Origin: Opitutia bacterium
Lineage (GTDB): Bacteria > Verrucomicrobiota > Verrucomicrobiia > Opitutales > T3Sed10-336
Direction: 5' to 3'
Assembly (NCBI GenBank): GCA_050506795.1
Contig: JBJHCF010000004.1
Location: 32,001 to 96,000 of the forward strand
Length of the DNA stretch: 64,000 nt
Shown: positions 1-64,000 of the stretch, in pieces
Layout of the letters: every line of letters begins with the position of its first letter
How positions within the stretch are numbered: position 1 is the stretch's first letter
Translations under genes and position numbers: made by a program
The notes under the pieces: generated by a model
Databases searched by the model: none
Seen by the model: the letters and a program-made list of their open reading frames with translations, nothing else
What the model was told of the DNA's origin: nothing

Positions 1-44
1 CCTGGAATAAGGTGATGAACCTGGATCGTTTCGATCTGAAGTGA
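1..44 (+). CDS. katG: catalase-peroxidase, C-terminal end (partial)
   Basis: Frame from nt 3 reads WNKVMNLDRFDLK*, the characteristic KatG C-terminus; TGA at 42-44. Confidence 0.85.
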   Translation, partial: WNKVMNLDRFDLK

Positions 45-82
45 TTTCCCTTATCACGTGCCGGGTTCGTCACTGAGACCCA

Positions 83-125
83 CACAAAAAAGGGGCGTCC
101 TGTCAGCAGGTCGCCCTTTTTTGTG
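83..125. terminator. bidirectional intrinsic terminator
   Basis: A-tract, GC stem gggcg-tcctg/cagg-tcgccc, then T-tract; lies between convergent genes. Confidence 0.75.
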
Positions 126-240
126 GTTTCGGTTCTTCGAGGCCAAAGCGTTTCCGTGGGTTACGCGGTGAGTGACGAAGGAAAAACCGGGATTGGCAGA
201 ACGCGAGCCTTGATTGCTGGAAATACGGATCCTTCGGAAG

Positions 241-1290
241 CTACTCAACGAAACACTTTCGGAGGAAGGGGTCGTTGCGGAGATGGTCTTCAGCCTCCGG
301 AAGACAGTCGCGAGAGGAGAGGACAGTGTAATAATCCTCTTTTATGCCTGGTGCGCGCCGAAGGGCTTCGATCCAGTCGGAACGACGGAAGGGGTTGGAC
401 TCCACGGCGCGCCAGAAACCGGTTTCTTGGAACAGCTGGGCGATGGTGTCCGAGGATTGTTTCTGCAGCAGGCTGACCAAATAGGTCGCGACACCGACCT
501 GCAGACCATGGAAGCGGGGTGGACCGCCCAGCGCGTCGAGGGCGTGCGAAATCAAGTGCTCGCTGCCACTGGCCGGGCGGGAGGATCCGCAAACCCCCAT
601 GGCGACCCCGTTGAGCATCAGCGAGGTGCCGAGGAGTTTCATGCCCTGAAGATTTTGATTCGGACGGGCGATAAACTGAAAGACGGTCGCGTCGGAGAGG
701 AGCGCAGCGAAGTCATCAATCGGTGTGCCCGTGGCGTGAAAAGCGAGTTTCCAGTCGAAGATGGCAGTGAGCTTGGCAACGAGATCGCCGATACCCGAAA
801 GCCAAAGGACCTCGGGTGCGGCGAGGCAAACTTTGGTGTCGATTACGATACCGAAGGGCATGGCGGAGGGCAGGGACTTGCGACGTCCTAAGAGAGTCAG
901 GCTGGATTGCGGACTGCAAATCCCGTCGTTCGATAGGGATGTTGGAACCGAGATGTAGGGGAGGCCAGTGAGAAAAGCGCAATATTTGGCAACATCCAGA
1001 GCTCGTCCGCCACCGAATCCCACGATGGCACTGGTTTTGGCAGGAATCCCCGGAAAGAGATCACGGGCTTGCTCAAAAGAAGCTTCCTGTACGGGCCAAC
1101 TGTGCAGGATGGATACGTTCTCGTTCTTGAACCCCTCGTACAGGCGGTTCAGAAGATCCGCCGGGAGACCGTCACTGTGAACAACAACGACGTGGGAAAA
1201 GCTATTTCGGCGGGCGTAGATCCCCACACGGTCGAGCGCCCCCGCTTTGATGCGGACCAGGGTAGGGATCTGGATTTGCGTGCGCGTCAT
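241..1290 (-). CDS. glycerol-1-phosphate/glycerol dehydrogenase-like protein (iron-containing ADH / DHQ-synthase fold)
   Basis: GFGGGRALDVAK, VPTSLSNDGICSP, GIGDLVAK, SGSEHLISHALD, HGLQVG; start placed at MTRTQIQ. Confidence 0.8.
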   Translation of the reverse strand: MTRTQIQIPTLVRIKAGALDRVGIYARRNSFSHVVVVHSDGLPADLLNRLYEGFKNENVSILHSWPVQEASFEQARDLFPGIPAKTSAIVGFGGGRALDVAKYCAFLTGLPYISVPTSLSNDGICSPQSSLTLLGRRKSLPSAMPFGIVIDTKVCLAAPEVLWLSGIGDLVAKLTAIFDWKLAFHATGTPIDDFAALLSDATVFQFIARPNQNLQGMKLLGTSLMLNGVAMGVCGSSRPASGSEHLISHALDALGGPPRFHGLQVGVATYLVSLLQKQSSDTIAQLFQETGFWRAVESNPFRRSDWIEALRRAPGIKEDYYTVLSSRDCLPEAEDHLRNDPFLRKCFVE

Positions 1291-1434
1291 TTCCCGGTTC
1301 GACAGCTCGCGGCGCCGATTGTCGCAGGAAAAGCGGCCCCGCACTAACTGTGTTTCACCCCGTTCTCGCTCTCGTGAGTGGACCGATGAGACGAGCGTTC
1401 GACCGGGGGTGATCTCCGTGCCATTCGGGCTACA

Positions 1435-1728
1435 CTAATTTACCCCGACGACACCACCGGACGGTGAAACCAGGATCTCGACGGGCCAATTCCAATCAGT
1501 CAAGTCATTCGCGTACTGGGGCATTGGGGCCACTTCGGCGTGCCATATTTGATCCTGCTCCCGCCATTGCAGTTGGATATCCAATTGCGCTTCCGAAGGA
1601 TAATTCCGTGATTCCAGAAACAGCACAACTTCGTTTTGGATTTGCTCTTCGGTCAATCGAGTTTCTCCACATCCCAGAAAGAACCCAAAGATTCCCGCCA
1701 ACACCAATGTGCGAAAAATAATTTTCAT
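1435..1728 (-). CDS. small hypothetical lipoprotein
   Basis: Signal peptide with lipobox-like FLG-C; 97 aa. Confidence 0.55.
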   Translation of the reverse strand: MKIIFRTLVLAGIFGFFLGCGETRLTEEQIQNEVVLFLESRNYPSEAQLDIQLQWREQDQIWHAEVAPMPQYANDLTDWNWPVEILVSPSGGVVGVN

Positions 1729-1875
1729 GATACTGCATTGCAGTCGAGAACGACACCGGTGTCAATTGCTTAAACCGGTTCCGGGTGCGAGGTGCGCGGG
1801 AGATAAGACTATCGGTGACCTTCGGCGGTTGGAAGACCGGAAAATGGTGTGAAGAAAATACCTCGGCGATCCCGG

Positions 1876-2763
1876 TTATTTCCGGAACAGGGCACCCTGT
1901 TGCCGGCGGAAGGCCTTGACGGTGTTTTTCATCAGCATTGCCACGGTCATGGGACCGACGCCCCCGGGAACGGGGGTGATTTTTGAGGCCTTTTCGGCGG
2001 CGGCGGGAAAGTCGACATCGCCGGCGAGGCGGTACCCCGATTTACGGGAGGAATCGGGGACGCGGTTGATTCCGACATCGATGACCACCGCGCCGGGCTT
2101 GATCATGTCGCCGGTCACGAATCCGGCGCGTCCGATGGCGGCAATGACGACGTCGGCCTGGCGGGTGATGGCGGGAAGATCGGCGGTACGGGAGTGACAG
2201 ACCGTAACCGTGGCATTGGCCCAGTCCTTCTTCTGCAGGGCAAGCAGGGCGACGGGTTTGCCCACTATAAGACTGCGGCCGATGACGACGACATGTTTTC
2301 CGGAGAGAGAAACGTTCGAACGTCGCAGCAGTTCGATGATGCCGGCGGGGGTGCAGGCCACGAAACCCTCGTCGTCCTCCTGGCAGAGCAACCCCAGGTT
2401 GATGGTGTGGAATCCGTCCACGTCCTTTTCCGGCCGTACCCGTCGGAACGCGGCCAGTTCGTCGATATGGGAAGGCAGGGGAGATTGAATGAGAATGCCG
2501 GATACGGCGGGGTCTTCGTTGAGGCTGTCGATCAGATCGAAAAGCTCATCCTGGGAGATGGTTTCCGGGAGCACGTTGAGTCGGCTCTCGATACCGAGCT
2601 CGCGGGCGACGCGGTCCTTCTTCCTCACATAAGAAACCGATGCGGGATCCTCTCCCACGCGGATGAAGGCCACACACGGCTTTCCCGAGTCGATACGGGC
2701 GACTTCCTCTTTCAGTTCCTCCAGAATTTCCGTGGAGATTCGGTTTCCATCGATCAGGTCCAT
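1876..2763 (-). CDS. folD: bifunctional methylenetetrahydrofolate dehydrogenase/cyclohydrolase
   Basis: [37 protein letters not shown]. Confidence 0.97.
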
Positions 2764-2960
2764 TGTGAATTGCGTGCTGATTGCCGGGTTTGAATCGGTT
2801 GCGGTCGAGGACCCGGTGCTGGAGGAAAAGTAAGGTTATCGTTCCGGGGGTGTCGAGTTTCGAGTGGTTTTTCCGCCTTTGGGATCCGGTTTACCCGGCG
2901 GGCGCGGTCATGGGAGTCGCGCTATTTTCCCTCGCCGGGAAGCGGGCGGAGGGGAAATGC

Positions 2961-3701
2961 TCAGGTCTTGAGCAATGCCTTGATATCCTCCGGACCGAGG
3001 ACCCGGGAACTCCCCGGACCCAGGCCCTTCAGCACGTAGGCGCCGATCTGGACCCGTTTCAGGCGTTTGACGTGGAAACCGACCGCCTCGAAGATGCGGC
3101 GAACCTCACGTTTGCGGCCCTGATGGAGATGCACCTCGAGTTGGTCGGAGGCGGCGGGGCTCTGGTCCCGGCCGAGCAGGATCACCTTGTCGGGACGAAG
3201 CAACTCTCCCTCATGGCGCACCCCCTGGAGGACACGGGCCAGTGTTTCGCGCGGAAAGGGTCGGTTGAGTTGGACACGATAGCGTTTGGTGATTTTACGC
3301 GAAGGGTGGAGAATGCGATGGGCGAGGTCTCCGTCGGAGGTCAGAATGAGCAGGCCTTCGCTGTTCTTGTCCAGACGTCCGGCGCAGAACAGGCGCAATC
3401 GGCCCATTTCGGCCGGAAGCAGGTCAAAAACGGTTTTTTCATGGTGGGGATCGCTGTTGCTGCACAGGTATCCCCGGGGTTTGTTCATTGCCAAGGTGAC
3501 CTGTGGCTGGCGCCGCGCCCGAAGGGGCCGGCCGGCAATGAGGATCCGGTCCCGGTCCGGGTCGGCTTTGCTGCCGATTTCAGCGGTTTCGCCGTTTACC
3601 GTTACCTCCCCGTGGCGAATGAGTTCCTCGGCCGCCCGGCGCGAGCAATAGCCGGCGTCGGCGATCAGTTTTTGGAGACGAACGGTGTTTTCGGCGGACA
3701 T
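2961..3701 (-). CDS. rRNA pseudouridine synthase, RsuA/RluB family
   Basis: S4 domain RLQKLIADAGYCSRRAAE, NKPRG, GRLD catalytic motif, GRKREVRR. Confidence 0.92.
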   Translation of the reverse strand: MSAENTVRLQKLIADAGYCSRRAAEELIRHGEVTVNGETAEIGSKADPDRDRILIAGRPLRARRQPQVTLAMNKPRGYLCSNSDPHHEKTVFDLLPAEMGRLRLFCAGRLDKNSEGLLILTSDGDLAHRILHPSRKITKRYRVQLNRPFPRETLARVLQGVRHEGELLRPDKVILLGRDQSPAASDQLEVHLHQGRKREVRRIFEAVGFHVKRLKRVQIGAYVLKGLGPGSSRVLGPEDIKALLKT

Positions 3702-3914
3702 TTGACGGGAAGCGGTTGAATTCCAATCTGTCACTCAAATCGGGGGCGCGCGGTTTCGCAAGGCATTAGCCGGGATAATTCAGATGAAGGTTTCCCGCTT
3801 TTTCGCTTTTTTCGCGGCCATCCTTTGATAGTTTGATGGTTTGGTGTTCCGTTGCTTAATAGATCCGCGGGTTGCGGAGGGGACGGAAGCCCATCGAGAT
3901 CAGGCACAACGGAT

Positions 3915-5081
3915 ATGGCGAACGAAACAAAAGAAGCTCCCACTTATACCAAGGACAATCCCTTTATTTCAGCGGTGATCGAGAACCGGATGTTGAATAA
4001 GCCGGGCTCCTGGAAAGACACCCGGCATGTGGTGGTCGATATCGCCGGAAGCGGACTCGAGTACTCGGTGGGCGATTCCCTCGGGATCTTCCCCTCCAAC
4101 GCGGAAAGCGCCGTGAACGAGGTCCTGTCGGTGGTCGGCGCGGATGGTGAAGAAATGGTGACGATTCCCAAACACGAGGAGCCGATGGCTTTGCGGGACG
4201 CTTTGTTCCACCACCTCAATATCGCGGTCCAGAGTAAAAAATTGCTGGAGGTTTTGGCGGCAAAAACCGGGGATGCCGGGGAAAAGGAAAAGCTCGAGGC
4301 CCTGCTGCAGCCGGGGGCGCGACAGGAAATGATGGATTTTCTCTCGCATCGGGAACTGGCGGACTTGCTGGAGGAGTTTCCCGGGGTGCGGTTTTCGGCC
4401 CAGGAACTGGTGGACCATCTAAAACGTTTGGTGCCCCGCCTTTATTCCATCGCCTCTTCGCCATTGTTGTTTCCGGACGAGGTGCACCTGACGGTGGCAG
4501 TAGTGCGCTACCGCACCAATAACCGTGATCGGGTCGGGGTATGTTCGACCTACCTGGCCGAGCGGGCGGCCTTGCGCGCCAGGGAGGTGCCGGTGTTTCT
4601 GGCAAAGTCGCATTTCCGGCCGCCGGAAGACGCGACCACGGATATCATCATGGTGGGACCGGGAACGGGAATCGCTCCCTTCCGGGCCTTCCTGCAAGAA
4701 AGGATCGCAACCGGGGCTCCGGGGCGCAACTGGCTCTTCTTCGGTGACCAGCGGAAGGACTATGATTTTCTTTACGGCGAAGAATTCGAACAGCAGGTTG
4801 CCGACGGAAAGCTGCACCGTCTCAGTCTGGCGTTCTCGCGGGATCAGGAGCAGAAGGTTTACGTTCAGGACCGTATGATGGAGGAGGGGAGAGCCCTGTG
4901 GGAATGGATCGAGCGCGGGGCTTATTTTTATGTCTGCGGAGACGCCCAAAGGATGGCCAAGGACGTGGACCTGGCTCTGCATAGGATTGCCCGGGAGTGC
5001 GGGGGATTGAGCGAAGAGGACGCGGATAGCTACATTAAGCTGATGCGCAAGGAAAAGCGCTACCAGCGGGATGTGTATTGA
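3915..5081 (+). CDS. sulfite-reductase flavoprotein-like FAD/NADPH oxidoreductase (CysJ C-terminal module, no flavodoxin domain)
   Basis: RLYSIASS, GVCSTYL, MVGPGTGIAPFR, LAFSRD, KVYVQD, YVCGDA, RYQRDVY. Confidence 0.88.
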   Translation: MANETKEAPTYTKDNPFISAVIENRMLNKPGSWKDTRHVVVDIAGSGLEYSVGDSLGIFPSNAESAVNEVLSVVGADGEEMVTIPKHEEPMALRDALFHHLNIAVQSKKLLEVLAAKTGDAGEKEKLEALLQPGARQEMMDFLSHRELADLLEEFPGVRFSAQELVDHLKRLVPRLYSIASSPLLFPDEVHLTVAVVRYRTNNRDRVGVCSTYLAERAALRAREVPVFLAKSHFRPPEDATTDIIMVGPGTGIAPFRAFLQERIATGAPGRNWLFFGDQRKDYDFLYGEEFEQQVADGKLHRLSLAFSRDQEQKVYVQDRMMEEGRALWEWIERGAYFYVCGDAQRMAKDVDLALHRIARECGGLSEEDADSYIKLMRKEKRYQRDVY

Positions 5082-5099
5082 TCCTCTTCCCGGCCTTTC

Positions 5100-7007
5100 T
5101 TAGACCGCGATCGCGTTGGAACTGTTGTTTTGCTCCCGCTTCCGTTCCGCGATAAGTCGTTCGTCCAGGCGGCGGCGAATCAAGCGAGCCAATGCATTCG
5201 GTTCGAAAGGTTTCTGCAGGAAATTGAATCCTTGTTCCAGCGCGAGGTTCTTTCCGACAATATCCGAGCTGTAGCCGCTCATGTAGATTACCGTCAGGCC
5301 GGGCTCATCGGCGTGCAGTTGGATCGCCAGTTCGCGGCCGCTGACGCCGTCGGGCATCACCAAATCCGTCAGTAGAAGGTCGATCTTGTTCTTGTGCTGT
5401 TGCCAGGTGCGCAGGGCCTCGACCCCGGATTCGTTGTCCAGGACCGTGTACCCGAGATCCTCGAGAATGTTTTTGATCAGTTCCCGGAGAACGGTTTCAT
5501 CCTCGGCCAGCAGGATCGTTTCGGTGCCGTTCAGCCTGGTTTCCGAAAGCGGTTCCGCTTCCTTTCGGACTACTTTCCTTTCCACCGCCGGAAGGTAGAT
5601 TTCAAATTGGGTGCCGGACATGGGTTCGCTGTGAACCTCAATCCAGCCTTTGTGCTGTTTGACGATGCCGTAAACCGTGGCCAATCCCAATCCGGATCCC
5701 TTGCCGACCCCTTTGGTGGTAAAGAACGGTTCGAAGATTTTGGGCAGGACATTCGTGGGTATCCCGCATCCGTCGTCCTTGACCGTCAGCCGCACGAAAC
5801 GTCCGGAGCATGCTTCCGAGTGACGTTTCTCCTTGCGCGCATCGATCGCCTCGAAACCGGTTTCTATGATCAAATTCCCGCCCTCCGGCATTGCGTCGCG
5901 GGCGTTTACCGCGAGGTTGAAAATTATCTGCTCCATCATGCCCCGGTCCGCCTCGACGAGTGGGGTCTGCGAAGTGCATTTGAGCTCCACGCTGATGGGC
6001 TCGCCCAGAATACGGGATAACATGCGGGTGAGGTTTTGGAGCGTATCGTTCAGGTCGATCGGTTCCATGTGCATGACCTGACGGTTGCTGAACACCAGGA
6101 GCTGTCTCGAAAGATTGCTGGCGTGGTCGGCAGCGATGGATATCTGTTCCGCCGACTTGCGAATGGTTTCCGGAGGCCGGGTCCCGCAGGCCAACAGGCT
6201 GGCGTGGCCCTGGATCACCGTGAGGATGTTATTGTAATCATGGGCGATTCCGGCGGCGAGTTGCCCGATGGAATCAAGTTTTTGGGACTGGCGGACCTGG
6301 GCTTCGAGGCTTTTGGTTTCCGTGATGTCGCGGCCGACCGCCTGGTGTTCGAACAGGCGTCCGTAACTGTCGAAAATGGCCCTGTTGGTCCAGTGGTGCC
6401 AACGTTTCCGGCCATCGGCCAGGTTCAGGCAATATTCAAACGTGGCAATGGGCGCGCTGGGTGAGAGCTTCTTAATGCGGTTTACCACTTCGGGGTCGTG
6501 TCCGGGATCGTAAACGAAAAAAGACTCGCCCAACAACTCCTCCCGGCTGTGCCCCGTAGCCTGGCAGTAGGCGGCGTTGACAAAGGTGAGTTTGCCATCC
6601 GGCAGGAAGCGGCACACCAGGTCGGTCTGATCTTCCACGATCGCCCGGTATCGGGCATCGACCTTCTGCAGGGATTGCGCCATCTGTTCGATGCGCCGGG
6701 CAATACCGAAAATTTCGTTTTGTTCGTCCGTCGAATTGTCATCAGGACCAAAAATCGGTTCTTCGGTGTCGTGGGCGGTGGTGCCTGGAATCTGGTTTTT
6801 CAACCTCCCCAGATCGGCGCGGGTTTCCCGGTCCCAGACATAACCACTGAGAAGAAGCAGGACACAGGCGATAAGGGAAAGGCCGATAATATAGATTTGG
6901 GTGCCGAGATTCTCCACCAGATTCCGATCGAGAAGCAACATGCCCAAGCTGCCCAGAATCGCGAAAATCAGGGCGAAGATTAAAAGTGACTTAATCTGAA
7001 GGTTCAT
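5100..7007 (-). CDS. membrane hybrid sensor histidine kinase (PAS-HisKA-HATPase-REC)
   Basis: Two N-terminal TMs, [13 protein letters not shown]-box, NARDAM, PFFTTK, GSGLGL, receiver LLLTDLVMP. Confidence 0.93.
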
Positions 7008-7283
7008 GTCTGCGCGTTTGCCTGGAAAAACCACTCACCGGATTCGTCGGTGTTTCGGTGTGGTATTAGCGTTCATTCTTACTTCCCCAACGCCGAGTGC
7101 GTGAGCTGAGAATCTATTCTTTACCAAACACGGAGTAAAGAGCTCGCTGATGTCGAGACCGTTGTCAGAGCCAGTTTTACGTGATCTTTACGCGATCAGG
7201 GGAATCCTTATTCCTCCAGGTCACGAACAGTGTTCGCGATCAGCGGAGTGTTCATGCGGATTCCGGCGTCCGCGGGGGCGGTT

Positions 7284-7853
7284 TCAGCGGCGGCCGGACG
7301 CTGTCACGGCGCCGGAGTAACATATCGATTGGCTGACTTCCTCCGCCGTATTTTCGGTGGTCAACTCTTTCAGCAGGTGCAGGGCGAAGTCAACAGCGGT
7401 TCCCGCGCCGCGGGAAGTAACGATGTTTCCGTCCTGCACCACTTTTCGATTTTCGATCAAATCCGGCAGTTCGCCGGCCATGGAAAAATGGGCGGTGTAT
7501 TCCCGCCCATTAAGAAGCCCGGCGTCTTTCAGCAGAGCCGGGGCGGCGCAAATGGCTCCCAGCAGACGGCCCGAGGCGGCATGCTTTTTGACGTAGTCGA
7601 TTACGGTCCGGTCCTTGCGAAGGTGGCGAATACCCGGGCCGCCGGGGATTACCAGAAGGTCGTAGGATTCTTTGCCGGCATGACGGAAAAGCTCGTCGGC
7701 TACGACCTGCACACAAGTCTTGCCGGTGACGAACTTGTTGTCGTGGTGGGCGGCCAGCGTGCAGGTAATACCTCCCCTGCGAAGAATATCGACGACCACC
7801 AGCGCTTCGATTTCCTCAAAACCCTCGGGGAGTATGACCAATGCGGTTTTCAT
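7284..7853 (-). CDS. DJ-1/ThiJ (YajL-like) family protein
   Basis: GFEEIEA, IPGG, AICAAP, TSRGAGTA. Confidence 0.9.
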   Translation of the reverse strand: MKTALVILPEGFEEIEALVVVDILRRGGITCTLAAHHDNKFVTGKTCVQVVADELFRHAGKESYDLLVIPGGPGIRHLRKDRTVIDYVKKHAASGRLLGAICAAPALLKDAGLLNGREYTAHFSMAGELPDLIENRKVVQDGNIVTSRGAGTAVDFALHLLKELTTENTAEEVSQSICYSGAVTASGRR

Positions 7854-7905
7854 CTCTTGCCTTTTATGGTAACGCGGCAATGGAATTATTCCAAGTGTAA
7901 ATTTT

Positions 7906-8826
7906 ATGTTAAGCATTTGTCAAAACAAGGTGCCGGACAGGATGGTGGTCTTCGGATGCGGATACGTCGGGTCGAGCCTGGTGAGGCAGGCGGTGCGGCG
8001 AGGTTATCGGGTGACTGTTTTGTCCCGCGGTGCGGCGCGGTTGCAGGAACTGCCGTCCAGCGCAGCGGTTGAAAAGGTTGTCGGCGATCTGGCCACCGAT
8101 GAATGGCATTCGCGAATCGATCCTAGTCCCGAAGTGGTGATCAACTGTGTCGGATCCGGCGGTGGCGGAATTGAGGGGTATCGGCGCTCCTATGTCGAAG
8201 GCATGGAGTCGATTGGCCGTTGGCTGTCGGCCGGCGGGGCCGGAGTGGCGATATACACCGGAAGTGTTGGAGTATACTCACGGAACGACGGCAGCGTGGT
8301 CGACGAGGCGGCCGAAGTGGGAGGCCACTCGGTCTATGCCGACCTGTTGCTGGACGCTGAGAGGTTTTTTCTGGCTCCCGCCTTTTCGGCCGGCCGACGG
8401 TTTGTGCTGCGATTGGCGGGAATTTACGGACCGGGGCGGCACGCGTTCCTGGATCGGGTTCGGCGGTCCGGCGGCGTAATGCCGGGGCGGGGGGAGGGTT
8501 ACATGAACGCCATCCACCTTGAGGATGTTTGCGGTGCGGTGTGGGCGGCGATTGATCGCGCCGGGACCGAAACCGGCGGTGTGTATAACGTGGTGGATGA
8601 CCTTCCGGCCTTGCGCCGGGAAGTGGCCGCCTGGCTGGCCTCCCGTCTTGGCGTTCCCTGTCCGCGGTTCGATGACACAAAAACGGCTCCCGGAAGGTCG
8701 GGACGTGTTCGCAACCGGCGGATCTCCAACGACAAGATGAAATCCCGTCTTGGCTGGCAGCCGTTTTATCCCGATTTCCGGCGAGGCTACGAGGAAATCC
8801 TCAAAGCCTTGTCAGGCGATAAATGA
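7906..8826 (+). CDS. NAD-dependent epimerase/dehydratase (extended SDR)
   Basis: FGCGYVG Rossmann motif, LRLAGIYGPGR, IHLED, RRISNDK. Confidence 0.85.
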   Translation: MLSICQNKVPDRMVVFGCGYVGSSLVRQAVRRGYRVTVLSRGAARLQELPSSAAVEKVVGDLATDEWHSRIDPSPEVVINCVGSGGGGIEGYRRSYVEGMESIGRWLSAGGAGVAIYTGSVGVYSRNDGSVVDEAAEVGGHSVYADLLLDAERFFLAPAFSAGRRFVLRLAGIYGPGRHAFLDRVRRSGGVMPGRGEGYMNAIHLEDVCGAVWAAIDRAGTETGGVYNVVDDLPALRREVAAWLASRLGVPCPRFDDTKTAPGRSGRVRNRRISNDKMKSRLGWQPFYPDFRRGYEEILKALSGDK

Positions 8827-8856
8827 ATGGCACTCCCGGTTCAGACGGAGCCCTGA

Positions 8857-10287
8857 TCAGGTCAGTTCGCGTTCGATGCCGGTGGCCTGGACCATCAGGT
8901 CGAAAAGATCCGTGTTACGGGTAAAGGGTTTGATGCCTTCGCTTCCCGGACCCAGGGCCAGCAGTTCCACATAGTCGGAGGTGTGGGAGTCGCCCACCCA
9001 GCCGATGTCGGTGTGATTGGCGATCACCTGACCGATGACCCCGCTCGTCCCGTTCATTCGGGAGTAGGGCACCCGATATTCGTTGTTCAGGCGCCGGCGC
9101 AGCAGGTCGGCATCGCCGGAGGAGATATCCAGTCCGGTGACCTCCTTGAAGCGTTCGATGATCACGCTCGAGCTCTGTTCGGCGTTCAGCCGCAGGGCTC
9201 CGTGGGTGCCCTTGAATTGGCTTAAGCGGCCGAAATTCCGTTCGCCTTTGTTGTTGCCCGAATTCAGTCCCGGATTGGCGTTTCCATGGTCGGTCGTGAT
9301 GATGATCAAGGTTTCGGGGTTGGCTTCCTGGAATTCCAGCGCCACTCCGATCGCTTCGTCAAAGGCGATCTGGTCGAAAATCAACCCGCCGATGTCGTTG
9401 GCATGTGCGGCATGGTCCACCCGGCCGCCTTCCACCTGCATGATGAAGCCGTTCTCATTACGGGAGAGAGCTCGAAGCGCGCGACTGGTCAGTTCGGCCA
9501 GGCTGGGCACATCCCGACTCAGCGAATCACTGTTTAGCCGATCGAGTTCGTACGGGAGGTGGCCGTTGGCGAAGAGACCGAGGATCTTGCGTTGGCGAAG
9601 CGGGGTGGCTTCGAGCTCCTCGCGGGTCCTTGCCACCGCGTACTCCTTTTCCGCGAATTTCCCCACCAGATCCTGGCCGTCGTTGCGGCGGTTGGGATAG
9701 AAGTGATTGCGGCCGCCCCCCAAAATGATATCGAACTCCCGTTCCAGGTACTGTTCGGCGATTTCCGCTTCCTGGCCGCGATTCGGAACATTGGCGGAAA
9801 AGCCGGCCGGGGTGGCGTGGGTGACCGTGGTGGTGGTGACCAGTCCCGTCGCTTTACCCGAGGCGCGGGCCAGGGGAAGGATGGGGGGGTGGTGGGTGCC
9901 GTCAGGGCCAATGTTCACCGAGTTGTTGTTGACGCGATGACCGCAGCCCCAGGCCACGGCGGAAGCGGCCGAATCCGTTACGATGGAGTCGAGAGAGGCC
10001 ACATCCATTAAACCGCGCCGTCCGCGTTGATCCACGTAGAGCTGCATCCAGTTCGATCGTTTCCCCTCCCTCCATAGGAGGTACTGGTCGGCCATGCTCA
10101 AAGTGCCGATACTCATCCCGTCGCTGACCATGAAAATCACGTTTTTCGCGGAGCCCTCCGCCACCCTTTCATCGGCACGGGCCGAGTGCGAGTATGCGCC
10201 CGATCCCAGCAGCAATGAAGTCAATGCGCCGGTTTTTAGGAAATTACGTCGGGTTACCGGTGGAAGGGACGAGAGGTTCTTCTTCAT
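8857..10287 (-). CDS. alkaline phosphatase with twin-arginine signal peptide
   Basis: TRRNFLK Tat motif; NVIFMVSDGM, VTDSAAS, THATPAGF, VEGGRVDHAAH, TTDHG; start MKKNLSS. Confidence 0.9.
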   Translation of the reverse strand: MKKNLSSLPPVTRRNFLKTGALTSLLLGSGAYSHSARADERVAEGSAKNVIFMVSDGMSIGTLSMADQYLLWREGKRSNWMQLYVDQRGRRGLMDVASLDSIVTDSAASAVAWGCGHRVNNNSVNIGPDGTHHPPILPLARASGKATGLVTTTTVTHATPAGFSANVPNRGQEAEIAEQYLEREFDIILGGGRNHFYPNRRNDGQDLVGKFAEKEYAVARTREELEATPLRQRKILGLFANGHLPYELDRLNSDSLSRDVPSLAELTSRALRALSRNENGFIMQVEGGRVDHAAHANDIGGLIFDQIAFDEAIGVALEFQEANPETLIIITTDHGNANPGLNSGNNKGERNFGRLSQFKGTHGALRLNAEQSSSVIIERFKEVTGLDISSGDADLLRRRLNNEYRVPYSRMNGTSGVIGQVIANHTDIGWVGDSHTSDYVELLALGPGSEGIKPFTRNTDLFDLMVQATGIERELT

Positions 10288-10486
10288 GTATATATATTGA
10301 TTGCCGGAACTGGACCGGGTCAAGGGGGAAAGGCCTTTGGCCATTCGGCCAGGTCGCTGCCGGGATGATTTCGCCGCGCTTTCACTTGACCTCGGGCGCC
10401 GGTTGGAAACTGTGGATGGTGTCGGGTGGGCGCCCGGCGGTTGCCGTTTCCGGCGATCCTCCAAACTATCGAATGAGGATTTCATT

Positions 10487-10795
10487 ATGGCAGGTGTGGG
10501 AAAATTGATGAAGCAGGCGCAGAAAATGCAGCGCCAGATTGAAACATTACAAAACGAATTGGCGGACAAGGAATTCGACGTTTCCAGTGGTGGAGGGGCG
10601 GTCACCATTCGTATCAACGGCGCCGGCAAGTTTCTGGCGATCAAACTCGACGAGGAGTTCCTCAAGGAAGACAAGGAAATGGTTGAACAGGCTCTGCTGC
10701 TGGCAGTTCAGGAGGCGGCCGACAAAGCCAAGGAGTACAACGAATCGGAAATGCAGAAGGTCACCGCCGGCTTTAATATTCCCGGCCTGATGTGA
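10487..10795 (+). CDS. ybaB: YbaB/EbfC nucleoid-associated protein
   Basis: LMKQAQKMQ, SSGGGAV, IPGLM end; directly upstream of recR. Confidence 0.92.
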   Translation: MAGVGKLMKQAQKMQRQIETLQNELADKEFDVSSGGGAVTIRINGAGKFLAIKLDEEFLKEDKEMVEQALLLAVQEAADKAKEYNESEMQKVTAGFNIPGLM

Positions 10796-10862
10796 TCGGT
10801 CGGTCGCGGTTCCGGTTTGCGCTTGTCGTGACCGCTGGTTCGCGGCTGCTTGAGGGATTTCC

Positions 10863-11459
10863 ATGGGTTCCGCTTTTGAAGATCTCCAGCGCGCGCTGAA
10901 ACAGTTGCCCGGATTGGGTTACCGTTCGGCGGAACGGCTGGCCCTGCACCTTTTGGTGGAGCGTCCCGAACGGTTGCCATTGTTGGTGGACGCTTTGCGC
11001 GGGGCTGCCGACGCCGTGCGCCGTTGTCAGGTGTGTGGCGGGCTGGCAGAGGAAGAATCCACCTGTGCCGTTTGCTCCGATCCTCGGCGTGACGCCACGG
11101 TCCTGTGCGTGGTGGAGCAGGTGCTCGATCAGATTGCGTTGGAGCGTTCCTCTGCCTACAACGGTTTATATCACGTGCTGCACGGAAAACTGTCGCCGAT
11201 ATCCGGAGTGGGGCCGGAGAATCTCAATATGGCGCCGCTGTTCTCCCGTCTCGCCCGGGGCGAGGTTCGGGAACTGGTGCTGGCCCTGCCCAATGATGTG
11301 GAGGGAGAGGCGACCTGCCACTACATTACGGAGCAACTTGAGGGTGACTCGATCGCCGTTTCCCGCATCGGCTTCGGTCTCCCCAGCGGCGGGGGCGTTT
11401 TTTACGCGGATCCCGTCACCTTGAAAAGCGCGCTGGAGAGTCGGAGGAGTTATTTCTGA
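10863..11459 (+). CDS. recR: recombination mediator RecR
   Basis: LPGLGYRSAERLA HhH, C4 zinc finger, TOPRIM LCVVE, VEGEAT. Confidence 0.96.
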   Translation: MGSAFEDLQRALKQLPGLGYRSAERLALHLLVERPERLPLLVDALRGAADAVRRCQVCGGLAEEESTCAVCSDPRRDATVLCVVEQVLDQIALERSSAYNGLYHVLHGKLSPISGVGPENLNMAPLFSRLARGEVRELVLALPNDVEGEATCHYITEQLEGDSIAVSRIGFGLPSGGGVFYADPVTLKSALESRRSYF

Positions 11460-11615
11460 TTTACTTTTTTTTGAACGGTTTAAGGCCTTTTATCATTGCC
11501 TGACGGCCGGAGTGTTTCAGGCTGGAAGGGGTGTTGACCGGTCGTGAATCTGTTCCGCGCGTGGCGCGAGCAGGCACGCGTTGCAGGTCTGTCTGAACCG
11601 AAACTGAATGAGACC

Positions 11616-12338
11616 ATGAATAAAAAACCGTTAGCTTTGCTTCTTGCTTCCATGCTGGGGGCCAGTGTCCTTCACGCCAATGATTTCAGCCTTTCCTCCG
11701 ATGTCTCGTTTGCTTCGGAAAAGGTTTTTCGGGGCGTCAAGGAAGCGGGTCCCACCATACTTCCGTCGGTCGAGGTTGTCTCCCTGGGTAATCCGGGAGG
11801 GGAATTCTACCTCGGCGCGCGCGCGGCCGCTCCCGCCCGCAGTGATTTCGAGAACGAGGTCAATGCTTACGCGGGTTTTGACGCCGAGCTCCAGCATAAT
11901 TTCTTTGTTGATGTCGGTGCGGTTTATTACCATTTCCCGCAGAAAAACGGGGGTCTGACCGATACCATCGAGCCCTACATCGGTTTGCGGCTCCAGGAAA
12001 TCGCGGATACCTGGCTTTCCGCCGGCGGGTATTTCTATTACGACATCGATAAGAGCTTCACGGTGGAAGGGTCTCTGCAGTACAGCCTTCCGTTCCAGGG
12101 AGGGATCCCCGCCACGCTCGACCTGGGCGCCTTTATCGGCTATACCGACGAAGACCGCCGGTTCGAGGAGGATCATGCCTATTACGGTCTCTACGCCGTG
12201 GTGCCGTACGAGTTCAACAGCGCGGCGACGTTCACCGTCGGAGCCCATTACGCGGCTCGCAACGGCCTCGATAATGCGCCCATCGAAAGCGACCGCGACT
12301 TCCTTTACTGGACCGCGGGACTCAAGGTTCGGTATTAA
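11616..12338 (+). CDS. outer-membrane beta-barrel, TorF/TIGR02001-like putative porin
   Basis: Signal peptide, SEKVFRG near N-terminus, amphipathic strands, terminal aromatic residue. Confidence 0.65.
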   Translation: MNKKPLALLLASMLGASVLHANDFSLSSDVSFASEKVFRGVKEAGPTILPSVEVVSLGNPGGEFYLGARAAAPARSDFENEVNAYAGFDAELQHNFFVDVGAVYYHFPQKNGGLTDTIEPYIGLRLQEIADTWLSAGGYFYYDIDKSFTVEGSLQYSLPFQGGIPATLDLGAFIGYTDEDRRFEEDHAYYGLYAVVPYEFNSAATFTVGAHYAARNGLDNAPIESDRDFLYWTAGLKVRY

Positions 12339-12398
12339 GAGCCGTCGGGCAACCTGTTGAGGCAGGTTTCCCGACCCGATATCAACGGGTTTTTCTTT

Positions 12399-12436
12399 GC
12401 CCGGGTTTGAACCTTTGGTTCAGCCCGGGCTTTTTT
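12399..12436. terminator. intrinsic terminator
   Basis: gcccggg-tgaacc/ggttca-cccgggc stem followed by T6, between convergent genes. Confidence 0.7.
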
Positions 12437-12451
12437 GCCGCGGAGTTCCTG

Positions 12452-14527
12452 TCACGCCAGGAATTCCTTGCGGTCCACCTGCAGATCGTGACAGGCGTGG
12501 ATGAACTCCGCCGCCGACCAGGCCTGGAAGGCTTTGCCCATGGGAATGCCGGTTTTTCCGTGCGCCCATTCGTTGAATTCCCATTCGTGGGCGATTCCCT
12601 GCTTGTTGAGCTCGGCCAGGCGGAGCAGTTCCTGATAAGCGAGATCGCGCAGGCCCAGTCGATTGATGAACCGCACCCATTGGGCTCCAATAAAAGGCCA
12701 GATCCCGCCATTGTGGTAGTGGTCGGGAAGATTGAGCAGGTTCACCGTGTAGTAGTTCTTCCAATCCGGGTCGCCTCCCGTGACCACCGGGTAGAGGTTG
12801 GCCACCGGCCACGGGTTGTTGACGCCGACTCCCCACATGAATCGAAAGGCGATCTTGGCGCGGTCGACGTCGAGAACGTTGTAGAGAAAAGCCAGGATGT
12901 TGCCGTAGACGTCGCAGCGCCAGTTGAAACCGAAGGGGGTTACTTCGGCCAGGAGATAACTGGTGTCTCCCAGGGAGAACTGCCGGTCGGCAAAGGTTTT
13001 GCTGGCCACTTCGGCTCCGTTGGTCGAAGGCCAGAACTTCCGCAAAATGGCTGACTTAATAGTCTGAGCCCAACGCAGGTAATCACCGGCACGGTCCAAC
13101 TCGCCCTGCCATTCGAGCAGGAGCCCGAAGGAGATATTGGCCTGGTACCAGAGGACCTCGTCGTATAGCACGTTGTAGCTGCGGCCGAACAGGTCGGTCC
13201 AGTCTCCGGCTTCCGGAATCTCCAGGAGGGCGTCGTTGTTCCCGTCGTGAGCGCTCAACCAGTTCATGGCCCGCTGAAGAGATTCGATGTGTGTGTCGAG
13301 AAACTCGTGGTCTTTGGTTACCCGGACGTACTCGTAGGCGGCGATGATCACCCAGATGCCGCTGTCGACCGAGCAGATTCCGCCGATTCCGGAGTAGTCG
13401 GGGACTTCGTCGCTCACCCGTACATTGGCGGGAATTTGTCCGCTCAGGGAAATGTGCCGGAGCAAGGTGTCCAGGGTGTTCCGCTGGCATGTGCGAACGT
13501 CGGGGTCCTTGAGCGAGAGCGTCCCGATGACCGTGATGGCGCCGTCCCGTCCCCAGACGCTGTGGTAATTCACGTCGGTGCCGCGGGCATCGTTGTCCGT
13601 GATCGAGCAGGCGGAAAAGCCCAGGGGGGTGATGTTCTTGCGGATGGCTGCAACCGCCTTTTCATAGGCCAGCCCGACAAAATCACGTTGTTCGGTGTTG
13701 AGTTCGCGAATCTGGCAGGGATCGAAAAGCTGGATGATTTCCGGTTCGAAATTCCCCTCGGTAATCACCTGACAGTCAACAATTTCAGGCTTTTCGATAA
13801 TGCCGAAATGCTTCATGCCGTCGAGAACGCCGTCGGCGTTAAACCCCTGGGCAAAATAAACGGAAGTTTCCACCGTGGCTTCATAGAGCTCCGGCTGGGC
13901 GTTCTCGACGATGATGCCGTTGATGCCCTTGATACGAAACATAGAGCTGTCGTTTCCGCTGTCACCTGCTACCAGGGCGTCGGACGGCTTGATTTTCAGG
14001 TGCCGGAGAAGCCAGCCGAGCGCCTTTCCTTTGCTGGCGGAGCGCGGAAGGATGGTGATATCGCGGGCGTTGGAATAGATGACCGTGACGTTCAGACCCG
14101 CTTCCTTGAGCTCTTTGCGAAACCGATCTATCTGTTCGCGTGAAGCATCATACAGTTGCCAAGTCGATTTGAACGGGTTCTGCACCGATTCGGGAGCTTG
14201 ATCCAGGTGATAGGTTTCCCGTGCGATCGTATTGATTTTCTTGCGATCCCATTCGGGGAGGAGGGTGTGTTCGAAACCCTCGATGAACGCCTTGGCGCGG
14301 TAGTCATAAATGGAGGTGCCCAAACCGCAGATCAGGTAATCGGGTTTGGGCAGGTTGGATTTTGGAATCAGTGCCAGCGCGTCCTTGGGTACCCGGCCCG
14401 TGTTGTAACAGAGTAGGGGCCGTGAATCCGCGGGAATTTTTTCCCAGGTGCATTTGAAGACGATGGTGGCGTCCGGCTTGCCGAGAAGCGTTCCATCGAG
14501 ATCGGATGAGAAGAGACGGATGGCCAT
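12452..14527 (-). CDS. HAD-IIB sugar-phosphate phosphatase (MfppA/SPP-like) fused to an (alpha/alpha)6 glycoside hydrolase (GH100/invertase-like)
   Basis: N-terminal SDLDGT, YNTGR, SKGKAL, AGDSGND; C-terminal YHSVWGRDG, DWTD, YHNGGIWPF, FNEW, QAWSAA. Confidence 0.8.
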   Translation of the reverse strand: MAIRLFSSDLDGTLLGKPDATIVFKCTWEKIPADSRPLLCYNTGRVPKDALALIPKSNLPKPDYLICGLGTSIYDYRAKAFIEGFEHTLLPEWDRKKINTIARETYHLDQAPESVQNPFKSTWQLYDASREQIDRFRKELKEAGLNVTVIYSNARDITILPRSASKGKALGWLLRHLKIKPSDALVAGDSGNDSSMFRIKGINGIIVENAQPELYEATVETSVYFAQGFNADGVLDGMKHFGIIEKPEIVDCQVITEGNFEPEIIQLFDPCQIRELNTEQRDFVGLAYEKAVAAIRKNITPLGFSACSITDNDARGTDVNYHSVWGRDGAITVIGTLSLKDPDVRTCQRNTLDTLLRHISLSGQIPANVRVSDEVPDYSGIGGICSVDSGIWVIIAAYEYVRVTKDHEFLDTHIESLQRAMNWLSAHDGNNDALLEIPEAGDWTDLFGRSYNVLYDEVLWYQANISFGLLLEWQGELDRAGDYLRWAQTIKSAILRKFWPSTNGAEVASKTFADRQFSLGDTSYLLAEVTPFGFNWRCDVYGNILAFLYNVLDVDRAKIAFRFMWGVGVNNPWPVANLYPVVTGGDPDWKNYYTVNLLNLPDHYHNGGIWPFIGAQWVRFINRLGLRDLAYQELLRLAELNKQGIAHEWEFNEWAHGKTGIPMGKAFQAWSAAEFIHACHDLQVDRKEFLA

Positions 14528-14581
14528 CTTGGAAATCGTTATTCGTTGACTGAAAGGTATTGCATTTCGACCGATCTGGGT

Positions 14582-15928
14582 TCAGCTCTCCTCCTGCCAA
14601 AGGTCCCGGTAGGAGCGCCGGGTGATGTTGAAGCTGGCCGATTCCCGACCTTCAACCGCTTTCAGCAGTTGTTGCGCGATTCCGGTCCAGGTGAAGAGGC
14701 TGCGAACCCGGTGAGAGCCGTTCCGGCTCAGACGGGAACGCAATGCCGGGTAGCGAATCGGCTTGAGAAGGGTGATTCCGAAGTCCTCTTTGTCGAAGGA
14801 ATCGGCGTACAGGGCATGCTCTCCGTAGGCCACCGCGCGGAAAAGTCCGCCGTGGACGGTGATCACCGTCGGCGTACCCGAGGCCATGGCTTCAATGGCG
14901 GTCATGCCGAAAGGCTCGTACCGGCTCGGCAGGGCGAAGACATCCGCGGCGCGGTAGAAGTCGGGCAAATCCTCGTCCGAAACCGAACCGGTGATGGAAA
15001 CCCGATTGGTCAGTCCGTAATCCTTGATCTTTTGTTTCAGTTCCTTGAGGAGGGCCGGAGGTTGATCGGGGTTTTCAACCCCGACGGCCAGGCGCAGGTG
15101 CGCTTCGTCGTTGCGTGAAGCCACCACGGAGAAGGCGTCGATCAGAAGGTCGAACCCCTTGTTCTCCGCCAGCCGTCCGACGCAGGCGATTGTTTTCGGC
15201 TTGAACCCCAGGCGTTCCTGGGCCGCTTTGCGGGTCGGTTCGCTCACCGGGAAGAAGCGATTGTCGTCATACCCGGGGGGGATCATGCGGATGTCCTCGG
15301 CCGGGACATGGTAGTCCGATATCAGCAGATCGTATTGCGGCGGAGTGGTGGCTATCAGGAGATCCGCCTCTTTGTAGAGTGTACTTTCGTGATGAATACG
15401 TCGGGCGAAGTTATACTTCTCCTCAAAAGTCTCCTTTTCATCGGGATGATCCGTTTCCATCTGGCGTTGCTTCCAGGTGCCGATGGAGTGAGGGGTGTGG
15501 ACATGAGGAATGTCGAGATCCTCGGCCAGGTGCTGACCGGCCAGACCGGCATCCCAGTAATGGCTGTTGATGAACTGGTAATCCAGCTTGTGGCGCTTGA
15601 TATAACGCAGGGCGTTCTCGGTCCACTCCGGCAGTTTGCGGTAGAGGTATTCCTTGGGGATGAAATCCGCCCCACCGCAGGCGGCACGAACCACTCGAAC
15701 GTCTTCATTGATTTCGTCGATTTCGGGCTGGTCCTCAAATCGGCGGGTCCAGATATCAACCTTGTATCCGAGCTGGGCGAGTTTTTTGGAGAGCTCGATG
15801 ACATACACCACCTGACCGCCCGTATCCGGCGCCCCAAGCGGTGGATGGGCGGCCACGTAACCATGGGTAGACACCATGGCGATGCGTTGTTTAACCGATT
15901 CTGTTCTGCGACGTTTTTTTTCTGGCAT
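14582..15928 (-). CDS. mfpsA: GT4 glycosyltransferase, mannosylfructose-phosphate synthase / sucrose-phosphate synthase family
   Basis: STHGYVAAHPPLGAPDTGGQVVYV, NSHYWDAG, HTPHS, SRYEPFGMTAIEAMASG; closely follows Agrobacterium MfpsA as recalled. Confidence 0.78.
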   Translation of the reverse strand: MPEKKRRRTESVKQRIAMVSTHGYVAAHPPLGAPDTGGQVVYVIELSKKLAQLGYKVDIWTRRFEDQPEIDEINEDVRVVRAACGGADFIPKEYLYRKLPEWTENALRYIKRHKLDYQFINSHYWDAGLAGQHLAEDLDIPHVHTPHSIGTWKQRQMETDHPDEKETFEEKYNFARRIHHESTLYKEADLLIATTPPQYDLLISDYHVPAEDIRMIPPGYDDNRFFPVSEPTRKAAQERLGFKPKTIACVGRLAENKGFDLLIDAFSVVASRNDEAHLRLAVGVENPDQPPALLKELKQKIKDYGLTNRVSITGSVSDEDLPDFYRAADVFALPSRYEPFGMTAIEAMASGTPTVITVHGGLFRAVAYGEHALYADSFDKEDFGITLLKPIRYPALRSRLSRNGSHRVRSLFTWTGIAQQLLKAVEGRESASFNITRRSYRDLWQEES

Positions 15929-15961
15929 GGCGATTTTCAGTTTTGATCAGTTGAATCTTTC

Positions 15962-16618
15962 TCAGGAGTGATCCGATGCGGACGACTCCGCGCCCAAGCT
16001 ATCGGGATCGATACGCTGTTCCGGCGCTTCTTTGCGCAGGCTTTCATGCAGCGCCTCGGCGCCTTCCCCTCGAGTGCGCCGGAGGACCCGCTGAAAGATG
16101 ATATTGTTGGGAATCTGGAGGACGGCGTTATCGCTTTCCTGCAGGGTGGTGAACATCATTCCCAGGTGCAGCACCTTGCCTTTGGTCGGTTCGCCCACAA
16201 ATTCGATTCGATCCCCGATTTCGAATGGCCGGAATATCAGGATGAGCAGGGTGGCCGACAGGTTGCTGAGCATGCTCCAGACCGCGACAAAGCCGATCGC
16301 GATCATGGCCAGCACGGTCGAAATCAACGCCCAGATGCCGCCGATTTGAACCCCGAAGTTGTGCAGGACCAGAAGCAGAGCCAGCACGAAGACACCCCAT
16401 TTCACGAGGGCGCGCAAAGGGAGAATCAGGAATCCGGGAACCTTTCCTTTGCTTTGCAGGCGGTCCACTCCGCGCGAGAGGACGGCGGAGAGCGCCATTA
16501 CCACGGCGACGATTACCCCGGCGTAAACGAGTTGGAGCCAGAACCCGCCTCCTCCTTCAGCCGCGCCGGCGGCGGTTGCGATTCCCGGTACGATCAACGT
16601 TGGAAGTAGCCCGTTCAT
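15962..16618 (-). CDS. small-conductance mechanosensitive channel (MscS family)
   Basis: Three TMs followed by FRPFEIGDRIE and IPNN. Confidence 0.85.
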   Translation of the reverse strand: MNGLLPTLIVPGIATAAGAAEGGGGFWLQLVYAGVIVAVVMALSAVLSRGVDRLQSKGKVPGFLILPLRALVKWGVFVLALLLVLHNFGVQIGGIWALISTVLAMIAIGFVAVWSMLSNLSATLLILIFRPFEIGDRIEFVGEPTKGKVLHLGMMFTTLQESDNAVLQIPNNIIFQRVLRRTRGEGAEALHESLRKEAPEQRIDPDSLGAESSASDHS

Positions 16619-16789
16619 ACGTCACATTGTATCCCTTTGGGGTCGGGGATTGGCAAACGCTAAATCCATTTCCCTGACCGTCCCCCGGGTTCCGGGGTGC
16701 TGGAACGCCCTCGACAGGCCTTTTCCATAAAAAAGCCAATTCGGTCTTGAATTTCAAGCCGAGTACACCTTAACTGAGGGTTCGGTATT

Positions 16790-16882
16790 GGAGAGATGGC
16801 TGAGTGGCCGAAAGCAGTGGTTTGCTAAACCGCCGTACCGCCAAAAGCGGTACCGAGGGTTCGAATCCCTCTCTCTCCGCCA
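16790..16882 (+). tRNA. tRNA-Ser(GCT)
   Basis: GGAGAGA/TCTCTCC acceptor stem, anticodon arm gtggt-ttGCTaa-accgc, long variable arm, GGTTCGAATCC T-loop, encoded CCA. Confidence 0.97.
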
Positions 16883-16884
16883 TT
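16857..16884 (+). repeat. attL core, gggttcgaatccctctctctccgccatt
   Basis: Identical to 48885-48912. Confidence 0.95.
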
Positions 16885-16941
16885 TGTGATGGGCTTTTGC
16901 CTTAGATTTGCCAAAATGGAATGGCAAATCTGAGAAAAACC

Positions 16942-18282
16942 ATGGCAAAACCTAAGTTCAAGATCACCCCGTTCACCAACCCCAGCGGCCAGCGCGTTTA
17001 CCGTCTGTCTGGCACGCTCAACGGCAAGAGGATCCGTGAGAATTATCCGACTCGCCCCGAAGCCGTTGCAAAGCGTCAGGAATATGAGGTCGAGTGGCTC
17101 AACGACCATCCCGAGGGCCGCACGATCTGGACCACCTTGACTCCTGAGGAGAATCGCGACGCGGTCACCGCAATGAATTCCCTCAAGATGAATGGCGCTC
17201 CCTACTCGCTCAGCTTCGCCGTCAGTTACTGCCTGGAGAACTACCGGCCGCCGGAACAGGAGAAATCGATCAGCGAGGCAGCGGACGAGTATGTCAAGAA
17301 GCGGGACCGCGACTGCGTTCGCGAATTCATCTCCCAGGCGCAATTTCGCTCGATCAAATCCGAGATGCTTTGGCTCAAGAGCAAGTTCGGGAGCACGCCG
17401 GTTTCGGCCATCACCGTGGAAAAATTCCGCGACTACCTCGAAACTCCGCGCAACCGGCCGCGCAGCCGTCTCGTGAAAAAGGAGGTCACCGCTCCCAAGA
17501 CCTGGAACAACCGTCGGGGCCTTCTCTCGACCTTCTGTCTGTTCTGCGTCGAGCGCGGTTACCTCGCGCAAAATACGATCGCGAAGGTTCCCCAATTCAA
17601 GATCAACGGTCGCAAGTCCATGGCGAAAACGCTAACCGTCGATCAGGTCAACGAGCTGATGGAATACCTCGAAGCCTATGACGGGTCACCTATCCGCCGC
17701 CTCAAGGAGCCCCAGCCCGCCGGCTTCCTGGTTCCCTTCTTTGCTCTCGCTCTCTTCGCCGGCATTCGTCCGGATGCGCTCTACGGCGAAATGGGTAAGC
17801 TCCAGCCGGAAGACATCGACCTGAACATGGGCGTTGTCCGGGTTCGGCCCGAAGTCTCGAAGACCAACGAAATGCGCGTGGTGGCCATTCAGCCAAATCT
17901 TCGGCTGTGGTTGGAGAAATATCCGGTGGAAAAGTTTCCGCTTCTCCCGGGAAAGAACATCGTTCGCATCCTCTCCGAGGTCCGCCAGGAACACAAGATC
18001 GGCCATGACGTTCTCCGGCACACTTACATTTCGATGCTGGTCGGCGCTTTTCGTTCGGTCGGCGACGCCGCGCTCCAAGCAGGCAATTCCGAGGCGGTGA
18101 TTCGCAAGCACTACCTCGATTTGAAGTCGGTGGAGGAGGCCGATCAGTTTTGGCAGATCATTCCTGCCGGGACTGAGCTTCCCAAGAACTTCAAGAAAAA
18201 GGACGGTCGATACGCCTTTTTCAACAAACCGGAGAAGGACTCCGAAGGCGCAGAAGAAGCTGAAGAGCTGGCGTCGGTCTAG
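16942..18282 (+). CDS. tyrosine recombinase/integrase
   Basis: FAGIRP (R), SKT (K), HDVLRH, AGNS, KHY (Y); alternative ATG at 16921. Confidence 0.93.
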   Translation: MAKPKFKITPFTNPSGQRVYRLSGTLNGKRIRENYPTRPEAVAKRQEYEVEWLNDHPEGRTIWTTLTPEENRDAVTAMNSLKMNGAPYSLSFAVSYCLENYRPPEQEKSISEAADEYVKKRDRDCVREFISQAQFRSIKSEMLWLKSKFGSTPVSAITVEKFRDYLETPRNRPRSRLVKKEVTAPKTWNNRRGLLSTFCLFCVERGYLAQNTIAKVPQFKINGRKSMAKTLTVDQVNELMEYLEAYDGSPIRRLKEPQPAGFLVPFFALALFAGIRPDALYGEMGKLQPEDIDLNMGVVRVRPEVSKTNEMRVVAIQPNLRLWLEKYPVEKFPLLPGKNIVRILSEVRQEHKIGHDVLRHTYISMLVGAFRSVGDAALQAGNSEAVIRKHYLDLKSVEEADQFWQIIPAGTELPKNFKKKDGRYAFFNKPEKDSEGAEEAEELASV

Positions 18283-18290
18283 GGATACAA

Positions 18291-18317
18291 GAGGGGCCGG
18301 TCATGCGCCGGCCTCTC
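18291..18317. terminator. hairpin between convergent integrase and late operon
   Basis: gaggggccgg/ccggcctctc stem. Confidence 0.5.
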
Positions 18318-18321
18318 GCTC

Positions 18322-18492
18322 CTACTTATCCAGCTCCTTCCTGATTCGAATGATGAGGTAAACGATCGTGGTGAGGCCTACGGCGATGCCGACGACCAGG
18401 TGAATGCGGTCGAGCATGACCGTTCCGACGGTGCCGAAGGCGCCGATCCAGACGGGGCGGTCGTGGAGGAGAAAGGCGAGTGCTTCTTTCAT
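18322..18492 (-). CDS. small membrane protein, holin-like
   Basis: 56 aa (MKEALAF...IIRIRKELDK), hydrophobic segments with a charged C-tail; ATGA overlap with upstream gene. Confidence 0.55.
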   Translation of the reverse strand: MKEALAFLLHDRPVWIGAFGTVGTVMLDRIHLVVGIAVGLTTIVYLIIRIRKELDK

Positions 18493-18983
18493 GCGGTCGA
18501 CGTCGAGGGCGTTGGCTGAAAGAGTCCGATCCGGTAACCCCAGTAGAGGAAACCGGCTCCGGCGATGAGGATGAGGGCAACCGCCGGGAACCAGGTCTGG
18601 CCGAAGATCTGCGCGAGGATCGCCATGAGGATGCCGCCGAGGGCGAGCGTAAGGCCGGTTCGAAAGTGCCAGCCGGTGAGAAGGAGACCGCCGATCAGGG
18701 AGAGGCCGCCGAGGATTGTCCAAAGCGACAAGCCAGCAACCGAGGGAACCGCAACGGCGCGACTCTGGCCGGTGGATGTCGTGATTTCGATTTGGTCCCC
18801 TTTCCGTCGAAGCGTGACATGGGCGGGCGTCTCGGGATTGGCGGGCTGGAGCGTGGCCACGGTGGCCGCTGGAAGGCCGTTTGCATCGTGCAGAGTGACG
18901 GTGGCATGGCCTGGCGGCGTGGGCGCGGTCATGCAGCCGCTGAGGGTGGCGGCGAGGAGGAGGAAAAGGAACGCCGGTTTCAT
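18489..18983 (-). CDS. lipoprotein-signal membrane protein
   Basis: LSG-C lipobox; about three C-terminal TM helices. Confidence 0.6.
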   Translation of the reverse strand: MKPAFLFLLLAATLSGCMTAPTPPGHATVTLHDANGLPAATVATLQPANPETPAHVTLRRKGDQIEITTSTGQSRAVAVPSVAGLSLWTILGGLSLIGGLLLTGWHFRTGLTLALGGILMAILAQIFGQTWFPAVALILIAGAGFLYWGYRIGLFQPTPSTSTA

Positions 18984-19071
18984 GCAACCAGCGTGGAGGT
19001 CGCCAGTTCCCCGGGCGAGCCGGAGAATTAGCTAAAATTGTGCATTTTTAACTACTGCGGCCCAAATGGAT

Positions 19072-19947
19072 TCAGAGTTCGTCAAGGGATTGCCTAAGGT
19101 GGCCCAATGTCTCAACTAGGCTTTCAATGCGGTTAAGATCTCGTTCCGAGAACCGCGCATCGTAGAGGGAATTACCGTCTGCCCCATCAATCCGAGTAAC
19201 CTCAACGGTTAAAACCAAATCGTCGCGATCCCGCGGAGCACTTGCCCACGGTCCGAACATGTTGGGTGAGAGCCTCCAATTGGCTGACTCGCCCGGTTCA
19301 AGTCCTCCCCGAATTGAGTAGTTAAAGGACTCGTCGACCCAAGGCACCGCTCTGCCTGGGGTGGCCAAGACCCCTTGGAAATATGCGCGAGAGATTGCAT
19401 GGCTTGTCTCATTCCGGACCGATAGCTCGATTACAGGATCACGAGTGAAGCCTGTCTCGCTGAATGAAAACCGAGCACTCTCGACAACAAAAGCACGTAA
19501 GCTCTGGCGATCGGACTCGGCTTTTTGCTTCTTCTCCTCCAATTGCTCAAGTTCATTGCGAATATCCTCAATCCTGCGCATGAGGCCCTCACGCTCACGC
19601 TGACGCCTTTCCTCAGCCCGCTGACGTTCGCGTTCGCGCTCTTCTTCGAGGATTCGTTCTCCGGCGGCTAAAATTTCGTCTACTGTTTTCCCGTCGAGGC
19701 GCTCACGCATCCGCTGCTCGGCTGACTCGGGGTTCGCGGCCAAGGAGAAGAGGTTCTCACCTTCAAAAGCAATTGCCAAGAGAGCTGCATCAAACTTCTC
19801 CTGCTCTTCCTCCGAAAGCGAGGCCTTAGCGCGTTCGAGGGAACGTTCCATTGCTGCCTCCGAAGAACCGTCGATGCGGCGAGAGTCACCGCACGCGGTT
19901 AACAGGCATAGTGAAATGAGGGGGCCAAGAAACAAAAGGATTCTCAT
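19072..19947 (-). CDS. lipoprotein, DUF6694-like (probable moron)
   Basis: LTA-C lipobox, IDGSSE motif, coiled coil, beta-rich C-domain; visibly more AT-rich than neighbours. Confidence 0.65.
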   Translation of the reverse strand: MRILLFLGPLISLCLLTACGDSRRIDGSSEAAMERSLERAKASLSEEEQEKFDAALLAIAFEGENLFSLAANPESAEQRMRERLDGKTVDEILAAGERILEEERERERQRAEERRQREREGLMRRIEDIRNELEQLEEKKQKAESDRQSLRAFVVESARFSFSETGFTRDPVIELSVRNETSHAISRAYFQGVLATPGRAVPWVDESFNYSIRGGLEPGESANWRLSPNMFGPWASAPRDRDDLVLTVEVTRIDGADGNSLYDARFSERDLNRIESLVETLGHLRQSLDEL

Positions 19948-20179
19948 CAGATGTTTGGATTCTGGTTAAGGGACCTACCATGCTCTCCGGATGACCGTCA
20001 AAGGAAAAGGGATCCATCAAGCTGGGGCGGCATCGCCGGGGCGGAGCCCTGGGAGATAGGAGGCGGAGCCGTGTCTCTGCGACCGGGGCCGATCGTCCTC
20101 GCCCGAATGCCGATGAGACCTTTGGCAGAAATCGCGCTGCCATGTTTCACCCCTTAGAAGCAAATTGCGGCTGTAAGGA

Positions 20180-21490
20180 TCAGGCGCGGCCGAGGGTGAC
20201 GTTGTCGTAGTAGAGCGGCGTGTTGGTCTGGATCAGCGAGCCGAGATGGATCGTGTCGAAGGGGCCGGGAGCGTAGGCGAGATTTGTTCCGTTTGGGTCG
20301 AGCTTTCCATCGACGTAAACGTCCAGGCTGCTGTGACGGATAATCACCTCGAACTGATGCCAGCCACGGGAGCGCGGGGCGTCGAGCTGGATCCACCCTG
20401 ATCCGCCAACGTTGCGGAATTGGTATTTCGGGAGGCTGTAAGTCCCGGCAGTGACGGTGTTGTGAAGGCCGGCGGCGAAGATCACGAAAGAGTTGTCGCG
20501 GCGAAGCTCGGCGTATTCGCGGCCGGACTTTGGGTCGCTGGAGTCGTAGGGATCGTAGAAGCGGAAGGACCATTTTAGCGGCGCAGCATCGGTTGCGGAG
20601 ATCGGGTCGAACTGGGTCTTGCGGAGGCCGCCGGAGGAGAAGAGAACCAGGTTACCGGTCGCGAGGTTTTGCGCCGTAGCGACAGGAGCGCCGTCGGCGG
20701 CGCCGTAAGGCGTGTAGCTACCGTCTGGTCGCCACCTTGGGAGAGTCCATCCAGAGGGGCCTTTGTCTCCTTTCTCGTAGGAGATGATGTAGCTGTTATC
20801 GGCGGGCTCGAACCACATGAAGATGTCGTCCCGGCGGAAGCTGGCTCGGTTGTTGAAGAGCCCGTTGTAGTCCCAGGTTCCGTTGCCCTCCTCGGGAGTG
20901 ATGAAGCCGGTGACTTCAAGTGTGCTTCCCGGATAGGCGTTCGGGTCACGATCGAGGATCGAGACCGGGTTTTGGTTGTGCCACGGTTGCGAAGGCTCGG
21001 TCTCGGGCCAGGCCGCGTTAAAGGTGACGGGATTGTCGAGGTCGTAGATCTGAAATGTTTCGAGGAAATGCGGCCAGCGGAGGTCGATCATATCAACCTC
21101 GGCGGACCAGAGCATCGTGTCGTCGGGTTCCCCAGTGACGTGGAGGGATAACGCGCCGGGTGCGTCAGGCGCGGGAATAAGCGAAACTTCGCCACCGCTC
21201 CCGACCGGGCCAAGCTTTTGCTGGGCGCTCAACGAGATCACACCGGCGTCGTTGCGGGCAAGAACGAGAATTGATGCTCCGTAGGTGGTCGTGAAGGCCT
21301 CCGTGCGACCGGTGACGCGGATGCTCAGCAAACGCACCGCCCCGGCCGGGATGGTGAGGCGGTGGCGACCGGAGATAAGGAGTTCGGTCGCCTCGGTGCC
21401 ATAGCTCACGCCATGGAACTGGATTGGTTTTGTGGGCGTGCTGGCGGGAACAACCTCGGGCGGGCGCGGTGGAATGAGCGGCGGGAACAT
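20180..21490 (-). CDS. putative virion spike/adhesin with C-terminal ConA/LamG-like beta-sandwich
   Basis: Late-operon position; beta-rich; GWHQFEVII...DVYVDG...YYDNV pattern. Confidence 0.5.
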   Translation of the reverse strand: MFPPLIPPRPPEVVPASTPTKPIQFHGVSYGTEATELLISGRHRLTIPAGAVRLLSIRVTGRTEAFTTTYGASILVLARNDAGVISLSAQQKLGPVGSGGEVSLIPAPDAPGALSLHVTGEPDDTMLWSAEVDMIDLRWPHFLETFQIYDLDNPVTFNAAWPETEPSQPWHNQNPVSILDRDPNAYPGSTLEVTGFITPEEGNGTWDYNGLFNNRASFRRDDIFMWFEPADNSYIISYEKGDKGPSGWTLPRWRPDGSYTPYGAADGAPVATAQNLATGNLVLFSSGGLRKTQFDPISATDAAPLKWSFRFYDPYDSSDPKSGREYAELRRDNSFVIFAAGLHNTVTAGTYSLPKYQFRNVGGSGWIQLDAPRSRGWHQFEVIIRHSSLDVYVDGKLDPNGTNLAYAPGPFDTIHLGSLIQTNTPLYYDNVTLGRA

Positions 21491-21539
21491 TGGCGAGAAT
21501 TGGAGATTGGAAATTTGAGATTGAAGATCGTGTTCCGGG

Positions 21540-21833
21540 TCAGAGGAGTTGGGTGATTCGGAGAATCGCGTCGGCGGCTGTGGCGCGGATGAATCTGGCC
21601 TTGGTGTAGAGTTCCCGGGGCCAGAGCACTGCGCCTCCTCCGACCGGGAAGTAGTGGCCGTGATTGATGGTCGGCGTCGAGCCGTCGAAGGTCACGCGGA
21701 CGGGTCCGTTGTCGACGGAGACGAGAATTTGCCAGGTGTCCGAATGGAGGGCTGGCAACGCCACGGAGGCGCCCGACACCGCAACCGCGATGTCGGGGCC
21801 TTGTGGGTTTGGTTTAACCAGGTGGGCGCTCAT
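21540..21833 (-). CDS. small beta-rich putative structural protein
   Basis: 97 aa (MSAHLVK...ITQLL) directly after the major capsid gene; C-terminal part of track ORF 21540..22349. Confidence 0.6.
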   Translation of the reverse strand: MSAHLVKPNPQGPDIAVAVSGASVALPALHSDTWQILVSVDNGPVRVTFDGSTPTINHGHYFPVGGGAVLWPRELYTKARFIRATAADAILRITQLL

Positions 21834-21844
21834 GGCAGGCAGGC

Positions 21845-22762
21845 TCAGGTGACGCTGACCCGGCGGGCGCAAACCTTGGAGGTTACCTTGATGTCTTCGG
21901 TCCAATCCACCGCGAGGATGTCCGAGCGGTTGCTTTCGGCGCGGTAGATCCGGACGATGTCCACTCCCCCGCCGCGGGTGCGGAAGGTTTTCATGAACGA
22001 GGGATCGTAGACGCTCGGCGCTGCCTGGGCGATGAACAGGTAAAGCTCCGAGCCGATGATGTTGACGGCGTTCTTCGCCTTGCCGGGCTTTGCCGTGTCG
22101 GCGGACATGACGCCGACGCGGATGTCCAGGTTCGGGTTGAGCAGAAGGCTCGCGAACTGGGTCAGGGTGACGCCGACGCTGGCCGCTCCCGGGAAGCGTT
22201 TCACCACGGCCGGGTTGTGCCGGATGCGGCGCCACGCCGGAAGACCGATCGCCATGCGATTGGGCATCTGGCCGGTCTGGGTGGCCAGCTCTTCGATGAG
22301 TTGGTCGAGCTCGGCGACCGGGTCGTTGGTGTTGCTCGCGCCGTCCCATTGCCCCATGCCGCTGACGGCGGGAACGCTGGAAGCGGCGATCGAAAAGACC
22401 TTCGCTTCGTGGGCGACCTTGGCCCCGGAAACGAGGGTCCGGGTCTTGGCCTTTTCGAGGCCGAGCGGGTCGCCTTCTCCCGCTTGCCGGCGCTCGTGGT
22501 CGTCAATGGCGATTTCGAGCGCGTTCGGGTTGCAGTTGAAGAACGGATCCTCGGCTTCGAACTCCAGCCGGCGGGCGGGACCGCCGATGGCGCGGCGCGT
22601 ATCCGGGTTCTGGAACGCGTTTTTGTCGGAGAAGTCCTTGTATTGCCCGTTGGCGGACTGGACAACGACTTCCGGCGCGAGGAAGCTGGCGAGGGACGGC
22701 GAGCCGTCCTGCGAGAGCCCTCGGGCGTAGTTGGTGAGGGTGATGTTGAATTTAGAGGACAT
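21845..22762 (-). CDS. major capsid protein (HK97 fold inferred)
   Basis: 305 aa; follows protease and decoration genes; LTNYARG...LAPEV, WD...DPV, MPNRMAI patterns. Confidence 0.8.
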   Translation of the reverse strand: MSSKFNITLTNYARGLSQDGSPSLASFLAPEVVVQSANGQYKDFSDKNAFQNPDTRRAIGGPARRLEFEAEDPFFNCNPNALEIAIDDHERRQAGEGDPLGLEKAKTRTLVSGAKVAHEAKVFSIAASSVPAVSGMGQWDGASNTNDPVAELDQLIEELATQTGQMPNRMAIGLPAWRRIRHNPAVVKRFPGAASVGVTLTQFASLLLNPNLDIRVGVMSADTAKPGKAKNAVNIIGSELYLFIAQAAPSVYDPSFMKTFRTRGGGVDIVRIYRAESNRSDILAVDWTEDIKVTSKVCARRVSVT

Positions 22763-22814
22763 AGCTGTGGAATTTCAGATTTGAGATCGGAGATTGGAAA
22801 CGAGTGGTTGCGGG

Positions 22815-23213
22815 TTACGGTGCGATGAGGACGGCCTCGATCTTCTCTTCGGCGACACCGCCCTCCAGCGCCATGGCAACGCGTGGCGTGGTCGGTGCGT
22901 CGCTGCTGGCGACGAAGGCAACTTCGTCGTTGTCTTCGAAAAGACCGAGAAGCGTGCCGGTCTGGGTGACCGGGCCGAAGAGCTTCACGCGGACGGTTCC
23001 GGAGAAGCCTCCCCGCGCCGGGGCGACGGTGACTTGCTCACCGGCTTTCCCGCCTTTGAGAAGGACGCCAAACGGCGTCTGCTCGGCGTTGGTCAGAAGA
23101 GTGATCTCGTTCTGACCGGTGACGATGACTGGATAGCCCTCCTTGCCGGTAAGATCGATGGCTGCCTTGAATGGCAGGATAGCGTTTTCGCGAACAATGC
23201 CTACTTGGCTCAT
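22815..23213 (-). CDS. capsid decoration/cement protein (DUF2190-like)
   Basis: 132 aa, beta-rich, between protease and capsid; PFGVL, VAMALEGG. Confidence 0.65.
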   Translation of the reverse strand: MSQVGIVRENAILPFKAAIDLTGKEGYPVIVTGQNEITLLTNAEQTPFGVLLKGGKAGEQVTVAPARGGFSGTVRVKLFGPVTQTGTLLGLFEDNDEVAFVASSDAPTTPRVAMALEGGVAEEKIEAVLIAP

Positions 23214-23231
23214 AGCTGTGGATTCCTTTCT

Positions 23232-24350
23232 TTAGTTGAACAGTTCCGGGGCCTCGGCCTGGGCCTTGGCGAAGATGGTGTCGAAGGTGGCGGCCGGGTG
23301 AGCGGCGCGGAGATCGTTCAGCTTTTTGAGCTGAAGGGCCTCCTGGTTCTGGACGGGGCCGGTGCCCGCATCGCGTGCGGTGACGATGGTCGCGAAGGCG
23401 GGATTGACCGGAAGGGCCTCCAGGGCCTGCACGGCTTTCCCTTCATCGCGGATGAGAGCGTCGACCCAAAAGGTCTTGGCGTTTTCGTCCTTTGGCGCGA
23501 CGCGGCCGGCCTGAATGGCGGCATCGACGCGGGCCTCGGCTTTGGCTCGGATGGCGTTGTCACGCTCGGTTTCGAGAGCGGTCAGGCGTTCCTTCGCCGC
23601 CGCGAGATCGGCGCTGCTGGATTGCAGCGCGGTAACTTTGGCTTTCACCTGGGCGATGATGTCGGCTTCCTCCGTGGCGGAGGCCTCGACCAGCCCGAGT
23701 GTCACCAGATTCTTCAGTAGTTCTTTCATGGTTACGTGGTCTTCAGTTGCGGGTTGTGGATCTTGTCCCTTGGCGAACAAGGGCTGGATTCGTTTGAAGG
23801 CGGCGCGGTTTACAAGTCCGCCCATGTTGGTTTCGCTCCCGATGACGCGGCCTGCGGCATCGAGGAGAAAAGTCGGAGAAAAGCGCCGAAAGGCGCGGTC
23901 CTGGATGGCTTTCTTGCCGACGCCGGACCATTCGATCTTGGCGCGAACGCCGCCGGTCTTCGGGTCGTCGCCTCCCCAGAAGATTTTGACCGGCCATGCC
24001 GCGGCCTCGCGGTCGTCGTGATTGAAGTCGAAGAAGGGCTTGTCCTCGGCCCCGGCTGCGGCCAGCGCAAGCTGGCGGGTTAGCCAATCGGAGAGCGCGG
24101 TTGCCGTGGCCTGGCTGACCTCCACGTCGAGTTCGACCGGTTTGCCGGCGCGGGAGGCGCGAATGCGGTGACGGCCGGGCGGCATGTATTGGATCTCTTC
24201 GGGAAGTTGGTCCTCGGCCGGCTCTGGAAGAGCGACGGAGAATGCAGCTTTTACGGGCTCGCCCTTGGGCGGCGCGTAGGCCATGACGCCGTCGGGGCCT
24301 TCGGTCCATCCGGGATTGGAGGTTGGGGAGTTGTGATCGTGTGCGGTCAT
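23232..24350 (-). CDS. Mu gpI-like prohead protease with C-terminal scaffold
   Basis: MPPG, FDFNHD, AAAW, IEWS, FRRFSPTF, GLVNRAAF; helical C-terminus with VDAAIQAGRVAP. Confidence 0.85.
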   Translation of the reverse strand: MTAHDHNSPTSNPGWTEGPDGVMAYAPPKGEPVKAAFSVALPEPAEDQLPEEIQYMPPGRHRIRASRAGKPVELDVEVSQATATALSDWLTRQLALAAAGAEDKPFFDFNHDDREAAAWPVKIFWGGDDPKTGGVRAKIEWSGVGKKAIQDRAFRRFSPTFLLDAAGRVIGSETNMGGLVNRAAFKRIQPLFAKGQDPQPATEDHVTMKELLKNLVTLGLVEASATEEADIIAQVKAKVTALQSSSADLAAAKERLTALETERDNAIRAKAEARVDAAIQAGRVAPKDENAKTFWVDALIRDEGKAVQALEALPVNPAFATIVTARDAGTGPVQNQEALQLKKLNDLRAAHPAATFDTIFAKAQAEAPELFN

Positions 24351-24640
24351 TTCGGTTTCCAGATCAGAGCGATAGAACAGCGGCAGTTGGGATGAACGGG
24401 GGGAAAGCGTGTCCAATCCTTGCCGTAAAGAGTGCCGTGGAGAGCGCCGCATACAGAGCAAGTGCCTTCATCGAAGTCAGTGATCCAGACGTAGGTCTGG
24501 TTTGGATCGAGCGGAGGCGGCGGCTCGCCGTCGGGATAGGTGTAGAACCATCCGTCAGGGCCTTTAACCCAACCGGGATGGCGTTCCGATTCCCGAAGCG
24601 GTTCTTCCGCGTGTAGTGCTTGTTTGGCGACGTCATTCAT
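24347..24640 (-). CDS. minimal Mu gpF/SPP1 gp7-like head protein
   Basis: CSVCGALHG and PPVHPNCRC motifs in only 97 aa; overlaps both neighbours by 4 nt. Confidence 0.7.
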   Translation of the reverse strand: MNDVAKQALHAEEPLRESERHPGWVKGPDGWFYTYPDGEPPPPLDPNQTYVWITDFDEGTCSVCGALHGTLYGKDWTRFPPVHPNCRCSIALIWKPK

Positions 24641-26019
24641 TCAGTCCCGGGTCGAGGGTGAAGGGATTTTGGATTTTCGATTGCGGATTGCGGATTTGGA
24701 TTCGCGGGTGGGTTGTAGAGCACGTCCTCTTTGCCTGGAGCGGGAACCTTGTGGCGTTCGTAGAGCCACTGGCGGGAGACCGGCAGGGCCATATCGACGA
24801 AGAGTAGCTTGTCGCGCTCGACGAGCTCCTTGTCACGGGTAAGGCGCGGGATCTCGACTTCGATGTAGGGAAGCTCTTCGAGGTCGCCGTAGTTGAGCTG
24901 GATGATGGCGGGAATGAGCTGGTGATTGAGAACCTCGGCGACGTGGTTGGCGTAGCCTTCAAAGAGGTCGAGTTCGACTTCGCGGTGAACGCGGCCAAGA
25001 GCTTGCGTGCCTCCGCTTGCGGGAGTGTCGGACGTGAGAGTCTGGCCGAGGAAAAGAAGGTCGCATGCCTTGTCGGCGATGATCATCAGGCGCTCGTTCG
25101 GATCAGTGGGACCGGCTACGCCCGGAACGATGCCGTTGGACATGATGTTGATGTCGGTCCCTTTCGGGAACGCTCCCCAGGCGGATGCTCCCATCTGCTG
25201 GAGCATGTTGGCGATCAGTTGAACCTGACTGTCGGGGATGTGCTCGTCGTAGGTGGCGTAGCGGAGCGGGATCCCGAAAAGCTCCGTTTTCGAAAGCATC
25301 CACTCATAGCCAAGGAGGCGACCGAGCCAGAGCGGAGCGAGGGCGCGAAGCTGGGCGCAGGCGCCGGGGTTCGGAATGGTCGGCGGAAAGACCGAGAGAA
25401 GGAACTTGTTCGGGTAGCGGTCAAACGAGTGTGCTTCGTGGCGGTTTCGCTCCGGGTATAGCATCAGCCGGCCGGCGTGGGGATTGTGCATCGAGATGTC
25501 GAAGCCGAGGCAGGAGTAAGGAACGCGGCGCGTGCCGGTCGGGAGGATGAGTCGGTCACGAATTGCCCAATCAACCTCCAGCACGGTGACGCCCACGGCG
25601 ATGGAATCGACGAGGTTGCTGATCGTTTGGGCGAGGTTGATCTTGTTTTCGGCGAGATTCGTCGCGCCGCCGTGGAGAGCGGTTTCGATGAGGGAGGCGC
25701 GTTCGATGGCGCTGGCGGTTGGCTCCTTCCCCTTCGGACTCCATGGCTGAATGTTCCATGGGAGCTTGGTGACACTGACCTTGATCTTGTTGAGGTTCGA
25801 CCGGAGGCGCGGCCAGGTGTCGAACATGATCGAGAAAAGCTCCTGCTGACGCTCAAGGTCTCCCTGCAGTCCGGCGTCGAGCATGGCGCCCATGGTGTCG
25901 GGGTCGATGGAGCGACCCGAGAATATGTGACGGAAATCGAGGCCGGAAGGCTGGATCACCGGCTTGAGGAGCTTCCGTGGAGCGGCGTCTTTGGCTTTCG
26001 TGAGAAACGGGATTCTCAT
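24637..26019 (-). CDS. portal protein, DUF935 (Mu gp29-like)
   Basis: ELFGIPLRYATY, LFLGQTLTS, GTQALGRVH, LNHQLIPAIIQLNY. Confidence 0.9.
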   Translation of the reverse strand: MRIPFLTKAKDAAPRKLLKPVIQPSGLDFRHIFSGRSIDPDTMGAMLDAGLQGDLERQQELFSIMFDTWPRLRSNLNKIKVSVTKLPWNIQPWSPKGKEPTASAIERASLIETALHGGATNLAENKINLAQTISNLVDSIAVGVTVLEVDWAIRDRLILPTGTRRVPYSCLGFDISMHNPHAGRLMLYPERNRHEAHSFDRYPNKFLLSVFPPTIPNPGACAQLRALAPLWLGRLLGYEWMLSKTELFGIPLRYATYDEHIPDSQVQLIANMLQQMGASAWGAFPKGTDINIMSNGIVPGVAGPTDPNERLMIIADKACDLLFLGQTLTSDTPASGGTQALGRVHREVELDLFEGYANHVAEVLNHQLIPAIIQLNYGDLEELPYIEVEIPRLTRDKELVERDKLLFVDMALPVSRQWLYERHKVPAPGKEDVLYNPPANPNPQSAIENPKSLHPRPGTE

Positions 26020-27392
26020 CAGTTACGCCCTCCAAAGGTTGCGCCCGCCGTGTAGATCGAGCGGAAGCGGGTTGGCGTCGGGACGAACCGCGAGGGATTG
26101 CCGCCGATCTGGAAGGCGTTCGGTTTTGGCGCGGATCCGGTTCCGCCGTGGCGGGCTGCGGCATGCAGGGCCAACGCGAGGGCGGTGGAGCGGTCGGCGT
26201 GGCCGTCGGCCGTTCGTGCGGCGGTGTATCGAATGTTTCCGGACGGGGAAACGATCCGTTGCAGGCTGGCCAGATCGTCGCGCAAGCGTGCGTCGAGAGG
26301 GATTTTGATCGTGCCTTCCTGGAAGTGTTTCTTGGCGCGAATGAACAGCTCGCGTTTGCTCTCCGCAGAAAAGGTAACGGGGTCGAGCTTGTAGTCGCCG
26401 AGGGTATCGGCCAGGTGCTCGGAAATCGGTCCGCCGATACCCGTCGCGTCGATGGCGGAATAGGTGGCGCGTTGCAGGCGCGGCGTGAGAGCCGCTTCCT
26501 GCTCCGGGAAAGGGACGCCGTCGAGGATTAGGATTTCGCGGGTCCAGAACGTGCCGTTGACCGCTTCGACCGTCCAGCAAACGGTGAGGTCGCGCTTGCG
26601 GCCGATGTCGACGCCGACGAAAACTGGGTTTCCGGTGAGAGCGTTCCAATCGTGGGAAGCAGCGGAATCCTCGGCAGCAGTGATGAGATCGCGGGGGAAG
26701 ACCTGGGCGCTCTCTGCCATGAACTGGCACTCGAACTCCTGCGACCATCCATCAGGATCGTTCAAGTTGGCGCGAAGCTCGTCGATGTTGACGGCGAGTC
26801 CGGCCTCTGCCGCATCGTAGATGGTGGTTTTGTGACGGGAGAAGTCGGCTCCGTTTTCCCACAGGTCGAAGTATTTGTTGTTCATCCCGGCCGGCGTGGA
26901 GATCACGCGCAGCTTGAGCCGACCGCGAAGGGGATTGGTGATGATCGGATAAACCGCCCTCCAGATGTCCTCGGGCTTTTCGTGGAAGGCGAACTCGTCC
27001 AGGACGAGATTGCCGGAGTAGCCACGGGCGGTGGAGGGATTGGCCGGGAGCGCGATTAGACGAGCACCATTGGGAAAGCGGCACTGGCTGGCTTTCGTTT
27101 CGGGGCGGTATTCCTGGCCGGTTTCGAAGGAGATCGCATCGCAGAAGACGGCGGCGGCCTGGTGGACCTTGGCCATAAATTCGAGAGCCTGCCGTTCACC
27201 GGCGGAGAGGATCACCCAGTCGCCACCCGTTTCGAGTGCATCGGCGACGACCTCGAACGCGGTCGCGAGCGATCCGCCGATTTGCCGGGATTTGAGCCAG
27301 ATCTTGAAGCGGGTCCGGTCGTTGACCCAGCTGCGCTGATACGGGAGCAGGAGGTCGAAGGGAGATACCTTCAATTTCGGACGTTTGCTCAC
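26019..27392 (-). CDS. terminase large subunit (Mu gp28-like)
   Basis: LLPYQ, KSRQIG, TARGYSG, LDEFAF, VISTP, QEFECQF, GVDIGR, IDATGIG, GHAD. Confidence 0.93.
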   Translation of the reverse strand: MSKRPKLKVSPFDLLLPYQRSWVNDRTRFKIWLKSRQIGGSLATAFEVVADALETGGDWVILSAGERQALEFMAKVHQAAAVFCDAISFETGQEYRPETKASQCRFPNGARLIALPANPSTARGYSGNLVLDEFAFHEKPEDIWRAVYPIITNPLRGRLKLRVISTPAGMNNKYFDLWENGADFSRHKTTIYDAAEAGLAVNIDELRANLNDPDGWSQEFECQFMAESAQVFPRDLITAAEDSAASHDWNALTGNPVFVGVDIGRKRDLTVCWTVEAVNGTFWTREILILDGVPFPEQEAALTPRLQRATYSAIDATGIGGPISEHLADTLGDYKLDPVTFSAESKRELFIRAKKHFQEGTIKIPLDARLRDDLASLQRIVSPSGNIRYTAARTADGHADRSTALALALHAAARHGGTGSAPKPNAFQIGGNPSRFVPTPTRFRSIYTAGATFGGRN

Positions 27393-27889
27393 TCCTTAGC
27401 TCCTACTGCTCCAAGTCGGTCGCGCCAGCTTTGGAGAATTTCACGCTGGTCGGCCTGGTTGATGTTAACCTCGGTCTTGACGAGGGCCGTCGGGCGGTCG
27501 GCGTAGACGTCCGGCTTGTGGCTCTTGAGGAGGAAGATCAAGCAGGCGTCGGAAAACTTGCGCTTGTATCCACAAAGGTTGCCTTTGATGTCAAAGACCG
27601 GCTCTTCCCAGCCGTCGACCGCACGGCGATGGAGCTCCTGTTCGGCGGATTCGATCCGCTGGACGTTCTTAACGCGGTCGCGTTCAAGTTGGGCGGCCTG
27701 GAGGCGCGGCGTCAGTTCGGGGCGACGGGTGAGGTTCCTGTAGAAGTTGCGCGGATTTAAGCCCTCGCGCTCAATAGCTTCGTAGGTGGGTTGGCCGTCG
27801 AGGATGTTTGCGAGGACGCGATCAAAAAGCGCTTCCGAGAATTTCGAAAGCCTGCCGGCTCGTTTTGCTACTGCCGTTTGCCTTGCCAC
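27389..27889 (-). CDS. terminase small subunit
   Basis: N-terminal HTH, ELHRRAVDGWEEPVF...KFSDACLIFLLK; GTGA overlap with terL. Confidence 0.8.
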   Translation of the reverse strand: MARQTAVAKRAGRLSKFSEALFDRVLANILDGQPTYEAIEREGLNPRNFYRNLTRRPELTPRLQAAQLERDRVKNVQRIESAEQELHRRAVDGWEEPVFDIKGNLCGYKRKFSDACLIFLLKSHKPDVYADRPTALVKTEVNINQADQREILQSWRDRLGAVGAKE

Positions 27890-28029
27890 GAATTAATGGC
27901 ATGACATACGGGGGGCTAGGACAACTTGGGAAGTTGTGTAAAAGTTGCTGGATTTAACTGTATTTGTGCACGGTCGCGAAAACCGGAAAGTTCGTGGCCA
28001 TGTTCAGGAGAAAAGGTAGGTTGTGTGTG

Positions 28030-28506
28030 ATGTCTGAAAAATCGAGCAGGTGTTGTGATGAGGCGTCCAAAGGTCCCTTCGATGAAGTTCTGGGCTGTCC
28101 TCGTTGTGGCCGCAAGGGTCGCCCGGTCTCCGAATTGACGGTAAAGCAGCAGGTAGCACCGGAACATTTGGAGGCGGCAAGCGGCGAAGGGAATCAGTTC
28201 TGCGGGACTCCGGATTGCGCGGTGGTGTATTTTGTCGCTGGGGGGCAGGTCTTCGAGCAGAAGGATCTACGGCAGAAAGTTGGGTTGAAGGACCGTTCAG
28301 ATCCGTCCCCGGTTTGCTACTGCTTTGGGTTTACAAGGAGGATGGTGGAAGATGAGGTTCGGTCGACTGGCAGGAGCACGATTCCGGACCGCATTGCCCG
28401 CGAAGTGAAGGCAGGAAACTGTGCGTGTGAGGCGCGGAATCCACAGGGGAGTTGTTGCCTTGGGAATGTGACGGCGGCGGTGAAAGAGGCGGAACGTGGG
28501 GGTTGA
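28030..28506 (+). CDS. Cys-rich Zn/[2Fe-2S] metallochaperone (CopZ N-terminal domain-like)
   Basis: CPRCG, FCGTPDCAVVYF, VCYCF, CACEARNPQGSCCLGNV. Confidence 0.85.
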   Translation: MSEKSSRCCDEASKGPFDEVLGCPRCGRKGRPVSELTVKQQVAPEHLEAASGEGNQFCGTPDCAVVYFVAGGQVFEQKDLRQKVGLKDRSDPSPVCYCFGFTRRMVEDEVRSTGRSTIPDRIAREVKAGNCACEARNPQGSCCLGNVTAAVKEAERGG

Positions 28507-28509
28507 TCG

Positions 28510-30490
28510 TTGTTGGACCCTCGCGGGGCCATAAACGCCGCGACGTAAAAACGCGTGTAGAGGCGCGGAGCGCCGCTGGCAACGACGAGCGGGCGTTAGC
28601 CCGCGAGGAGGCGCAGCGAGGCCGTTGTCGGCCGAGCGGAGGCCGCGGGGCGAGGCCGCGGAACTGGGGGCGCGGAGCGCCTAGGCGTTCTATTGGCGCG
28701 GCGAAGCCGCTGGTGATTGCAGGCGCGATAGCGCCGTGCGAAGCTGCGAAGCAGCGTAGCGAAGGGCGCTGCCAGGGGCCGCCCCAGGCGCTGGCTGAGC
28801 CAGCGCGTCAGCGCGAGGCGAAACAGCGCGGGGCCACCGCGCCGGGAGGCGGGGGGAAGGCGCCCCTTCCATTCACATTAAGGGGCGCCGCCTGGCGTCG
28901 AGGAGATCAACGGTAGCGATAGCGAGTGAAACGGGGGAGGTTCGCGACGGCGAGGGTCGTGTGGCCGTTCCGCCGACCAGGGCGGGGGCTGGGGGATATA
29001 CTGATTTCAGGCCCCGAGCGAAGCGAGAGCGAATGCGTGGGCCGTGCAACGACGAGTCTTCGAGGAGGCGCAGGGAGCCTTAGCGACCGAAGTTCGCCCG
29101 GGTTAGGCGGGCGAAACTGGGGGCCGGTCCGGATAGCGGCTGGTGAGGGCTCTGCCACAGACGGGTCCCGGGTGGATGGGGTGAGCCCTCGCTGCCTGCG
29201 CCGGGGCGGCCTAGGCCCTACTCTACTGGAGCGAAGCGACAACTGACTCGAGCCCCCGGAGCGGAGCCGGAGCAGACGCCCAGTCCCGCAAGCGCACATG
29301 ATCATCATATGTCAAAAATCCGCCGGAAGAAGGAATACCTGGACTGATGGAGGAAAAGTGAACACGTCAGGATCTTCGGCATATGATCCTCATGTGCGGT
29401 CCCGCTTTTTGGGACGAACTGGAGGGAAGCAGGAAGCATGACACCGGCTTGCCGGTGGCGCGATGCCTGCGAGGGCGTCTGTTCCGGCGGAGCGGAGGGG
29501 GCTTTCCGGGGTTGGGTGTGAGTGAGCTTGCGAACGAACTGGTAGAAGTTTCGAGCGGGAGCGAGCGTCAGCCTTCCCGGCGATTGAGGGTCCAAAGCGG
29601 TCGGCAGCGCGTCGCCGGGGCGAGGCGGATGGGTTGGCGGAGGGCGTTTCCCGGCGTGGCGCTGCTGGTGACTTTCAGCGCCGGAAGGAGCGGTCTGAGG
29701 CGGAGTCTTCGGAGCCTCTGTCCGCGACTCGGCGCCAGAGGGGCGTTCGATTGCAACCGGGGCGAGCAGTCGCTGGCGGATGGTGACCAGAGCGTAACGG
29801 AGCGTCCGGCGTAGCGCAGGGTGGAGCGTAGGGGTGCAGTAGTCCGGTTGCCCGAAGGGTCGCGTAACACGAGGGGACGCGGTGAGCGAAGCCTGTCGCC
29901 GTTAGGCGTCTGGCGAAGCAGCGGCCAATCGTGTTACGCGCCGGACTTCTGCATCCCGAAGCGGAACCCGGAGCGGAGTCGGAAAGCGGCGTGGAGCGAC
30001 GGGAGCGATCGGCCAGCGTCTGCGGTTGGATTGTCCCGAACCGAGCGACCGGAACAGTCGCTCCGGATGCGAGGTATCGAGCAGAAGGAGTGTCTGTGGA
30101 GGGAGCGGCCGGATTACCCGTCAGGGTTGGCGAGGGCGTTCGATTGGAACGGGATCGAGCAGTCTCGGGCCCGCTGCGAGGGAGACCGGGCGAGCGATTA
30201 GCCGCCCAGGTTCGACTAAGCGAAGGGGCCGAGTCTGCGGTTGGATTGTCCGAGGACGAGCGACCGGAACAGTCGCTCTGGAGTGAGGAACGAATGGAGG
30301 AGCGTCTGTGGAGGGAGCGGGATTGCGCCCGTCAGGGGTGGGACGTTGACTTGCAACCGAATCGAGTGGTCGCTGAAGGAAGGGGCGGCGGCGCTAAGGG
30401 CCGTTGCTGCCTTTGGCAGCTGATGGCCCGTGCGGCGACGAACCGACCGGAAGCGTCCACGGTTGGATTACCCGGGGCCGTTCGCTCCGT
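28510..30490 (+). other. ~2-kb non-coding, highly foldable single-strand tract
   Basis: No credible ORF; dense hairpins with GNA/GNNA loops, nested long stems, three repeated modules. Confidence 0.75.
30018..30337 (+). repeat. imperfect ~105-bp direct repeat (30018-30126 and 30233-30337)
   Basis: Shared blocks gtctgcggttggattgtcc, cgagcgaccggaacagtcgctc, gtctgtggagggagcgg, cccgtcaggg. Confidence 0.9.
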
Positions 30491-30955
30491 TTATTGCACG
30501 CCGTGGCGGTTAGCCGCTTGCTCCTCGCGGGCATGTTCCGCGAAGCTATCGGCCAAAGCCAAGACCTCTTCCGGGGTTGGGCTTCTATCGGTTTCAGAGA
30601 AGGCCACCGGACATACCAGCCAGTGAACCGCACGCAAAAGATGGTCGGAGATGAGGGAGGCTGAGCGGCCACGAACCGCAAATTCCCCAGTGTTGAAAAG
30701 CTCCATGTGACGAGACAAATACGTGCAGACCGTGGCAATTGCCGAACCCCGCTCCAATCTGTCGATGTCGTTCGAGTAGGTCTCGTGCATGTAATCTCTG
30801 ATCTCGAGGACATCCGTTACATAATCACGCTTTGTTCCTTCCGGACAAGGACGCCTGACCGCTTCAAGATCTCTCACAAATTCGGAGAACGGATACTGGT
30901 AGCGCGAATTGGCCACTGCGGAGCTCTTCTGACTGTCGCTTTCTGCTCGATTCAT
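30491..30955 (-). CDS. hypothetical protein
   Basis: 154-aa ORF (MNRAES...) with protein-like composition at the end of the early operon. Confidence 0.5.
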   Translation of the reverse strand: MNRAESDSQKSSAVANSRYQYPFSEFVRDLEAVRRPCPEGTKRDYVTDVLEIRDYMHETYSNDIDRLERGSAIATVCTYLSRHMELFNTGEFAVRGRSASLISDHLLRAVHWLVCPVAFSETDRSPTPEEVLALADSFAEHAREEQAANRHGVQ

Positions 30956-31016
30956 GCGGATTGAAGATGTGTCCCCTCGCGGGCAAGGCAAACCTTTGTT
31001 GAGGGCGCTGCAGCAA

Positions 31017-31289
31017 CTACAGGCGCTTGCGCCAATCGGGATTCCTGGCAATCCAGTCGAGGGCGGCGGCGAGCGTTGTGCGGTTGGCGGGCATTGGGAA
31101 GCCGGCTCTGCGCATTCGATAAACGTAGGTGGGATGATGTTTCAATTGCCAGGCCAGTTCCTTGGCAGTGAGCAAGGGTCCGGTCGTGAGGAGATCGACG
31201 GAATTGAGATTCTCCGCGTCCCGCTTCGTCGATGCGTGGCGTCGCTCGATAGAATTCTGGGCTTCGGATTTGAGATTGGAAGTGGTCAT
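31017..31289 (-). CDS. small HTH DNA-binding protein (AlpA/excisionase-like)
   Basis: LLTAKELAWQLKHHPTYVYRMRRAGFP. Confidence 0.65.
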   Translation of the reverse strand: MTTSNLKSEAQNSIERRHASTKRDAENLNSVDLLTTGPLLTAKELAWQLKHHPTYVYRMRRAGFPMPANRTTLAAALDWIARNPDWRKRL

Positions 31290-31385
31290 TGCGAACTGGA
31301 GATTTGAGATTCGAGATTTTGGATTTGAGAAATGCCCTCTCTCGGAGGGTGGAATTGGAAAGTTCCCTGGCCAGTCTCGCGACAG

Positions 31386-31469
31386 TGACACTCCCCTAAA
31401 GGGGAGGTGTCATGTGTCGCGGTGACGGGTTTTGCGATGTGTCGCAATAGGTGTCGCGCAAAGTGTCGC
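31386..31469. repeat. hairpin plus four GTGTCGC direct repeats, putative replication origin
   Basis: tgacactcccc-taaa-ggggaggtgtca; GTGTCGC at 31414, 31439, 31451, 31463. Confidence 0.6.
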
Positions 31470-31501
31470 GGAGAGTCTGGACGGAATTGATCGACCATGG
31501 C

Positions 31502-32647
31502 TTATGCGACGATTTCTTCGCCTTTTTTGGTGAGTTTGTAGCCGTCTTTGCCGGTTCGAAAATAGCCCTCTGTCTTTCCTTTGAGCAAAACGCGCTGCAG
31601 GGAGCGCTTTGAACCGGCGTCGGGACCGCCGAGAGCATCATGGATTTCGCCTATTTTTTTTGCTCCCTCGTGGATCGCGCCCGCGACTTCCGCGAGGCTA
31701 AAGTTGGCGTTTGATCGCTTGCCTTCGACGTCGTCTTTCCATGCCTGGAGGTCGAATGTCGGGTCGATGCCGTAGAGCATCGTCTCTTCGGAGAGCTTCA
31801 AACCGACGGGATCGAAAGGCTTCGCGTCGTTCGATTTTCCGCAGGAAACAACGATGCGGCTCGGGTCGTCCGGATCGGCGGGGGCGATGTTGATCTGCGA
31901 GCGGCAACCCGAATAAAGCGCCTTCGAGCCGAGACCGAAGTTGGATTTATCCCACCCCACCGCCTGGGCGATGTTCTGCCGGCCGGTGCGCCCGTGATGA
32001 ACGATTACGATGGCTGTATCCTGATTGGAACGACGGCAGACCTTGGTGATTTCGCGGAGTGTGTGCCGGATGTCGGCGTCCTTGTTGATGTCGCCGATAT
32101 TCACCTCGCCGAAAGGATCGATGTAGATGACATCGGGTTTGATCAATTCGAGGGTGTCGAGCCACTTCTTTTTGATGTCGTCAGCGCCAAGACAGATAAA
32201 GGCGTCGTCGATCTCGCGAACGACGTGAAAGAACGTGTGTGTTCCGACCAGGCGTTTCTGCTCGGGCGTAAGGCCGCGAGTCATCCGTTGGTAATCGTGT
32301 TGAAGTCGGTGGATGCTGTTCTCGGTGCCGATTAGAAGGTGGCGTAGCGGTTTTTGATAGGTGGACAGGCCGGCGACGGGCCAGCCGAGGATTTGGGAAA
32401 TGGCAATCTGCATCGACAGTCGGCTTTTCCCAGTGCCGCCCTGGCCGACCATGTTCGTCTGCTGTCCGAGGGCAATGACGCCGTCGCCGAGGACGTTTAC
32501 CTTCGGCGGGAGCTTGATCGTGTCGAGCTGATCTCCGGTGAAAACCGTGTAGGGCTTCGGCGGAGGGTTGGTCGAGTTCTCGGCGGCGGCGAATTGGGGA
32601 TCCTCGGTGGCATCCCAGATTTCTCGTGGTGTTTCTGGCTCGTTCAT
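31502..32647 (-). CDS. AAA_25 / RepA-type (RecA-fold) helicase
   Basis: Walker A GQGGTGKS, IGTEN, Walker B IYIDP, IVHH; possible C-terminal wHTH. Confidence 0.82.
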   Translation of the reverse strand: MNEPETPREIWDATEDPQFAAAENSTNPPPKPYTVFTGDQLDTIKLPPKVNVLGDGVIALGQQTNMVGQGGTGKSRLSMQIAISQILGWPVAGLSTYQKPLRHLLIGTENSIHRLQHDYQRMTRGLTPEQKRLVGTHTFFHVVREIDDAFICLGADDIKKKWLDTLELIKPDVIYIDPFGEVNIGDINKDADIRHTLREITKVCRRSNQDTAIVIVHHGRTGRQNIAQAVGWDKSNFGLGSKALYSGCRSQINIAPADPDDPSRIVVSCGKSNDAKPFDPVGLKLSEETMLYGIDPTFDLQAWKDDVEGKRSNANFSLAEVAGAIHEGAKKIGEIHDALGGPDAGSKRSLQRVLLKGKTEGYFRTGKDGYKLTKKGEEIVA

Positions 32648-33516
32648 GCGTGGGAAATGGGTTCGATGTTGAAATGAAGGATGTCCTGGCGAACTCCGGT
32701 ATCGCGTCGACCGCCGGGCAGACGGACCAGTTTGGCAGGATCCCATAGCGTGGGATCGGCCCCGAGAAAGACTGCGTGACGGAAGAAGCGGAGCTTCCCG
32801 TATTCGGATAGTCCCTCCACGAGGAACCAGCCGTGCAGGGATTTGCCTCCGGACCAAACGACGAGGATCAGGGGCCTCTGCTTGGAATGAAGCGAGGAAA
32901 GGATCGCTGCCTGTTCCCGAAGCGTTCCCCGGTCGAACTCGATAACTTGATACCGACGGCTGCGGGTCGCGTTATCGTGACAGCGCGGAGATGGTTTGCC
33001 GGACTGATTGATTCCGGTGGGTGCCGTCATCGCGTTGGCCACGATGAACTGCATGTTCGATTCGAGGCCGCGCCATTTTTCTCGCGGTTGTGTCTGGGCA
33101 CTGCGGGTGTCGAGCGCGAGGCACAATAGCGCGTCTGTTGGATAGAGGCGGTCAATGACTTCTTCGCTGGTCACATCGACTGGTGTGGACCCGAAAAGAA
33201 TAGGGCCAGCCTTCCGCCGATCCCAGGCATCCTGATTGAAAGGAGGCCACGGCAAGGCGGGTTTGGTCGGTCGCGGTAAAACCGGGCCTCCTGTTTCAAA
33301 CGCCCGCTCGACAGCGCGTGCGATCTCGGGCCGGAAGTCGCGGTCGCCCCATCGAGTGGCGACCGCTTCCAGAACGAGGCGGATCTTTTCCGGCGAGGCG
33401 TAGTGGCGAGCATTTCTTGCGACGGTGAAGAACCAAAGGTTTCGATTGCCGGGAGCGGGAGTCTGCTCAAGGAGTTCGGCTAGGGAGCGTGGTAAAGGAT
33501 CAAGTGTGGCCATCAT
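32644..33516 (-). CDS. primase, archaeo-eukaryotic/RepB'-like
   Basis: VIEFD, SGGKSLHGWF, LVRLPG; ATGA-coupled to polymerase and helicase genes. Confidence 0.72.
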   Translation of the reverse strand: MMATLDPLPRSLAELLEQTPAPGNRNLWFFTVARNARHYASPEKIRLVLEAVATRWGDRDFRPEIARAVERAFETGGPVLPRPTKPALPWPPFNQDAWDRRKAGPILFGSTPVDVTSEEVIDRLYPTDALLCLALDTRSAQTQPREKWRGLESNMQFIVANAMTAPTGINQSGKPSPRCHDNATRSRRYQVIEFDRGTLREQAAILSSLHSKQRPLILVVWSGGKSLHGWFLVEGLSEYGKLRFFRHAVFLGADPTLWDPAKLVRLPGGRRDTGVRQDILHFNIEPISHA

Positions 33517-35348
33517 TTGCAGTAGGTTTGGGTTTCGATGCCTTCGGCAGCCACGGGCAAGCCGGGCATCCATGCTGGTGTCTGGGCGAGCAGGTTGGTC
33601 ACCTGCTCGACACCGATGCCGGAGTCTTCCGGCACTTCGCAGATCACTTCGTCGTGAACTGTCCAAAGGATGCGAATACCCGCGTCATGAATTCGGAGCA
33701 GGCCTTCGGCGAAAACATCCCGTGCGGTAGCCTGGACGAGGTTTTCGGTCAGCTTCCCGCCATACCAATGAAGACGGGGGCCGCCTCGTTCGGTTGCGGC
33801 CGTCAGTCCGTCCTCGTCGGCTACGTCGAAGTAGCGGATAACGCGATGCGACGGCAGGCGCATGTGAAACGTGTGACCAGCGTGGCGGCGCATCGATTCC
33901 TCCAGCGAGGCCCAGAAAGCAACCGTTGCAGGGTTGGCTTTGCGGAAGTCGTTCACCGTCGCCCGGGCCTCGGAATGGGAGATTTCGAGGCCGTAGATCT
34001 TGGCGAGGTTCTTGAAGGTCGCGGCGCCCGCGCCGTAGCCCAAGCCGATGACGCGGCATTTGGCGAGGAGGTAGAGACGGGGGTTTTCCTCCTTGAGCTT
34101 GCCGCCCGTCCACCCCATCGAAACCTCCGCGTGCGCCTGGTAGATAGGCAGGCCGTCGGCAATCTTTTCAAGAAGGTCGCGATCTCCGACCATCCACGCG
34201 AGCACTCGCGGTTCGATCTGCGAGAGGTCGGCGGTGATCAGCTTGTGCCCCGGGCGAGCACGAAGGCAGCGGCGTGGGTCGACGCCGTGAAGCGGCTCGC
34301 GGTTGAAGTTTTGGAAGTTCAATCCCGCGTCTCCGGCCCAGCGGCCGGTGGCGATGGCTCCGAAGTATTTCAGGCTGAAAGGGAGCGTGCTATCGGGGCG
34401 ACACCGGTCGCGCATTGTTTCGAGGAGCCGAAGCATCCGGTTCGACTTTCTCCAGTTGCGGATGTGGCCAATCCATGGAAAGCGTTCGCCGTAGCGATGC
34501 TCCCATTCTTCGCAGGCCGGATCGTCCTCGCTCGTCGAGGGTGGAGGCGGAAGATTGTGCCGCCCACATTCGATGGCGAGAGCCTTCGTGCTGGTCGGCT
34601 TTTCGCGGCCAGCCCACGGGAGAGCCCGTTCTGAATCCGCGCATTGTTGGGCGAGAATCGCAATGCCGGCGTCGACGGCTTTGCGGTCGAGATAAACGCC
34701 ATGCTCGCCCTGCTCCACTGTGAGACGCGAAAGACGCCGTTCCTGAGCGGGCCAGTGAAGCGAATACCCAAGCCATAGATCGCATGCGAGCTTGGCGTCT
34801 TCGAGCGCGTAGCCGAGAAGCTGGTCGTCCTGGAGCAAAGTGCGCGATTGGAGCCAATCGGTTCCCTTCATTGCTTTGCGAATGGCCTTGTTTGGCTTCC
34901 GTCCCAGAAGGTGCTGAGCAGCACCCTCCAGATTACGCGGGGCCTGGAGATAGACCGCGAGAGCGGCCGTGTCGTGCCATTCCCGCGGGGCGACATCAGC
35001 CGGGGCGATTCCGAGCTCCTGGAGCCGGGAGAAGACGGCCCGGTCGAAGCGGCTGTTGTGCGACACCCAAATGCACCCGGAGAATTCGTGCCATGGGCAT
35101 TCCTTTGGGTGACCAACGAATTGACCGTGAGGTCCCCAAAAAGAGACCAGGTAGCAATCGAATTTCTTGTCGGCGACGTAGCGGTCGACGCCAACGGCCT
35201 TCAGGTCGTAGCCCTTGCAATAGAAGGTCTCGGTGTCGAAACCGTAGACCCTATTGTCGGTAGCTGTAACCATATTCGGACCAGAGGTCCGTGATGGCAG
35301 ACTCAATTCCATCTGCGGCGAGGGTGTGAAGTTGGTGGAAGCGTTCAT
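33513..35348 (-). CDS. phage-type family A DNA polymerase with 3'-5' exonuclease
   Basis: ExoI FDTET, HNSRFD, YALED; TGRWAG, motif A DLSQIEPR, motif B AK...LGYG, motif C VHDE. Confidence 0.93.
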   Translation of the reverse strand: MNASTNFTPSPQMELSLPSRTSGPNMVTATDNRVYGFDTETFYCKGYDLKAVGVDRYVADKKFDCYLVSFWGPHGQFVGHPKECPWHEFSGCIWVSHNSRFDRAVFSRLQELGIAPADVAPREWHDTAALAVYLQAPRNLEGAAQHLLGRKPNKAIRKAMKGTDWLQSRTLLQDDQLLGYALEDAKLACDLWLGYSLHWPAQERRLSRLTVEQGEHGVYLDRKAVDAGIAILAQQCADSERALPWAGREKPTSTKALAIECGRHNLPPPPSTSEDDPACEEWEHRYGERFPWIGHIRNWRKSNRMLRLLETMRDRCRPDSTLPFSLKYFGAIATGRWAGDAGLNFQNFNREPLHGVDPRRCLRARPGHKLITADLSQIEPRVLAWMVGDRDLLEKIADGLPIYQAHAEVSMGWTGGKLKEENPRLYLLAKCRVIGLGYGAGAATFKNLAKIYGLEISHSEARATVNDFRKANPATVAFWASLEESMRRHAGHTFHMRLPSHRVIRYFDVADEDGLTAATERGGPRLHWYGGKLTENLVQATARDVFAEGLLRIHDAGIRILWTVHDEVICEVPEDSGIGVEQVTNLLAQTPAWMPGLPVAAEGIETQTYCK

Positions 35349-35354
35349 CGCAGG

Positions 35355-35579
35355 TTACCTTTTCCGGGGGTTGACGGTGCAATTTTCCTCCAGCGCCTGC
35401 CGGACGTTCGCCACGTCGAAGCGAACGAGGTGTCCGATTTTGACGTAAGGAATTTTCCTTTGCGCCTGCATCTGGCGAACCCAACGCAAGGAGGGTCTGC
35501 TGGTTTCGTCGAAAAGGGCTTCGAGGAGCCCGTGAGCGTCTACGAGTTTGGTCGATGGAATGTTGGTCGAAGTATTCAT
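35355..35579 (-). CDS. HTH_17/excisionase-like protein
   Basis: SLRWVR...KIPYVKIGHLVRFD. Confidence 0.75.
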   Translation of the reverse strand: MNTSTNIPSTKLVDAHGLLEALFDETSRPSLRWVRQMQAQRKIPYVKIGHLVRFDVANVRQALEENCTVNPRKR

Positions 35580-35696
35580 GATCTGGTGTCATTTATGAGA
35601 AAGTGATGAGTGGTTGGCGGTGGTCCCGATCACCCCCCGGCGTATGCCGGAGGATGACGGGCGTTCACCTATAGTCGGCGATACAACCAGCGGGCG

Positions 35697-35984
35697 TTAC
35701 AGCCGCAGGAAGTCGTCCGAATGAACGAGGATCCAGAAGCCGGGGCGGTTGCGTTCGGAGAGGCAAACGACCGGCGTTTTCTTTTCGGGAGTCGCGAGTT
35801 TCTTCGCCTCGTCCCAGGTGCGAATCGCGGCGAAGCGTTCACGCTGCTTACACTCGATGAAGAGCGTCGGGTGAAGCGTGTCGGAGCGGGTGAGCTTCGA
35901 GTTGCCTCCCGAGAGCGCGTTCCGCTCGGTCTTGAAGAACCTGGCGACGCGGCGCTCGAATGCCTTCCAGCACTTATCGGCCAT
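35697..35984 (-). CDS. small PD-(D/E)XK nuclease (Holliday-junction resolvase-like)
   Basis: KAFERRVA, SD, IECK; start MADKCW. Confidence 0.65.
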   Translation of the reverse strand: MADKCWKAFERRVARFFKTERNALSGGNSKLTRSDTLHPTLFIECKQRERFAAIRTWDEAKKLATPEKKTPVVCLSERNRPGFWILVHSDDFLRL

Positions 35985-36798
35985 TGGGTGCCTCCCTCCC
36001 GTGCGAGCGTGGATCGTATCCCTTCTGGTGGCGCCACATGGCGCATGCCATTTTGAATACTTCCCATTCAGCGAGGAGCTGCCGGGGCCCGTAGCTGACA
36101 ACCTCGACGCGGCCCGGCTCCGTTGTGCTGATGAACACGTTCGCGCCGTAGAGGCGTCCGAGGTTTTCTTCGCCCCAGTAAGTCGCGCCGTAGGCGGCGA
36201 TCTGCATTGCCTGCCCGTCGTAGGCGGTCACGGCGAGGCCGGGTTTGGTTTTGCGCGTCTTGAAGTCGATCACGCCAATCCCGTTGGTGCCGTAGCGGCA
36301 GGCGACATCCATTGTTCCGGCGAAGCCTTCCCTTTGGTTGACGAGGCAGAGCTCGCGCTCGACGAACTGGATCTGTTTGGCTTGCTGCCACGCGATCACC
36401 GGGCTGGTGTAGACTTCCAGATCCGGCGGGACCGGGACGCCGTCGAAGTGCTTTTCGAGAGCGTCATGGATCCGACTGCCGAGATCGGCGGCCTGCTCGA
36501 CCTGGGCGAAGGCTTCCTCGATGATGCGGTCGGCGAGATAGTCGTCGCTTTCGCCCTCGGTGCGGTTGAGCCGCATCGAGGCCAACGCGACCTGCTTCAT
36601 CTTCCACTTGTCGAGTTGTGGCTTGGCAAAAATCCCGAGGATCGAAGTGACGCTCGGATAGAGCCCGAGGCGTTTCGCGTCGCGGATCGTCGTCGGCCGG
36701 AGCCCATCACCGCCCGCCTTGGGCAGGCGGTGACAGGGCGTTCCGTCGGCTTTATACCAGTGCGAGGACTGGACTTGGTCTTTCTTGAGAACGGCCAT
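35974..36798 (-). CDS. PD-(D/E)XK exonuclease (phage recombination type)
   Basis: PSVTSIL, GSRIHDALE, FAGTMD, IDFKT, QIAAY. Confidence 0.8.
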   Translation of the reverse strand: MAVLKKDQVQSSHWYKADGTPCHRLPKAGGDGLRPTTIRDAKRLGLYPSVTSILGIFAKPQLDKWKMKQVALASMRLNRTEGESDDYLADRIIEEAFAQVEQAADLGSRIHDALEKHFDGVPVPPDLEVYTSPVIAWQQAKQIQFVERELCLVNQREGFAGTMDVACRYGTNGIGVIDFKTRKTKPGLAVTAYDGQAMQIAAYGATYWGEENLGRLYGANVFISTTEPGRVEVVSYGPRQLLAEWEVFKMACAMWRHQKGYDPRSHGREAPNGR

Positions 36799-36815
36799 GG
36801 TCGATTTCCTCCGGG

Positions 36816-37382
36816 TCAGAACGGGCAGTTATCGTCGGAATCGACTTCCGGGTTCCACGCGGCGTGAGGCGCGGGAGCCGGAGTCGCTTGTGGGGCCGGG
36901 ACGGCAGGCGTCTGCGGTGTCACCGGAGCCTTGGCGAAGGCCGCGAGCGGAAGGACCTGGCTCTTCAGCTGGTCGATCACCGGAGCAATGCCAACGATGT
37001 TGGCGAAGGTCCGGGTGCCGTCGCGGGAGGTCTTTTGGCCGACCGTGATCATCGCGCCCGCGCCCTTCAACTCGCAGTAGTCCCAGCCGTATTTCGGCGG
37101 GTGGCCGAGCCATGCGGTGAGGAACTTGAAGAGGTTCGACTTCGGCGATCCCGAAATGCGAAACTCGTGGGTCTGCACCCTGTAAATGCGGCCGTCCTGG
37201 CCGCGAAAGCCGAAGAGGAAACGGGTAATGTCGAGCGTTTCCTTCTCAGCAGGATTTTCGAACTTTGGGCGCTCAACGCCGAACTGGTCCTGGATTTCCA
37301 GGCATGTCGCGATTGAGGGCCCGGAGGGGGCGACTTCGGTGATGTCGAACCCGCTCGATTCTGGTTGTTTGAGTAGTGCCAT
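36816..37382 (-). CDS. putative phage ssDNA-binding protein
   Basis: Beta-rich core, Pro/Ala linker, acidic tail DSDDNCPF. Confidence 0.65.
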   Translation of the reverse strand: MALLKQPESSGFDITEVAPSGPSIATCLEIQDQFGVERPKFENPAEKETLDITRFLFGFRGQDGRIYRVQTHEFRISGSPKSNLFKFLTAWLGHPPKYGWDYCELKGAGAMITVGQKTSRDGTRTFANIVGIAPVIDQLKSQVLPLAAFAKAPVTPQTPAVPAPQATPAPAPHAAWNPEVDSDDNCPF

Positions 37383-37467
37383 GATGATTTTGATTCATCA
37401 GGCAGACTCTCCATTGCTCGGGCGTCGTGCCGTCGCTTCCCGGTGAATCTGCCTTCACCGGAAAGGC

Positions 37468-37505
37468 GCTACTTTTGGAGTAGCAAATGCTACTTTTGGG
37501 GTAGC
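37468..37505. promoter_or_regulatory. tandem palindromic operators GCTAC-TTTTGG(A/G)-GTAGC
   Basis: Copies at 37468-37484 and 37489-37505, upstream of the replication operon. Confidence 0.6.
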
Positions 37506-37508
37506 ATT

Positions 37509-38834
37509 TTATTTTTTCTGAAAAAATTTCACGCGCCAGACCTCCCCGAGGGCGGGGGTGTATGTGAACTCATTTCCTTTGCGAACGCGGGGCGAAATGT
37601 ATTTTGCAGCGGGGGCGCAACGGGATTCGAGCGCGGCCAGAGCGACGTTGAGCGCTTTCGTGACGGCTTTGCGGGCACGTTCGTGGCGGCTGTCGACGCG
37701 GAGGCGCCGGCCTTTTCCCGTCACCTTGCGAAGATGGGCGCGGATTTCATCGAGTTCGGCTTCGATCTCGTCGGCCTCCATTTCGCGACCGGCGTCGCGG
37801 GCATCGTCAGCGGCGGCCTTCAGCTCGGCCACTTTGCGGGCGTAGGCAAGCTGGGCGGAGCGATCCGTCGCGGCGATGCCGCCGTCCCCTTCGGCGCTGG
37901 CAGCGAGCCCTTCGAGAGATGCAGTGACCGGTTCGGCGGGATCGAGATCCTCTTGCAGGTCGATCGGGCTGAAGGAGAGATCCGGTTGGTTGAGTAGCCG
38001 GGCGAGATACTGCATGCCGCGCATGTCGGGAATCGTTCCGTGGTGCCCCAGAAAGTTCATGCGCCACGTCGCTCCCTCGCAGGTCAGGGCGTATTCGGGC
38101 GGCGGTTCCTCCACTGCATTGAAGTCCGACAGGGACTCAGCCGGAGCGAACGAGGCACATAGCTCCCGCCATGCGGCGAGAAAGGAGTCTGTAGCGGCGA
38201 GGCCGCGGGGACCGAGCTCGAAGCCGCCGTCGAGGGCGAGCGGACGGCATCCTTTGCGTTGCAGAAGCGCGGCTACGTCAGGCGTGAGGTGCCGGAGGGT
38301 CGGGCTGAGGAGGATGAACGGAAAACGGTCCGCAAGGATCTGCCGTTCGACGAACGTTTTGAAATCCTGTGGATTGGATTGCCGGGTAAAAAGAATTTGC
38401 ACGGGAGCGGAAGCGGTTCCTGGAAGATTCCCCAGAAAGAGAGACGCTCCAGGCAGGCCGAGCGGGGTGGGATTGAACGGGAGTCGGAGAATCTTTCCCA
38501 CTTCCTCCATGATTCTCCGGTCCTGAGGTTCGTAACGGATCAGTTCGGCACGTTCGAATGAACGGCGGGGGCAGCGGCCTTCGTCGCAGATGCCGACGAG
38601 AGAGCCGTCCTGGTGCTCGACGATGCGATAGTTGCAGGCTGTCTGGCGACTGCGCTCGCAGGAAGCAATCGGCGACAGCCCCGGCACTGGCGCAAGGTAG
38701 CGCTGCATGAGGGGAAACTCGTCGCCGAGGGCGAGCTTCCAGACCGGCTCGCGGATCGGCCCGAGCCGCACATCAAGACATTTCCAAAACAAACTCTTGC
38801 TGCTCATGACCGGTAACCATTCCTCGTTCGACAA
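37509..38834 (-). CDS. hypothetical protein with Cys cluster and C-terminal putative DNA-binding domain
   Basis: Four N-terminal Cys; RGMQYLARLL...ERARKAVTKAL regulator-like C-domain; real start may be 38808. Confidence 0.65.
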   Translation of the reverse strand: MSNEEWLPVMSSKSLFWKCLDVRLGPIREPVWKLALGDEFPLMQRYLAPVPGLSPIASCERSRQTACNYRIVEHQDGSLVGICDEGRCPRRSFERAELIRYEPQDRRIMEEVGKILRLPFNPTPLGLPGASLFLGNLPGTASAPVQILFTRQSNPQDFKTFVERQILADRFPFILLSPTLRHLTPDVAALLQRKGCRPLALDGGFELGPRGLAATDSFLAAWRELCASFAPAESLSDFNAVEEPPPEYALTCEGATWRMNFLGHHGTIPDMRGMQYLARLLNQPDLSFSPIDLQEDLDPAEPVTASLEGLAASAEGDGGIAATDRSAQLAYARKVAELKAAADDARDAGREMEADEIEAELDEIRAHLRKVTGKGRRLRVDSRHERARKAVTKALNVALAALESRCAPAAKYISPRVRKGNEFTYTPALGEVWRVKFFQKK

Positions 38835-39972
38835 ATCCGCGACGCATCAGCCATTCCTCGATCAGTTGGCTATCGTCGTCCCGCGTGTAGAGGGCGACAT
38901 TGGTCGGCTTGATCGTCACTGAGCGTGGCGTTGGGTTGTCCCGGAACCGGACCTTGAACGTCGCCTGGAGGAGGCGAGCCAGCGGCGGGATCTGAAATTC
39001 CCGTGACGCCATGGCATTGAAGAGGTCTTCGGCTTTATGGCTGCGGACTTCCCTTTCGAGATCTTCCAGTGCGTATTCCAGCTTCACGAGGCGGACCCAA
39101 TTCAGGCCGGGAACATCCACGCACTCGACCGAGGACGCGGCGTCGCGGCGGATCGGATCGAGGGTGTATTTGTTCGTTTCCGGAAAGTAATTCTCGCGGC
39201 CGAACAGCTCCAGGCTGAAAGTTGTGCGGTAGCGGTCGCGAAGCGTCGGCGTCCTGGCATTGATGCGAATTTCATTCGTCAGGCCGTCGAAGACCAGGAC
39301 GTCAAATTTCTCCGGCCGGAACAGGACGGAAGCGGCGCTGCCGTCGTCGGCGACGGTCGACTCACGCCGGTAACAGTCTCCGTGGCGGATCAGAAACCAC
39401 GTTTCGTGGTTGCGGGTGTAGGTGAAGATCCGGCAACCGGTCCCCATCCGACGCTTTTGAAACCAGACGTCGAGGGAGCGTTCGATCGCTTTGATCTGCG
39501 CATCGCCAGGTGGTTCGAATGCTTCTCCGCCTCCTCCCTCGGCACTGAAATACTCAAAGGCGCGGGCACGGAGTGGGAGTCGCTCGTAATGAACCGCCTT
39601 CGCTGCCGCCGGATCTACAATATACAGGAGCATCGCGGCCTCGGCGGCAGTGGCGTCGTTGGGCAATTGGAGGCCGGCGTTCTGACAGGCCTCATAGACG
39701 GCGTCTGCCGCATCGAGGGTGGCCAGCTCGCTGACGCAAAAGATGGCATCGATCAGCTCGCGGGGCGTTTCTTCGCTTGGGGACAGAAAGGTTTGGGTGA
39801 TGGCAGGGAGAACATTGGAATTCTCTGGGGCAGAAAGAGCATCCAGCTCAATCTGACGGGAATCGAAAAACCCCCGGTAGGGATCGAAAAACCTCCGTAA
39901 GGTTTCGCGATTTGTGGAGTGGAGCGCCTTGGGACGCGTGAAGATCAGGGAACTGAATGAGGACATTGCCAA
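38773..39972 (-). CDS. hypothetical protein, partner of 37509..38834
   Basis: 399-aa intact ORF overlapping the next gene; FLIRHGD, FRPEKFD, YTLDPI. Confidence 0.7.
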   Translation of the reverse strand: MAMSSFSSLIFTRPKALHSTNRETLRRFFDPYRGFFDSRQIELDALSAPENSNVLPAITQTFLSPSEETPRELIDAIFCVSELATLDAADAVYEACQNAGLQLPNDATAAEAAMLLYIVDPAAAKAVHYERLPLRARAFEYFSAEGGGGEAFEPPGDAQIKAIERSLDVWFQKRRMGTGCRIFTYTRNHETWFLIRHGDCYRRESTVADDGSAASVLFRPEKFDVLVFDGLTNEIRINARTPTLRDRYRTTFSLELFGRENYFPETNKYTLDPIRRDAASSVECVDVPGLNWVRLVKLEYALEDLEREVRSHKAEDLFNAMASREFQIPPLARLLQATFKVRFRDNPTPRSVTIKPTNVALYTRDDDSQLIEEWLMRRGFVERGMVTGHEQQEFVLEMS

Positions 39973-40238
39973 GCTGCTTCAAAAACCGTCCGGTCCTCTG
40001 ACACTCGCACCGCCCGTCAGCTTCGCGGGGCCGGCCCAATGGCCTCTGGATCAGCCAGACCCAGGGCGGAAAGTCACCTCGTCCGCCAGCGGCAATCCGT
40101 AGCCTCCGTTCCCTGGACGGGAGGGGTGGCGACTGCGGATCGCATTTGCCAAGGAAAACAAGGGATCTCGAAAGTTCCAGAAAAAAAGCGAGGATTCTTG
40201 ACACTCCCGGGCGCTCCGGTGATAGATCTTCTTTTGAA

Positions 40239-40661
40239 ATGCGTCGCCTTGGGATGATAGTCCTTTCATTGCTATTCTCGGCTCTAGCGTTGGTTGGGGG
40301 TGCCGAGGGAGCGATGCTGTGTCTTCATCAGGCAGGGGCGGTTCACTTGGGGGCTGCGCCCATTGAGAGGGGCGGCGGGGAAGCGGGGTGCGTCAACGAG
40401 CTTGGCGAAGCCTGCGACCGAAGCGCGGAGCACCCGTGCGACTGGTGCGTCGATGTGGAGATTCGGGGGATCGATCTGGCTCAGCTTCGTTTGGATGAAT
40501 CTGTCGAAGTGACGGTCCCCGTGGCGGCAACGGGGGAAATGGTCTCCGCCGTCGAATGGGGCTTGCCATCCGCTGTACTCTTGAATTGCGCCCCTGCGCG
40601 TGCGCCTCCTGCCCTTTCCGAGGCGTTGATCGTCGCCAAGACGACGGTTCTGCTTTTGTGA
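40239..40661 (+). CDS. exported CxxC/RAPP leader protein (DUF2946/CzcI-like)
   Basis: Signal peptide, LCLH, HPCDWC, ARAPP near the C-terminus; first gene of the efflux operon. Confidence 0.6.
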   Translation: MRRLGMIVLSLLFSALALVGGAEGAMLCLHQAGAVHLGAAPIERGGGEAGCVNELGEACDRSAEHPCDWCVDVEIRGIDLAQLRLDESVEVTVPVAATGEMVSAVEWGLPSAVLLNCAPARAPPALSEALIVAKTTVLLL

Positions 40662-40761
40662 GTTCCTGAATTCGGGTTTGAGCGGCCTTTTACCCAAGGC
40701 CGTTTTCCAACTGCTTCGGCGTATCGACGCCGGATCTTTCTCCGAATCCAGGAACTTTTTC

Positions 40762-42048
40762 ATGAATGCAGCTATACGTTTTTCCTTATTTTCATTTCCT
40801 TCTTTTCTAGCGACCGTCCTCGTGGCGGCGGCTTCTCCAGCTTTCGGCGAGGAGGCCGTCCTGACTGTGGACGAACTGGTCGCGGAAGTGCTCGGGAGCA
40901 ATCCTGAACTCGCGATCTACGAGGCCGAAATCGCCGCGGCCCGCGGCGAGCGGCGTCAGTCGGGGCGATGGGCGAACCCGGAGTTTTCCTTGGAGGCGGG
41001 TCATCAGCGGATCCGGGGGAGCGAAGGGGCCGGAGCGGCCGAGGGCTTGGCCTGGGCCGCATCGGTGGCTCAGCCGATCGAGTTTCCGGGGCGGCTGGCG
41101 CTGCGCAAGGCGATCGCCGACCGGAACACGGAGTTGGCCAATTTGGGCCTGGAAAACTTCCGACGGGTGCTGGAGAACCAAGTTCGTTCGCTGGCCTATT
41201 CGCTCTATGCGGCACGAGGGTCGGCGGATGCCGCCGACGATGTGGCCGCCCGCGCCCGGGAGTTGACGCAGGTTGTGCTTCAGCGCGAGGTCGGCGGTAT
41301 CTCCCCGTTGCTGGAAAGCCGCATTCTGGAGAGCAGCGCCCTGACCTTGGAACAGCGGCGGCAGGAGGCGCGGCGCGTTTATCAACGGGCCTTAATCGCG
41401 CTGAACCAGTTGCGGGACGCGCCCGCCGAGACGCCGGTGAGACTGGCGGAGGCTCCCTTGGAATTCCCCGAACTTCCTCCCGTGCCGGAGCTCGTCAGCG
41501 GCGCCTGGAGAAATTCGTTTGAGGCGCGGGCGAGGCAGGTGGAGTTGGAGCAGCAGGGCTTTCGGGTGCGCCTGGAGAGGAATGAGCGCTATCCAACCGT
41601 CACGGCGGGGCCTTTTATCTCGCAGGATAGAGCGGGCGAGAAGGAGACAGTGGCCGGGGTGAGCGTTTCGTTCGCTCTGCCGTTATGGGATCGAAACGAG
41701 GGCAATATCGATGCCTCGCGGGCGCGGCTACGGCAGGCTGAGGCGTCGCTGCTCGTGACGCGGCGCGAACTGGAACGGCGCGTAGTGGAGCGGGCATTGA
41801 ACTATCAGTCCGCGAGGCAGGCCCTGGCGGAGTTGAGACCGGAGGCGATCTCTGAGTTCGAGGAGGCGGCCGAACTGGCGGAGCGTCATTATCGGTTAGG
41901 GGCAATCCCGATCAGCACGTATTTGGAGATGCAAACCGCCTACCTCGACGCTCTGGACGCTGTGCTCGGCCTGCGGCAGCAAACGCTGGAGAGCCGACTG
42001 GAACTGGAAATTTTGACGGGAAACTTTGAGAAGGGAACTGAACGATGA
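40762..42048 (+). CDS. czcC: TolC-family outer-membrane factor (CzcC-like)
   Basis: NPELA, QPIEFPG, ALPLWDRNEGNI, YRLGAI; precedes MFP and HME-RND genes. Confidence 0.82.
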   Translation: MNAAIRFSLFSFPSFLATVLVAAASPAFGEEAVLTVDELVAEVLGSNPELAIYEAEIAAARGERRQSGRWANPEFSLEAGHQRIRGSEGAGAAEGLAWAASVAQPIEFPGRLALRKAIADRNTELANLGLENFRRVLENQVRSLAYSLYAARGSADAADDVAARARELTQVVLQREVGGISPLLESRILESSALTLEQRRQEARRVYQRALIALNQLRDAPAETPVRLAEAPLEFPELPPVPELVSGAWRNSFEARARQVELEQQGFRVRLERNERYPTVTAGPFISQDRAGEKETVAGVSVSFALPLWDRNEGNIDASRARLRQAEASLLVTRRELERRVVERALNYQSARQALAELRPEAISEFEEAAELAERHYRLGAIPISTYLEMQTAYLDALDAVLGLRQQTLESRLELEILTGNFEKGTER

Positions 42049-42812
42049 ATTCTATTTTGAAAATGATTTTTTTGAGCGCTGCCACGATAGGCATTGCGCT
42101 GGCGGTAAGCGGGTGTGCGAAGACAGAGGGTGCCGATCAGGATCATGAGGCGGAGCAGGCGCAGGATCATTCCGGTAACTGGGTGTTCGACGAGGGCCGT
42201 GGCGTCAGGCTGACCGAGGCCGGGAGGAATGTTGCTGGCATCGAATTGGCGGAAGCGGTTTTCGCCGAAGGCGGCAACGGCACGATAACCGCGATGGGAC
42301 AGGTTTTCGCCGTGGACCGGAGCCGCGGCACGGCGCGGGCAAGTGTGGCCTTGTCGGCGCGGCGGGCAAATGGAATTGAGCCAGGCGCGCCAGTTAACGC
42401 TGGAACACGACCGGGCGACTTGCACCTTGCCGGGCACGTAGAGCGAGTCGATCGACAGGCGGTTCGGGTGACCGGTCAGGTCGAGGTGATCGTGAGTGTC
42501 CCCGCAGCTGAGGCTCACTTGCGCGAAGGCTCGTTTCTAAGCTTCAGCTTCGATCAACCAGGCGCGCAGGGCGACGAGATGTTACGCATCCCCGCCTCGG
42601 CTCTTCTTCCGACGGCTCGCGGTGATTTCGTTTACGTGGTGAATGGAAACCATTTTTTTCGGTCCCCGGTGCAAACGGGGCGGAAAAGCGGCGATTTCAT
42701 CGAGATCGAAGACGGGTTGTTCGAAGGCGACGTGGTGGTGTCGGCGGGTAAAAAGCATCTCTGGCTGATCGAGCTGCAGGCGATCAACGGAGGTGAAGCC
42801 TGCGCCGACTGA
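42045..42812 (+). CDS. czcB: RND periplasmic adaptor (short CzcB-like lipoprotein)
   Basis: VSG-C lipobox, IPASAL, IEIEDGLFEGDVVV. Confidence 0.72.
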   Translation: MNSILKMIFLSAATIGIALAVSGCAKTEGADQDHEAEQAQDHSGNWVFDEGRGVRLTEAGRNVAGIELAEAVFAEGGNGTITAMGQVFAVDRSRGTARASVALSARRANGIEPGAPVNAGTRPGDLHLAGHVERVDRQAVRVTGQVEVIVSVPAAEAHLREGSFLSFSFDQPGAQGDEMLRIPASALLPTARGDFVYVVNGNHFFRSPVQTGRKSGDFIEIEDGLFEGDVVVSAGKKHLWLIELQAINGGEACAD

Positions 42813-42830
42813 CACTAAGAGGACCACGGA

Positions 42831-45800
42831 ATGCTGAACAAACTAATTGAGTTCTCCATCCGGCAGCGCGGCTTCGTTCTCCTGCTGACGGTCGTATTGA
42901 TCGTCGCCGGGATCTGGTCAGCCTACCATCTCCATGTGGATGCGGTGCCGGATATCACCAGCACGCAAGTGCAGATCAACACGGCAGTGCCCGCGTTGGC
43001 GCCCGAGGAAATCGAGCAACTGGTGACATTCCCCATCGAGAGCCGCATGTCGGGCATGCCGGGCCTCGTGGAGTTGCGCTCGCTTTCGCGTCCGGGTTTG
43101 TCGCAGGTGACGATGACATTCGCCGACGGCTCGGACGTATATCGTTTGCGGCAACTCGCGATGGAGAGGCTTCAGGAGGCCATGGATGAGATTCCGGCCG
43201 GCCTTCAGCCGACGCTTGCGCCGATCAGCACGGGGCTGAGCGAAATCTTTTACTATGCGGTCGGTTTTGCCGAGGACGCACCGAATGTGCCGGAGAGCGA
43301 ATACGAGCGACTGCTGGAGCTATCGCAGATCCAGGAATATACGGTAAAGCCGCTCTTACGCGCGACGGCGGGCCTCGCCGAGGTGAACACTTCCGGAGGT
43401 TACGAGAAAAAGATTCTTGTTCAGCCCGATCCCGTGCGCCTCACCCAGCTAGGTCTCACTTTCGACGAGTTCGCCGAACGGCTGAAAGGCGGCTTCGTCA
43501 ATGTCGGCGGCGGCCTGCTGGAGGTGGGCGGTGAACAAGTGGTGATCCGTTCGAATTCGAGGATGACCCGAAGCGAGGAAGTTGCAGGCCTGCCTTTGAA
43601 GTTCGGGGCGCAGGTGAATCCGATTCTGGTGGGCGACGTGGCCGAAATCGTGGTTGGGTCGAGCATCCGGACCGGCGCGGCCACCATCAATGGAGAAGAG
43701 GCGGTGCTGGGAGCGGCGATCATGATGGCCGGGGAAAACAGTCGCGTCGTAGCCCGCGCGGTGAGCCAGCGTCTGGCGGAGATCCAAAATCGCATGCCGG
43801 AAGGTGTGGTTATTACCCCGCTTTACGATCGGGGCGATTTGATCGACGCCACGATCTCGACCGTGCGCCGCAATCTCACTCATGGAGCCGTTCTGGTCAT
43901 CGTCGTTTTGTTCGCGATGCTGGGCAACATTCGGGCGGCGCTGATTGTCGCGGCGGTCATCCCGCTTTCCATGCTGGCGGCATTCATTGGCATGACACTG
44001 GCGGGCGTCTCGGGAAATCTGATGAGCCTTGGCGCGATCGACTTCGGGCTCATCGTGAGCGGCGCGGTCATTGTCGTGGAAAACTGCATGCGACGGCTCG
44101 GCCTCCTTCGCCACCGGATCGGGAGAGATCCCCGCGCCGAGGAACGGCGGGCCGAGGTTCTCGCCGCTTCACGTGAGGTCGCCAAACCGATGTTCTTTGG
44201 TGTGGCCATCATCACCATCGTCTATGTGCCGATCCTGGCGCTGACGGGCATCGAGGGGAAAATGTTTCACCCGATGGCGCTGACTGTCATGTTCGCCCTA
44301 ACGGGCTCGCTGCTTTTGGGCCTGACTTTCGCGCCCGCGCTGAGTTCCTGGGTGATCGCCGGGAGAATGACCGGCGAAGATAGTTTCCTCGTCCGCGCTT
44401 TGCGCTGGATCTACCATCCGATTCTTCGATTCGCGGTTCGCTTTCCTGTGGCCGTGGCGGTGGGAGCGGCGGCTCTTTTCGCTCTAGCGGTGCTGACGTT
44501 TCTGAGGTTGGGGGCGGAGTTTATCCCGCAGCTCGACGAAGGCTCGCTCGCCGTGCAGATGGTCCGCAGCAACAGCGTCGGCATTCAAACGTCGTTGGAG
44601 CTGCAACAGCAGGCGGAGCGCCTGCTGCTGGAGGAGTTCCCCGAGGTCCGACAGATCTTCTCGCGCATCGGGACGGCGGAGATCGCCACCGATCCGATGG
44701 GCCCGAACGTTTCCGATACGTATGTTCTGTTTCATCCGCAGGAAACCTGGCGCGAGATCAACGACCGGCGAGCACGGAAGGACGATCTGGTTGCCATGAT
44801 GCAGCGGGTCCTCGACCGGAATATTCCCGGACAAGTGGTTTTGTTTTCCCAACCGATCCAGCTTCGTTTCAACGAAATCATGGCCGGCGCCCGCGCCGAC
44901 ATCGCTGTGAAAATTTTCGGTGAGGATCTGGAAACGCTGGAGGAGCAGGCGTTCGCCGTCCGCGATGTGCTACGCACTATTCCCGGCGGAGGCGACGTGG
45001 AATTCGACGCCATGGGGCGGGTGCCGATGCTGGAGATCGTGCCGGATCGGGAGGCGATGCGGCGACTGAATATTCATCCCGACGAAATCAACCGCGTCAT
45101 CCAGACCGCACTGGCGGGAAGAGAGGCGGGACTTTTCATCGATGGGAACCGGCGATTTCCGGTCGTCGTGCGGCTGCCCGAAGCCCAACGCCACGATTTC
45201 GACGCGATCAGGGACCTGCCGGTGCGGACGGATGGCGGCGGCATTGTCCGGCTGGGCCAGGTTGCCGACTTGCGAGTCGAGGACCGCGTGGGAACAATCA
45301 CGCGGGAAATGGCTGAGCGTCGGGCGGCCATCCTGATCAATCTGCGCGGGCGCGATACCGAAAGCTTCGTGCGCGAAGCGGAGGCGCGCTTGCGCGATGA
45401 AGTGGTCTTGCCTCCCGGATACGCGATCGAATTTGGCGGGCAGTTTGAAAACCTGCAACGGGCGCGGGCCCGGCTGGCTGTGGTTGTTCCGATTGCATTG
45501 TGCCTGATCTTTTTCCTAATCTTTTCCTCCACGGGAAGCATGCAGCGGTCTCTCGTCATCTTTACGGGCGTGCCGTTTGCGGTGACTGGCGGGGTCTTCG
45601 CCCTCTGGCTGCGAGACATGCCGTTCAGTATCTCGGCCGGGATCGGCTTTATCGCTTTGAGCGGGATCGCCGTGATGGATGCGCTCGTGCTCGTGAACTG
45701 CTTCAACGACTTGCGGCGAGAGGGCAGACCGTTGCGGGAGGCCGTGATGGAGGGGGCGATGATGCGCCTGCGGCCCGTGTTGATGACCTCGCTGGTCGCC

Positions 45801-46055
45801 GGCCTTGGCTTTGTGCCGATGGCATTCGCTACCACCCTTGGCGCCGAGGTGCAGCGTCCGCTGGCGACGGTTGTGATTGGCGGCATCCTCTCCTCGACTC
45901 TTTTGACACTTCTCGTCCTGCCGGGCCTCTATCTAATCACCGAGCGTCGCGACAATCGCAATACCGGAAAACTTTCAGAGAACGCAACGTCGGCTTCCGT
46001 CGTCAGTCACGACCATACAGAAGCAATCATTTCCCAACAAAAGACCACAAAATGA
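42831..46055 (+). CDS. czcA: heavy-metal efflux RND transporter (CzcA/CusA family)
   Basis: DAVPDIT, NLMSLGAIDFG, EGKMFHPMA, EFIPQLDEG, RLRPVLMT, EVQRPLATVVIGG. Confidence 0.92.
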   Translation: MLNKLIEFSIRQRGFVLLLTVVLIVAGIWSAYHLHVDAVPDITSTQVQINTAVPALAPEEIEQLVTFPIESRMSGMPGLVELRSLSRPGLSQVTMTFADGSDVYRLRQLAMERLQEAMDEIPAGLQPTLAPISTGLSEIFYYAVGFAEDAPNVPESEYERLLELSQIQEYTVKPLLRATAGLAEVNTSGGYEKKILVQPDPVRLTQLGLTFDEFAERLKGGFVNVGGGLLEVGGEQVVIRSNSRMTRSEEVAGLPLKFGAQVNPILVGDVAEIVVGSSIRTGAATINGEEAVLGAAIMMAGENSRVVARAVSQRLAEIQNRMPEGVVITPLYDRGDLIDATISTVRRNLTHGAVLVIVVLFAMLGNIRAALIVAAVIPLSMLAAFIGMTLAGVSGNLMSLGAIDFGLIVSGAVIVVENCMRRLGLLRHRIGRDPRAEERRAEVLAASREVAKPMFFGVAIITIVYVPILALTGIEGKMFHPMALTVMFALTGSLLLGLTFAPALSSWVIAGRMTGEDSFLVRALRWIYHPILRFAVRFPVAVAVGAAALFALAVLTFLRLGAEFIPQLDEGSLAVQMVRSNSVGIQTSLELQQQAERLLLEEFPEVRQIFSRIGTAEIATDPMGPNVSDTYVLFHPQETWREINDRRARKDDLVAMMQRVLDRNIPGQVVLFSQPIQLRFNEIMAGARADIAVKIFGEDLETLEEQAFAVRDVLRTIPGGGDVEFDAMGRVPMLEIVPDREAMRRLNIHPDEINRVIQTALAGREAGLFIDGNRRFPVVVRLPEAQRHDFDAIRDLPVRTDGGGIVRLGQVADLRVEDRVGTITREMAERRAAILINLRGRDTESFVREAEARLRDEVVLPPGYAIEFGGQFENLQRARARLAVVVPIALCLIFFLIFSSTGSMQRSLVIFTGVPFAVTGGVFALWLRDMPFSISAGIGFIALSGIAVMDALVLVNCFNDLRREGRPLREAVMEGAMMRLRPVLMTSLVAGLGFVPMAFATTLGAEVQRPLATVVIGGILSSTLLTLLVLPGLYLITERRDNRNTGKLSENATSASVVSHDHTEAIISQQKTTK

Positions 46056-46510
46056 ATACACCATACGTCATGAAACTAAAGAACGCACTTCTCGTATCTT
46101 TCGCATTGATGCTTGCGGGAGGAGCGGTCCTTGCCGCCGCTGAAAAGAGACAGCCCGGGCCGAACGGCGGGCTACTGCTGAAAACGGAGCCTCGAGCCGA
46201 GTTTTTTGTCAATAAGGACCGAAAGATCGAGATCACCTTTCTCGACGCTGAGCTAGAACCGGTGCCCCTGGAGCAACGAAACGTGCGGGTGACGGCAATG
46301 GCCCCTTCAGGACGAAAAATCCTGGAGTTTGACCGGAAGGAAAACGTCTTTATTTCCAAGGACCCCCTGCCGGACGGCGACGGCTACACCGTCGTTGCCC
46401 AGATCTGGCAGAAGGCGGATGACCGGCCGGAGAACTTCCGGATTGTGTATGAAGACTACGTCTGCGGCGGGTGCGACCTGGTGGAGTACGCCTGCATCTG
46501 CGATGACTGA
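46052..46510 (+). CDS. exported putative metal-binding protein
   Basis: Signal peptide, GPNGG motif, C-terminal CGGC...CIC; ATGA overlap with czcA. Confidence 0.7.
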   Translation: MNTPYVMKLKNALLVSFALMLAGGAVLAAAEKRQPGPNGGLLLKTEPRAEFFVNKDRKIEITFLDAELEPVPLEQRNVRVTAMAPSGRKILEFDRKENVFISKDPLPDGDGYTVVAQIWQKADDRPENFRIVYEDYVCGGCDLVEYACICDD

Positions 46511-46530
46511 GATCTGACACCGATCGCGCG

Positions 46531-48684
46531 ATGAGCGAAATACCCGCAGGCCGGGCTGGGAAAGAGACAGTCCTCGAAATCGAGGGGATGGATTGCTCCG
46601 AAGAAGTGAAGCTACTGGAGAATGTTCTCGGCGGTGTGGCGGGTGTCTGCTATGTGCGGGCGAATCTTGTAATGAACCGGATCACCGTTATTCATGACGA
46701 GCCGGTTGAAATATCGGATCTGGTTGCAGCGATCCAAACCACCGGTATGAAAGCCCACCCACCAAAACGGGCGGGCACGGACCGGCTTGCGCGCCGCAGT
46801 GATCGGGGGCGATTGATGGCGGTCGCGCTGTCGGGCGCGCTCGCCATCTCCGGGCTTGTTCTGCAATGGACAGCCGCGGCCCCGGAGGCGGTGAGAATTG
46901 CGCTGTTTGCCGGAGCGATAGCTTCGGGCGGCTGGTATATCGTCCCCAAGGCGGTGGGAGCGGCCCGCCGGATGACTCCCGATATGAACCTGCTGATGAC
47001 GGTGGCTGTGGCAGGCGCGGCCCTCATCGGCGAATGGGGAGAAGGGGCCATCGTCGTCTTTCTGTTCGGACTCGCCGAATTGCTCGAAGCGATGAGCGTG
47101 AGTCGAGCTCGCCGGGCCATTCAGTCGTTGATGGCACTCAGTCCCCAAACGGCGCTGGTGAAAAGGGGTGAGCGATTCGAGGAACTGCCTGCTGAGTCGG
47201 TTCAAATCGGCGAAGTGATCGCCGTGCAGAACGGCGCCCGGATTCCGCTCGACGGGGTGGTCCTCTCCGGTTCGTCAGCCGTCGATCAAGCAGCGATCAC
47301 CGGTGAATCGATGCCAGTTTCAAAATCTTCAGGCGACGAGGTGTTCGCCGGAACGCTCAATGGCGAGGGCGCGATGGAGATCCGCGTCACCCGCGAGGCG
47401 TCCGGTTCGACACTGGCGAAGATCATTAAGCTGGTCGAGGAAGCGCAGGAGCAAAAAGCGCCATCGCAACGGTTCGTCGATGTATTTGCGAAATATTACA
47501 CGCCGATTGTGATGCTCCTGGCGGGGGCGGTTTTTCTCCTGCCGCCTCTGCTCCTCGGCGCACCGTGGGAGACTTGGTTTTACCGATCCCTCGTTCTGCT
47601 CGTGATCGCCTGCCCGTGCGCGCTCGTCATCTCTACCCCTGTTTCCATCGTTTCGGCGTTGACCGCCATGGCCCGCCGGGGAGTTCTCGTTAAAGGAGGC
47701 GCTTTTCTCGAATCGGTGGGAAAACTGCGGGCATTGGCCGTGGACAAGACCGGAACGATCACGCAGGGACGACCGACGGTGACGGAGGTGATTTCCCTCA
47801 ATCGCAACCAGGAAGGGGATGTCCTCCGAATCGCGGCGGCGATCGATGTGCATTCGCAGCACCCGCTGGCAAAAGCGGTGGTCGAGACAGCCGAACGGCG
47901 CGGCATTACCTATCCCCGTGGCGCGGATTATCGCGCCCGGACCGGGAGTGGGGCCGAGGCGACGATCGATGGCCATCGTTACTTTGTCGGCAACCATCGC
48001 CTCGCGCATGAATTGGGCGTCTGTTCGCCGCAGGTAGAGGGGATTCTCGCAGAGATCGAACAACGCGGTGAATCCGTAGCGGTTGTCGGGCACATGCCCC
48101 ACGACGATTGCCCGGGCGACATCCTCGGCGTCGTGGCGCTGGGAGATGCCATTCGGCAGGATGCTGCCGAGGCGGTACGGGCACTTCATCAGGCGGGGGT
48201 TCGCAATGTCGTGATGTTGAGCGGCGACAATCAGAAGACAGTGGACGCGATCTCGCGGCAAGTCTGCATCGACCAGGCCTGGGGGAACCTGCTGCCGGGC
48301 GACAAAATCGCCCGCGTGCGGGAGCTGGTGAAACGGCATCACCACGTCGGCATGATTGGCGATGGGGTGAACGATGCTCCCGCCATGGCTGCCGCAACAG
48401 TTGGAATCGCCATGGGCGCGGCGGGCACGGATACCGCGATTGAGACGGCGGACGTTGTCCTGATGGAAGACGACCTGAGCAAGGTCGCCGAAACCATCCA
48501 CCTCGGCCGGCGGACCGTCAGAATCATTCAATTCAACATCGCTTTGGCTATTGGAGTCAAAGCTCTCTTTCTGGCGCTCACGATTGCCGGTTATGCCAGC
48601 CTATGGCTGGCCATAGCCGCCGATACCGGCGCGACGTTAATTGTCATTTCTAACAGCCTGAGGTTGCTGCGAACTCGAGAATGA
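46531..48684 (+). CDS. heavy-metal P1B-type ATPase (CadA/ZntA-like)
   Basis: HMA domain GMDCSEE, TGES, CPC, DKTGT, HP, GDGVNDAP, ADTG. Confidence 0.93.
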   Translation: MSEIPAGRAGKETVLEIEGMDCSEEVKLLENVLGGVAGVCYVRANLVMNRITVIHDEPVEISDLVAAIQTTGMKAHPPKRAGTDRLARRSDRGRLMAVALSGALAISGLVLQWTAAAPEAVRIALFAGAIASGGWYIVPKAVGAARRMTPDMNLLMTVAVAGAALIGEWGEGAIVVFLFGLAELLEAMSVSRARRAIQSLMALSPQTALVKRGERFEELPAESVQIGEVIAVQNGARIPLDGVVLSGSSAVDQAAITGESMPVSKSSGDEVFAGTLNGEGAMEIRVTREASGSTLAKIIKLVEEAQEQKAPSQRFVDVFAKYYTPIVMLLAGAVFLLPPLLLGAPWETWFYRSLVLLVIACPCALVISTPVSIVSALTAMARRGVLVKGGAFLESVGKLRALAVDKTGTITQGRPTVTEVISLNRNQEGDVLRIAAAIDVHSQHPLAKAVVETAERRGITYPRGADYRARTGSGAEATIDGHRYFVGNHRLAHELGVCSPQVEGILAEIEQRGESVAVVGHMPHDDCPGDILGVVALGDAIRQDAAEAVRALHQAGVRNVVMLSGDNQKTVDAISRQVCIDQAWGNLLPGDKIARVRELVKRHHHVGMIGDGVNDAPAMAAATVGIAMGAAGTDTAIETADVVLMEDDLSKVAETIHLGRRTVRIIQFNIALAIGVKALFLALTIAGYASLWLAIAADTGATLIVISNSLRLLRTRE

Positions 48685-48884
48685 TCCTCAGATGCGGAGG
48701 AGAACGACGACCAGCTGTGGGGACGGACGAGACCTTGATCTTTAAAGCTGATTTGCCACTTATTTGCCAATTTAGAAGATTTTTGCTGCTTTTTTATGCA
48801 TCTAGCTGCGCCGACATTTATTCGTAAGATACTGATAAATGCACCTTAAAGACATCTACGTGCAGTATTAGGAAAACTACTATC

Positions 48885-48912
48885 GGGTTCGAATCCCTCT
48901 CTCTCCGCCATT
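48885..48912 (+). repeat. attR core (duplicated tRNA-Ser 3' end)
   Basis: 28-bp exact copy of 16857-16884. Confidence 0.95.
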
Positions 48913-49126
48913 CGACGCGTTCCGCTCCGCTCCACTTGTTGGAAATCCCGAGCGGAGCCGAGGGGCTCATGGCAGGCCCCGGAAAACTCAAACCCGATAG
49001 TTTGCTCAAGAGCGTCGACCGTTCCCGGGCATCGGGTGCTGTGCAGGAATCACGAACCCCATAAACAGGCTTGCCGGTGCGGCGGGGCGCCGCAAGAATT
49101 GGGTTAATTTTAGATTCTTGAGTGCT

Positions 49127-49552
49127 ATGATCAGGCGGTTGCGTAAATGGTTTTCATTACCCATAAAAGAGCGGAGGGAGTTGCTTGAAGCCTTTTTCCT
49201 GTTGTGGCGGATCCGGCTCGGACTGTGGGTTTGTTCCTTTCGAAGGGTGCGGCGGTTTGTGAGGAACCAGCTTTGCCGGCCCCGCGATCGGAAGCCTGAA
49301 TATTCGTCGCGGCGGACCGGCCGTCATGTCGAACGCGCCGCCCGGTTCGTTTTTCGCGGAAGTTGTCTGACGCAGGCCCTTACCACCCAGATCATGCTTT
49401 CGCGGCGCGGACAACCGTCTGACCTCCGTTTCGGCGCCAAGAAGGTCGGCGAAAAGTTTGAGGCGCACGCCTGGGTCGAGATCAACGGCGAGGTGATCAT
49501 TGGCGAACCGGCGCCCGGGGAATTTTCGGATTTTCAGGAGCACACCGGTTGA
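49127..49552 (+). CDS. lasso-peptide B2-like transglutaminase/cysteine protease
   Basis: SCLTQAL and AHAWVE motifs. Confidence 0.8.
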   Translation: MIRRLRKWFSLPIKERRELLEAFFLLWRIRLGLWVCSFRRVRRFVRNQLCRPRDRKPEYSSRRTGRHVERAARFVFRGSCLTQALTTQIMLSRRGQPSDLRFGAKKVGEKFEAHAWVEINGEVIIGEPAPGEFSDFQEHTG

Positions 49553-49582
49553 TCGTCCGGTCGGCTTGCTTCCGGACCGCCT

Positions 49583-51166
49583 TCAGGGTTTGTCGGCCGG
49601 GAGGGAATCGCTTCCGGGCTTTGATTCTCCGCGGATTACGGTTTGGATCCGGCGCAGCATATCTTTCAGTTCGTAGGGCTTTTGCATGAAGTCGTCCGCC
49701 GCCCCTGTTATGAGCTTTTCCTGGTGATCGCGCTCGAGATAGCCGCTGGCCAGGATAATTTTCGCATTGGGGTTTGATCCTTTGATACGCTCGGCCACCT
49801 CTGCGCCGTCGATTCTTGGCAGGCCCAGATCGAGGAAAATCAAGGCGATCTCGTTTTTGTTTTCTTCGTAGACCGAAAGCGCTTCGGCCCCGTCCGAGGC
49901 GGTGATAACGTGATATCCCTTGCGGCGGAGACTCAGGCTTGTCATCTGGAGGATGTTGGGCTCGTCCTCGACGACCAGAATCGTTTCACCCCGACCGTCG
50001 ATTGAATCCTCGCGGGCATCGGTTCGAGGTTCTTCCGCCGCGGAGGTCTCTGAGACCGGGAAATAAAGATCGAAGCGAGTGCCCGCATTCGGTTTACTCC
50101 AGACCTCGATATGCCCGTGGTGGCTTTTCACTATGCCGTGAACCACGGCGAGACCCAGCCCGCTGCCGCTTCCGCGTTTTTTGGTGGTGAAGAACGGCTC
50201 GAAAATCGACCCGAGCACTTCCTCGGTCATTCCGGCGCCAGTGTCACTCACACACATCAGAACGTAGGGGGTGTTGCCCGGATTGGGGAAGGTGGCGGGG
50301 AGTTGATCGGCGGAGATCGATCTGGTGCTCAAGGTGATGGTGCCCGCCGAGTCCATGGCATCGCGGGCATTGAGGCAGAGGTTTATTAAGATCTGACCAA
50401 TCTGTGAGGAATCGCCCTGAATGTACGGCCCGGTCGGATCGAGTTCGACCTGGATTTCGACGGTTTTGGGCAGGGTTTCGCGAAGCATGCTTACGATGCT
50501 TTCGATGGCGTCGTTGAATTGGAGAGGTTTCAATGAAACGGGGTTTTTGCGGGCGAAGGTCAGGATCTGTTTCACCAGGTCGGAGGCGCGTTGGCCGGCG
50601 GTATCGATCTGGGTCAGATAACCCCTGGCGGGATGATCATCATCCATTGAGTCCGCGGCGAGCTCGCAGTAGCCGATAATGATCCCGATGAGATTGTTGA
50701 AATCATGTGCGATGCCTCCGGCCAGGGACCCCAGGCTTTCCATCTTCTGCGAATAATGCAGTTGATTCTCCAGCCGTTTTCGTTCGGTCACATCCCGGCC
50801 GATTCCAAAAATCGAGGAGTCCGGGGCGGTCTGTTCGTGGCCTGCGATGACAAACTCGCCGTTGACAAACCCCCCGTCCTTCCGTCGAACCCGCAATTCG
50901 AAGATGCCGCTGCTGTTTCCTTGAAGTGCCTGCCGGAACTTGTCCATGGCGAGGGGCAAATCGGACTCGTGGATCAAGGGCGGAAAGGGAAGGCCGATCC
51001 AATCATCAGTCGACCAGCCGGTTATCGTGGTGAACGCTTGGTTCAGCAGCGTTATCCGTCCCTCGGGATCAAGACGGAAAAACACATCGCGTGCGTTTTC
51101 CACCAACCGCCGGTAGTGATTTTCGGATTCTTGACCGCTGTGGAAAGCCGTGGGTTTCTCCTGCAT
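49583..51166 (-). CDS. cytoplasmic hybrid histidine kinase (PAS-HisKA-HATPase-REC)
   Basis: [21 protein letters not shown], receiver domain. Confidence 0.92.
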
Positions 51167-51328
51167 TTTCAATCCGGACAACTTGCGACGTTATGAATCC
51201 ATGTGGCTCGCCATCAGCATGTTTCGAGGACCAGGCGTCGCTTCGGTATCGGCTATCATCGGCGAGACTTTTTTTTTCTCAAGTAAATTTTTGCTTTTTG
51301 AAACCGCTGCTTTAACGTGGTTTTTGTT

Positions 51329-51778
51329 ATGCAGGATCTTGCGGATTTGTATCAGGCGGTTATTCTGGACCACAACCGCCGGCCCAGAAATTTCGTGGCG
51401 ATGGAAAGCCCGGATCGCGTCGCGGTGGGCGACAATCCCGTCTGCGGGGACCACTACACGGTGTTCCTGCGATTGGAGGGGGATCGTATTTCCGAGGTGT
51501 CTTTTCAGGGAGCCGGGTGCGCTATTTCCAAAGCTTCGGCTTCGGTCATGACTTCCCTGCTCAAAGGTAAAACCGCGGAGGAGGCGCGGGAAATTTACGA
51601 AAATTTTCATCGGATGGTCACCACCGGCGAGGTGGATCCGGAGAACCTCAGTGACCTTTCGGCATTTGCCGGAGTGCACCAGTTTCCCGCCCGTATCAAA
51701 TGTGCCACCCTGTCCTGGCATGCCGCTTTGAACGCCGTCGCCGACCCGGAAGGCGGCAAGGTGAGCACCGAGGAATAA
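51329..51778 (+). CDS. sufU: SUF system sulfur-transfer protein SufU
   Basis: LYQAVILDH, NPVCGD, GCAIS, RIKCATLSW. Confidence 0.93.
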   Translation: MQDLADLYQAVILDHNRRPRNFVAMESPDRVAVGDNPVCGDHYTVFLRLEGDRISEVSFQGAGCAISKASASVMTSLLKGKTAEEAREIYENFHRMVTTGEVDPENLSDLSAFAGVHQFPARIKCATLSWHAALNAVADPEGGKVSTEE

Positions 51779-51826
51779 TCCAGGATTCGATCCAGACGGA
51801 ACGGATCCGGTTTGAATCCCGACTTT

Positions 51827-53044
51827 ATGAGAGCAATCGAAACATTGCGTAAGGATTTTCCGATTCTGCATCAGCAGGTAAACGGATTTGATCTGGTGTA
51901 TTTTGACAATGCCGCGACGACTCAGAAACCAAGAGCGGTTCTGGATGTGTTGATGCACTATTACGAGCGCGACAACAGCAACGTGCATCGGGGCATTCAC
52001 ACCTTGAGTCATCGTGCCACCGTCTCCTACGAGGCCGCACGCGAACGCGTGGCCTCCTTCATCGGCGCCCGGACGGAGGAGGTGGTGTTTACCCGGGGAA
52101 CCACCGAAGGCATCAACCTGGTGGCCCGAGCCTGGGGCGATGCGAATCTGCGGGCGGGAGATCGAATCCTCCTCACCGAGATGGAGCATCACAGCAATCT
52201 GGTGCCCTGGCAGCTTCTGGCGGAGCGAACCGGTGCGGAGTTGACTTACCTGCCCATCACGGGCGATGAAGGTCTCTTGGATCTGGAGCGACTGGACGCC
52301 CTGCTTTCCGATGGGGTGAAACTGTTCGCATTCACCCATATTTCCAATGCGCTCGGGACCATCAATCCGGTGGCCGAGTTGTGCCGGCGCGCGCGAGAGA
52401 GGGGAGTCGTTACCTTGGTCGACGCCGCTCAGAGCGTCGGACACGCCCCCCTGGATGTGATGGATCTGGGGTGCGATTTCCTGGTTTTTTCGGGGCATAA
52501 AATGTGCGCCCCCACCGGGATAGGCGCGCTGTACGGTCGGCTTGACCTGCTCCAGTCGCTTCCGCCGTTCCACGGGGGCGGAGAAATGATTCTGACGGTG
52601 GATTGGCACCGGAGTGATTGGAAGCGGGCGCCTCATAAGTTTGAAGCCGGTACCCCCAATATCGCCGGCGCCATCGCTTTGGCGGCGGCCATGGAGTACC
52701 TGGACTCAATTGGTCGCGAAGCGATTTTCGCCCACGACAGGGAACTGGGCGCTTATGCCGCGGCGCGGCTGAGGGAGCTTCCGAATCTCCGTCTTTTGGG
52801 TCCCCGCGACGAGCGCTCGGGAATCGTCAGTTTTCACCTGAACGATATCCATTCCCATGACATCGTGAGTTTCGCCGATCACCGCGGAATTGCGCTGCGC
52901 GGGGGGCATCACTGTACGCAGCCCCTGATGCGGCGACTGGGTCTGGATTCGACCACCCGCGCGAGTTTTTACTTTTACAATACTCGCGAAGAGATTGACC
53001 GGTTTGTCGAAGTTCTCTCCGAGATCCAGAAATTTTTCGGCTAA
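51827..53044 (+). CDS. sufS: cysteine desulfurase SufS
   Basis: YFDNAATTQKP, EHHSN, SGHKM, RGGHHC. Confidence 0.95.
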   Translation: MRAIETLRKDFPILHQQVNGFDLVYFDNAATTQKPRAVLDVLMHYYERDNSNVHRGIHTLSHRATVSYEAARERVASFIGARTEEVVFTRGTTEGINLVARAWGDANLRAGDRILLTEMEHHSNLVPWQLLAERTGAELTYLPITGDEGLLDLERLDALLSDGVKLFAFTHISNALGTINPVAELCRRARERGVVTLVDAAQSVGHAPLDVMDLGCDFLVFSGHKMCAPTGIGALYGRLDLLQSLPPFHGGGEMILTVDWHRSDWKRAPHKFEAGTPNIAGAIALAAAMEYLDSIGREAIFAHDRELGAYAAARLRELPNLRLLGPRDERSGIVSFHLNDIHSHDIVSFADHRGIALRGGHHCTQPLMRRLGLDSTTRASFYFYNTREEIDRFVEVLSEIQKFFG

Positions 53045-53067
53045 GTTCGTCCCGGTTCATTGAGCGG

Positions 53068-55083
53068 TTACGCCGCCGGCAGACTCAGAGCAAAGGTGGC
53101 CCCCTTGTTCTGCCCGAGGCTATAGGCTCTTAGCGTCCCGCCGAGCTCCCGGGCCGCCAGCGCGCCGCTATGCAATCCGAATCCGTGTCCGTTTTTCTTC
53201 GTGGTGAATCCGTGGCTGAAGATGCGGGCCATGTTCTCCGAAACAATTCCGATTCCGGTATCGATCACTTGTATCTCCACCATATCACCCGCGGGTGCGA
53301 CACGGATAGTGATCTTTTTGTTATCGGTATCCGCTTCGTCGCAGGCGTCCTTTGCATTCCGCAAGAGGTTGATCAGGATCTGAAGCACCTTGTGCTTTTC
53401 GGTCGTGATGATCGGCTGGATACGATAATCGCGCTCCACATTCACGCCGTGCCGCGTGAAGGCGCCATCATTGATGCGCAATGCGTCCTCCAACAGGTCA
53501 ACCAGGTTTATTTCCTCCTTAACGGCGGAAACCGCGGCGTAACTTTGCTGCATGGCGACGATTTCCTTGATGTGGTCAATGTTTTTCCTGAGCGATTGAA
53601 CCTCCTCAAGCATGACGGTTCGCTCCTCGCTCAAGTGGCGCGACAGGACTTTGAGGTAGGAAGGGACTTCCTTTCCCCGGGAATCCTCGGTCAGGAAATA
53701 TGCAAGATTGCCATTCTGCTGGTTAACGAGCTCCGAAAGTTTGTTCAGGCTCGCGCAACGGGAACGTTCCAGCCGGTCGGTCAAAAGGGTGGTTGTGATG
53801 TTTACGCTGTTGAGAACGTTGCCCACGTTGTGCAGGACACTGGTGGCGACTTCCGCCATTCCAGCCTGGCGGGAGGCGTTCACCAGACGCCGGTGGGTGA
53901 GGTCCAGTTCCTCAATCGCCTTCTTCCGGTCCGTGATATCAATAACCGTGGTCAAATTCTGTGCGGATCCGTCCAGATAATATCTGCGGTGGGTATAAAA
54001 GTGAACCCACACGATATCGCCGTCGGGTTTGATGTAGCGCTTTTCGAGCGAGTAGTGGTCGATCTCGCCCGCATCCAATTTTTCCTGCAATCGGGACTGC
54101 TGAGGACGGTCCTCGGGGTGGGTCATATTCTTGAAAAGGTAGGATTCGTTTCGCTGGTCCGTAGACAGCCCGCAGATTTCCAGATGAGTCCTGTTGATGA
54201 ACCGTGAGGTGACGACTTTTCGGGTTCCGTCCCAGGTAATCAGCGATATACCGACCGGGACGTTGTCGAATATGAATTGGAGCGTGGAGCGTTCCTCCTC
54301 TGCTTCATCCTTGGCGGAGAGCAGGTCGGCGGTGCGTTCCTCCACCTTGCGTTCCAGATCGATGCGCGCCGCCAGAAGTTCGGCGTTTTGCGCTTCGATC
54401 CGTGACATCATGGCATTGAACGAATCGGTCAGCCGGCCGATTTCGTCTTCACTTTGCTTGGCGGCCCGCAGGGAGAAATCGTGATTCAGCGCCACCCGGC
54501 CAACGATTTGATCCAGGTGCGAGATTGGTCCGGAAATCAAACGTTGCAGACGTGATGCGATGACAAAAGTCAATAGGATGGATACGGCCATCACGGCGGT
54601 GACGATGATGGCGTAGCGCACCCATCGTTCTCGAATCTCCTGCAAGTCGGCCTGTAGAAATATGGTGCCGACGCTGTCACTCCCGAGATGAATGTCCTGG
54701 AAAATAGTCAGGCTTTCGCTGGTGAACTCCTCTGTTTCGGATCGGACCGGAGGCCATTCGGTTCGGTTCGAGCCATAGCGTTGGTAAGTCGCGAAAACGG
54801 CGCCATCGGCGTCGTAGATACAGGCAGAGATCACATGCGGATGAGCATTCAATGCCTCGAGGGTTTGCCGGGCGAACCCGGGGTCATCGAAGGTCAGGGC
54901 GGCCGTGCTGTTGAAGCCGATCATGCGGGCGGTCACCGACAGGTCCCGGATCATACCCTGACGCGTGTTGACCTGCTCGTAGGTGACAAATCCCGCGCTA
55001 GCCAGCAGAAGCGCGATTCCGCTGGTGACAAGAATAATCATCATCAGCTTGTGCCGGATCGGTATCGTTTTAATTGACGGCAT
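53068..55083 (-). CDS. membrane sensor histidine kinase (periplasmic sensor-HAMP-PAS-kinase)
   Basis: Two TMs, DEIGRL HAMP, VLHNVGN H-box, GFTTK, GHGFGL. Confidence 0.9.
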   Translation of the reverse strand: MPSIKTIPIRHKLMMIILVTSGIALLLASAGFVTYEQVNTRQGMIRDLSVTARMIGFNSTAALTFDDPGFARQTLEALNAHPHVISACIYDADGAVFATYQRYGSNRTEWPPVRSETEEFTSESLTIFQDIHLGSDSVGTIFLQADLQEIRERWVRYAIIVTAVMAVSILLTFVIASRLQRLISGPISHLDQIVGRVALNHDFSLRAAKQSEDEIGRLTDSFNAMMSRIEAQNAELLAARIDLERKVEERTADLLSAKDEAEEERSTLQFIFDNVPVGISLITWDGTRKVVTSRFINRTHLEICGLSTDQRNESYLFKNMTHPEDRPQQSRLQEKLDAGEIDHYSLEKRYIKPDGDIVWVHFYTHRRYYLDGSAQNLTTVIDITDRKKAIEELDLTHRRLVNASRQAGMAEVATSVLHNVGNVLNSVNITTTLLTDRLERSRCASLNKLSELVNQQNGNLAYFLTEDSRGKEVPSYLKVLSRHLSEERTVMLEEVQSLRKNIDHIKEIVAMQQSYAAVSAVKEEINLVDLLEDALRINDGAFTRHGVNVERDYRIQPIITTEKHKVLQILINLLRNAKDACDEADTDNKKITIRVAPAGDMVEIQVIDTGIGIVSENMARIFSHGFTTKKNGHGFGLHSGALAARELGGTLRAYSLGQNKGATFALSLPAA

Positions 55084-55105
55084 CTTAGGGAATTGTTTCT
55101 CGCTT

Positions 55106-55693
55106 CTAGCGCGGAGTGAGCGCCAATTGCAGCAATTGTGTGCTGATCGTCAGGTTCGCGTCTCTTGCGGAATCGCGGTTCACAAAAAAGCGGACCCGGT
55201 CAGCGTGCAGAGTGAAGGTGATCACCCCTCCCATCCTCACGAACGCTTCGGATTCGCCCACGGTCAGGACTCCCTGTTGATGAATTTCGTTCAGATCACC
55301 GTCGATCAACAACTCGGCGCCCGCCGGAACAAACAGGAGGTGAGGTGTGCGTGAATCGGTAAAGGTGGGAACGAATTCGACTTTGAAACCGCGACCGCTG
55401 ACCTCCCTTCCGGCGAAGCTGTCCCGGAGTTCGTCGCCGAAAGGGTTGGTTCCGAGGACGTGAATCAGGATGGGACTGTCCTCGGTTTCGAAATATTCCG
55501 GCACCCATTCCACGAACCGGGTGAAGTTGTAAAGAAACGCCGCCTTGATTTGATATTCCCTGGAGACGGCTGGGGTGGAACCAGGCAGGTTTGTCACAAT
55601 CAACGGAGCAAGCATGAACAGTAACAAACCGCTGACCGCGGGCCGCGAAGCGAAGCGGAATGCCGGTGAACGCCTTGTGTTCTTAACGATCAT
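55106..55693 (-). CDS. YfiR (DUF4154) family periplasmic protein
   Basis: EYQIKAAFLYNFTRFVEW, VLTVGE, ISTQLLQLA. Confidence 0.88.
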   Translation of the reverse strand: MIVKNTRRSPAFRFASRPAVSGLLLFMLAPLIVTNLPGSTPAVSREYQIKAAFLYNFTRFVEWVPEYFETEDSPILIHVLGTNPFGDELRDSFAGREVSGRGFKVEFVPTFTDSRTPHLLFVPAGAELLIDGDLNEIHQQGVLTVGESEAFVRMGGVITFTLHADRVRFFVNRDSARDANLTISTQLLQLALTPR

Positions 55694-55713
55694 TTCGATG
55701 AATGCGGATACGC

Positions 55714-55944
55714 TCAGAAGCATCAGACCATTTTCCCGTAGACGGAGGTGACGGTTTCCATCATCAACTCCTCCAGACTGAGATCGGCGAAGTCGCGGGC
55801 GCTCGTAGGGGTCAAGGCTTGGGTGGCGGCAGGGACAGTGAAAAGGATAAGCATTCCGGATACCAGCGAGCCGCTCGCGCGTAGGAAACGGCTGGTCGAT
55901 ACCTTTGTTTTTGAAGGGATTACTGCATGGTTATGCTCGGTCAT
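55714..55944 (-). pseudogene. internally deleted TonB-dependent receptor remnant
   Basis: Signal peptide and ADLSLEELMMETVTSV fused directly to a barrel-terminus-like YGKMV*CF*. Confidence 0.65.
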
Positions 55945-56085
55945 TAGAGATGTTGTCAATGTGGGATTCAATTCGAGTTGGGTATCTATTTAAAGGGGTA
56001 ATCGGTTATCGCGGGCTGTTTTACGAAGCTTTTACCGGTTGGGTTTCGGCTTGAGCCGGTACCTGGATTGGGAAAGATTGGCGCC

Positions 56086-57240
56086 ATGGGCCACAGCACG
56101 TACGTAAGGGAGGGCGAGTATGAGGGGCGCGAACGCCGTCCGTCCGGATTCCGCGCGGGCCCGGCGGCGCGCTTGTTGCGGGTCAAGGGAGTTTTTCCCA
56201 TGCTAAAGGGTGAACTCCACAATCCGGTCATCGCCTACGAAACCTGGGGCGAGTTGAATGCGGCCCGGGACAATGGTGTTTTGCTGTTCACCGGTCTGTC
56301 TCCTTCGGCGCACGCCGCGTCCTCGGTGGACGATCCTCGTCCCGGCTGGTGGGAGGACATGATCGGCCCGGACAAGCCGATCGACACGCGGCGGTACTTT
56401 GTGATCTGCGTAAACTCTCTCGGGAGTTGTTTCGGTTCGACCGGTCCCGCCTCCGTCAATCCCAACACCGGGAACCCCTATCGTCTGTCGTTTCCGCGGT
56501 TGACCCTTGAGGACGTGGCCAACGCGGGTCTGGAGGTGGTCCGTTTCCTGCGGATCGAGAGGCTGTTCGCCACTGTCGGGGCTTCCATGGGAGGCATGAC
56601 GGCACTGGCCTTTTGCCTCCTGCACCCGGGGCTCTCCCGCGGTCTGGTGTGCATCTCTTCGGCCACCCACAGCCTCCCTTTCGCCATTGCCCTCCGTTCG
56701 TTGCAGCGCGAAGCGATTTGCTCCGATCCCGCCTGGCAGGGAGGCGCTTATCCTCTTGGGCGGGAGCCGGTCACCGGGATGCGCCTGGCGCGCAAGCTCG
56801 GCATGATCACCTACCGGTCGGCCGGCGAATGGGACGTGCGTTTCGGGCGCGAGCGTTCGCCCGAGTCGCGAGGCGGAGGAAGTCTCTTTCAGGGCGGATT
56901 CGAGGTTGAATCGTACCTGGAGGCGCACGCGGAGAGATTTATCGGTTCGTTCGATGCCAACTGCTACCTCTACCTGTCCCGGGCGGTGGACCTTTTCGAT
57001 GTGGCCGACCACGGGGGCACCGTGGAAAAAGGGTTGCGGAGAATCGTGCTGGAGCGGGCCCTGGTGGTGGGGGTGGAGAGTGATGTCTTGTTTCCCTTGC
57101 GACAGCAGGAAGCGTTGGCCGAAGGTCTGCGGACGGTGGGTTCTGACGTTCGATTAACGTGTTTGCCCTCGATTCAGGGCCACGACTCGTTTCTAATCGA
57201 CATGGAACGGTTTCGTCCGGTGGTGGGAGAGTTCTTCTGA
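56086..57240 (+). CDS. MetX-family O-acyltransferase (probably serine-acylating subgroup)
   Basis: YETWG, TGLSPSAH, GASMGG, FDANCY, GHDSFL. Confidence 0.88.
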   Translation: MGHSTYVREGEYEGRERRPSGFRAGPAARLLRVKGVFPMLKGELHNPVIAYETWGELNAARDNGVLLFTGLSPSAHAASSVDDPRPGWWEDMIGPDKPIDTRRYFVICVNSLGSCFGSTGPASVNPNTGNPYRLSFPRLTLEDVANAGLEVVRFLRIERLFATVGASMGGMTALAFCLLHPGLSRGLVCISSATHSLPFAIALRSLQREAICSDPAWQGGAYPLGREPVTGMRLARKLGMITYRSAGEWDVRFGRERSPESRGGGSLFQGGFEVESYLEAHAERFIGSFDANCYLYLSRAVDLFDVADHGGTVEKGLRRIVLERALVVGVESDVLFPLRQQEALAEGLRTVGSDVRLTCLPSIQGHDSFLIDMERFRPVVGEFF

Positions 57241-57308
57241 ATTCGCGCAGTATTTACCAACGGATGCGGAGTCCGTTCTGACGGACCTCGATATTTTTAC
57301 GTTAATAT

Positions 57309-58880
57309 ATGGAAAACAAGGACTGGACTCGTTGGCGGGTGGTGATCGGAGCGGTGCTCGTCATGTTAATTCTGGGAACGGTTTACGGATACAGCATATT
57401 CTGGCAGCCGTTGTCATCCGAGGTCTTCCCGGAGGTCATCACGGAGGCGGAATACGCGGCTTTGTCCGACGCGGAAGAGTCACGCCGCGGTTACCGGGTG
57501 GTGGCCGATGCGGCGGCCGCCGAGCGCGAGCGCGACCGTCAGCAAGCGTATCTGAAATACGCGTTTTCCATCTGTATTCTGTCCTTTGCCCTGGTTATGG
57601 TCTTCGCGGGTAGGCTCCAGGATTTAAAAGGGCCCCGCGTGCCGGCATTGATCGGGGCCTGTTTAATGGGTGGCGGGTTTATCCTGGCCGGATTTCTCGA
57701 TGCGCCGATCGTCTTCTACCTGGCCCATTCGGCGTTTGCTGGGGGGGTGGTGGTGGTATTGCTCATGGTGACGCATGCCTTTTCGCGCTCCAGTGGGGGG
57801 AGCGAGAGTCCGTTTGTGAAATACCTGCCCTTCGGCATTGTCACCGGAGTTGCGGTGGCGGCGGTGGTGCTCGCCGACGAATATGTGGGCGCCCTTGGAG
57901 AATGGGATCGGGTCTTTCTACTGTGGGGGACGGTAGGATTCCTTGCCGGCGCGGGAATCGGCTTCGCCTACGTTTGTCCGATCGCGGCCCTGGTGAAATG
58001 GTTTCCGAATCAAAAAGGTCTGATGAGCGGTATTGCCGTCGCCGGATTCGGAATGGGGGCGTTTCTTTTCAAGGGGGATCCGTACATTGTGAATACTGAA
58101 TGGTTTAGGATTCCCATCCCCGGAGCGCAGGGGTTCATGGAAATGTACGGAATCCGCAGCCTTTTTGTGGCGCATGGCCTCGTCTGTATGGCGGGAATCG
58201 GCATCGGCGCCATGTTGTTGAAAAATCCGCCGGGCGTCGCGCCGGCGCCGGGGGTGTCGGCCGAATCCTCCTGGCAGGAAACGCTGAAGCACCCGGCTTT
58301 CTATATTATGTGGCTGATGTTCTTCAGCGGCGCCCTGGCCGGATTGATGGTGATCGGAATCGTGCAACCGTTCGTGAGTGAGCGCATCGCCGCAGGCGGG
58401 ATTGAAGCCGCGGAGGCGGCGGCGATCGGCACGGCCGCCGTGGGATACCTGGCGATCTTTAACGCTTTGGGCCGTATTATCTGGGGACTGATTTCCGACC
58501 GGATCGGACGCACAACAACGTTTGTCGTGCTGTTCCTCGTGCAGGCGGGGGTCATGTTCCTGCTCGGGCATGTGAGCGGCGCTTTCGCGTTGTGTGCCGG
58601 CGCGGCGCTCGTGGGCTTCAATTTCGGCGGGTGCCTCGCTCTGTTTCCTCCGGCGACCTCCGATATTTTCGGCGCCAGGAATCTCGGGGCCAATTATGGC
58701 TGGCTGTTCACGTCCTACGGCTTTGCAGGGGTGTTCGGGATCGTGGCCGGCAACGCTGCGCGGTTGGCCACGGGGAGTTACACCGCGGCCTTTATGCTTG
58801 CTGGCGTGCTCTGCCTGATCTCCGCAGGCCTGACGTTGGTCCTGCGGGCCGTTACCAAACCGAAAAGTGGGGCCGGGTGA
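57309..58880 (+). CDS. MFS transporter, OFA family
   Basis: VKWFPNQKGL, GRIIWGLISDRIGR, FGARNLGANYG. Confidence 0.88.
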   Translation: MENKDWTRWRVVIGAVLVMLILGTVYGYSIFWQPLSSEVFPEVITEAEYAALSDAEESRRGYRVVADAAAAERERDRQQAYLKYAFSICILSFALVMVFAGRLQDLKGPRVPALIGACLMGGGFILAGFLDAPIVFYLAHSAFAGGVVVVLLMVTHAFSRSSGGSESPFVKYLPFGIVTGVAVAAVVLADEYVGALGEWDRVFLLWGTVGFLAGAGIGFAYVCPIAALVKWFPNQKGLMSGIAVAGFGMGAFLFKGDPYIVNTEWFRIPIPGAQGFMEMYGIRSLFVAHGLVCMAGIGIGAMLLKNPPGVAPAPGVSAESSWQETLKHPAFYIMWLMFFSGALAGLMVIGIVQPFVSERIAAGGIEAAEAAAIGTAAVGYLAIFNALGRIIWGLISDRIGRTTTFVVLFLVQAGVMFLLGHVSGAFALCAGAALVGFNFGGCLALFPPATSDIFGARNLGANYGWLFTSYGFAGVFGIVAGNAARLATGSYTAAFMLAGVLCLISAGLTLVLRAVTKPKSGAG

Positions 58881-58884
58881 CGGA

Positions 58885-59001
58885 TTACTTTTTCTTTTTC
58901 CTGGAGGACGACGCAGCCAGGGCTTTTGCCGCGTCCTTGCGGCGTTCCTGGTAGGCCTTGCGGCGGCGACGTTTGATCTCCTTGTTGTACTGTTTTCCCA
59001 T
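58885..59001 (-). CDS. 38-aa highly basic small protein
   Basis: MGKQYNKEIKRRRRKAYQERRKDAAKALAASSSRKKKK*; fills the intergenic gap; below the ORF-track cutoff. Confidence 0.65.
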   Translation of the reverse strand: MGKQYNKEIKRRRRKAYQERRKDAAKALAASSSRKKKK

Positions 59002-59120
59002 AAGCGGGTCACTATCGGGAAGCATTTCGGCGATTGCAAGCCATGATTGGCGAAAGCCGCGGCCGGAATTTGAAAGTTGCCGTCGGAACTTCCTGTCTCC
59101 AGCATCGGCTCCAGAGACTT

Positions 59121-60275
59121 ATGGGAAGCAAATCCAAGACGAAATGTATCGGCATTCTCACCTCCGGCGGTGACTGTCCCGGCCTCAACGCGGCAATTCG
59201 GGCGGTGGCCAAATCGGCCATGCACTATGGGATCCGGGTGCTGGGCATTCCCGACGGCTTCCGCGGTCTGGTGGAAAATCGTTTTCATCCCCTGGAGGAT
59301 TCGGATGTTTCGGGCATTCTGAACCGGGGAGGGACCATTCTCGGCACCAGCCGGGACAAACCCCATAAGATGCCCATGGGTGACAGAATCATGGATATGA
59401 CCAGCGTGGCAGTGGCGAATGCCCGCGGGAAGCAGATTGACTGTCTGGTCTGTCTGGGCGGCAACGGCACCCAAAAGAACGCCCGTCGCATTCGGGACGC
59501 CGGACTGAATGTCATTACCCTGCCCAAGACGATCGACAACGACGTGATTGGGACCGATGTGAGTTTTGGGTTCGATACCGCGATGAATACCGCGGCGGAA
59601 GCTATCGACCGACTGCACACCACGGCGACGAGTCATCACCGGGTGATTATATGCGAAATCATGGGGCACAAGGCGGGATGGCTCGCCCTGGGCGCCGGCA
59701 TTGCCGGTGGCGCTGATGTGATCCTTATCCCGGAGATACCCTACGATCGCGAGGTCGTGGCGGAACATCTGATGGAGCGGCGCAAGCACAGCAAGCGTTT
59801 CTCCATCATTGCGGTGGCGGAAGGCGCCCGTTCGATTAAAGAAGCCAGGGAAGGCAAGAAGGCCGAGCCGCCGGAACCGGAGGCGAGTAAAAACCCGAAA
59901 AAATCCTCGAAAAAGGCCGATTTGCTGCATGACGGCCCGCATTTGGTCCAGGAATCACTCGACAGCCGGATCGCACGTCAGTTGCAGCAACTCACGGGAC
60001 TGGAGGCGCGCACGACTTCGCTGGGCCACGTGCAGCGCGGCGGTTCGCCCTCCGCCTTCGACCGGCACCTGTGCACCTTGTTGGGCACGCGGGCCGGTGA
60101 GTTGCTGGCGGCGGGTCAATATAACGTGATGGTGGCCTTGCGCGGATCGGAAACCGTTCCAGTGCCGTTGGACGAGGTTTCCAGCGGTTGCCGAACCGTG
60201 CCGAACGATCATCCCTGGATCCACGCCGCGGAACTGGTGGAGACCTGTATGGGAAATCGTATCCGGCGCGACTGA
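59121..60275 (+). CDS. pfkA: 6-phosphofructokinase
   Basis: TSGGDCPGLN, GGTILGTSR, GGNG, PKTIDND, EIMG, LGHVQRGG. Confidence 0.93.
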   Translation: MGSKSKTKCIGILTSGGDCPGLNAAIRAVAKSAMHYGIRVLGIPDGFRGLVENRFHPLEDSDVSGILNRGGTILGTSRDKPHKMPMGDRIMDMTSVAVANARGKQIDCLVCLGGNGTQKNARRIRDAGLNVITLPKTIDNDVIGTDVSFGFDTAMNTAAEAIDRLHTTATSHHRVIICEIMGHKAGWLALGAGIAGGADVILIPEIPYDREVVAEHLMERRKHSKRFSIIAVAEGARSIKEAREGKKAEPPEPEASKNPKKSSKKADLLHDGPHLVQESLDSRIARQLQQLTGLEARTTSLGHVQRGGSPSAFDRHLCTLLGTRAGELLAAGQYNVMVALRGSETVPVPLDEVSSGCRTVPNDHPWIHAAELVETCMGNRIRRD

Positions 60276-60289
60276 GATTCGCCCCGGCG

Positions 60290-62917
60290 TTATTCCAGCA
60301 GGTTTTTCAGGTCTTCGATACTCAGTTTCGCGTTGGCGCTCTCGCTGGCGGCAAACAGATTGCGCAGCAGGTGCGACTTGGATCGTTGGAGTTCGAGAAC
60401 CTTTTCTTCGATCGTATCTGCGGCGATCAGTTTGATGCTGGTAACCACCCTGCTTTGGCCGATGCGGTGCGCCCGGTCCGTGGCCTGAGCCTCGACCGCG
60501 GGGTTCCACCAGGGATCGTAATGGATCACGGTGTCCGCGCCGGTGAGGTTGAGTCCGGTTCCGCCCGCTTTGAGCGAAATGAGGAAGACCGGAATGTCAG
60601 GACTGTTGTTGAAACGGTCGCATTCCTTGAGGCGGTCTTTGGTGGATCCGTCAAGATAGCAATAACTCAAACCCGCCTGGTCCAGTTCGGCGCGCAGCAG
60701 TTGAAGCAGCGATACGAATTGCGAGAAGACCAGCATGCGGTGGTCGCCGTCGATGGATTCCTGAACCAGTTCGAGGAAAGAATCCTTCTTTGCCGAATCG
60801 AGAGCCTGTTCGGGCGCCGGCTCCTTCCCCTTGTACAGCAGTCTCGGGTCGCAGCAGAACTGGCGCAGGCGCAGCAACTGGGTGAAAGCCGCCATACGCA
60901 GTTTCCCCTCGGAGGCTCCGGCCATTTCCAGCTCGAAGATCGCCTTCTGGGTATTCTCCTTCAGTTCCTGGTACTGTTGCCGCTGGATCGGGCCCATTTC
61001 GCAGTAGATGACCTGCTCGATCTTTTCGGGCAGTTCCGGAGCGACGATCTGTTTGGTTCGGCGCAGGATATAGGGCGCCGCCTTTTGCTGGATACGGGTA
61101 TCGTACCACTCGCGCTCCTCCGCCTTGGCATTGGCGGGCGGTTTGTGCAGGTAACCGGGAAGGATGAAATCAAAGAGAGCCACCAGGTCGTCCAGACTGT
61201 TCTCCAGCGGCGTACCGGTGAGCAGGAAATGTCCCCGGCTGTAAAGTGAACAAATCGATCGGAAATTTCGCGTTTGCGGATTTTTGATGTGCTGCGCCTC
61301 GTCCGCGACGATACAGTCGAACACCAGACTTTGAAACAGGTCCGCGTCGCGAATAAGCGTGGTGTAAGAGGTGATCACCAGGTCGTATTGCTCGAATTCC
61401 TCCACCGAAGTCAGCCGGTCGTTCCCGTGGTGCAGGAAGAACTTGAACATCGGCACGAACCTTTGGGTTTCCCGTTTCCAGTTGGTCAACAGACCCGCGG
61501 GGCAGACAACCAGGAAGGGAGAGGAGATGATGCGTTGGTGGCGTCCACGCGAATTCTTCTTGCGGCTCTTCTGCTTGAATTTACGTCGCCGGATCTGCCA
61601 TTTGCGAATCGCCGCCAGGAGGGCCAGGGCCTGTATGGTTTTCCCGAGACCCATCTCGTCGGCCAGGATTCCGCCGATCTTGTTGCGATAGAGGTGATAC
61701 ATCCATCCCACGCCCAATCGCTGGTACGCGCGCAGCGCTTCATCCAGATCGCGGGGAATGGGTGGGCGTTCCAGCCGGGAGAGGTCGCGAATCGCCACGC
61801 TGCGCTTCTTCCAGCTTCCGGGGGTCTGATGGTGGTCGGCGATGGTTTCCATCAGGTACTCGGTGTCGGGCATATCCCGAATCTCGATACGGTGCTGGGT
61901 GCGCGGCACCAGAGCCTGATTGTGATTGCCGGCGAGAGAGCGCTGAAGGTGCTCCAGACCCTGGAGCTTGCGGTCCGAAATGAGGAATACCCGCGTGGGT
62001 GTTTCCACGTAGTTTTTGCCGGAATTGATATTGTTTTGGATCTCGCGAAACTTGAATTTGCCGGCCTTGAGGGAGGTTTGAACCACGAAATGCCCGTCCT
62101 CCTCGCGGGCGATGCAGGTGATTTTCGCGTCTGTGATCCTCTCGGTGTTTTTCTTGAAGTTTTCGGTGAAGTTGGCCTGGAACTTATTCTCCAACGCGCT
62201 CCAATGCTCCGCGAGGAAGTTCAGCACCTTGTGCCGGTCGCGCATCCACCACTTGCGGGAGGAGGGATCAAGCAGAAACTCGTTGCTGCGCAGCAGGGCC
62301 AGCGCGTCAGCGTACAGCGGGTGGTCGCGTGAAGGCAGGCTAATGGCCAGGAAATTGCCGGAGCCGTCCACTTCCATGGGAGTGAAACCGGCATTGATGT
62401 CCGGCACCGGCTCCACCGGGGCCGAGGGTTGGTCCCCGGCTGCGGGAGGATCTTCCGCCTCCCAAATGTCCTCTTCGTCCTCGTCCTCTTCGTCCTCGTC
62501 GGATTCCAGATATTCGCTGATGCCGTCGAGCCGGGATCCGTCCCAGTCGAGCGGCGTATCCCGGCTGAGACCCAGGAAAAACACCGGTTCGTCCCTCAGT
62601 ACGTCGATCAACTTCTTGAGCTGGCTTCGCCGAAGTTTGGATTTTTCCGGCAACTGGTTTTCATTCCAGGTCTCCAGGAGGCGCCCGGCGATGGCGTGCG
62701 GCGGCGCCAGGTTATACGGACGACTCCGGTCGAGTTCTTCCGGACTGCAGATGGAACCGTCGGCGAATTCGACCTCCAACTTTAGCGGAATCGCATTGCG
62801 CCTGGCTGCCGAGGCGGGCTTGGCGGGGAGGTGAATCAGGAATCTGATCGGCACCCCTTGCGTTTCCGAAAGGGAAAGAGAGTTCAGTGTAGGAGTTAGC
62901 TCGGTGGCTTGCGGCAT
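60290..62917 (-). CDS. SNF2-family helicase/ATPase
   Basis: LADEMGLGKT, DEAQ, LTGTP, SLKAGGTGLNL, DPWWNP, DRAHRIGQ. Confidence 0.94.
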   Translation of the reverse strand: MPQATELTPTLNSLSLSETQGVPIRFLIHLPAKPASAARRNAIPLKLEVEFADGSICSPEELDRSRPYNLAPPHAIAGRLLETWNENQLPEKSKLRRSQLKKLIDVLRDEPVFFLGLSRDTPLDWDGSRLDGISEYLESDEDEEDEDEEDIWEAEDPPAAGDQPSAPVEPVPDINAGFTPMEVDGSGNFLAISLPSRDHPLYADALALLRSNEFLLDPSSRKWWMRDRHKVLNFLAEHWSALENKFQANFTENFKKNTERITDAKITCIAREEDGHFVVQTSLKAGKFKFREIQNNINSGKNYVETPTRVFLISDRKLQGLEHLQRSLAGNHNQALVPRTQHRIEIRDMPDTEYLMETIADHHQTPGSWKKRSVAIRDLSRLERPPIPRDLDEALRAYQRLGVGWMYHLYRNKIGGILADEMGLGKTIQALALLAAIRKWQIRRRKFKQKSRKKNSRGRHQRIISSPFLVVCPAGLLTNWKRETQRFVPMFKFFLHHGNDRLTSVEEFEQYDLVITSYTTLIRDADLFQSLVFDCIVADEAQHIKNPQTRNFRSICSLYSRGHFLLTGTPLENSLDDLVALFDFILPGYLHKPPANAKAEEREWYDTRIQQKAAPYILRRTKQIVAPELPEKIEQVIYCEMGPIQRQQYQELKENTQKAIFELEMAGASEGKLRMAAFTQLLRLRQFCCDPRLLYKGKEPAPEQALDSAKKDSFLELVQESIDGDHRMLVFSQFVSLLQLLRAELDQAGLSYCYLDGSTKDRLKECDRFNNSPDIPVFLISLKAGGTGLNLTGADTVIHYDPWWNPAVEAQATDRAHRIGQSRVVTSIKLIAADTIEEKVLELQRSKSHLLRNLFAASESANAKLSIEDLKNLLE

Positions 62918-63306
62918 TTGTTTTGAATTTCCCCATGGGAAAGGATGGGAATTAATGTCCCGATCCTATAATGGGCGAATCATTTACACGGAAAAACCGT
63001 CTTCCGAATAGGAGCTTCATTGGTTCGAAGCGCTGTTCGGATATGTTTGCGATCTCATGAAATAGCAGAAATTAATGTGTTGAAAAGAAGAAAATCAAAT
63101 GACTTCGCAACGATGCGCCTATATGGTTTGAGCGTTTCACTGGCAACAGGTTGAATGCATCATCAAGCAGCATCGGCCTTCGTGTTGCGCGGGAAGCAAA
63201 GGGAAATGTGAGCTGTGAGCAGTCACAAAACCGGGAACGGGTCGTTTTGTGCCGGGAATTGATTTGAGATTTGTCCCCGAGACACGTTTGTCTAGATGTT
63301 GAGGTA

Positions 63307-64000
63307 TGACAGAATATCCGTTTTTGCAAGAGACTTTCTTAATTTCCTGGTCGAGCCTAACTCCGGATCGGGTGAAGCCGGACATCGAAAAGGCGCTGCG
63401 GGAAGCGCGCGCGCAGCTGGATGAAGTCGCCGGGCAATCCGGCGATGAATTGACTTTCGAGAGCACCTTGCTGGCGTTGGACAAGGCCACGGAGCGCCTG
63501 AGCGAGGCATGGGGAAGAGTGTCGCATCTCAATTCCGTCTGCGACAGCCCTCCACTGCGTCAGGCCTATAATGAAATGTTGCCGCGGGTTTCGGAGTTTT
63601 TTGCCGGGATTCCGTTGGATGAAAAGTTGTGGAGGGTGATCCGGCAATTCGCGGAAACCGCGGCGGCCGATTCCCTGACCGGGGTCCGGAGACGTTTTCT
63701 GGACGAGACTCTTGCCGACTTTCGCCAGGCAGGCGCCGACCTGTCCCATGAGGGGAAAAAACGCATGGAAGCGATCGAGAGCGAGCTCTCCGCGCTGACA
63801 CAAAAATACTCAGAGAATGTGCTCGACGCCACCAATGCCTGGGAACTGGTGATCGACGACGAGGCGCGCCTGGCCGGCTTGCCCGCCAACGCAAAAGAAG
63901 CCGCCCGGCATAACGCCCTGACCAAGGGATACGGAAGCGAGGACGAGCCTCGTTGGCGGTTTACCCTGCACATGCCTTCCTACGAACCGTTCATGACCTA
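63307..64000 (+). CDS. prlC: M3-family oligopeptidase A, N-terminal part (runs off window)
   Basis: MTEYPFL..., AWGRVSHLNSV, FRQAGADL, YSENVLDAT, WRFTLHMPSY. Confidence 0.82.

Follow-up and report, generated by a model that had tools for sequence, protein, structure and literature searches.

Does an integrated bacterial island that encodes a phage head and nothing recognizable as a tail represent a damaged prophage or a mobile element in its own right? The question is raised by a locus within a 64,000-nucleotide stretch of an Opitutia bacterium genome (the whole stretch that was analyzed, hereafter the window). The original prediction, made from this sequence, had proposed a tail-less satellite or transfer element that forms its own capsids, naming a single cleanly deleted prophage as the alternative. 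Our analysis leads us to think that the island probably belongs to an Opitutales lineage of integrative, self-replicating, head-encoding, tail-less elements whose tails would be borrowed, and the best reading of this lineage is as a new, full-size, Mu-headed functional analog of capsid-forming satellites.

Boundaries, cargo and early genes of the island

The island spans 32,056 bp and is bounded by an exact 28-nt direct repeat, the left copy of which is the 3' end of a tRNA gene.

16790..16882, + strand: tRNA-Ser(gct), integration target (ARAGORN; Rfam tRNA, 56.8 bits)
16857..16884: attL, exact 28-nt core (direct repeat D9, 100% identical to 48885-48912)
16921..18282, + strand: tyrosine integrase, convergent with the head operon (phrog_1, E 7.7e-24)
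48885..48912: attR, exact 28-nt core (repeat D9; empty site in genome G406)

The repeats and the integrase had both been predicted, and both are borne out. The integrase scores 22.2 bits against Pfam Phage_integrase, which is under the Pfam cut-off, and integrases 48-63% identical to it occupy the equivalent position in G392, L050, L011, L013, L094, L095 and L097. In G406, a genome of the same genus, the site is empty, with the two island flanks lying 213 bp apart. Related elements in G392 and G347 (G347b) are likewise flanked by 25-nt repeats, and the three att-bounded elements that were sized measure 32.0 (window), 36.5 (G392) and 37.1 kb (G347b). In contigs from the source sample, read depth is 14-20 over the island and 15 over the flank; because these depths are equal, the source sample gives no sign of excision or replication, an observation that weighs against a head-only mobile element.

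The predicted metal-resistance cargo is present as a Czc-type RND operon and a P-type ATPase, and a metallochaperone gene forms additional cargo within the phage-like half of the island.

27964..28506, + strand: CopZ-N-terminal-type Zn/Fe-S metallochaperone (PF18423 zf_CopZ, E 1.6e-17)
40678..46055, + strand: heavy-metal RND efflux operon (OEP, E 1.3e-35; ACR_tran, E 6.8e-274)
46531..48684, + strand: heavy-metal P1B-type ATPase with HMA domain (E1-E2_ATPase, Hydrolase, HMA)

The operon comprises an outer-membrane factor, an adaptor (75 bits against RND_mfp, under the cut-off) and a CusA/CzcA pump (1185.6 bits against TIGR00914, cut-off 701). The ATPase reaches 599.7 bits against TIGR01525 (cut-off 346) and the metallochaperone 139 bits against NF047645 (cut-off 100). 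Relatives carry restriction-modification and other defense-type systems, and defense cargo is frequent among them. Cargo differs between elements while the architecture stays constant, and the room in which a tail operon would be expected is taken up by this variable, exchangeable cargo.

The early region encodes replication and regulatory functions.

29741..30480: ~215-nt repeat, two full and two partial copies (families D1, D2, D3, D13)
31017..31391, - strand: p124 (phrog_66, E 0.0024)
31502..32857, - strand: AAA_25 replicative helicase-like ATPase (PF13481, E 5e-19; primase/helicase PHROGs)
32644..33666, - strand: primase-like protein (phrog_2597, E 3.8e-5)
33513..35348, - strand: family A DNA polymerase (PolA) with 3'-5' exonuclease domain (PF00476, E 3.5e-18; phrog_17, E 1.7e-72)
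35355..35579, - strand: 74-aa excisionase/AlpA-like regulator (phrog_1840, E 6.9e-5)
35974..36798, - strand: PD-(D/E)XK exonuclease (phrog_298, E 5e-23)
36816..37382, - strand: p188 (weak match to the phage replication-initiation family NF046043, 46 bits, under cut-off)
37509..39972, - strand: p441 and p399, early-region proteins (no family match in Pfam, PHROGs or NCBIfam)

The polymerase, primase, helicase and exonuclease match the self-contained PolA replisome that had been proposed for the island. PolA itself was found elsewhere only in L050 (74% identical) and in none of five IMG/VR relatives, so this replisome is not a family trait. Other early genes are more widely shared. The excisionase/AlpA-like regulator is the best conserved (72-77% identical in G392, G001, G002 and L057), and homologs were found of the exonuclease (72% in G002 and G004), p188 (59-71% in G002, G392 and L057), the primase-like protein (50-63% in five relatives) and p124, whose C-terminal ~50 residues form a conserved DNA-binding-like domain (58-62% in five relatives). 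In G347a an ORF next to xis shares 28% identity with p399. The ~215-nt repeat contains a conserved 9-bp hairpin, invariant in both full units, and its motif is absent from all 127 loci compared; could it be an origin or a regulatory element?

A Mu-type head operon in a recurring family

The coupled head run described in the original prediction is matched family by family in Pfam and PHROGs, all on the minus strand.

21845..22762, - strand: major capsid protein (MCP), 305 aa (phrog_1005, E 7.3e-39)
22815..23213, - strand: 132-aa scaffold or decoration protein (relatives match phrog_673)
23232..24461, - strand: Mu-type head maturation protease (PF10123 Mu-like_Pro, E 1.2e-15; phrog_328, E 9.7e-20)
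24347..24640, - strand: 97-aa ORF with C-terminal Cys-rich Mu-F-like motif (PF04233, 23.8 bits, under cut-off; phrog_115, E 1.5e-10)
24637..26019, - strand: portal protein, Mu type (PF06074 Portal_Mu, E 1.6e-58)
26019..27392, - strand: large terminase, terL (Terminase_6N, E 5.9e-23; Terminase_6C, E 4.5e-9)
27389..27889, - strand: small terminase, terS (phrog_4044, E 1.3e-16)

Two labels in this run had to be revised. The name gpF for the 97-aa ORF was rejected, the match being confined to a C-terminal motif of ~35 residues from the Mu F family; the ORF aligns with residues 518-551 of the 556-aa G392 portal, which is 54% identical to that of the window. This motif is thus the fused C terminus of the portal in relatives and separate from it in the window, a split that weighs against a head-only mobile element. 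The presumed decoration protein has relatives that match phrog_673, a head scaffolding family, and is kept, like terS, in 11 of 12 related elements. The true start of the protease probably lies downstream of the first TTG.

The capsid protein is 62-72% identical to those of tail-less relatives. IMG/VR yielded 13 loci (12 in this range and one at 54%), and 9 genome loci, 46 metagenome loci and four more genomes of the same order yielded others at 62-72%; all named relatives in the 62-72% range belong to Opitutales/Opitutae (Verrucomicrobiota). The relatives adjoin eight tRNA/tmRNA genes: tRNA-Ser(gct, gga, cga), tRNA-Glu, tRNA-Leu, tRNA-Met, tRNA-Pro and tmRNA. We examined 28 loci whose capsids are 62% or more identical and whose DNA stays readable for ~1.7 kb or more past the capsid gene. 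In no case did that downstream sequence give a match to a tape measure, tube, sheath or baseplate; in 10 of them a convergent integrase or integrase fragment lies within 1.6-3.6 kb of it. Among 69 ORFs in two whole att-bounded relatives there is no tail-category PHROG match, and the window ORFs submitted to Pfam, PHROGs and NCBIfam, as had been predicted, matched no tail, neck or endolysin family. A DUF1353 gene in L081 and L109 is labeled "tail assembly chaperone" by PHROGs, which weighs against the tail-less reading. The tail-less layout is a recurring family and no one-off deletion: tail-less synteny recurs at different att sites, which argues against a single cleanly deleted prophage.

The head genes are under purifying selection, with no sign of relaxation. 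Across unsaturated pairs (dS 0.09-0.72) dN/dS is 0.01-0.22, with values of 0.014-0.052 for MCP (closest pairs), 0.06-0.18 for the portal, 0.07-0.14 for terL, 0.04-0.07 for terS and 0.06-0.22 for the protease, and this holds even between two copies in one genome that occupy different sites and carry different cargo.

Where did these heads come from? The uncultured L010, an IMG/VR contig, shares gene order with the window along with a capsid (54% identical), a scaffold/decoration protein (41%) and terL (43%), but differs in that a tape measure of 1024 aa and an operon of tail size lie 6 kb past its capsid gene. Its portal has no tblastn match to that of the window at 1e-5 and is still called by PHROGs (phrog_113, E 4.3e-15). 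Together with relatives at 31-36% that carry Mu Gp36 or Mtd_N, L010 points to descent from tailed phages. A quick MCP tree leaves the window, G309 and the tailed L010 unseparated at the base of a 19-row tail-less clade, an observation that weighs against the head-only reading.

Such ancestry raises the possibility that these loci are defective remnants of tailed, Mu-headed Opitutales phages from which tail and lysis modules disappeared on repeated occasions, immobile and perhaps kept for their cargo. Decayed copies (MCP frameshifted in L011/L012 and truncated in L097, L099, L054 (N-terminally) and L101; head deleted in L057) fit this idea and weigh against a head-only mobile element, and the idea also fits the lack of an excision signal in the source sample, the lack of a helper in host genomes and the existence of a tailed relative. 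Nonetheless, capsid, small membrane genes and integrase/att layout recur beside eight tRNA/tmRNA genes in a family with no tail operon in 28 close relatives, the head genes are strongly constrained, att-bounded sizes stay at 32-37 kb and a congener has an empty site. On balance we regard remnants as unlikely.

Genes between capsid and integrase

All five genes that had been predicted to separate the capsid gene from the integrase were located.

18322..18492, - strand: 56-aa single-TM protein (translation; kept in the family)
18489..18983, - strand: 164-aa lipoprotein with C-terminal TM helices (lipobox and TM segments in translation)
19072..19947, - strand: 291-aa DUF6694 lipoprotein (PF20404, E 1.2e-9; phrog_7468, E 3.7e-69)
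20180..21490, - strand: p436, near-orphan protein (two homologs only, at 83-85%)
21540..21833, - strand: p97, small protein of an unnamed viral family (atlas score 0.96)

Two further ORFs, of 85 aa (19886-20143) and 84 aa (18326-18580), are rich in Arg and Pro and for that reason seem spurious.

Could some of these products build a spike or a short tail like that of podoviruses, making the island a complete virus that needs no helper? p97 matches three unnamed Uroviricota clusters at the atlas score given above (no family match in Pfam, PHROGs or NCBIfam), and p436, which matches nothing in these databases or among phage proteins, has a beta-rich N terminus and is encoded in the capsid operon, behind the capsid gene; AF2 models of the two have pLDDT values of only 34.1 (p97) and 33.9 (p436), which leaves room for such a role. 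Against it, neither protein nor the 291-aa lipoprotein has a homolog in any of 12 related elements, and pond relatives 90-99% alike have 1016 unrelated nt in place of p97 and p436 and lack the 291-aa lipoprotein. These three genes are therefore variable cargo rather than conserved virion parts. The 291-aa protein is a moron-type accessory gene, with "lipoprotein" genes 33-39% identical to it in four unrelated phages. Family-wide, the only genes past the capsid encode a ~170-aa lipoprotein/TM protein and a ~56-80-aa one-TM protein, and the family has no conserved ORF of adaptor, nozzle or fiber size. A self-sufficient virus is accordingly the least probable of the readings we considered.

The two conserved genes overlap by 4 nt in the window. 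The 164-aa lipoprotein has no family match in Pfam or PHROGs, and relatives have a different 167-191-aa lipoprotein and TM protein in its place. The 56-aa protein is holin-like by shape only; it has no PHROG match, its enclosing ORF (18322-18987) has no Pfam match, and 8 of 12 related elements have a homolog, 46-63% identical, behind the capsid region.

Possible mobilization and comparison with known systems

A head without a tail would probably need a partner. In the host genomes G000, G392, G347 and G225 we found no PF10145 tape measure and no sheath, and the sole Terminase_6N is the element's own; the lack of a helper weighs against tail borrowing. Nor did we find a gene for a head-tail adaptor or connector, which again weighs against borrowing, since the neck too would then have to come from the helper. 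These same absences of neck genes and resident helper, together with conserved membrane proteins encoded beside the capsid gene and frequent defense cargo, would suit heads that act without tails, released by lysis and taken up by competence or vesicles, or heads domesticated for a host service such as a phage decoy. However, the elements keep integrase, att sites, excisionase, terS and terL, and their size corresponds to head capacity, as fits self-packaging and transfer of the element, and we know of no precedent for tail-less HK97-fold capsids delivering DNA. We judge tail-independent or domesticated heads very unlikely.

We therefore return to tail-less elements with borrowed tails. Of the original proposal, the tail-less element with its own head stands; its behavior as a satellite, with borrowed tails, we infer. 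We envision that upon induction the element would excise and replicate, that full-size heads would be built, and that headful packaging would load the element's own 32-37 kb genome into them. A tailed phage infecting the same cell, with parts compatible with the portal, would have to contribute the neck, the tail and probably a lytic enzyme, and only then would particles become infectious. If so, borrowed tails would let these elements spread metal-resistance or anti-phage cargo.

By portal and terL, the nearest cultured phages are Mu/B3/D3112-like transposable phages, which have the same head and packaging genes in the same order and full-length records of 33-39.6 kb, close to the 32-37 kb of the elements. 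Identities are only 27-41%, however, and the window lacks transposase, MuB, tail and lysis genes, its family having instead a tyrosine integrase at tRNA genes.

The closest functional parallel is with the capsid-forming satellites known as cf-PICIs. As far as the descriptions consulted go, both integrate site-specifically, carry an integrase, an AlpA/Xis-type regulator and primase/replication genes, encode their own terS, terL, portal, protease and capsid alongside variable accessory or defense cargo, and lack a tail module and an endolysin. In those descriptions cf-PICIs measure 10-18 kb, have an HK97/PF05065 capsid with HNH, need head-tail adaptors or connectors for tail docking and are reported from Proteobacteria and Firmicutes (PMC10085698; 10.1101/2025.02.11.637232). 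The elements here are larger, as had been predicted (32-37 kb), combine Portal_Mu, Mu-like_Pro and Terminase_6 with a phrog_1005 capsid, lack adaptor and connector genes, have a conserved holin-shaped one-TM gene (and PolA in the window copy) and reside in Verrucomicrobiota. By size, adaptor/connector and HNH they fall outside the cf-PICI definition as given there.

The I55-family tmRNA/tRNA islands mobilized by a jumbo phage also carry a tyrosine integrase and variable defense cargo, target tRNA/tmRNA genes, have direct repeats and are of comparable size (20-70 kb), and in the account consulted are described as lacking recognizable transfer or replication genes (PMC12772148). The family here differs from that description in encoding a full head and terminase set and a replisome. 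Gene transfer agents (GTAs) of the RcGTA type likewise keep a phage-derived head and packaging module under selection in the bacterial chromosome. They encode tails, have no integrase or att sites and fill small heads with random host DNA, whereas the att-bounded elements described here match full head capacity.

Boundaries and gene content of the integrated island

The single tRNA gene of the window, tRNA-Ser(gct) at 16790-16882, was also recovered by Rfam, whose scan of the window returned nothing beyond it. An exact 28-nt direct repeat at 16857-16884 consists of the final 26 nt of this gene and 2 further bases, and its second copy at 48885-48912 gives the island an att-to-att length of 32,056 bp. 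The site is empty in a genome of the same genus (G406), in which both flanks lie 213 bp apart with tRNA-Ser(gct) between them: positions 1-1999 of the homologous locus L122 align to window 51049-49051 (87%) and positions 2213-3426 to window 16881-15667 (92%). The exact repeat and the empty site therefore identify the insert as a discrete, site-specifically integrated element. The att repeats and integrase of the original prediction are borne out by the repeat at both ends and by an integrase that matches phrog_1 (E 7.7e-24), the att core lying within tRNA-Ser. Loose contig ends at 16849-16884 were considered as an attP/attB signal and rejected, since they come from tRNA-Ser genes of other organisms (depth 512 in the bin). 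In the source sample the depth of the island shows no excess.

The gene content first described for the island, with its head and packaging run, proved accurate apart from small corrections, and the reported lack of tail, neck and endolysin genes held: searches of Pfam, PHROGs and NCBIfam with the submitted ORFs of the window gave no match to any tail, neck, baseplate, fibre or endolysin family.

Genes of the island, minus-strand genes in order of transcription
Tyrosine integrase: first gene from attL, plus strand, convergent with all genes after it
p399 and p441: start of the minus-strand order, unknown proteins
p188: minus strand, after p399/p441, weak match to a replication-initiator family
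PD-(D/E)XK exonuclease: minus strand, after p188
74-aa excisionase/AlpA-like protein: minus strand, after the exonuclease (phrog_1840, E 6.9e-5)
Family A DNA polymerase (PolA): minus strand, after the 74-aa ORF
Primase-like protein, AAA_25 helicase and p124: minus strand, in this order after PolA
Poorly coding stretch of 3 kb with ~215-nt repeats: between p124 and terS
terS, terL (Terminase_6N/6C) and portal (Portal_Mu, E 1.6e-58): minus strand, after the repeats
97-aa ORF with a C-terminal Mu-F motif: minus strand, after portal
Mu-like protease, 132-aa scaffold/decoration protein and capsid protein (phrog_1005, E 7e-39): minus strand
p97, p436, 291-aa DUF6694 lipoprotein and 164-aa lipoprotein with TM helices: minus strand, after the capsid gene
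56-aa one-TM protein: minus strand, last of the run, its start overlapping the preceding stop by 4 nt
Outer-membrane factor, adaptor and CusA/CzcA-family RND pump (pump 1185.6 bits against a cut-off of 701): plus strand, other end of the island
Heavy-metal P1B ATPase (599.7 bits against a cut-off of 346): plus strand, other end of the island
CopZ-N-terminal-type metallochaperone: 27964-28506, within the phage-like half

The 74-aa ORF matched the excisionase family phrog_1840 at no better than E 6.9e-5 and had no Pfam match; an HTH_3 repressor is present in relatives and none was identified in the window. The 56-aa one-TM protein, which is kept in relatives, matches no known family and could be a holin. 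For p436 (3-sequence alignment) and p97 (single sequence) the AF2 models were unusable, with mean pLDDT of 33.9 and 34.1. Searches of PDB sequences gave nothing below E 0.16, an atlas search with p436 gave weak leads only (0.88, unnamed viral clusters), and no p436 homologue was found in IMG/VR.

Between the replication and packaging modules (window 29741-30480) lie two full and two partial copies of the ~215-nt repeat, each full unit containing an invariant hairpin with a 9-bp stem; the motif is absent from all 127 compared loci and has no Rfam match, and could represent an origin, iterons or a regulatory RNA. At window 24347-26019 the Cys-rich Mu-F-like motif is encoded apart from the portal gene, in a 97-aa ORF overlapping the portal stop. 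In three relatives (G392, G347b and G002; cf. L040 3960-5630) this motif forms the C-terminus of a portal protein of 541-560 aa, and its separation in the window may reflect a natural split, a frameshift or a MAG assembly error. Relatives also have a conserved ORF of 72 aa lying between portal and protease.

Recurrence of the tail-less layout

Searches with the capsid protein returned 13 loci from IMG/VR, 12 of them at 62-72% identity and the distant tailed relative L010 at 54%, and 4 further genomes of the same order (64-70%) among 401 genomes of the class, of which 19 match at E <= 1e-20, most at only 28-36%. Species-representative genomes contributed 9 loci, with named hosts among Opitutae/Opitutia, Opitutales, Puniceicoccaceae, Coraliomargarita, Opitutaceae and Oceanipulchritudo MAGs and with one short contig binned as Microbacteriaceae. 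Metagenomes contributed 46 loci, several of which duplicate those of IMG/VR. Where the DNA sufficed, a common layout recurred in which the capsid gene is followed by a gene for a lipoprotein or TM protein of ~170-190 aa and then by a one-TM gene of ~56-80 aa; beyond this come either, sometimes after a few accessory genes, a convergent integrase and a tRNA or tmRNA gene, or a block of cargo.

The absence of tails was assessed at 28 non-duplicate loci with a capsid at least 62% identical and ~1.7 kb or more of downstream DNA (the window, G392, G347a, G347b, G225, L001, L004, L006, L011, L013, L050, L053, L055, L077, L081, L082, L085, L086, L092, L094, L095, L097, L101, L109, L112, L115, L118 and L119). 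Downstream of the capsid gene, none of the 28 had a tape-measure, tube, sheath or baseplate match in Pfam or PHROGs. An integrase homologue lies 1.6-3.6 kb from the capsid gene in 10 of them (full length in 8, fragments in L077 and L085), and tblastn detected a homologue of the one-TM protein in 15. Among the 69 ORFs of two whole elements, those of G392 and G347b, there was no tail-category PHROG match; their ORFs match PHROGs for head, packaging, replication, regulation and methyltransferase or defence-type functions.

A gene of two loci (L081 and L109) that PHROGs labels a tail assembly chaperone (phrog_1158, E 1e-32) was considered as a sign of a tail operon and rejected. It corresponds to Pfam DUF1353 and is one of two genes in a cassette with a ~130-nt stretch repeated in the ORFs on either side; no tail genes follow the cassette in the available DNA, and the reverse-strand gene that comes after it in L109 directly follows the capsid gene in L006.

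The layout recurs beside eight kinds of RNA gene, namely tRNA-Ser(gct), tRNA-Ser(gga), tRNA-Ser(cga), tRNA-Glu(ttc), tRNA-Leu(cag), tRNA-Met(cat), tRNA-Pro(ggg) and tmRNA. Element-bounding repeats were confirmed in three cases, the window (28 nt), G392 (25 nt; element of 36.5 kb) and G347b (25 nt; element of 37.1 kb), and none were found for G347a, L050, L053 and L011 within the DNA compared. An alternative explanation for the island is a prophage that lost its tail operon in a single event; since the tail-less layout recurs, these comparisons indicate that the island is not a one-off deletion.

One complete genome, G347, holds two members, at ~2.78 Mb and ~3.19-3.22 Mb of contig C1 (L041-L044, L060 and L061). 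They sit at tRNA-Ser(cga) and tRNA-Glu(ttc) and have capsids that are 99% identical, integrases that are 56% identical, and different cargo and parts of the early region. In both copies the integrase adjoins xis and is not placed after the capsid gene.

In all-against-all BLAST with 12 other elements, the capsid was common to all 12, and terS, terL, portal, protease and scaffold/decoration protein to 11; the one-TM protein and the integrase were found in 8, a Xis/AlpA-like protein in 5, and p97, p436 and the 291-aa lipoprotein in none. Replication modules are swapped among members: PolA is confined to the window and L050, G001 has a D5-type primase, a PIF1 helicase and an exonuclease, and G347b combines a Sak4-like protein and RusA with a helicase and a primase. 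Cargo is exchanged likewise. Two IMG/VR contigs, G001 (33.5 kb) and G002 (32.0 kb), join the same core to a type I restriction-modification system with Mrr and an AAA_15 ATPase in the former and to a DUF499/DUF1156/helicase set in the latter; similar sets of DUF499/DUF1156/SNF2-PLD are found in G004 and in G347a, the latter having SMODS as well, and G347b carries DUF4007 and a PAPS-reductase-like protein.

A cassette of DUF499 ATPase, DUF1156 methyltransferase and SNF2-type helicase, which looks like a defence system, was located in three elements at different sites (L016 8128-17456, L018 2864-12442 and L041 18-11559). The helicase has a PLD domain in L018 and L041 but not in L016, DUF3780 occurs in L018 only, and SMODS/DUF7680 is added in one. 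Relatives also carry large secreted-type accessory genes in or just after the head operon (L004 2447-4468, L011/L012 ~3511-6105, L082 4462-5646, L077 3754-4932 and L112 1175-2416), an unusual placement for morons in a head module. Between terL and portal these encode an FG-GAP/TSP3 protein and a BspA-type LRR protein, and after the capsid gene LRR/Sel1, FGE-sulfatase-like and TSP3 proteins.

The best DNA match to the island (window 16000-35900) comes from a mine-tailings metagenome, which is probably its source, and such a source fits the metal-efflux cargo. Contigs from the RNA libraries of one pond study, 90-99% identical, cover many island genes; they omit the gene for the 291-aa lipoprotein and have 1016 unrelated nt in place of p97 and p436. 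Because contigs cannot show transcription, they were not used as evidence of expression.

Constraint on the head genes and their origin

Head genes of a decaying prophage would be expected to show relaxed selection, and this was not seen. Pairwise Nei-Gojobori dN/dS on codon alignments was low wherever dS was not saturated, with the scaffold/decoration protein less constrained than the others; medians over all pairs, many of which are saturated, were 0.09-0.34.

Pairwise dN/dS of head and packaging genes
MCP, G347a/G347b: 0.052
MCP, G002/L003: 0.035
MCP, other close pairs: 0.014-0.046
Portal, unsaturated pairs: 0.06-0.18
terL, unsaturated pairs: 0.07-0.14
terS, unsaturated pairs: 0.04-0.07
Protease, unsaturated pairs: 0.06-0.22
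Scaffold/decoration protein: 0.29-0.43

Decay was found at individual loci. The capsid gene is split into ORFs of 196 and 88 aa in L011/L012 (10001-10898) and N-terminally truncated in L097 (34-630), L099 (3287-3883), L054 and L101, and some decayed copies are without the first ~106 codons. In the tmRNA-linked locus L057 (10001-10237) the whole head module is gone; the early genes survive, as do the integrase and the one-TM gene.

Tails appear among more distant relatives. L010, whose capsid, scaffold and terL are 54%, 41% and 43% identical, has a 1024-aa tape measure 6 kb past the capsid gene, and capsid relatives of the same class at 31-36% have Mu Gp36 or Mtd_N nearby. A quick MCP tree recovered a tail-less clade of 19 rows (SH-aLRT 97), with the window, the host genome G309 and L010 at its base in no settled order; judged on terL and portal, L010 stands clearly further away than every tail-less member. 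Among cultured phages, the closest in portal and terL are Akkermansia phage Chantilly and phages of the B3/D3112 type from Pseudomonas and of the Rhodovulum/Thiobacimonas type, at 27-41% identity. Their full-length genomes measure 33-39.6 kb, and tail-less elements of 32-37 kb therefore match the expected head capacity. The Mu capsid protein is about as long as that of the island, and Mu packages ~39 kb. This agreement in size is consistent with heads filled by the element's own DNA and with cargo in the space of lost tail and lysis modules.

A putative satellite life cycle and its relation to known systems

Members of this family integrate site-specifically and carry a complete and constrained set of head and packaging genes, their own replication genes and exchangeable cargo, with no tail, neck or endolysin genes. 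We envision a cycle in which the element would be excised by its integrase and Xis/AlpA-like protein, replicate autonomously, assemble full-size heads and package its own DNA into them by a headful mechanism through its own terS and terL, a co-infecting phage then supplying neck and tail to complete the particles. A search for helpers among five host genomes, which covered the tape-measure, sheath and Terminase_6N families, found no PF10145 tape measure, sheath or second Terminase_6N in four; G309 alone has a locus with sheath and tape measure. Helpers with other tail families, or virulent ones, may exist. tblastn with the tail proteins of L010 found nothing in the window's own genome or in any of the loci. 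The original prediction of a distinct capsid-forming satellite or tail-less element is supported at the level of comparative genomics, as a recurrent and selectively maintained tail-less family that encodes heads.

It is possible, and we propose it tentatively, that these are 'head-only' satellites of Opitutales and a previously undescribed class: elements of 32-37 kb with genome-sized Mu-type capsids, autonomous replication, a swappable cargo bay of 10-17 kb and neither neck nor tail genes, so that they would either rely on phages, related or not, for the whole neck-tail complex or spread by a tail-independent route. If so, Verrucomicrobiota would gain their first lineage of capsid-forming satellites, and no earlier lineage would combine an unreduced capsid with the lack of any adaptor or connector of its own. 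A full-size Mu-type head holding 32-37 kb of the element's own DNA, a third to half of it exchangeable cargo, would widen the notion of a phage satellite and would add a route of gene flow among marine, freshwater and mine-tailings Verrucomicrobia; the island copy from the mine-tailings metagenome carries metal efflux, and defence systems are the cargo of marine relatives. The mechanistic question that this raises is how DNA would stay inside the head, and a foreign tail be accepted, when the portal has no neck proteins. G392 and G347 are single-contig genomes and so would be approachable by experiment if the strains are in culture.

Several known systems resemble the family in part. Mu-like transposable prophages insert at random by a DDE transposase (MuA) with MuB and have a tail operon after the head, whereas the island has no transposase match, integrates site-specifically at a tRNA gene and has five non-tail genes between capsid gene and integrase. 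Gene transfer agents are head-tail clusters without integrase or att that package host DNA; the island, in contrast, has an integrase and att, an empty site in a congener and no tail. Marine VEIMEs encode no capsid protein, unlike this family, and I55-type islands are described in a commentary as lacking recognisable transfer or replication genes (PMC12772148). In openly accessible full texts we found no description of Mu-headed, full-size, tail-less elements, and no satellites in Verrucomicrobia beyond the host assignments of VEIMEs.

The closest comparison is with capsid-forming PICIs (cf-PICIs). According to published accounts, these build capsids of their own and package their own DNA into them, and the tail-less capsids that they release acquire phage tails, with tail specificity set by their own adaptor and connector proteins (PMC10085698; 10.1101/2025.02.11.637232). 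The cf-PICI and cf-PISP elements of the accounts compared are 10-18 kb long (10.1101/2025.02.11.637232), with a PF05065 capsid and adaptor and closure genes. Known capsid-forming satellites are of HK97/HNH type and confined to Proteobacteria and Firmicutes. A second capsid-bearing island in the window's own genome, split across the ends of contigs C44 (~37000-43912) and C73 (1-12176) (L073 and L072), looks closer to the classical cf-PICI type. Genes for an integrase, an AlpA/Xis-like protein, a primase/helicase, a protein weakly resembling terS and an HK97-type capsid (PF05065; phrog_617) are followed by two unknown ORFs and a helicase-rich cargo block, with no tail match seen.

With cf-PICIs the island shares a site-specific recombinase (phrog_1, att in tRNA-Ser), a replication module (primase-like protein, AAA_25 helicase and PolA) and all five of capsid, protease, portal, terS and terL. 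Where cf-PICIs have neither a tail module nor lytic genes, the island gave no tail or endolysin match but encodes the conserved 56-aa one-TM protein, a possible holin. Where cf-PICIs have a regulation module of AlpA, MerR or Stl type, the island has the weakly excisionase-like 74-aa ORF. Its head genes belong to Mu-type families and not to the HK97-type profiles of cf-PICIs. No cf-PICI-type adaptor or connector was matched in the window by Pfam or PHROGs, the 12 related elements hold no suitable conserved unassigned ORF, and neither database matched the HNH endonuclease of the packaging module in the phage-like half of the island. At 32,056 bp, with relatives of 36.5 and 37.1 kb, the family is two to three times larger than the 10-18 kb given in the published accounts, and it differs from the cf-PICIs described there in head type and in being without adaptor, connector and HNH. 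It thus departs from the published cf-PICI criteria yet plausibly works in the same way, and judged from its genes it is best described as a variant form of capsid-forming satellites with a putative satellite life cycle.

What the first reader, a model, noticed from the sequence alone, without database searches (positions are those of the whole stretch)
28510..30490. ~2-kb tract built to fold as single-stranded DNA
Seen: + strand hairpins closed by c(GNA)g or c(GNNA)g loops: ggcgc-GGA-gcgcc (28562, 28669), gcgggc-GTTA-gcccgc (28589), gcggc-GAA-gccgc (28698), ggcgc-GATA-gcgcc (28722), gctgc-GAA-gcagc (28743), gcgc-GTCA-gcgc (28803), ccc-GAA-ggg (29851), cgcc-GTTA-ggcg (29897). G-T wobbles also favour the + strand. 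Known: GNA triloops and GNNA loops are exceptionally stable in DNA, whereas RNA prefers GNRA/UNCG; such motifs mark single-strand origins and primosome sites, usually a few hundred nt long. Inference: an unusually large ssDNA-functional element (priming signals, ssDNA promoters or protection) sits between the replisome and terminase. A large ncRNA is the alternative.
Basis: partly seen in the sequence, partly recalled or inferred. Interest (0 to 1): 0.82.

Follow-up and report, generated by a model that had tools for sequence, protein, structure and literature searches.

The report
Folded single-strand DNA module with dif mimic
A tailless phage-like element carries a 2-kb gene-free stretch that folds on one DNA strand only and hides, inside a long hairpin, a look-alike of the site where the host's XerC/XerD enzymes untangle chromosomes, so it probably helps the element finish copying itself and recombine with its own copies.

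Summary
The hairpins are real and strand-specific: 10 c(GNA/GNNA)g stems on +, 0 on -, 0.9 expected, the top 2-kb window of the genome. The tract lies in a 32-kb tRNA-Ser-integrated element of an Opitutales bacterium with Mu-like head genes and no tail gene found. Relatives keep a homologous non-coding tract upstream of terS whatever replication genes they carry. Its loops are DNA-type (GNA, GNYA, tandem G.A enriched; GNRA and UNCG not), so it is ssDNA, not RNA. Among 40 distinct arm pairs none has a perfect overlap, overlaps co-vary between arms, and most cannot pair with host dif. The module also occurs in primase/recombinase/Rhs elements and alone. It lies just 5' of an iteron origin-like cluster, where a single-strand origin would sit. 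Best reading: a single-strand origin plus a self-specific Xer site. Folding and dif mimicry are shown; priming and recombination are inferred.

The parts
28518..30485 (+). Whole ssDNA-folding module (non-coding)
   Evidence: Collinear block in a relative, 96% and 94% identical in its two long pieces against 88-91% in flanking head genes; homologous tracts upstream of terS in relatives
28547..28559 (+). Conserved A-run/CGCG motif at the terS-proximal edge; cargo genes insert beside it; candidate packaging or terS control site (untested)
   Evidence: Motif m1 in most relatives; cargo 27976-28518 absent from run X2
28562..28815 (+). Array of GNA/GNYA-capped mini-hairpins
   Evidence: 7 of the 10 hairpins
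28826..28895 (+). Anchor domain: two hairpins and an invariant G-rich segment; best-conserved part of the family
   Evidence: 39-sequence alignment, 24 invariant columns; 3 of 11 pairs with two-sided changes; used as search pattern
29251..29503 (+). Long outer stem enclosing the dif-like fold-back
   Evidence: Inverted repeat I1; DNA fold z -5.65
29289..29317 (+). dif-like arm 1 (XerC half 29289-29299, 7-nt overlap, XerD half 29307-29317)
   Evidence: 14.1 bits on a matrix from 25 Opitutales dif sites
29374..29402 (-). dif-like arm 2, inverted; pairs with arm 1 across a 56-nt branched loop
   Evidence: Inverted repeat I2; -3.6 bits in this copy, up to 32 bits in relatives
29740..30480 (+). About three copies of a ~210-nt unit: GATTG(C/G)AAC-type motif, bulged stems, G/T-rich linkers
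   Evidence: Repeat families D1-D6; motif 3 on + against 0.0 in shuffles; stem GCAGTCG/CGTCTGC about 250 nt apart also in relatives
30473..30489 (+). End hairpin followed by T/A run
   Evidence: not above chance: 1 found, 3.2 expected
31378..31470 (.). Palindrome plus short iterons just past the helicase stop codon: probable double-strand origin
   Evidence: z -5 to -6.6
27964..28506 (+). CopZ-type zinc-binding cargo gene inserted between terS and the module
   Evidence: PF18423 E 1.6e-17; skipped in X2
27389..27889 (-). Terminase small subunit
   Evidence: phrog_4044
21845..27392 (-). terL, Mu-type portal, Mu F fragment, Mu-like protease, 132-aa gene, major capsid
31502..36798 (-). AAA_25 helicase, primase, family A DNA polymerase, excisionase, RusA-like resolvase, exonuclease
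16921..18282 (+). Tyrosine integrase
   Evidence: phrog_1 E 7.7e-24
16857..16884 (+). attL, 3' end of tRNA-Ser
   Evidence: 28-bp exact repeat
48885..48912 (+). attR

Best explanation
The tract is a DNA device that works only when the + strand is single-stranded during replication of the excised element. (1) Shown: it folds on one strand with DNA-specific caps. (2) Shown: its central stem pairs two inverted look-alikes of the host dif into one XerC/XerD-type site whose overlap is cleanly paired on one side and bulged elsewhere. (3) Inferred: a fork leaving the origin at about 31.4 kb rightwards round the circle displaces the + strand and exposes the tract last; the mini-hairpin arrays and repeated units resist SSB and nucleases and give the primase its entry site, as a single-strand origin does. 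(4) Inferred: host XerC/XerD bind the folded site and exchange one strand pair with a sister copy of the same element, not with chromosomal dif; replication or the element's RusA-like enzyme resolves the junction, which yields multimers for the terminase next door or cuts unit circles out of ssDNA multimers. My odds: ssDNA fold 0.9; Xer-type binding 0.8 for the family and 0.65 for this more degenerate copy; priming role 0.55; self-recombination 0.35.
For: Loop census in 36 terS-linked tracts (43,853 nt, related, so not independent): cGNAg 144 vs 30.8 +/- 7.0 shuffled (other strand 17 vs 16.2), cGNYAg 33 vs 10.3, GNA loop on tandem G.A 50 vs 1.5 (other strand 0) with all four middle bases, but cGNRAg 24 vs 25.6 and cUNCGg 7 vs 4.8. 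Only GNA triloops form DNA mini-hairpins, the RNA form is far weaker, and such hairpins sit in G4, ST-1/alpha3 and ssiA priming sites and bind SSB poorly (PMC13037366, sections 2.3 and 4 read). Host dif found at G000:C39:41771, where KOPS polarity flips; the same pattern is in 96 of 151 Opitutales genomes, almost always once, reversed control 1 hit; XerD over cut-off and a XerC-like gene present. Arms carry the lineage's own letters (C half CGCACAA, D half TTATG.C). Of 58 distinct motif loci with enough sequence, 46 have the pair, 4 have it with the loop on the other side, 8 lack it. 0 of 40 distinct pairs have a perfect overlap; 34 of 40 have 3 or more Watson-Crick pairs on one side (37 with a G.T); 7 of 20 pairs show two-sided changes in a 15-sequence subgroup. 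The flipped L180 copy keeps the same 6-nt/7-nt overlaps as L003. Geometry equals CTX attP1/attP2 (PMC3089051). Iteron or inverted-repeat clusters follow the helicase stop in all 5 elements examined, 3' of the module on the folded strand. Replication genes differ (PolA + AAA_25, AAA_25 + SF2, D5 + Pif1) while module and terL co-diverge (rho 0.80, 0 of 500 permutations, 26 loci).
Against: No binding, priming or recombination was measured. No HUH initiator or other proven source of long-lived ssDNA was found; fork direction is unknown, and a leftward or bidirectional fork would not expose this strand for long. No crossover product inside an overlap was seen; mosaic relatives swap the whole stem domain (by eye). 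This copy's arm 2 scores -3.6 bits and both arms are changed at the base next to the overlap. Three real modules (L093, L116, L145) lack the pair, so it is not indispensable. Standard folding z-scores are weak over most of the tract. At 1.3-2 kb the tract is far longer than the 168-340 nt origins cited in PMC4595007, and priming alone does not explain the fixed place beside terS.
Confidence: 0.5

Rival explanations
1. CTX-type second attachment site: the folded site lets the element's ssDNA form integrate at chromosomal dif through host XerC.
For: Same two-arm geometry and bulged overlap as CTX attP(+); 2 of 19 overlap types could pair with some Opitutales dif on the XerC side; L050 matches its host's dif on the XerD side.
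Against: 17 of 19 overlap types fail the XerC-side rule, including this one; 6 of 7 host-element pairs mismatch by eye; the elements whose ends I traced have their own integrase at a tRNA; no module beside 30 chromosomal dif loci.
Confidence: 0.1
2. The tract serves packaging or entry: a structured end-region next to the packaging start that is opened by helicases or nucleases and protects or recircularises the genome, with Xer binding as a scaffold rather than a recombinase.
For: Always upstream of terS in the capsid-forming class and co-diverges with terL; mini-hairpins resist nucleases (PMC13037366); 15 of 28 viral contigs end within 1.4 kb upstream of terS.
Against: The same module occurs in primase/recombinase/Rhs elements and alone, with no terminase detected nearby; contig ends are scattered, as expected from sequencing drop-out in GC hairpins; 0 of 57 more distant phages with related terL have it.
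Confidence: 0.15
3. The module is itself a non-autonomous ssDNA mobile unit or cassette-recombination site (attC-like) moved by Xer-type enzymes, and hitch-hikes in several elements.
For: Four partial copies elsewhere in this genome, tandem and partial copies in L158, L180, L229, a gene-free copy beside tRNA-Arg in L249; cargo genes change at its edges.
Against: In the capsid-forming class it is fixed in place and inherited with terL; partial copies start at varied points, not at the overlap.
Confidence: 0.15
4. A large non-coding RNA (GOLLD/ROOL/pRNA-like) beside the packaging genes.
For: Size, covariation and location near terminase; RNA runs hold the stretch.
Against: No GNRA or UNCG excess on either strand; no Rfam match; dif arms make sense only as DNA; in run X2 the stretch is part of an 18.2-kb contig of flat depth that also spans the head genes, so it reflects DNA in the library.
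Confidence: 0.04
5. An Frpo/ssoA-type RNA-polymerase promoter on ssDNA that fires toward terS.
For: This copy has TGAACA-17-TATGAT at 29359-29387 with the -10 in arm 2; the XerD half reads like a -10 in 24 of 37 modules; the folded strand is the template strand of terS.
Against: Only 1 of 37 modules reaches 9 of 12 with a usable -35; the -7 T position varies with the overlap; one site is what shuffles give (0.6).
Confidence: 0.06

Closest known systems
CTX-phage attP(+) (CTX-type IMEX) of Vibrio cholerae
   Same: Two inverted dif-like sites a short distance apart fold on ssDNA into one Xer site; XerD halves toward the loop; overlaps of unequal, non-canonical length; outer XerD half degenerate (PMC3089051 text and tables; PMC5357621 and PMC9226527 passages).
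   Different: Sits in a dsDNA capsid-forming element with its own tRNA-targeting integrase; overlap mostly cannot pair with host dif and differs from element to element; the paired side is XerC-side in some and XerD-side in others; embedded in 1-2 kb of further conserved structure.
Single-strand origins and ssi signals (G4/alpha3 primase origin, RSF1010 ssiA, ssoA/ssoU, ICEBs1 sso1)
   Same: Strand-specific fold, GNA/GTTA mini-hairpins, position 5' of a probable double-strand origin.
   Different: Five to ten times longer than the 168-340 nt origins cited in PMC4595007; no HUH initiator found; carries a dif mimic; no sequence match tested to any described origin.
Capsid-forming PICIs (cf-PICI)
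   Same: Integrase, primase/helicase, terS, terL, portal, protease, capsid, no tail gene found (10.1101/2022.09.08.507074 passages).
   Different: Mu-type portal and protease; no HNH or head-tail connector detected; some carry PolA; no such ssDNA module appears in the passages I read.
Integron attC sites and pdif modules
   Same: Folded ssDNA recombination site with bulged bases (attC, recalled); paired dif-like sites near exchangeable cargo (pdif; search listing only).
   Different: Arms copy the host dif, not attC boxes; the two arms are 23-71 nt apart and self-complementary, not flanking a gene.

Membership tests
CTX-type IMEX attP(+) | Two inverted dif-like sites that pair on ssDNA | tested here: met
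   46 of 58 motif loci, 4 more flipped
CTX-type IMEX attP(+) | Overlap paired on one side only | tested here: met
   0 of 40 perfect; 34 of 40 with 3 or more pairs on one side
CTX-type IMEX attP(+) | XerC-side overlap can pair with host dif | tested here: not met
   2 of 19 types; this copy GAT/GAG against host TAT fails
CTX-type IMEX attP(+) | No own integrase; integrated at dif | tested here: not met
   Integrase and tRNA-Ser att repeats; none beside 30 dif loci
CTX-type IMEX attP(+) | Binding and single-strand exchange by host XerC/XerD | not testable with these tools
   Needs biochemistry; host genes present
Single-strand origin (sso/ssi) | Strand-specific ssDNA fold | tested here: met
Single-strand origin (sso/ssi) | Lies 5' of the double-strand origin on the displaced strand | tested here: inconclusive
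   Origin-like cluster lies 3' of it; origin identity and fork direction unproven
Single-strand origin (sso/ssi) | Element makes ssDNA through an HUH initiator or relaxase | tested here: not met
   No such family among the ORFs scanned; several ORFs have no family
Single-strand origin (sso/ssi) | Primes complementary-strand synthesis | not testable with these tools
   Needs an assay
Frpo/ssoA-type ssDNA promoter | Conserved -35 and -10 at 16-18 nt within the stem | tested here: not met
   1 of 37
Large structured ncRNA | Rfam match or RNA-type loops (GNRA, UNCG) | tested here: not met
Large structured ncRNA | Discrete abundant transcript | tested here: inconclusive
   Only assembled contigs with DNA-like cover
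cf-PICI | Head and packaging genes, no tail genes | tested here: met
   a 436-aa ORF after the capsid gene has only weak phage look-alikes
cf-PICI | HNH nuclease and head-tail connectors | tested here: not met
   Not detected in Pfam or PHROGs scans

The most novel reading that the evidence does not exclude
Verrucomicrobial satellites and primase-type mobile elements use host XerC/XerD on a folded single-stranded site with a private overlap to join or cut their own replicating genomes: a rolling-circle-like cycle with no HUH initiator, in which a 1-2 kb ssDNA 'machine' couples second-strand priming, multimer formation and hand-over to the terminase.
Probability: 0.25. Interest if true: 0.88.

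Novelty: new variant of a known kind. Interest (0 to 1): 0.72.

Why it matters
Folded Xer sites are known as the integration trick of ssDNA filamentous phages. Here one is kept, with compensating changes, in dsDNA capsid-forming elements that integrate by their own enzyme, and its overlap avoids the host dif. That points to a use of Xer other than chromosomal integration or dsDNA dimer resolution. The family is also a natural library of kilobase-scale structured DNA with a clear DNA-versus-RNA signature, which offers a simple way to find functional ssDNA in genomes. A cultured host with two complete elements exists in the public record (L043, L046), so the idea can be tested.

Tried and rejected
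Rfam on the window and four relatives: only tRNA. blastn of the tract in its own genome, 11 genomes of the family, phage and plasmid collections: nothing. Tract ORFs: no Pfam/PHROG family, no conservation. RNA evidence: three RNA runs laid were contigs with flat, DNA-like cover; they show neither expression nor its absence. Idea that modules with a CGCCCAA half track a host dif variant: not supported (1 of 251 genomes; not above control). Proteobacterial primase/XerC/toxin elements (5 plasmid records): no anchor and no inverted pair found with my simple scans, nor in L227. Distant terL relatives: 0 of 57 have the anchor; two of these (L279, L314) were sliced wrongly and count for nothing; four loci were too short to test; L055 has ordinary genes there. 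sigma-70 promoter model rejected. The count '24 of 32' for the distal stem includes false matches in the anchor; about 17 of 32 hold by eye. The palindrome score was miscentred and was redone; the regex found the palindrome beside the helicase stop in 8-9 of 32 loci, others have different iterons. Likeness of the XerD half to RS_B of ssoA and of the anchor to a PriA assembly consensus is recalled only; one search found no RS_B text. Atlas searches on two unknown genes gave no function.

Full report
Observation. The quoted hairpins are in the sequence. Counting stems of 4 or more pairs closed by C-G on a G..A loop gives 10 on + and 0 on -, against 0.93 +/- 0.94 in 300 dinucleotide shuffles; the tract is the top 2-kb window of the 4.9-Mb genome. 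Eight of the ten lie in 28562-28851. Folding energies are exceptional only in places; PMC13037366 states that standard parameters do not account for mini-hairpin stability (passages).

Setting. A 28-bp repeat of the tRNA-Ser 3' end at 16857-16884 and 48885-48912 bounds a 32-kb element. It has an integrase, a Mu-type head module (capsid, protease, portal, terL, terS), AAA_25 helicase, primase, PolA, RusA-like and exonuclease genes, and metal-efflux cargo; no tail family was found among the ORFs scanned. Most named genomes with a close terL are Opitutales/Opitutae.

Conservation. terL searches gave 28 viral and 24 genome loci. Where the contig reaches far enough most have a non-coding tract of about 1.3-1.9 kb upstream of terS, hairpins on the strand antisense to terS; L022, L051 and L053 do not, and L041 and L059 have insertions before it. 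A close relative in run X2 is 96% identical over 28518-29779 but 88-91% over the head genes, and lacks the copZ-type gene. Replication genes vary among relatives, while tract core and terL identities correlate (rho 0.80, 26 loci, 0 of 500 permutations; kin are not independent). More distant phages with related terL lack the module (0 of 57, two mis-sliced).

DNA, not RNA. In 36 terS-linked tracts GNA triloops, GNYA tetraloops and GNA loops on tandem G.A pairs are strongly enriched on one strand, with every middle base used, while GNRA and UNCG loops are at chance level on both strands; eight modules without terS show the same pattern. Only GNA among 64 triloops forms the DNA mini-hairpin and the RNA form melts about 37 degrees lower (PMC13037366 section 2.3). 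Rfam has no match. The RNA runs that hold the stretch gave contigs of flat depth spanning many genes and cannot show a transcript.

The dif mimic. The inverted repeat 29293-29321/29370-29398 is conserved, and each arm reads as XerC half, 5-8 nt overlap, XerD half. The host dif is at G000:C39:41771; KOPS polarity flips there and the pattern is in 96 of 151 Opitutales genomes. A matrix from 25 such sites scores this copy's arms 14.1 and -3.6 bits and relatives' pairs up to 52 bits: this copy is a weak member. An independent search with the anchor motif gave 29 viral and 75 metagenome loci and 4 of 401 genomes of the phylum; pooled with the earlier loci, 155 loci and 72 distinct. Of 58 distinct loci with 420 nt or more downstream, 46 have the pair, 4 have it with the loop on the XerC side, and 8 lack it: three real modules and five that I took for chance matches, of which I inspected two. 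Among 40 distinct pairs the overlap differs between elements but agrees between the two arms; none is perfectly complementary; 34 have at least three clean pairs on one side. One second module in L180, outside that count, does have a perfect overlap. In genome G140 the halves are almost exact host dif halves but with 7-nt and 5-nt overlaps, so the site is canonical only when folded. This is the CTX attP1/attP2 layout (PMC3089051, parts 1 and 2 of 3 read).

Not aimed at host dif. Using the pairing rule for CTX integration, 2 of 19 overlap types fit any Opitutales dif on the XerC side; by eye 1 of 7 host-element pairs fits, on the XerD side. Elements whose ends I traced sit at tRNA genes with their own integrase, and none of 30 chromosomal dif loci has a module beside it. 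A folded site always fits a dsDNA copy of its own arm 1 on its paired side, which is why I favour self-recombination. No crossover product was found.

Other homes. The module also occurs with no terS detected nearby, beside CHC2/Toprim primase, HTH, tyrosine recombinase and Rhs cargo, as partial copies on four other contigs of this genome, and alone beside a tRNA-Arg gene. Proteobacterial elements of the primase type showed no such module in five records. So the module is not merely a packaging signal.

Origin geometry. A palindrome with short iterons follows the helicase stop codon here (31378-31470) and repeat clusters follow it in the four relatives examined. That they are origins is inference from place and form. 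The module lies 5' of them on the folded strand, where a single-strand origin would be exposed last by a one-way fork. GNA/GTTA mini-hairpins occur at G4, alpha3/ST-1 and ssiA priming sites and bind SSB poorly (PMC13037366 section 4). No HUH initiator was found, and fork direction is unknown.

Comparison and novelty. It works like a CTX-type folded attP joined to a single-strand origin, but fails membership of CTX-type IMEX (own integrase, tRNA site, incompatible overlap) and is unproven as an sso. Nine literature searches listed no paper on such a module, on a folded Xer site in a capsid-forming satellite, or on these Opitutales elements; the library lacks most subscription papers, I saw only listings for most hits, and I read no supplements, where intergenic motif catalogues could hold it. 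Papers seen: PMC3089051 (parts 1-2), PMC13037366 (passages, sections 2.3 and 4), PMC9226527, PMC5357621, PMC4595007 and 10.1101/2022.09.08.507074 (passages only). attC, RS_B and GOLLD/ROOL/pRNA comparisons are recalled. Unchecked notes of this scan report similar inverted dif pairs in other integrase-bearing elements, which suggests the theme is wider; I did not test them.

Verdict. A real, conserved ssDNA structure family with a fold-back mimic of the host dif. New variant of known kinds; interest 0.72. The mechanism beyond folding and mimicry is inferred (0.5).

Noticed in passing
window 27964-28506: CopZ-type zinc-binding cargo gene inserted between terS and the module; a relative has 30 nt there instead. 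Other relatives have other insertions at the same edge (L027, L029, L059).
   Followed up: partly
window 31378-31470: Palindrome with short iterons right after the helicase stop; counterparts with different iteron letters in L044, L052, L057, L050, L167: probable origin.
   Followed up: partly
G000:C23:79193-79293, C29:65546-65671, C16:1-96, C18:3530-3600 (L202-L205): Four more partial modules with the fold-back dif pair in the same genome, one beside a tyrosine-recombinase fragment; C16 and C18 copies are nearly identical in the loop.
   Followed up: partly
L249:6900-7630 (G650:C40): A gene-free 750-nt copy of the module (anchor half, dif pair, end hairpin) next to tRNA-Arg, flanked by host genes.
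   Followed up: no
L150, L170, L180, L184: dif pair in flipped order (XerD halves at the stem base); L180 keeps the same overlaps as L003 and has a second, normally ordered module with a perfect overlap 1.2 kb on.
   Followed up: partly
L229, L230, L163: Genes whose N-termini look like REP-associated (Y1) transposases, and GACCCC-type repeats, lie next to modules; identification by eye, recalled, not scanned. Such enzymes act on ssDNA.
   Followed up: no
L222 (NZ_CP072857.1): An 11.3-kb circular record made of primase, XerC-like recombinase, HTH, SymE and toxin-immunity genes: may be the excised form of the primase-type element; no module found in it.
   Followed up: no
L003-L030: 15 of 28 viral contigs end within 1.4 kb upstream of terS, many just past the G-rich anchor hairpin: likely sequencing drop-out, though genome ends are not excluded.
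   Followed up: no
window 24347-26019: Portal (460 aa) and a Mu F fragment (97 aa) are separate ORFs here; relatives have one ORF of about 541-554 aa.
   Followed up: no
window 18322-21830: After the capsid gene: a small ORF, a 436-aa ORF with weak phage look-alikes (possible fibre or spike), a DUF6694 cargo gene and small membrane proteins, one conserved in relatives.
   Followed up: partly
window 40146-48684: Heavy-metal cargo inside attL-attR: outer-membrane efflux protein, AcrB-family pump, heavy-metal P-type ATPase.
   Followed up: no
L059, about 2300-2850 nt upstream of terS: Array of short tandem GACCG(A/G)AGGTCGTAGCA-type hairpin repeats inserted before the module.
   Followed up: no
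L093, L116, L145: Modules with the anchor but without a detectable dif pair.
   Followed up: no

Follow-up and report, generated by a model that had tools for sequence, protein, structure and literature searches.

The window analysed here, a 64,000-nt stretch of DNA from an Opitutia bacterium, carries a 32-kb element (positions 16857–48912) that lies between identical 28-nt repeats and is inserted at tRNA-Ser. Its modules are given in Table 1; the label of the small HTH-like gene comes from reading the sequence, with no library match. No tail genes and no HNH gene were recognised in the 32 kb, and a complete relative in another genome (G544), which runs from terS through to a tRNA-Ser integrase, likewise lacks tail genes. 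Adaptor or connector genes were not recognised in complete elements either, although small adaptor genes could have been missed. No rolling-circle Rep family was found among 23 element ORFs (Pfam/PHROGs) or 10 (NCBIfam), several ORFs being without assignment, and the element ORFs include no Y1 transposase family. Nearly all of the close terS relatives whose records carry a name belong to Opitutales or unclassified Verrucomicrobia, and among 401 genomes from the phylum a terS profile matched five, every one of them in the order of the window. In the relatives, almost all head genes are separated from one another by inserted cargo genes. In the window, metal-handling cargo comprises a CopZ-like zinc-binding protein (27964–28506) and an RND efflux set with a heavy-metal P-type ATPase (40678–48684).

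Between the small HTH-like gene of the replication arm and terS lies a non-coding tract, separated from terS by the CopZ-like cargo gene. Across the family of elements this tract is 1.2–2 kb long and gene-free, and no ORF inside it has protein-level relatives among the loci studied. Searches with TerL and TerS gave 131 loci with a near-full terS, falling into 51 clusters; the motif counts in Table 1 refer to the 33 clusters with at least 1.5 kb of upstream sequence and were made with strict patterns that miss visible variants. The word GCGNAGC occurs 14 times on the + strand of the window's tract and not once on the − strand, with ∼0.8 expected, many of the copies being rungs of the ladders described below rather than hairpin caps. 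The G-runs of motif D could possibly form a G-quadruplex in the single-stranded form; as for motif D serving as a KOPS-like polar signal, the GC-skew orientation of the contigs inflates all G-rich words. A helix joining both ends of the tract was considered and found no support in the folds of three tracts. By BLASTN the tract had no match in 50,697 phage and 72,556 plasmid records, and in 61 related genomes it gave one short match besides that in the host genome (G000).

Table 1. Features of the element and of its non-coding tract (positions in the window)
Feature	Position	Strand	Description
attL	16857..16884	+	3' end of tRNA-Ser; attR identical, 28 nt, 48885-48912
Tyrosine integrase of element	16921..18282	+	no integron-integrase match
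Mu-like head module	21845..27889	-	terS (27389-27889), terL, portal, F-like, protease, major head protein
Non-coding tract	28547..30500	+	~2 kb; array is its 3' third; folds on the strand antisense to the element's genes
Motif A	28547..28560	+	A-tract and near-palindrome (CGCGYG), 5' boundary of tract; 25/33 upstream regions
Motif C	28826..28897	+	hairpin with G-run bulge; best conserved block; 26/33 upstream regions
Motif D	28980..28995	+	conserved unpaired G-runs; 24/33 upstream regions
Inverted pair of dif-like sites	29290..29399	+	forms a hairpin; 7-nt central regions in both copies
Unit 1 (long class)	29741..30032	+	TTG-N10-GAG foot, 4-bp stem, T·T, ~250-nt ladder hairpin, GGTTGGATT tail
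Spacer 1	30041..30109	+	long hairpin: GC, GA/GA, CC/GG, GGA/GGA, ACAG-T·T stem
CCC-GTCA-GGG hairpin after spacer 1	30117-30126	+	
Unit 2	30134..30247	+	80-nt hairpin
Spacer 2	30256..30321	+	fold as in spacer 1
CCC-GTCA-GGG after spacer 2	30328-30337	+	
Unit 3	30341..30469	+	95-nt hairpin, GTGG/CCAC base
Replication arm	31017..37382	-	HTH-like gene, AAA_25 helicase, primase-like protein, PolA, excisionase, resolvase, exonuclease, NGO0469-like protein

The array at the 3' end of the tract (29741–30469) had been described, in a sequence-only reading, as three units with a conserved paired base, a T·T mismatch and compensatory changes, linked by a repeated spacer. Every motif quoted there is present where it had been placed. 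The arms pair at 29766/30012, 30159/30229 and 30366/30452, with the T·T pairs at 29770/30019, 30163/30234 and 30370/30456; the change from CA/TG to TG/CA on both arms of unit 3 is real, as is the repetition of the spacer (copies at 30043 and 30258). Stems of the form 4 bp–T·T–4 bp occur eight times in 28500–30520, a count that takes in cross-pairings between the two spacer copies, compared with a mean of 0.41 and a maximum of 3 in 200 dinucleotide shuffles. Since the spacer fold contains a T·T stem of its own, the array holds five such stems, not three. A pattern for the unit base had three matches in the 4.9-Mb host genome, all of them in the array. We also considered a sigma-70 single-stranded promoter (Frpo-like) in each unit: its TTG..A foot is similar to a −35 box, but the sequence after it contains no −10 box, and the idea was dropped.

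Related Opitutales elements carry the same tract with one to four units. A finder based on the flanks only, whose patterns were written after the sequences had been viewed, located 36 left/right pairs in 21 of 45 regions (1–4 units each), and 30 of the 36 have a perfect 4-bp base. Stem positions 2–4, which played no part in detecting the units, form on average 2.58 of 3 Watson–Crick pairs, compared with 1.48 ± 0.14 when the arms are cross-paired (0 of 2000 trials as good; 24 distinct arm pairs), z-scores being overstated here because the homologues are related. One doubtful unit was dropped, and the 29 units kept show seven different 4-bp bases. The T·T mismatch, constant in the window, is not invariant across the family: 24 of the 29 units have it as the fifth or sixth position of the stem, and the other five have G·G. 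Pairing is retained in homologous units, with double changes at paired positions, which bears out the earlier proposal that the structure is under selection. The idea of a conserved base carrying different inserts also held, the inserts ranging from 43 to 340 nt. We conclude that a conserved non-coding tract of 1.2–2 kb has the array as its variable end.

The inserts themselves have a regular architecture. An alignment of 13 homologous long units yielded 60 consensus pairs, 43 of them with double changes; these are 13 of 17, three near-duplicates and one unit with a long insert having been left out and one unit (from locus L042) added by hand. In the predicted folds of 28 distinct units, 115 of 120 3×3 internal loops are GNA/GNA, as against 2 of 38 in shuffles, and 22 of 52 2×2 loops are GA/GA. 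Because the 3×3 loops are nearly all GNA/GNA, the unit insert can be described as a ladder of 2-bp helices and GNA/GNA rungs. Loops of the GNA/GNA type have precedent in DNA.

Some tracts have been reshaped recently. Locus L130 (6300–7100, minus strand) shows a recent tandem expansion to about six copies of a ∼80-nt T·T-stem module, L175 has undergone a similar expansion, and L155 contains an almost exact duplication of 256 nt. A much longer, rearranged tract with tandem ∼250-nt repeats (L200:7050-11300, G059:C146) adjoins a D5-type primase and iteron-like GTGAC repeats. The recent exact duplications in L155, L175 and L130 are what would be expected if the array had arisen neutrally, by tandem duplication within sequence rich in G. 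That explanation is hardly credible, being contradicted by compensatory changes across divergent elements, by the fixed order of the blocks and by their fixed polarity.

The spacer folds differently from what had first been proposed. The hairpin gagcgac/gtcgctc can be drawn in the window, but it is not a conserved fold: 53% of alignment cells are paired, 194 of 500 shuffles do as well, and none of 18 homologous spacer-like modules has it, so that it is specific to the window. The conserved fold is the long hairpin of Table 1, with 94% of cells paired, double changes in 9 of 14 pairs and no equal among 500 shuffles. This alignment comprised eleven short modules, namely 10 of the 19 flank-only matches and the window's second copy. 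As the unit inserts vary so much in length, a covariance model was built for the spacer only. It gave 47 matches in 54 sources at E≤0.05, the weakest of which may be due to chance, and matched 4 of 151 genomes of the order, the host genome included. No match was found in rRNA, the F plasmid or loci L039–L041, L043 and L050.

Of these 47 matches, 46 run antisense to terS or to the genes for replication. In the remaining one (L182) the block is inverted together with the HTH gene relative to terS, and L185 looks alike; the polarity therefore follows the HTH/replication arm rather than terS. The suggested co-occurrence with the window's primase/PolA clade fails, since the tract is found beside three different primase types: the window's own primase (with or without PolA), a CHC2-zinc-finger primase and a D5-type primase. 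The closest primase/PolA/helicase relatives (63–79% identity; G035, G124 and G190, loci L039–L041) have neither terS nor a match to the spacer model. A search of viral contigs with the primase as query left none of 18 candidates confirmed.

The usual position of the tract, directly upstream of terS, raises the possibility that it acts as the folded end of the genome during packaging, closure of the head or entry, replacing the head-completion and tail proteins that seem to be missing. Complete elements encode heads with no tail genes and with no adaptor or connector recognised, both of which cf-PICIs need (bioRxiv 2025.02.11.637232), and the closest primase/PolA relatives without terS also lack the tract. 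However, the inversion seen in L182 and L185 places the tract, along with the HTH gene, away from terS; the tract is kept where terS is absent (locus L042; genome G247); and L050, whose terS is 96% identical, has no tract in the 4.5 kb upstream. Considering also that terminases package double-stranded DNA and that small adaptor genes may have escaped recognition, we regard a genome-end role as quite improbable.

The block at 29290–29399 resembles a pair of chromosome dimer resolution sites. Using the dif sites predicted for Verrucomicrobia by Kono et al. (PMC3025954), we found a single candidate host site (G000:C39:41768-41795; L203:1500-1527), with near-identical sites in G035 and G042; it is likely the chromosomal dif and is intact. 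Host-type dif sequences were found only in these three loci. Compared with the host candidate, the two arms in the window have 7+8 and 6+7 matches of 11+11. Inverted pairs of such dif mimics, 45–115 nt apart, occur in 19 of the 33 upstream regions as against 3 of 1612 3-kb bins of the host. Their central spacers measure 6/7 (10 cases), 7/6 (5), 7/7 (3) or 7/8 (1), and never 6/6. The XerC-side bases covary between the two copies and are mostly unlike those of the host, which has TAT where the mimics have TGT, TCT, TAG, CTC, AAT, GAT and others. The commonest right arm, TTATGCCGA (9 nt), also opens an inverted pair in plasmid pT181 at position 3772; this pair, which is not annotated in the record, is presumably ssoA/RSB.

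Similar arrangements were noticed elsewhere. A mini tract in the host genome (G000:C23:79190-79460; L199:9190-9460) combines a dif-like hairpin having 5/5 spacers with a G-run motif and one unit-like base. It borders a cargo island, which has an XerD-like recombinase at its end and contains toxin/immunity-like ORFs (labels from reading). Further inverted dif-like pairs, with loops of the GTGAGCT(T/C)TGCGAAC type, occur at borders between host genes and foreign DNA (G000:C29:65551-65666, L228; G103:C10:6553-6659, L225). In G042, direct-repeated dif-like sites within larger repeated non-coding blocks (C1:3837809, 3838401 and 4323093; L216, L217 and L220) resemble pdif-type modules.

In phage CTXphi, attP(+) is formed by two dif-like sites in inverted orientation, which have non-standard central regions and pair with each other on a single strand (PMC4246890). 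The tract could accordingly be read as a folded single-stranded recombination platform, on which the dif-like hairpin would serve XerC/D in joining or resolving copies of the element and the units would act as attC-type sites. Besides the shared design of inverted mimics with non-canonical spacers, this reading draws on the 6-nt centre that one copy retains in 15 of 19 cases and on the similar hairpins at the edges of cargo islands in G000:C23, G000:C29 and G103. Integron attC sites are laid out with an AAC/GTTRRRY R-box and 5/6 unpaired bases, and all three units in the window end in GTTRRRY with AAC opposite. Across the family, however, only four of the 29 units keep AAC together with GTT, and three keep GTTRRRY; no element ORF matches an integron integrase, and there is no ORF between units. 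The host dif candidate is unoccupied, the element, which encodes an integrase, is inserted at tRNA-Ser, the XerC-side bases are mostly not the host's TAT, and recombination by Xer would account for one hairpin but not for the ladders. A recombination platform is in our judgement distinctly unlikely.

A test for unit-length small RNAs, put forward in the sequence-only reading, presupposes an RNA. We counted loops in 27 tracts, using fixed 1100-nt windows and stems of at least 3 bp, and compared them with shuffled sequences. cGNAg triloops (95 versus 21 in shuffles) and GNYA loops (39 versus 13) are in clear excess, the former partly as a by-product of ladder rungs, whereas GNRA loops are not (30 versus 31) and cUNCGg shows a small excess (8 versus 3.6). 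With stems of at least 2 bp, GNRA is mildly raised (135 versus 107). The host's 16S, 23S and RNase P RNAs behave differently, with GNRA at 13 versus 3.5, cUNCGg at 5 versus 0.2 and cGNAg at 3 versus 1.8. In folds made with RNA parameters, the ratio of GNRA to GNYA plus GNA among terminal loops is 0:7 in the window, 16:40 in 16 tracts and 16:6 in rRNA. DNA mini-hairpins of the GCGNAGC/GCGNNAGC type are described as far more stable as DNA than as RNA, as binding SSB poorly and as occurring at the G4 and ssiA priming sites (Kimoto and Hirao, PMC13037366). No excess of mini-hairpins was seen in the single-stranded DNA controls, namely intergenic stretches of the F-plasmid leading region, pT181 and pUB110. 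The loop signature therefore separates the tract from rRNA and is not a general mark of single-stranded DNA.

The principal alternative is a large structured non-coding RNA, transcribed antisense to the element's genes like the prophage RNAs GOLLD and ROOL, with the units as repeated RNA domains. Its size, its multi-domain covariation and its setting in a prophage with a tRNA are reminiscent of those RNAs. The + strand of the array folds better than the − strand, and it folds best as RNA: z-scores for 29740–30500, from 20 shuffles each, are −7.6 (RNA, +), −4.7 (DNA, +) and −4.4 (RNA, −). Tandem G·A pairs are stable in RNA as well. The window's tract also has one promoter-like match (29359–29387), and one terminator-like match directly follows unit 3 (30473–30489), neither being above shuffles. 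Four RNA-library runs yielded contigs over parts of a homologous tract, but the flanking genes are covered alike and the contigs may reflect DNA carry-over. Against an RNA stand the failure of Rfam models to match the tract, whether at gathering score or at E≤5, the lack of a U-tract at the end of the homologous tracts, loop counts at stems of at least 3 bp that are unlike those of host RNAs, and a dif mimic, which is the target of a DNA recombinase. Telling single-stranded DNA motifs from RNA motifs by computation is described as difficult (Weinberg et al., PMC5737381). On balance, the DNA-type loop caps, unlike those of host rRNA, together with inverted dif mimics that are never spaced 6/6, favour single-stranded DNA. 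We consider that the tract probably folds as single-stranded DNA rather than RNA, and that a non-coding RNA is rather unlikely.

If the tract does fold as single-stranded DNA, a role as a priming platform has in our estimate a slightly better than even chance. Taken without that premise, the explanation that we prefer, at a little short of an even chance, is a large platform resembling a single-strand origin, where host enzymes are predicted to restart copying of an exposed strand. Replication of the excised element would displace the folding strand of the tract, whose ladders of 2-bp helices and GNA/GNA rungs, closed by mini-hairpin caps, would fold quickly and resist coating by SSB. Each unit would then bring together, at the base of its hairpin, two sequence-conserved G-rich feet (TTG..[G/T]AG and GG[G/T]TGG), so that hairpins of any length above the feet could present a priming enzyme of the host, either RNA polymerase or a primosome, with a landing site repeated along the array. 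XerC/D or RNA polymerase would attach to the dif/RSB-like hairpin. Copies of units and spacers are multiplied and reordered, likely through recombination or slippage at the shared feet. That the tract is common to three primase types points to host enzymes. Set against a platform like a single-strand origin are the dsDNA-type terminase encoded by the element, the lack of a rolling-circle initiator among the ORFs searched and the length of the tract, ten times that of known single-strand origins (ssos).

A more far-reaching idea is that an ornate, kilobase-scale natural single-stranded DNA built from the GNA/GNA ladder is a working part of a tail-less virus-like element. Such a DNA would serve, for instance, as the folded end of the genome by which the head is closed or delivered, or would be set free as a scaffold to capture XerC/D and polymerase of the host. 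We regard this as a long shot; if true, it would be a DNA counterpart of the large structured RNAs. More generally, single-strandedness of the tract would mean an unrecognised single-stranded step in the life cycle of the element and would provide a natural sequence family for the GNA/GNA ladder, whereas an RNA would constitute a new large phage RNA family. The tract thus offers a direct test case of whether loop statistics can separate single-stranded DNA motifs from RNA motifs. Whichever reading applies, it is a real, undescribed structured nucleic-acid family: no description of it was found in Rfam, in phage and plasmid collections or in literature searches, most subscription papers being outside the reach of the last. 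Its carriers form a family of tail-less elements with Mu-like heads in Opitutales, of which the searches made likewise found no description.

As a whole, the element resembles the cf-PICIs in having an integrase, a replication module and head genes but no tail. These are described as 10–18 kb long (bioRxiv 2025.02.11.637232); the element differs in its Mu-like head set, in the lack of a recognised HNH, adaptor or connector gene and in its 32 kb with cargo. With GOLLD, ROOL and the plasmid motifs ARRPOF, GEBRO and PAGEV, of which GEBRO has been proposed as possibly single-stranded DNA (PMC5737381), the tract shares a large covarying structure and a prophage or replicon context. It differs from them in having no Rfam match, in its DNA-type loop caps and in a modular array of variable copy number. 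The units are unlike REP/REPIN sequences, since the GTAG foot occurs in 13 of 29, there are no dispersed copies in the host genome and no RAYT partner was seen, the element ORFs including no Y1 transposase family. The array is comparable to integron attC sites and to the DUF1874 motif (PMC5737381) as a repeated hairpin with a conserved base and a variable terminal structure; the units depart from attC in having an R-box in 3–4 of 29, unpaired bases arranged 8/1 instead of 5/6, and neither IntI nor gene cassettes.

Like CTXphi attP(+), the tract has inverted dif-like sites 45–115 nt apart with non-canonical centres; unlike CTXphi and other IMEX, the element integrates at a tRNA gene by its own integrase and leaves the host dif empty, its XerC-side bases mostly mismatch that site, and it has dsDNA-type packaging genes. 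Ssos are described as strand-specific hairpins of about 160 nt with a recombination-site stem that is bound by RNA polymerase, the stem (RSB) being required for that binding (PMC8860593, PMC5703833). A CS-6 sequence in the loop is a further feature of ssos. The tract is comparable to ssos (ssoA/U/T/W with RSB) and to ssi/G4 sites as strand-specific hairpin DNA in a mobile element. Its recombination-site-like stem shares the 9-nt arm with pT181, and its mini-hairpin caps are like those of the G4 and ssiA sites. It differs in being ∼10 times longer and multi-domain, with a variable array and no rolling-circle Rep found, and the pT181, pUB110 and F controls are without its GNA/GNA ladders. On the features tested, the tract belongs to none of sso, IMEX, attC, REP or any Rfam family. 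The folded single-stranded signals compared here (sso, ssi, attP(+) and attC) are simple hairpins of about 40–200 nt, and a covarying modular structure of 1.2–2 kb with DNA-type caps would be unexpected in elements that package their DNA by means of a terminase. Judging from these comparisons, the tract would work most like a single-strand origin combined with an attP(+).
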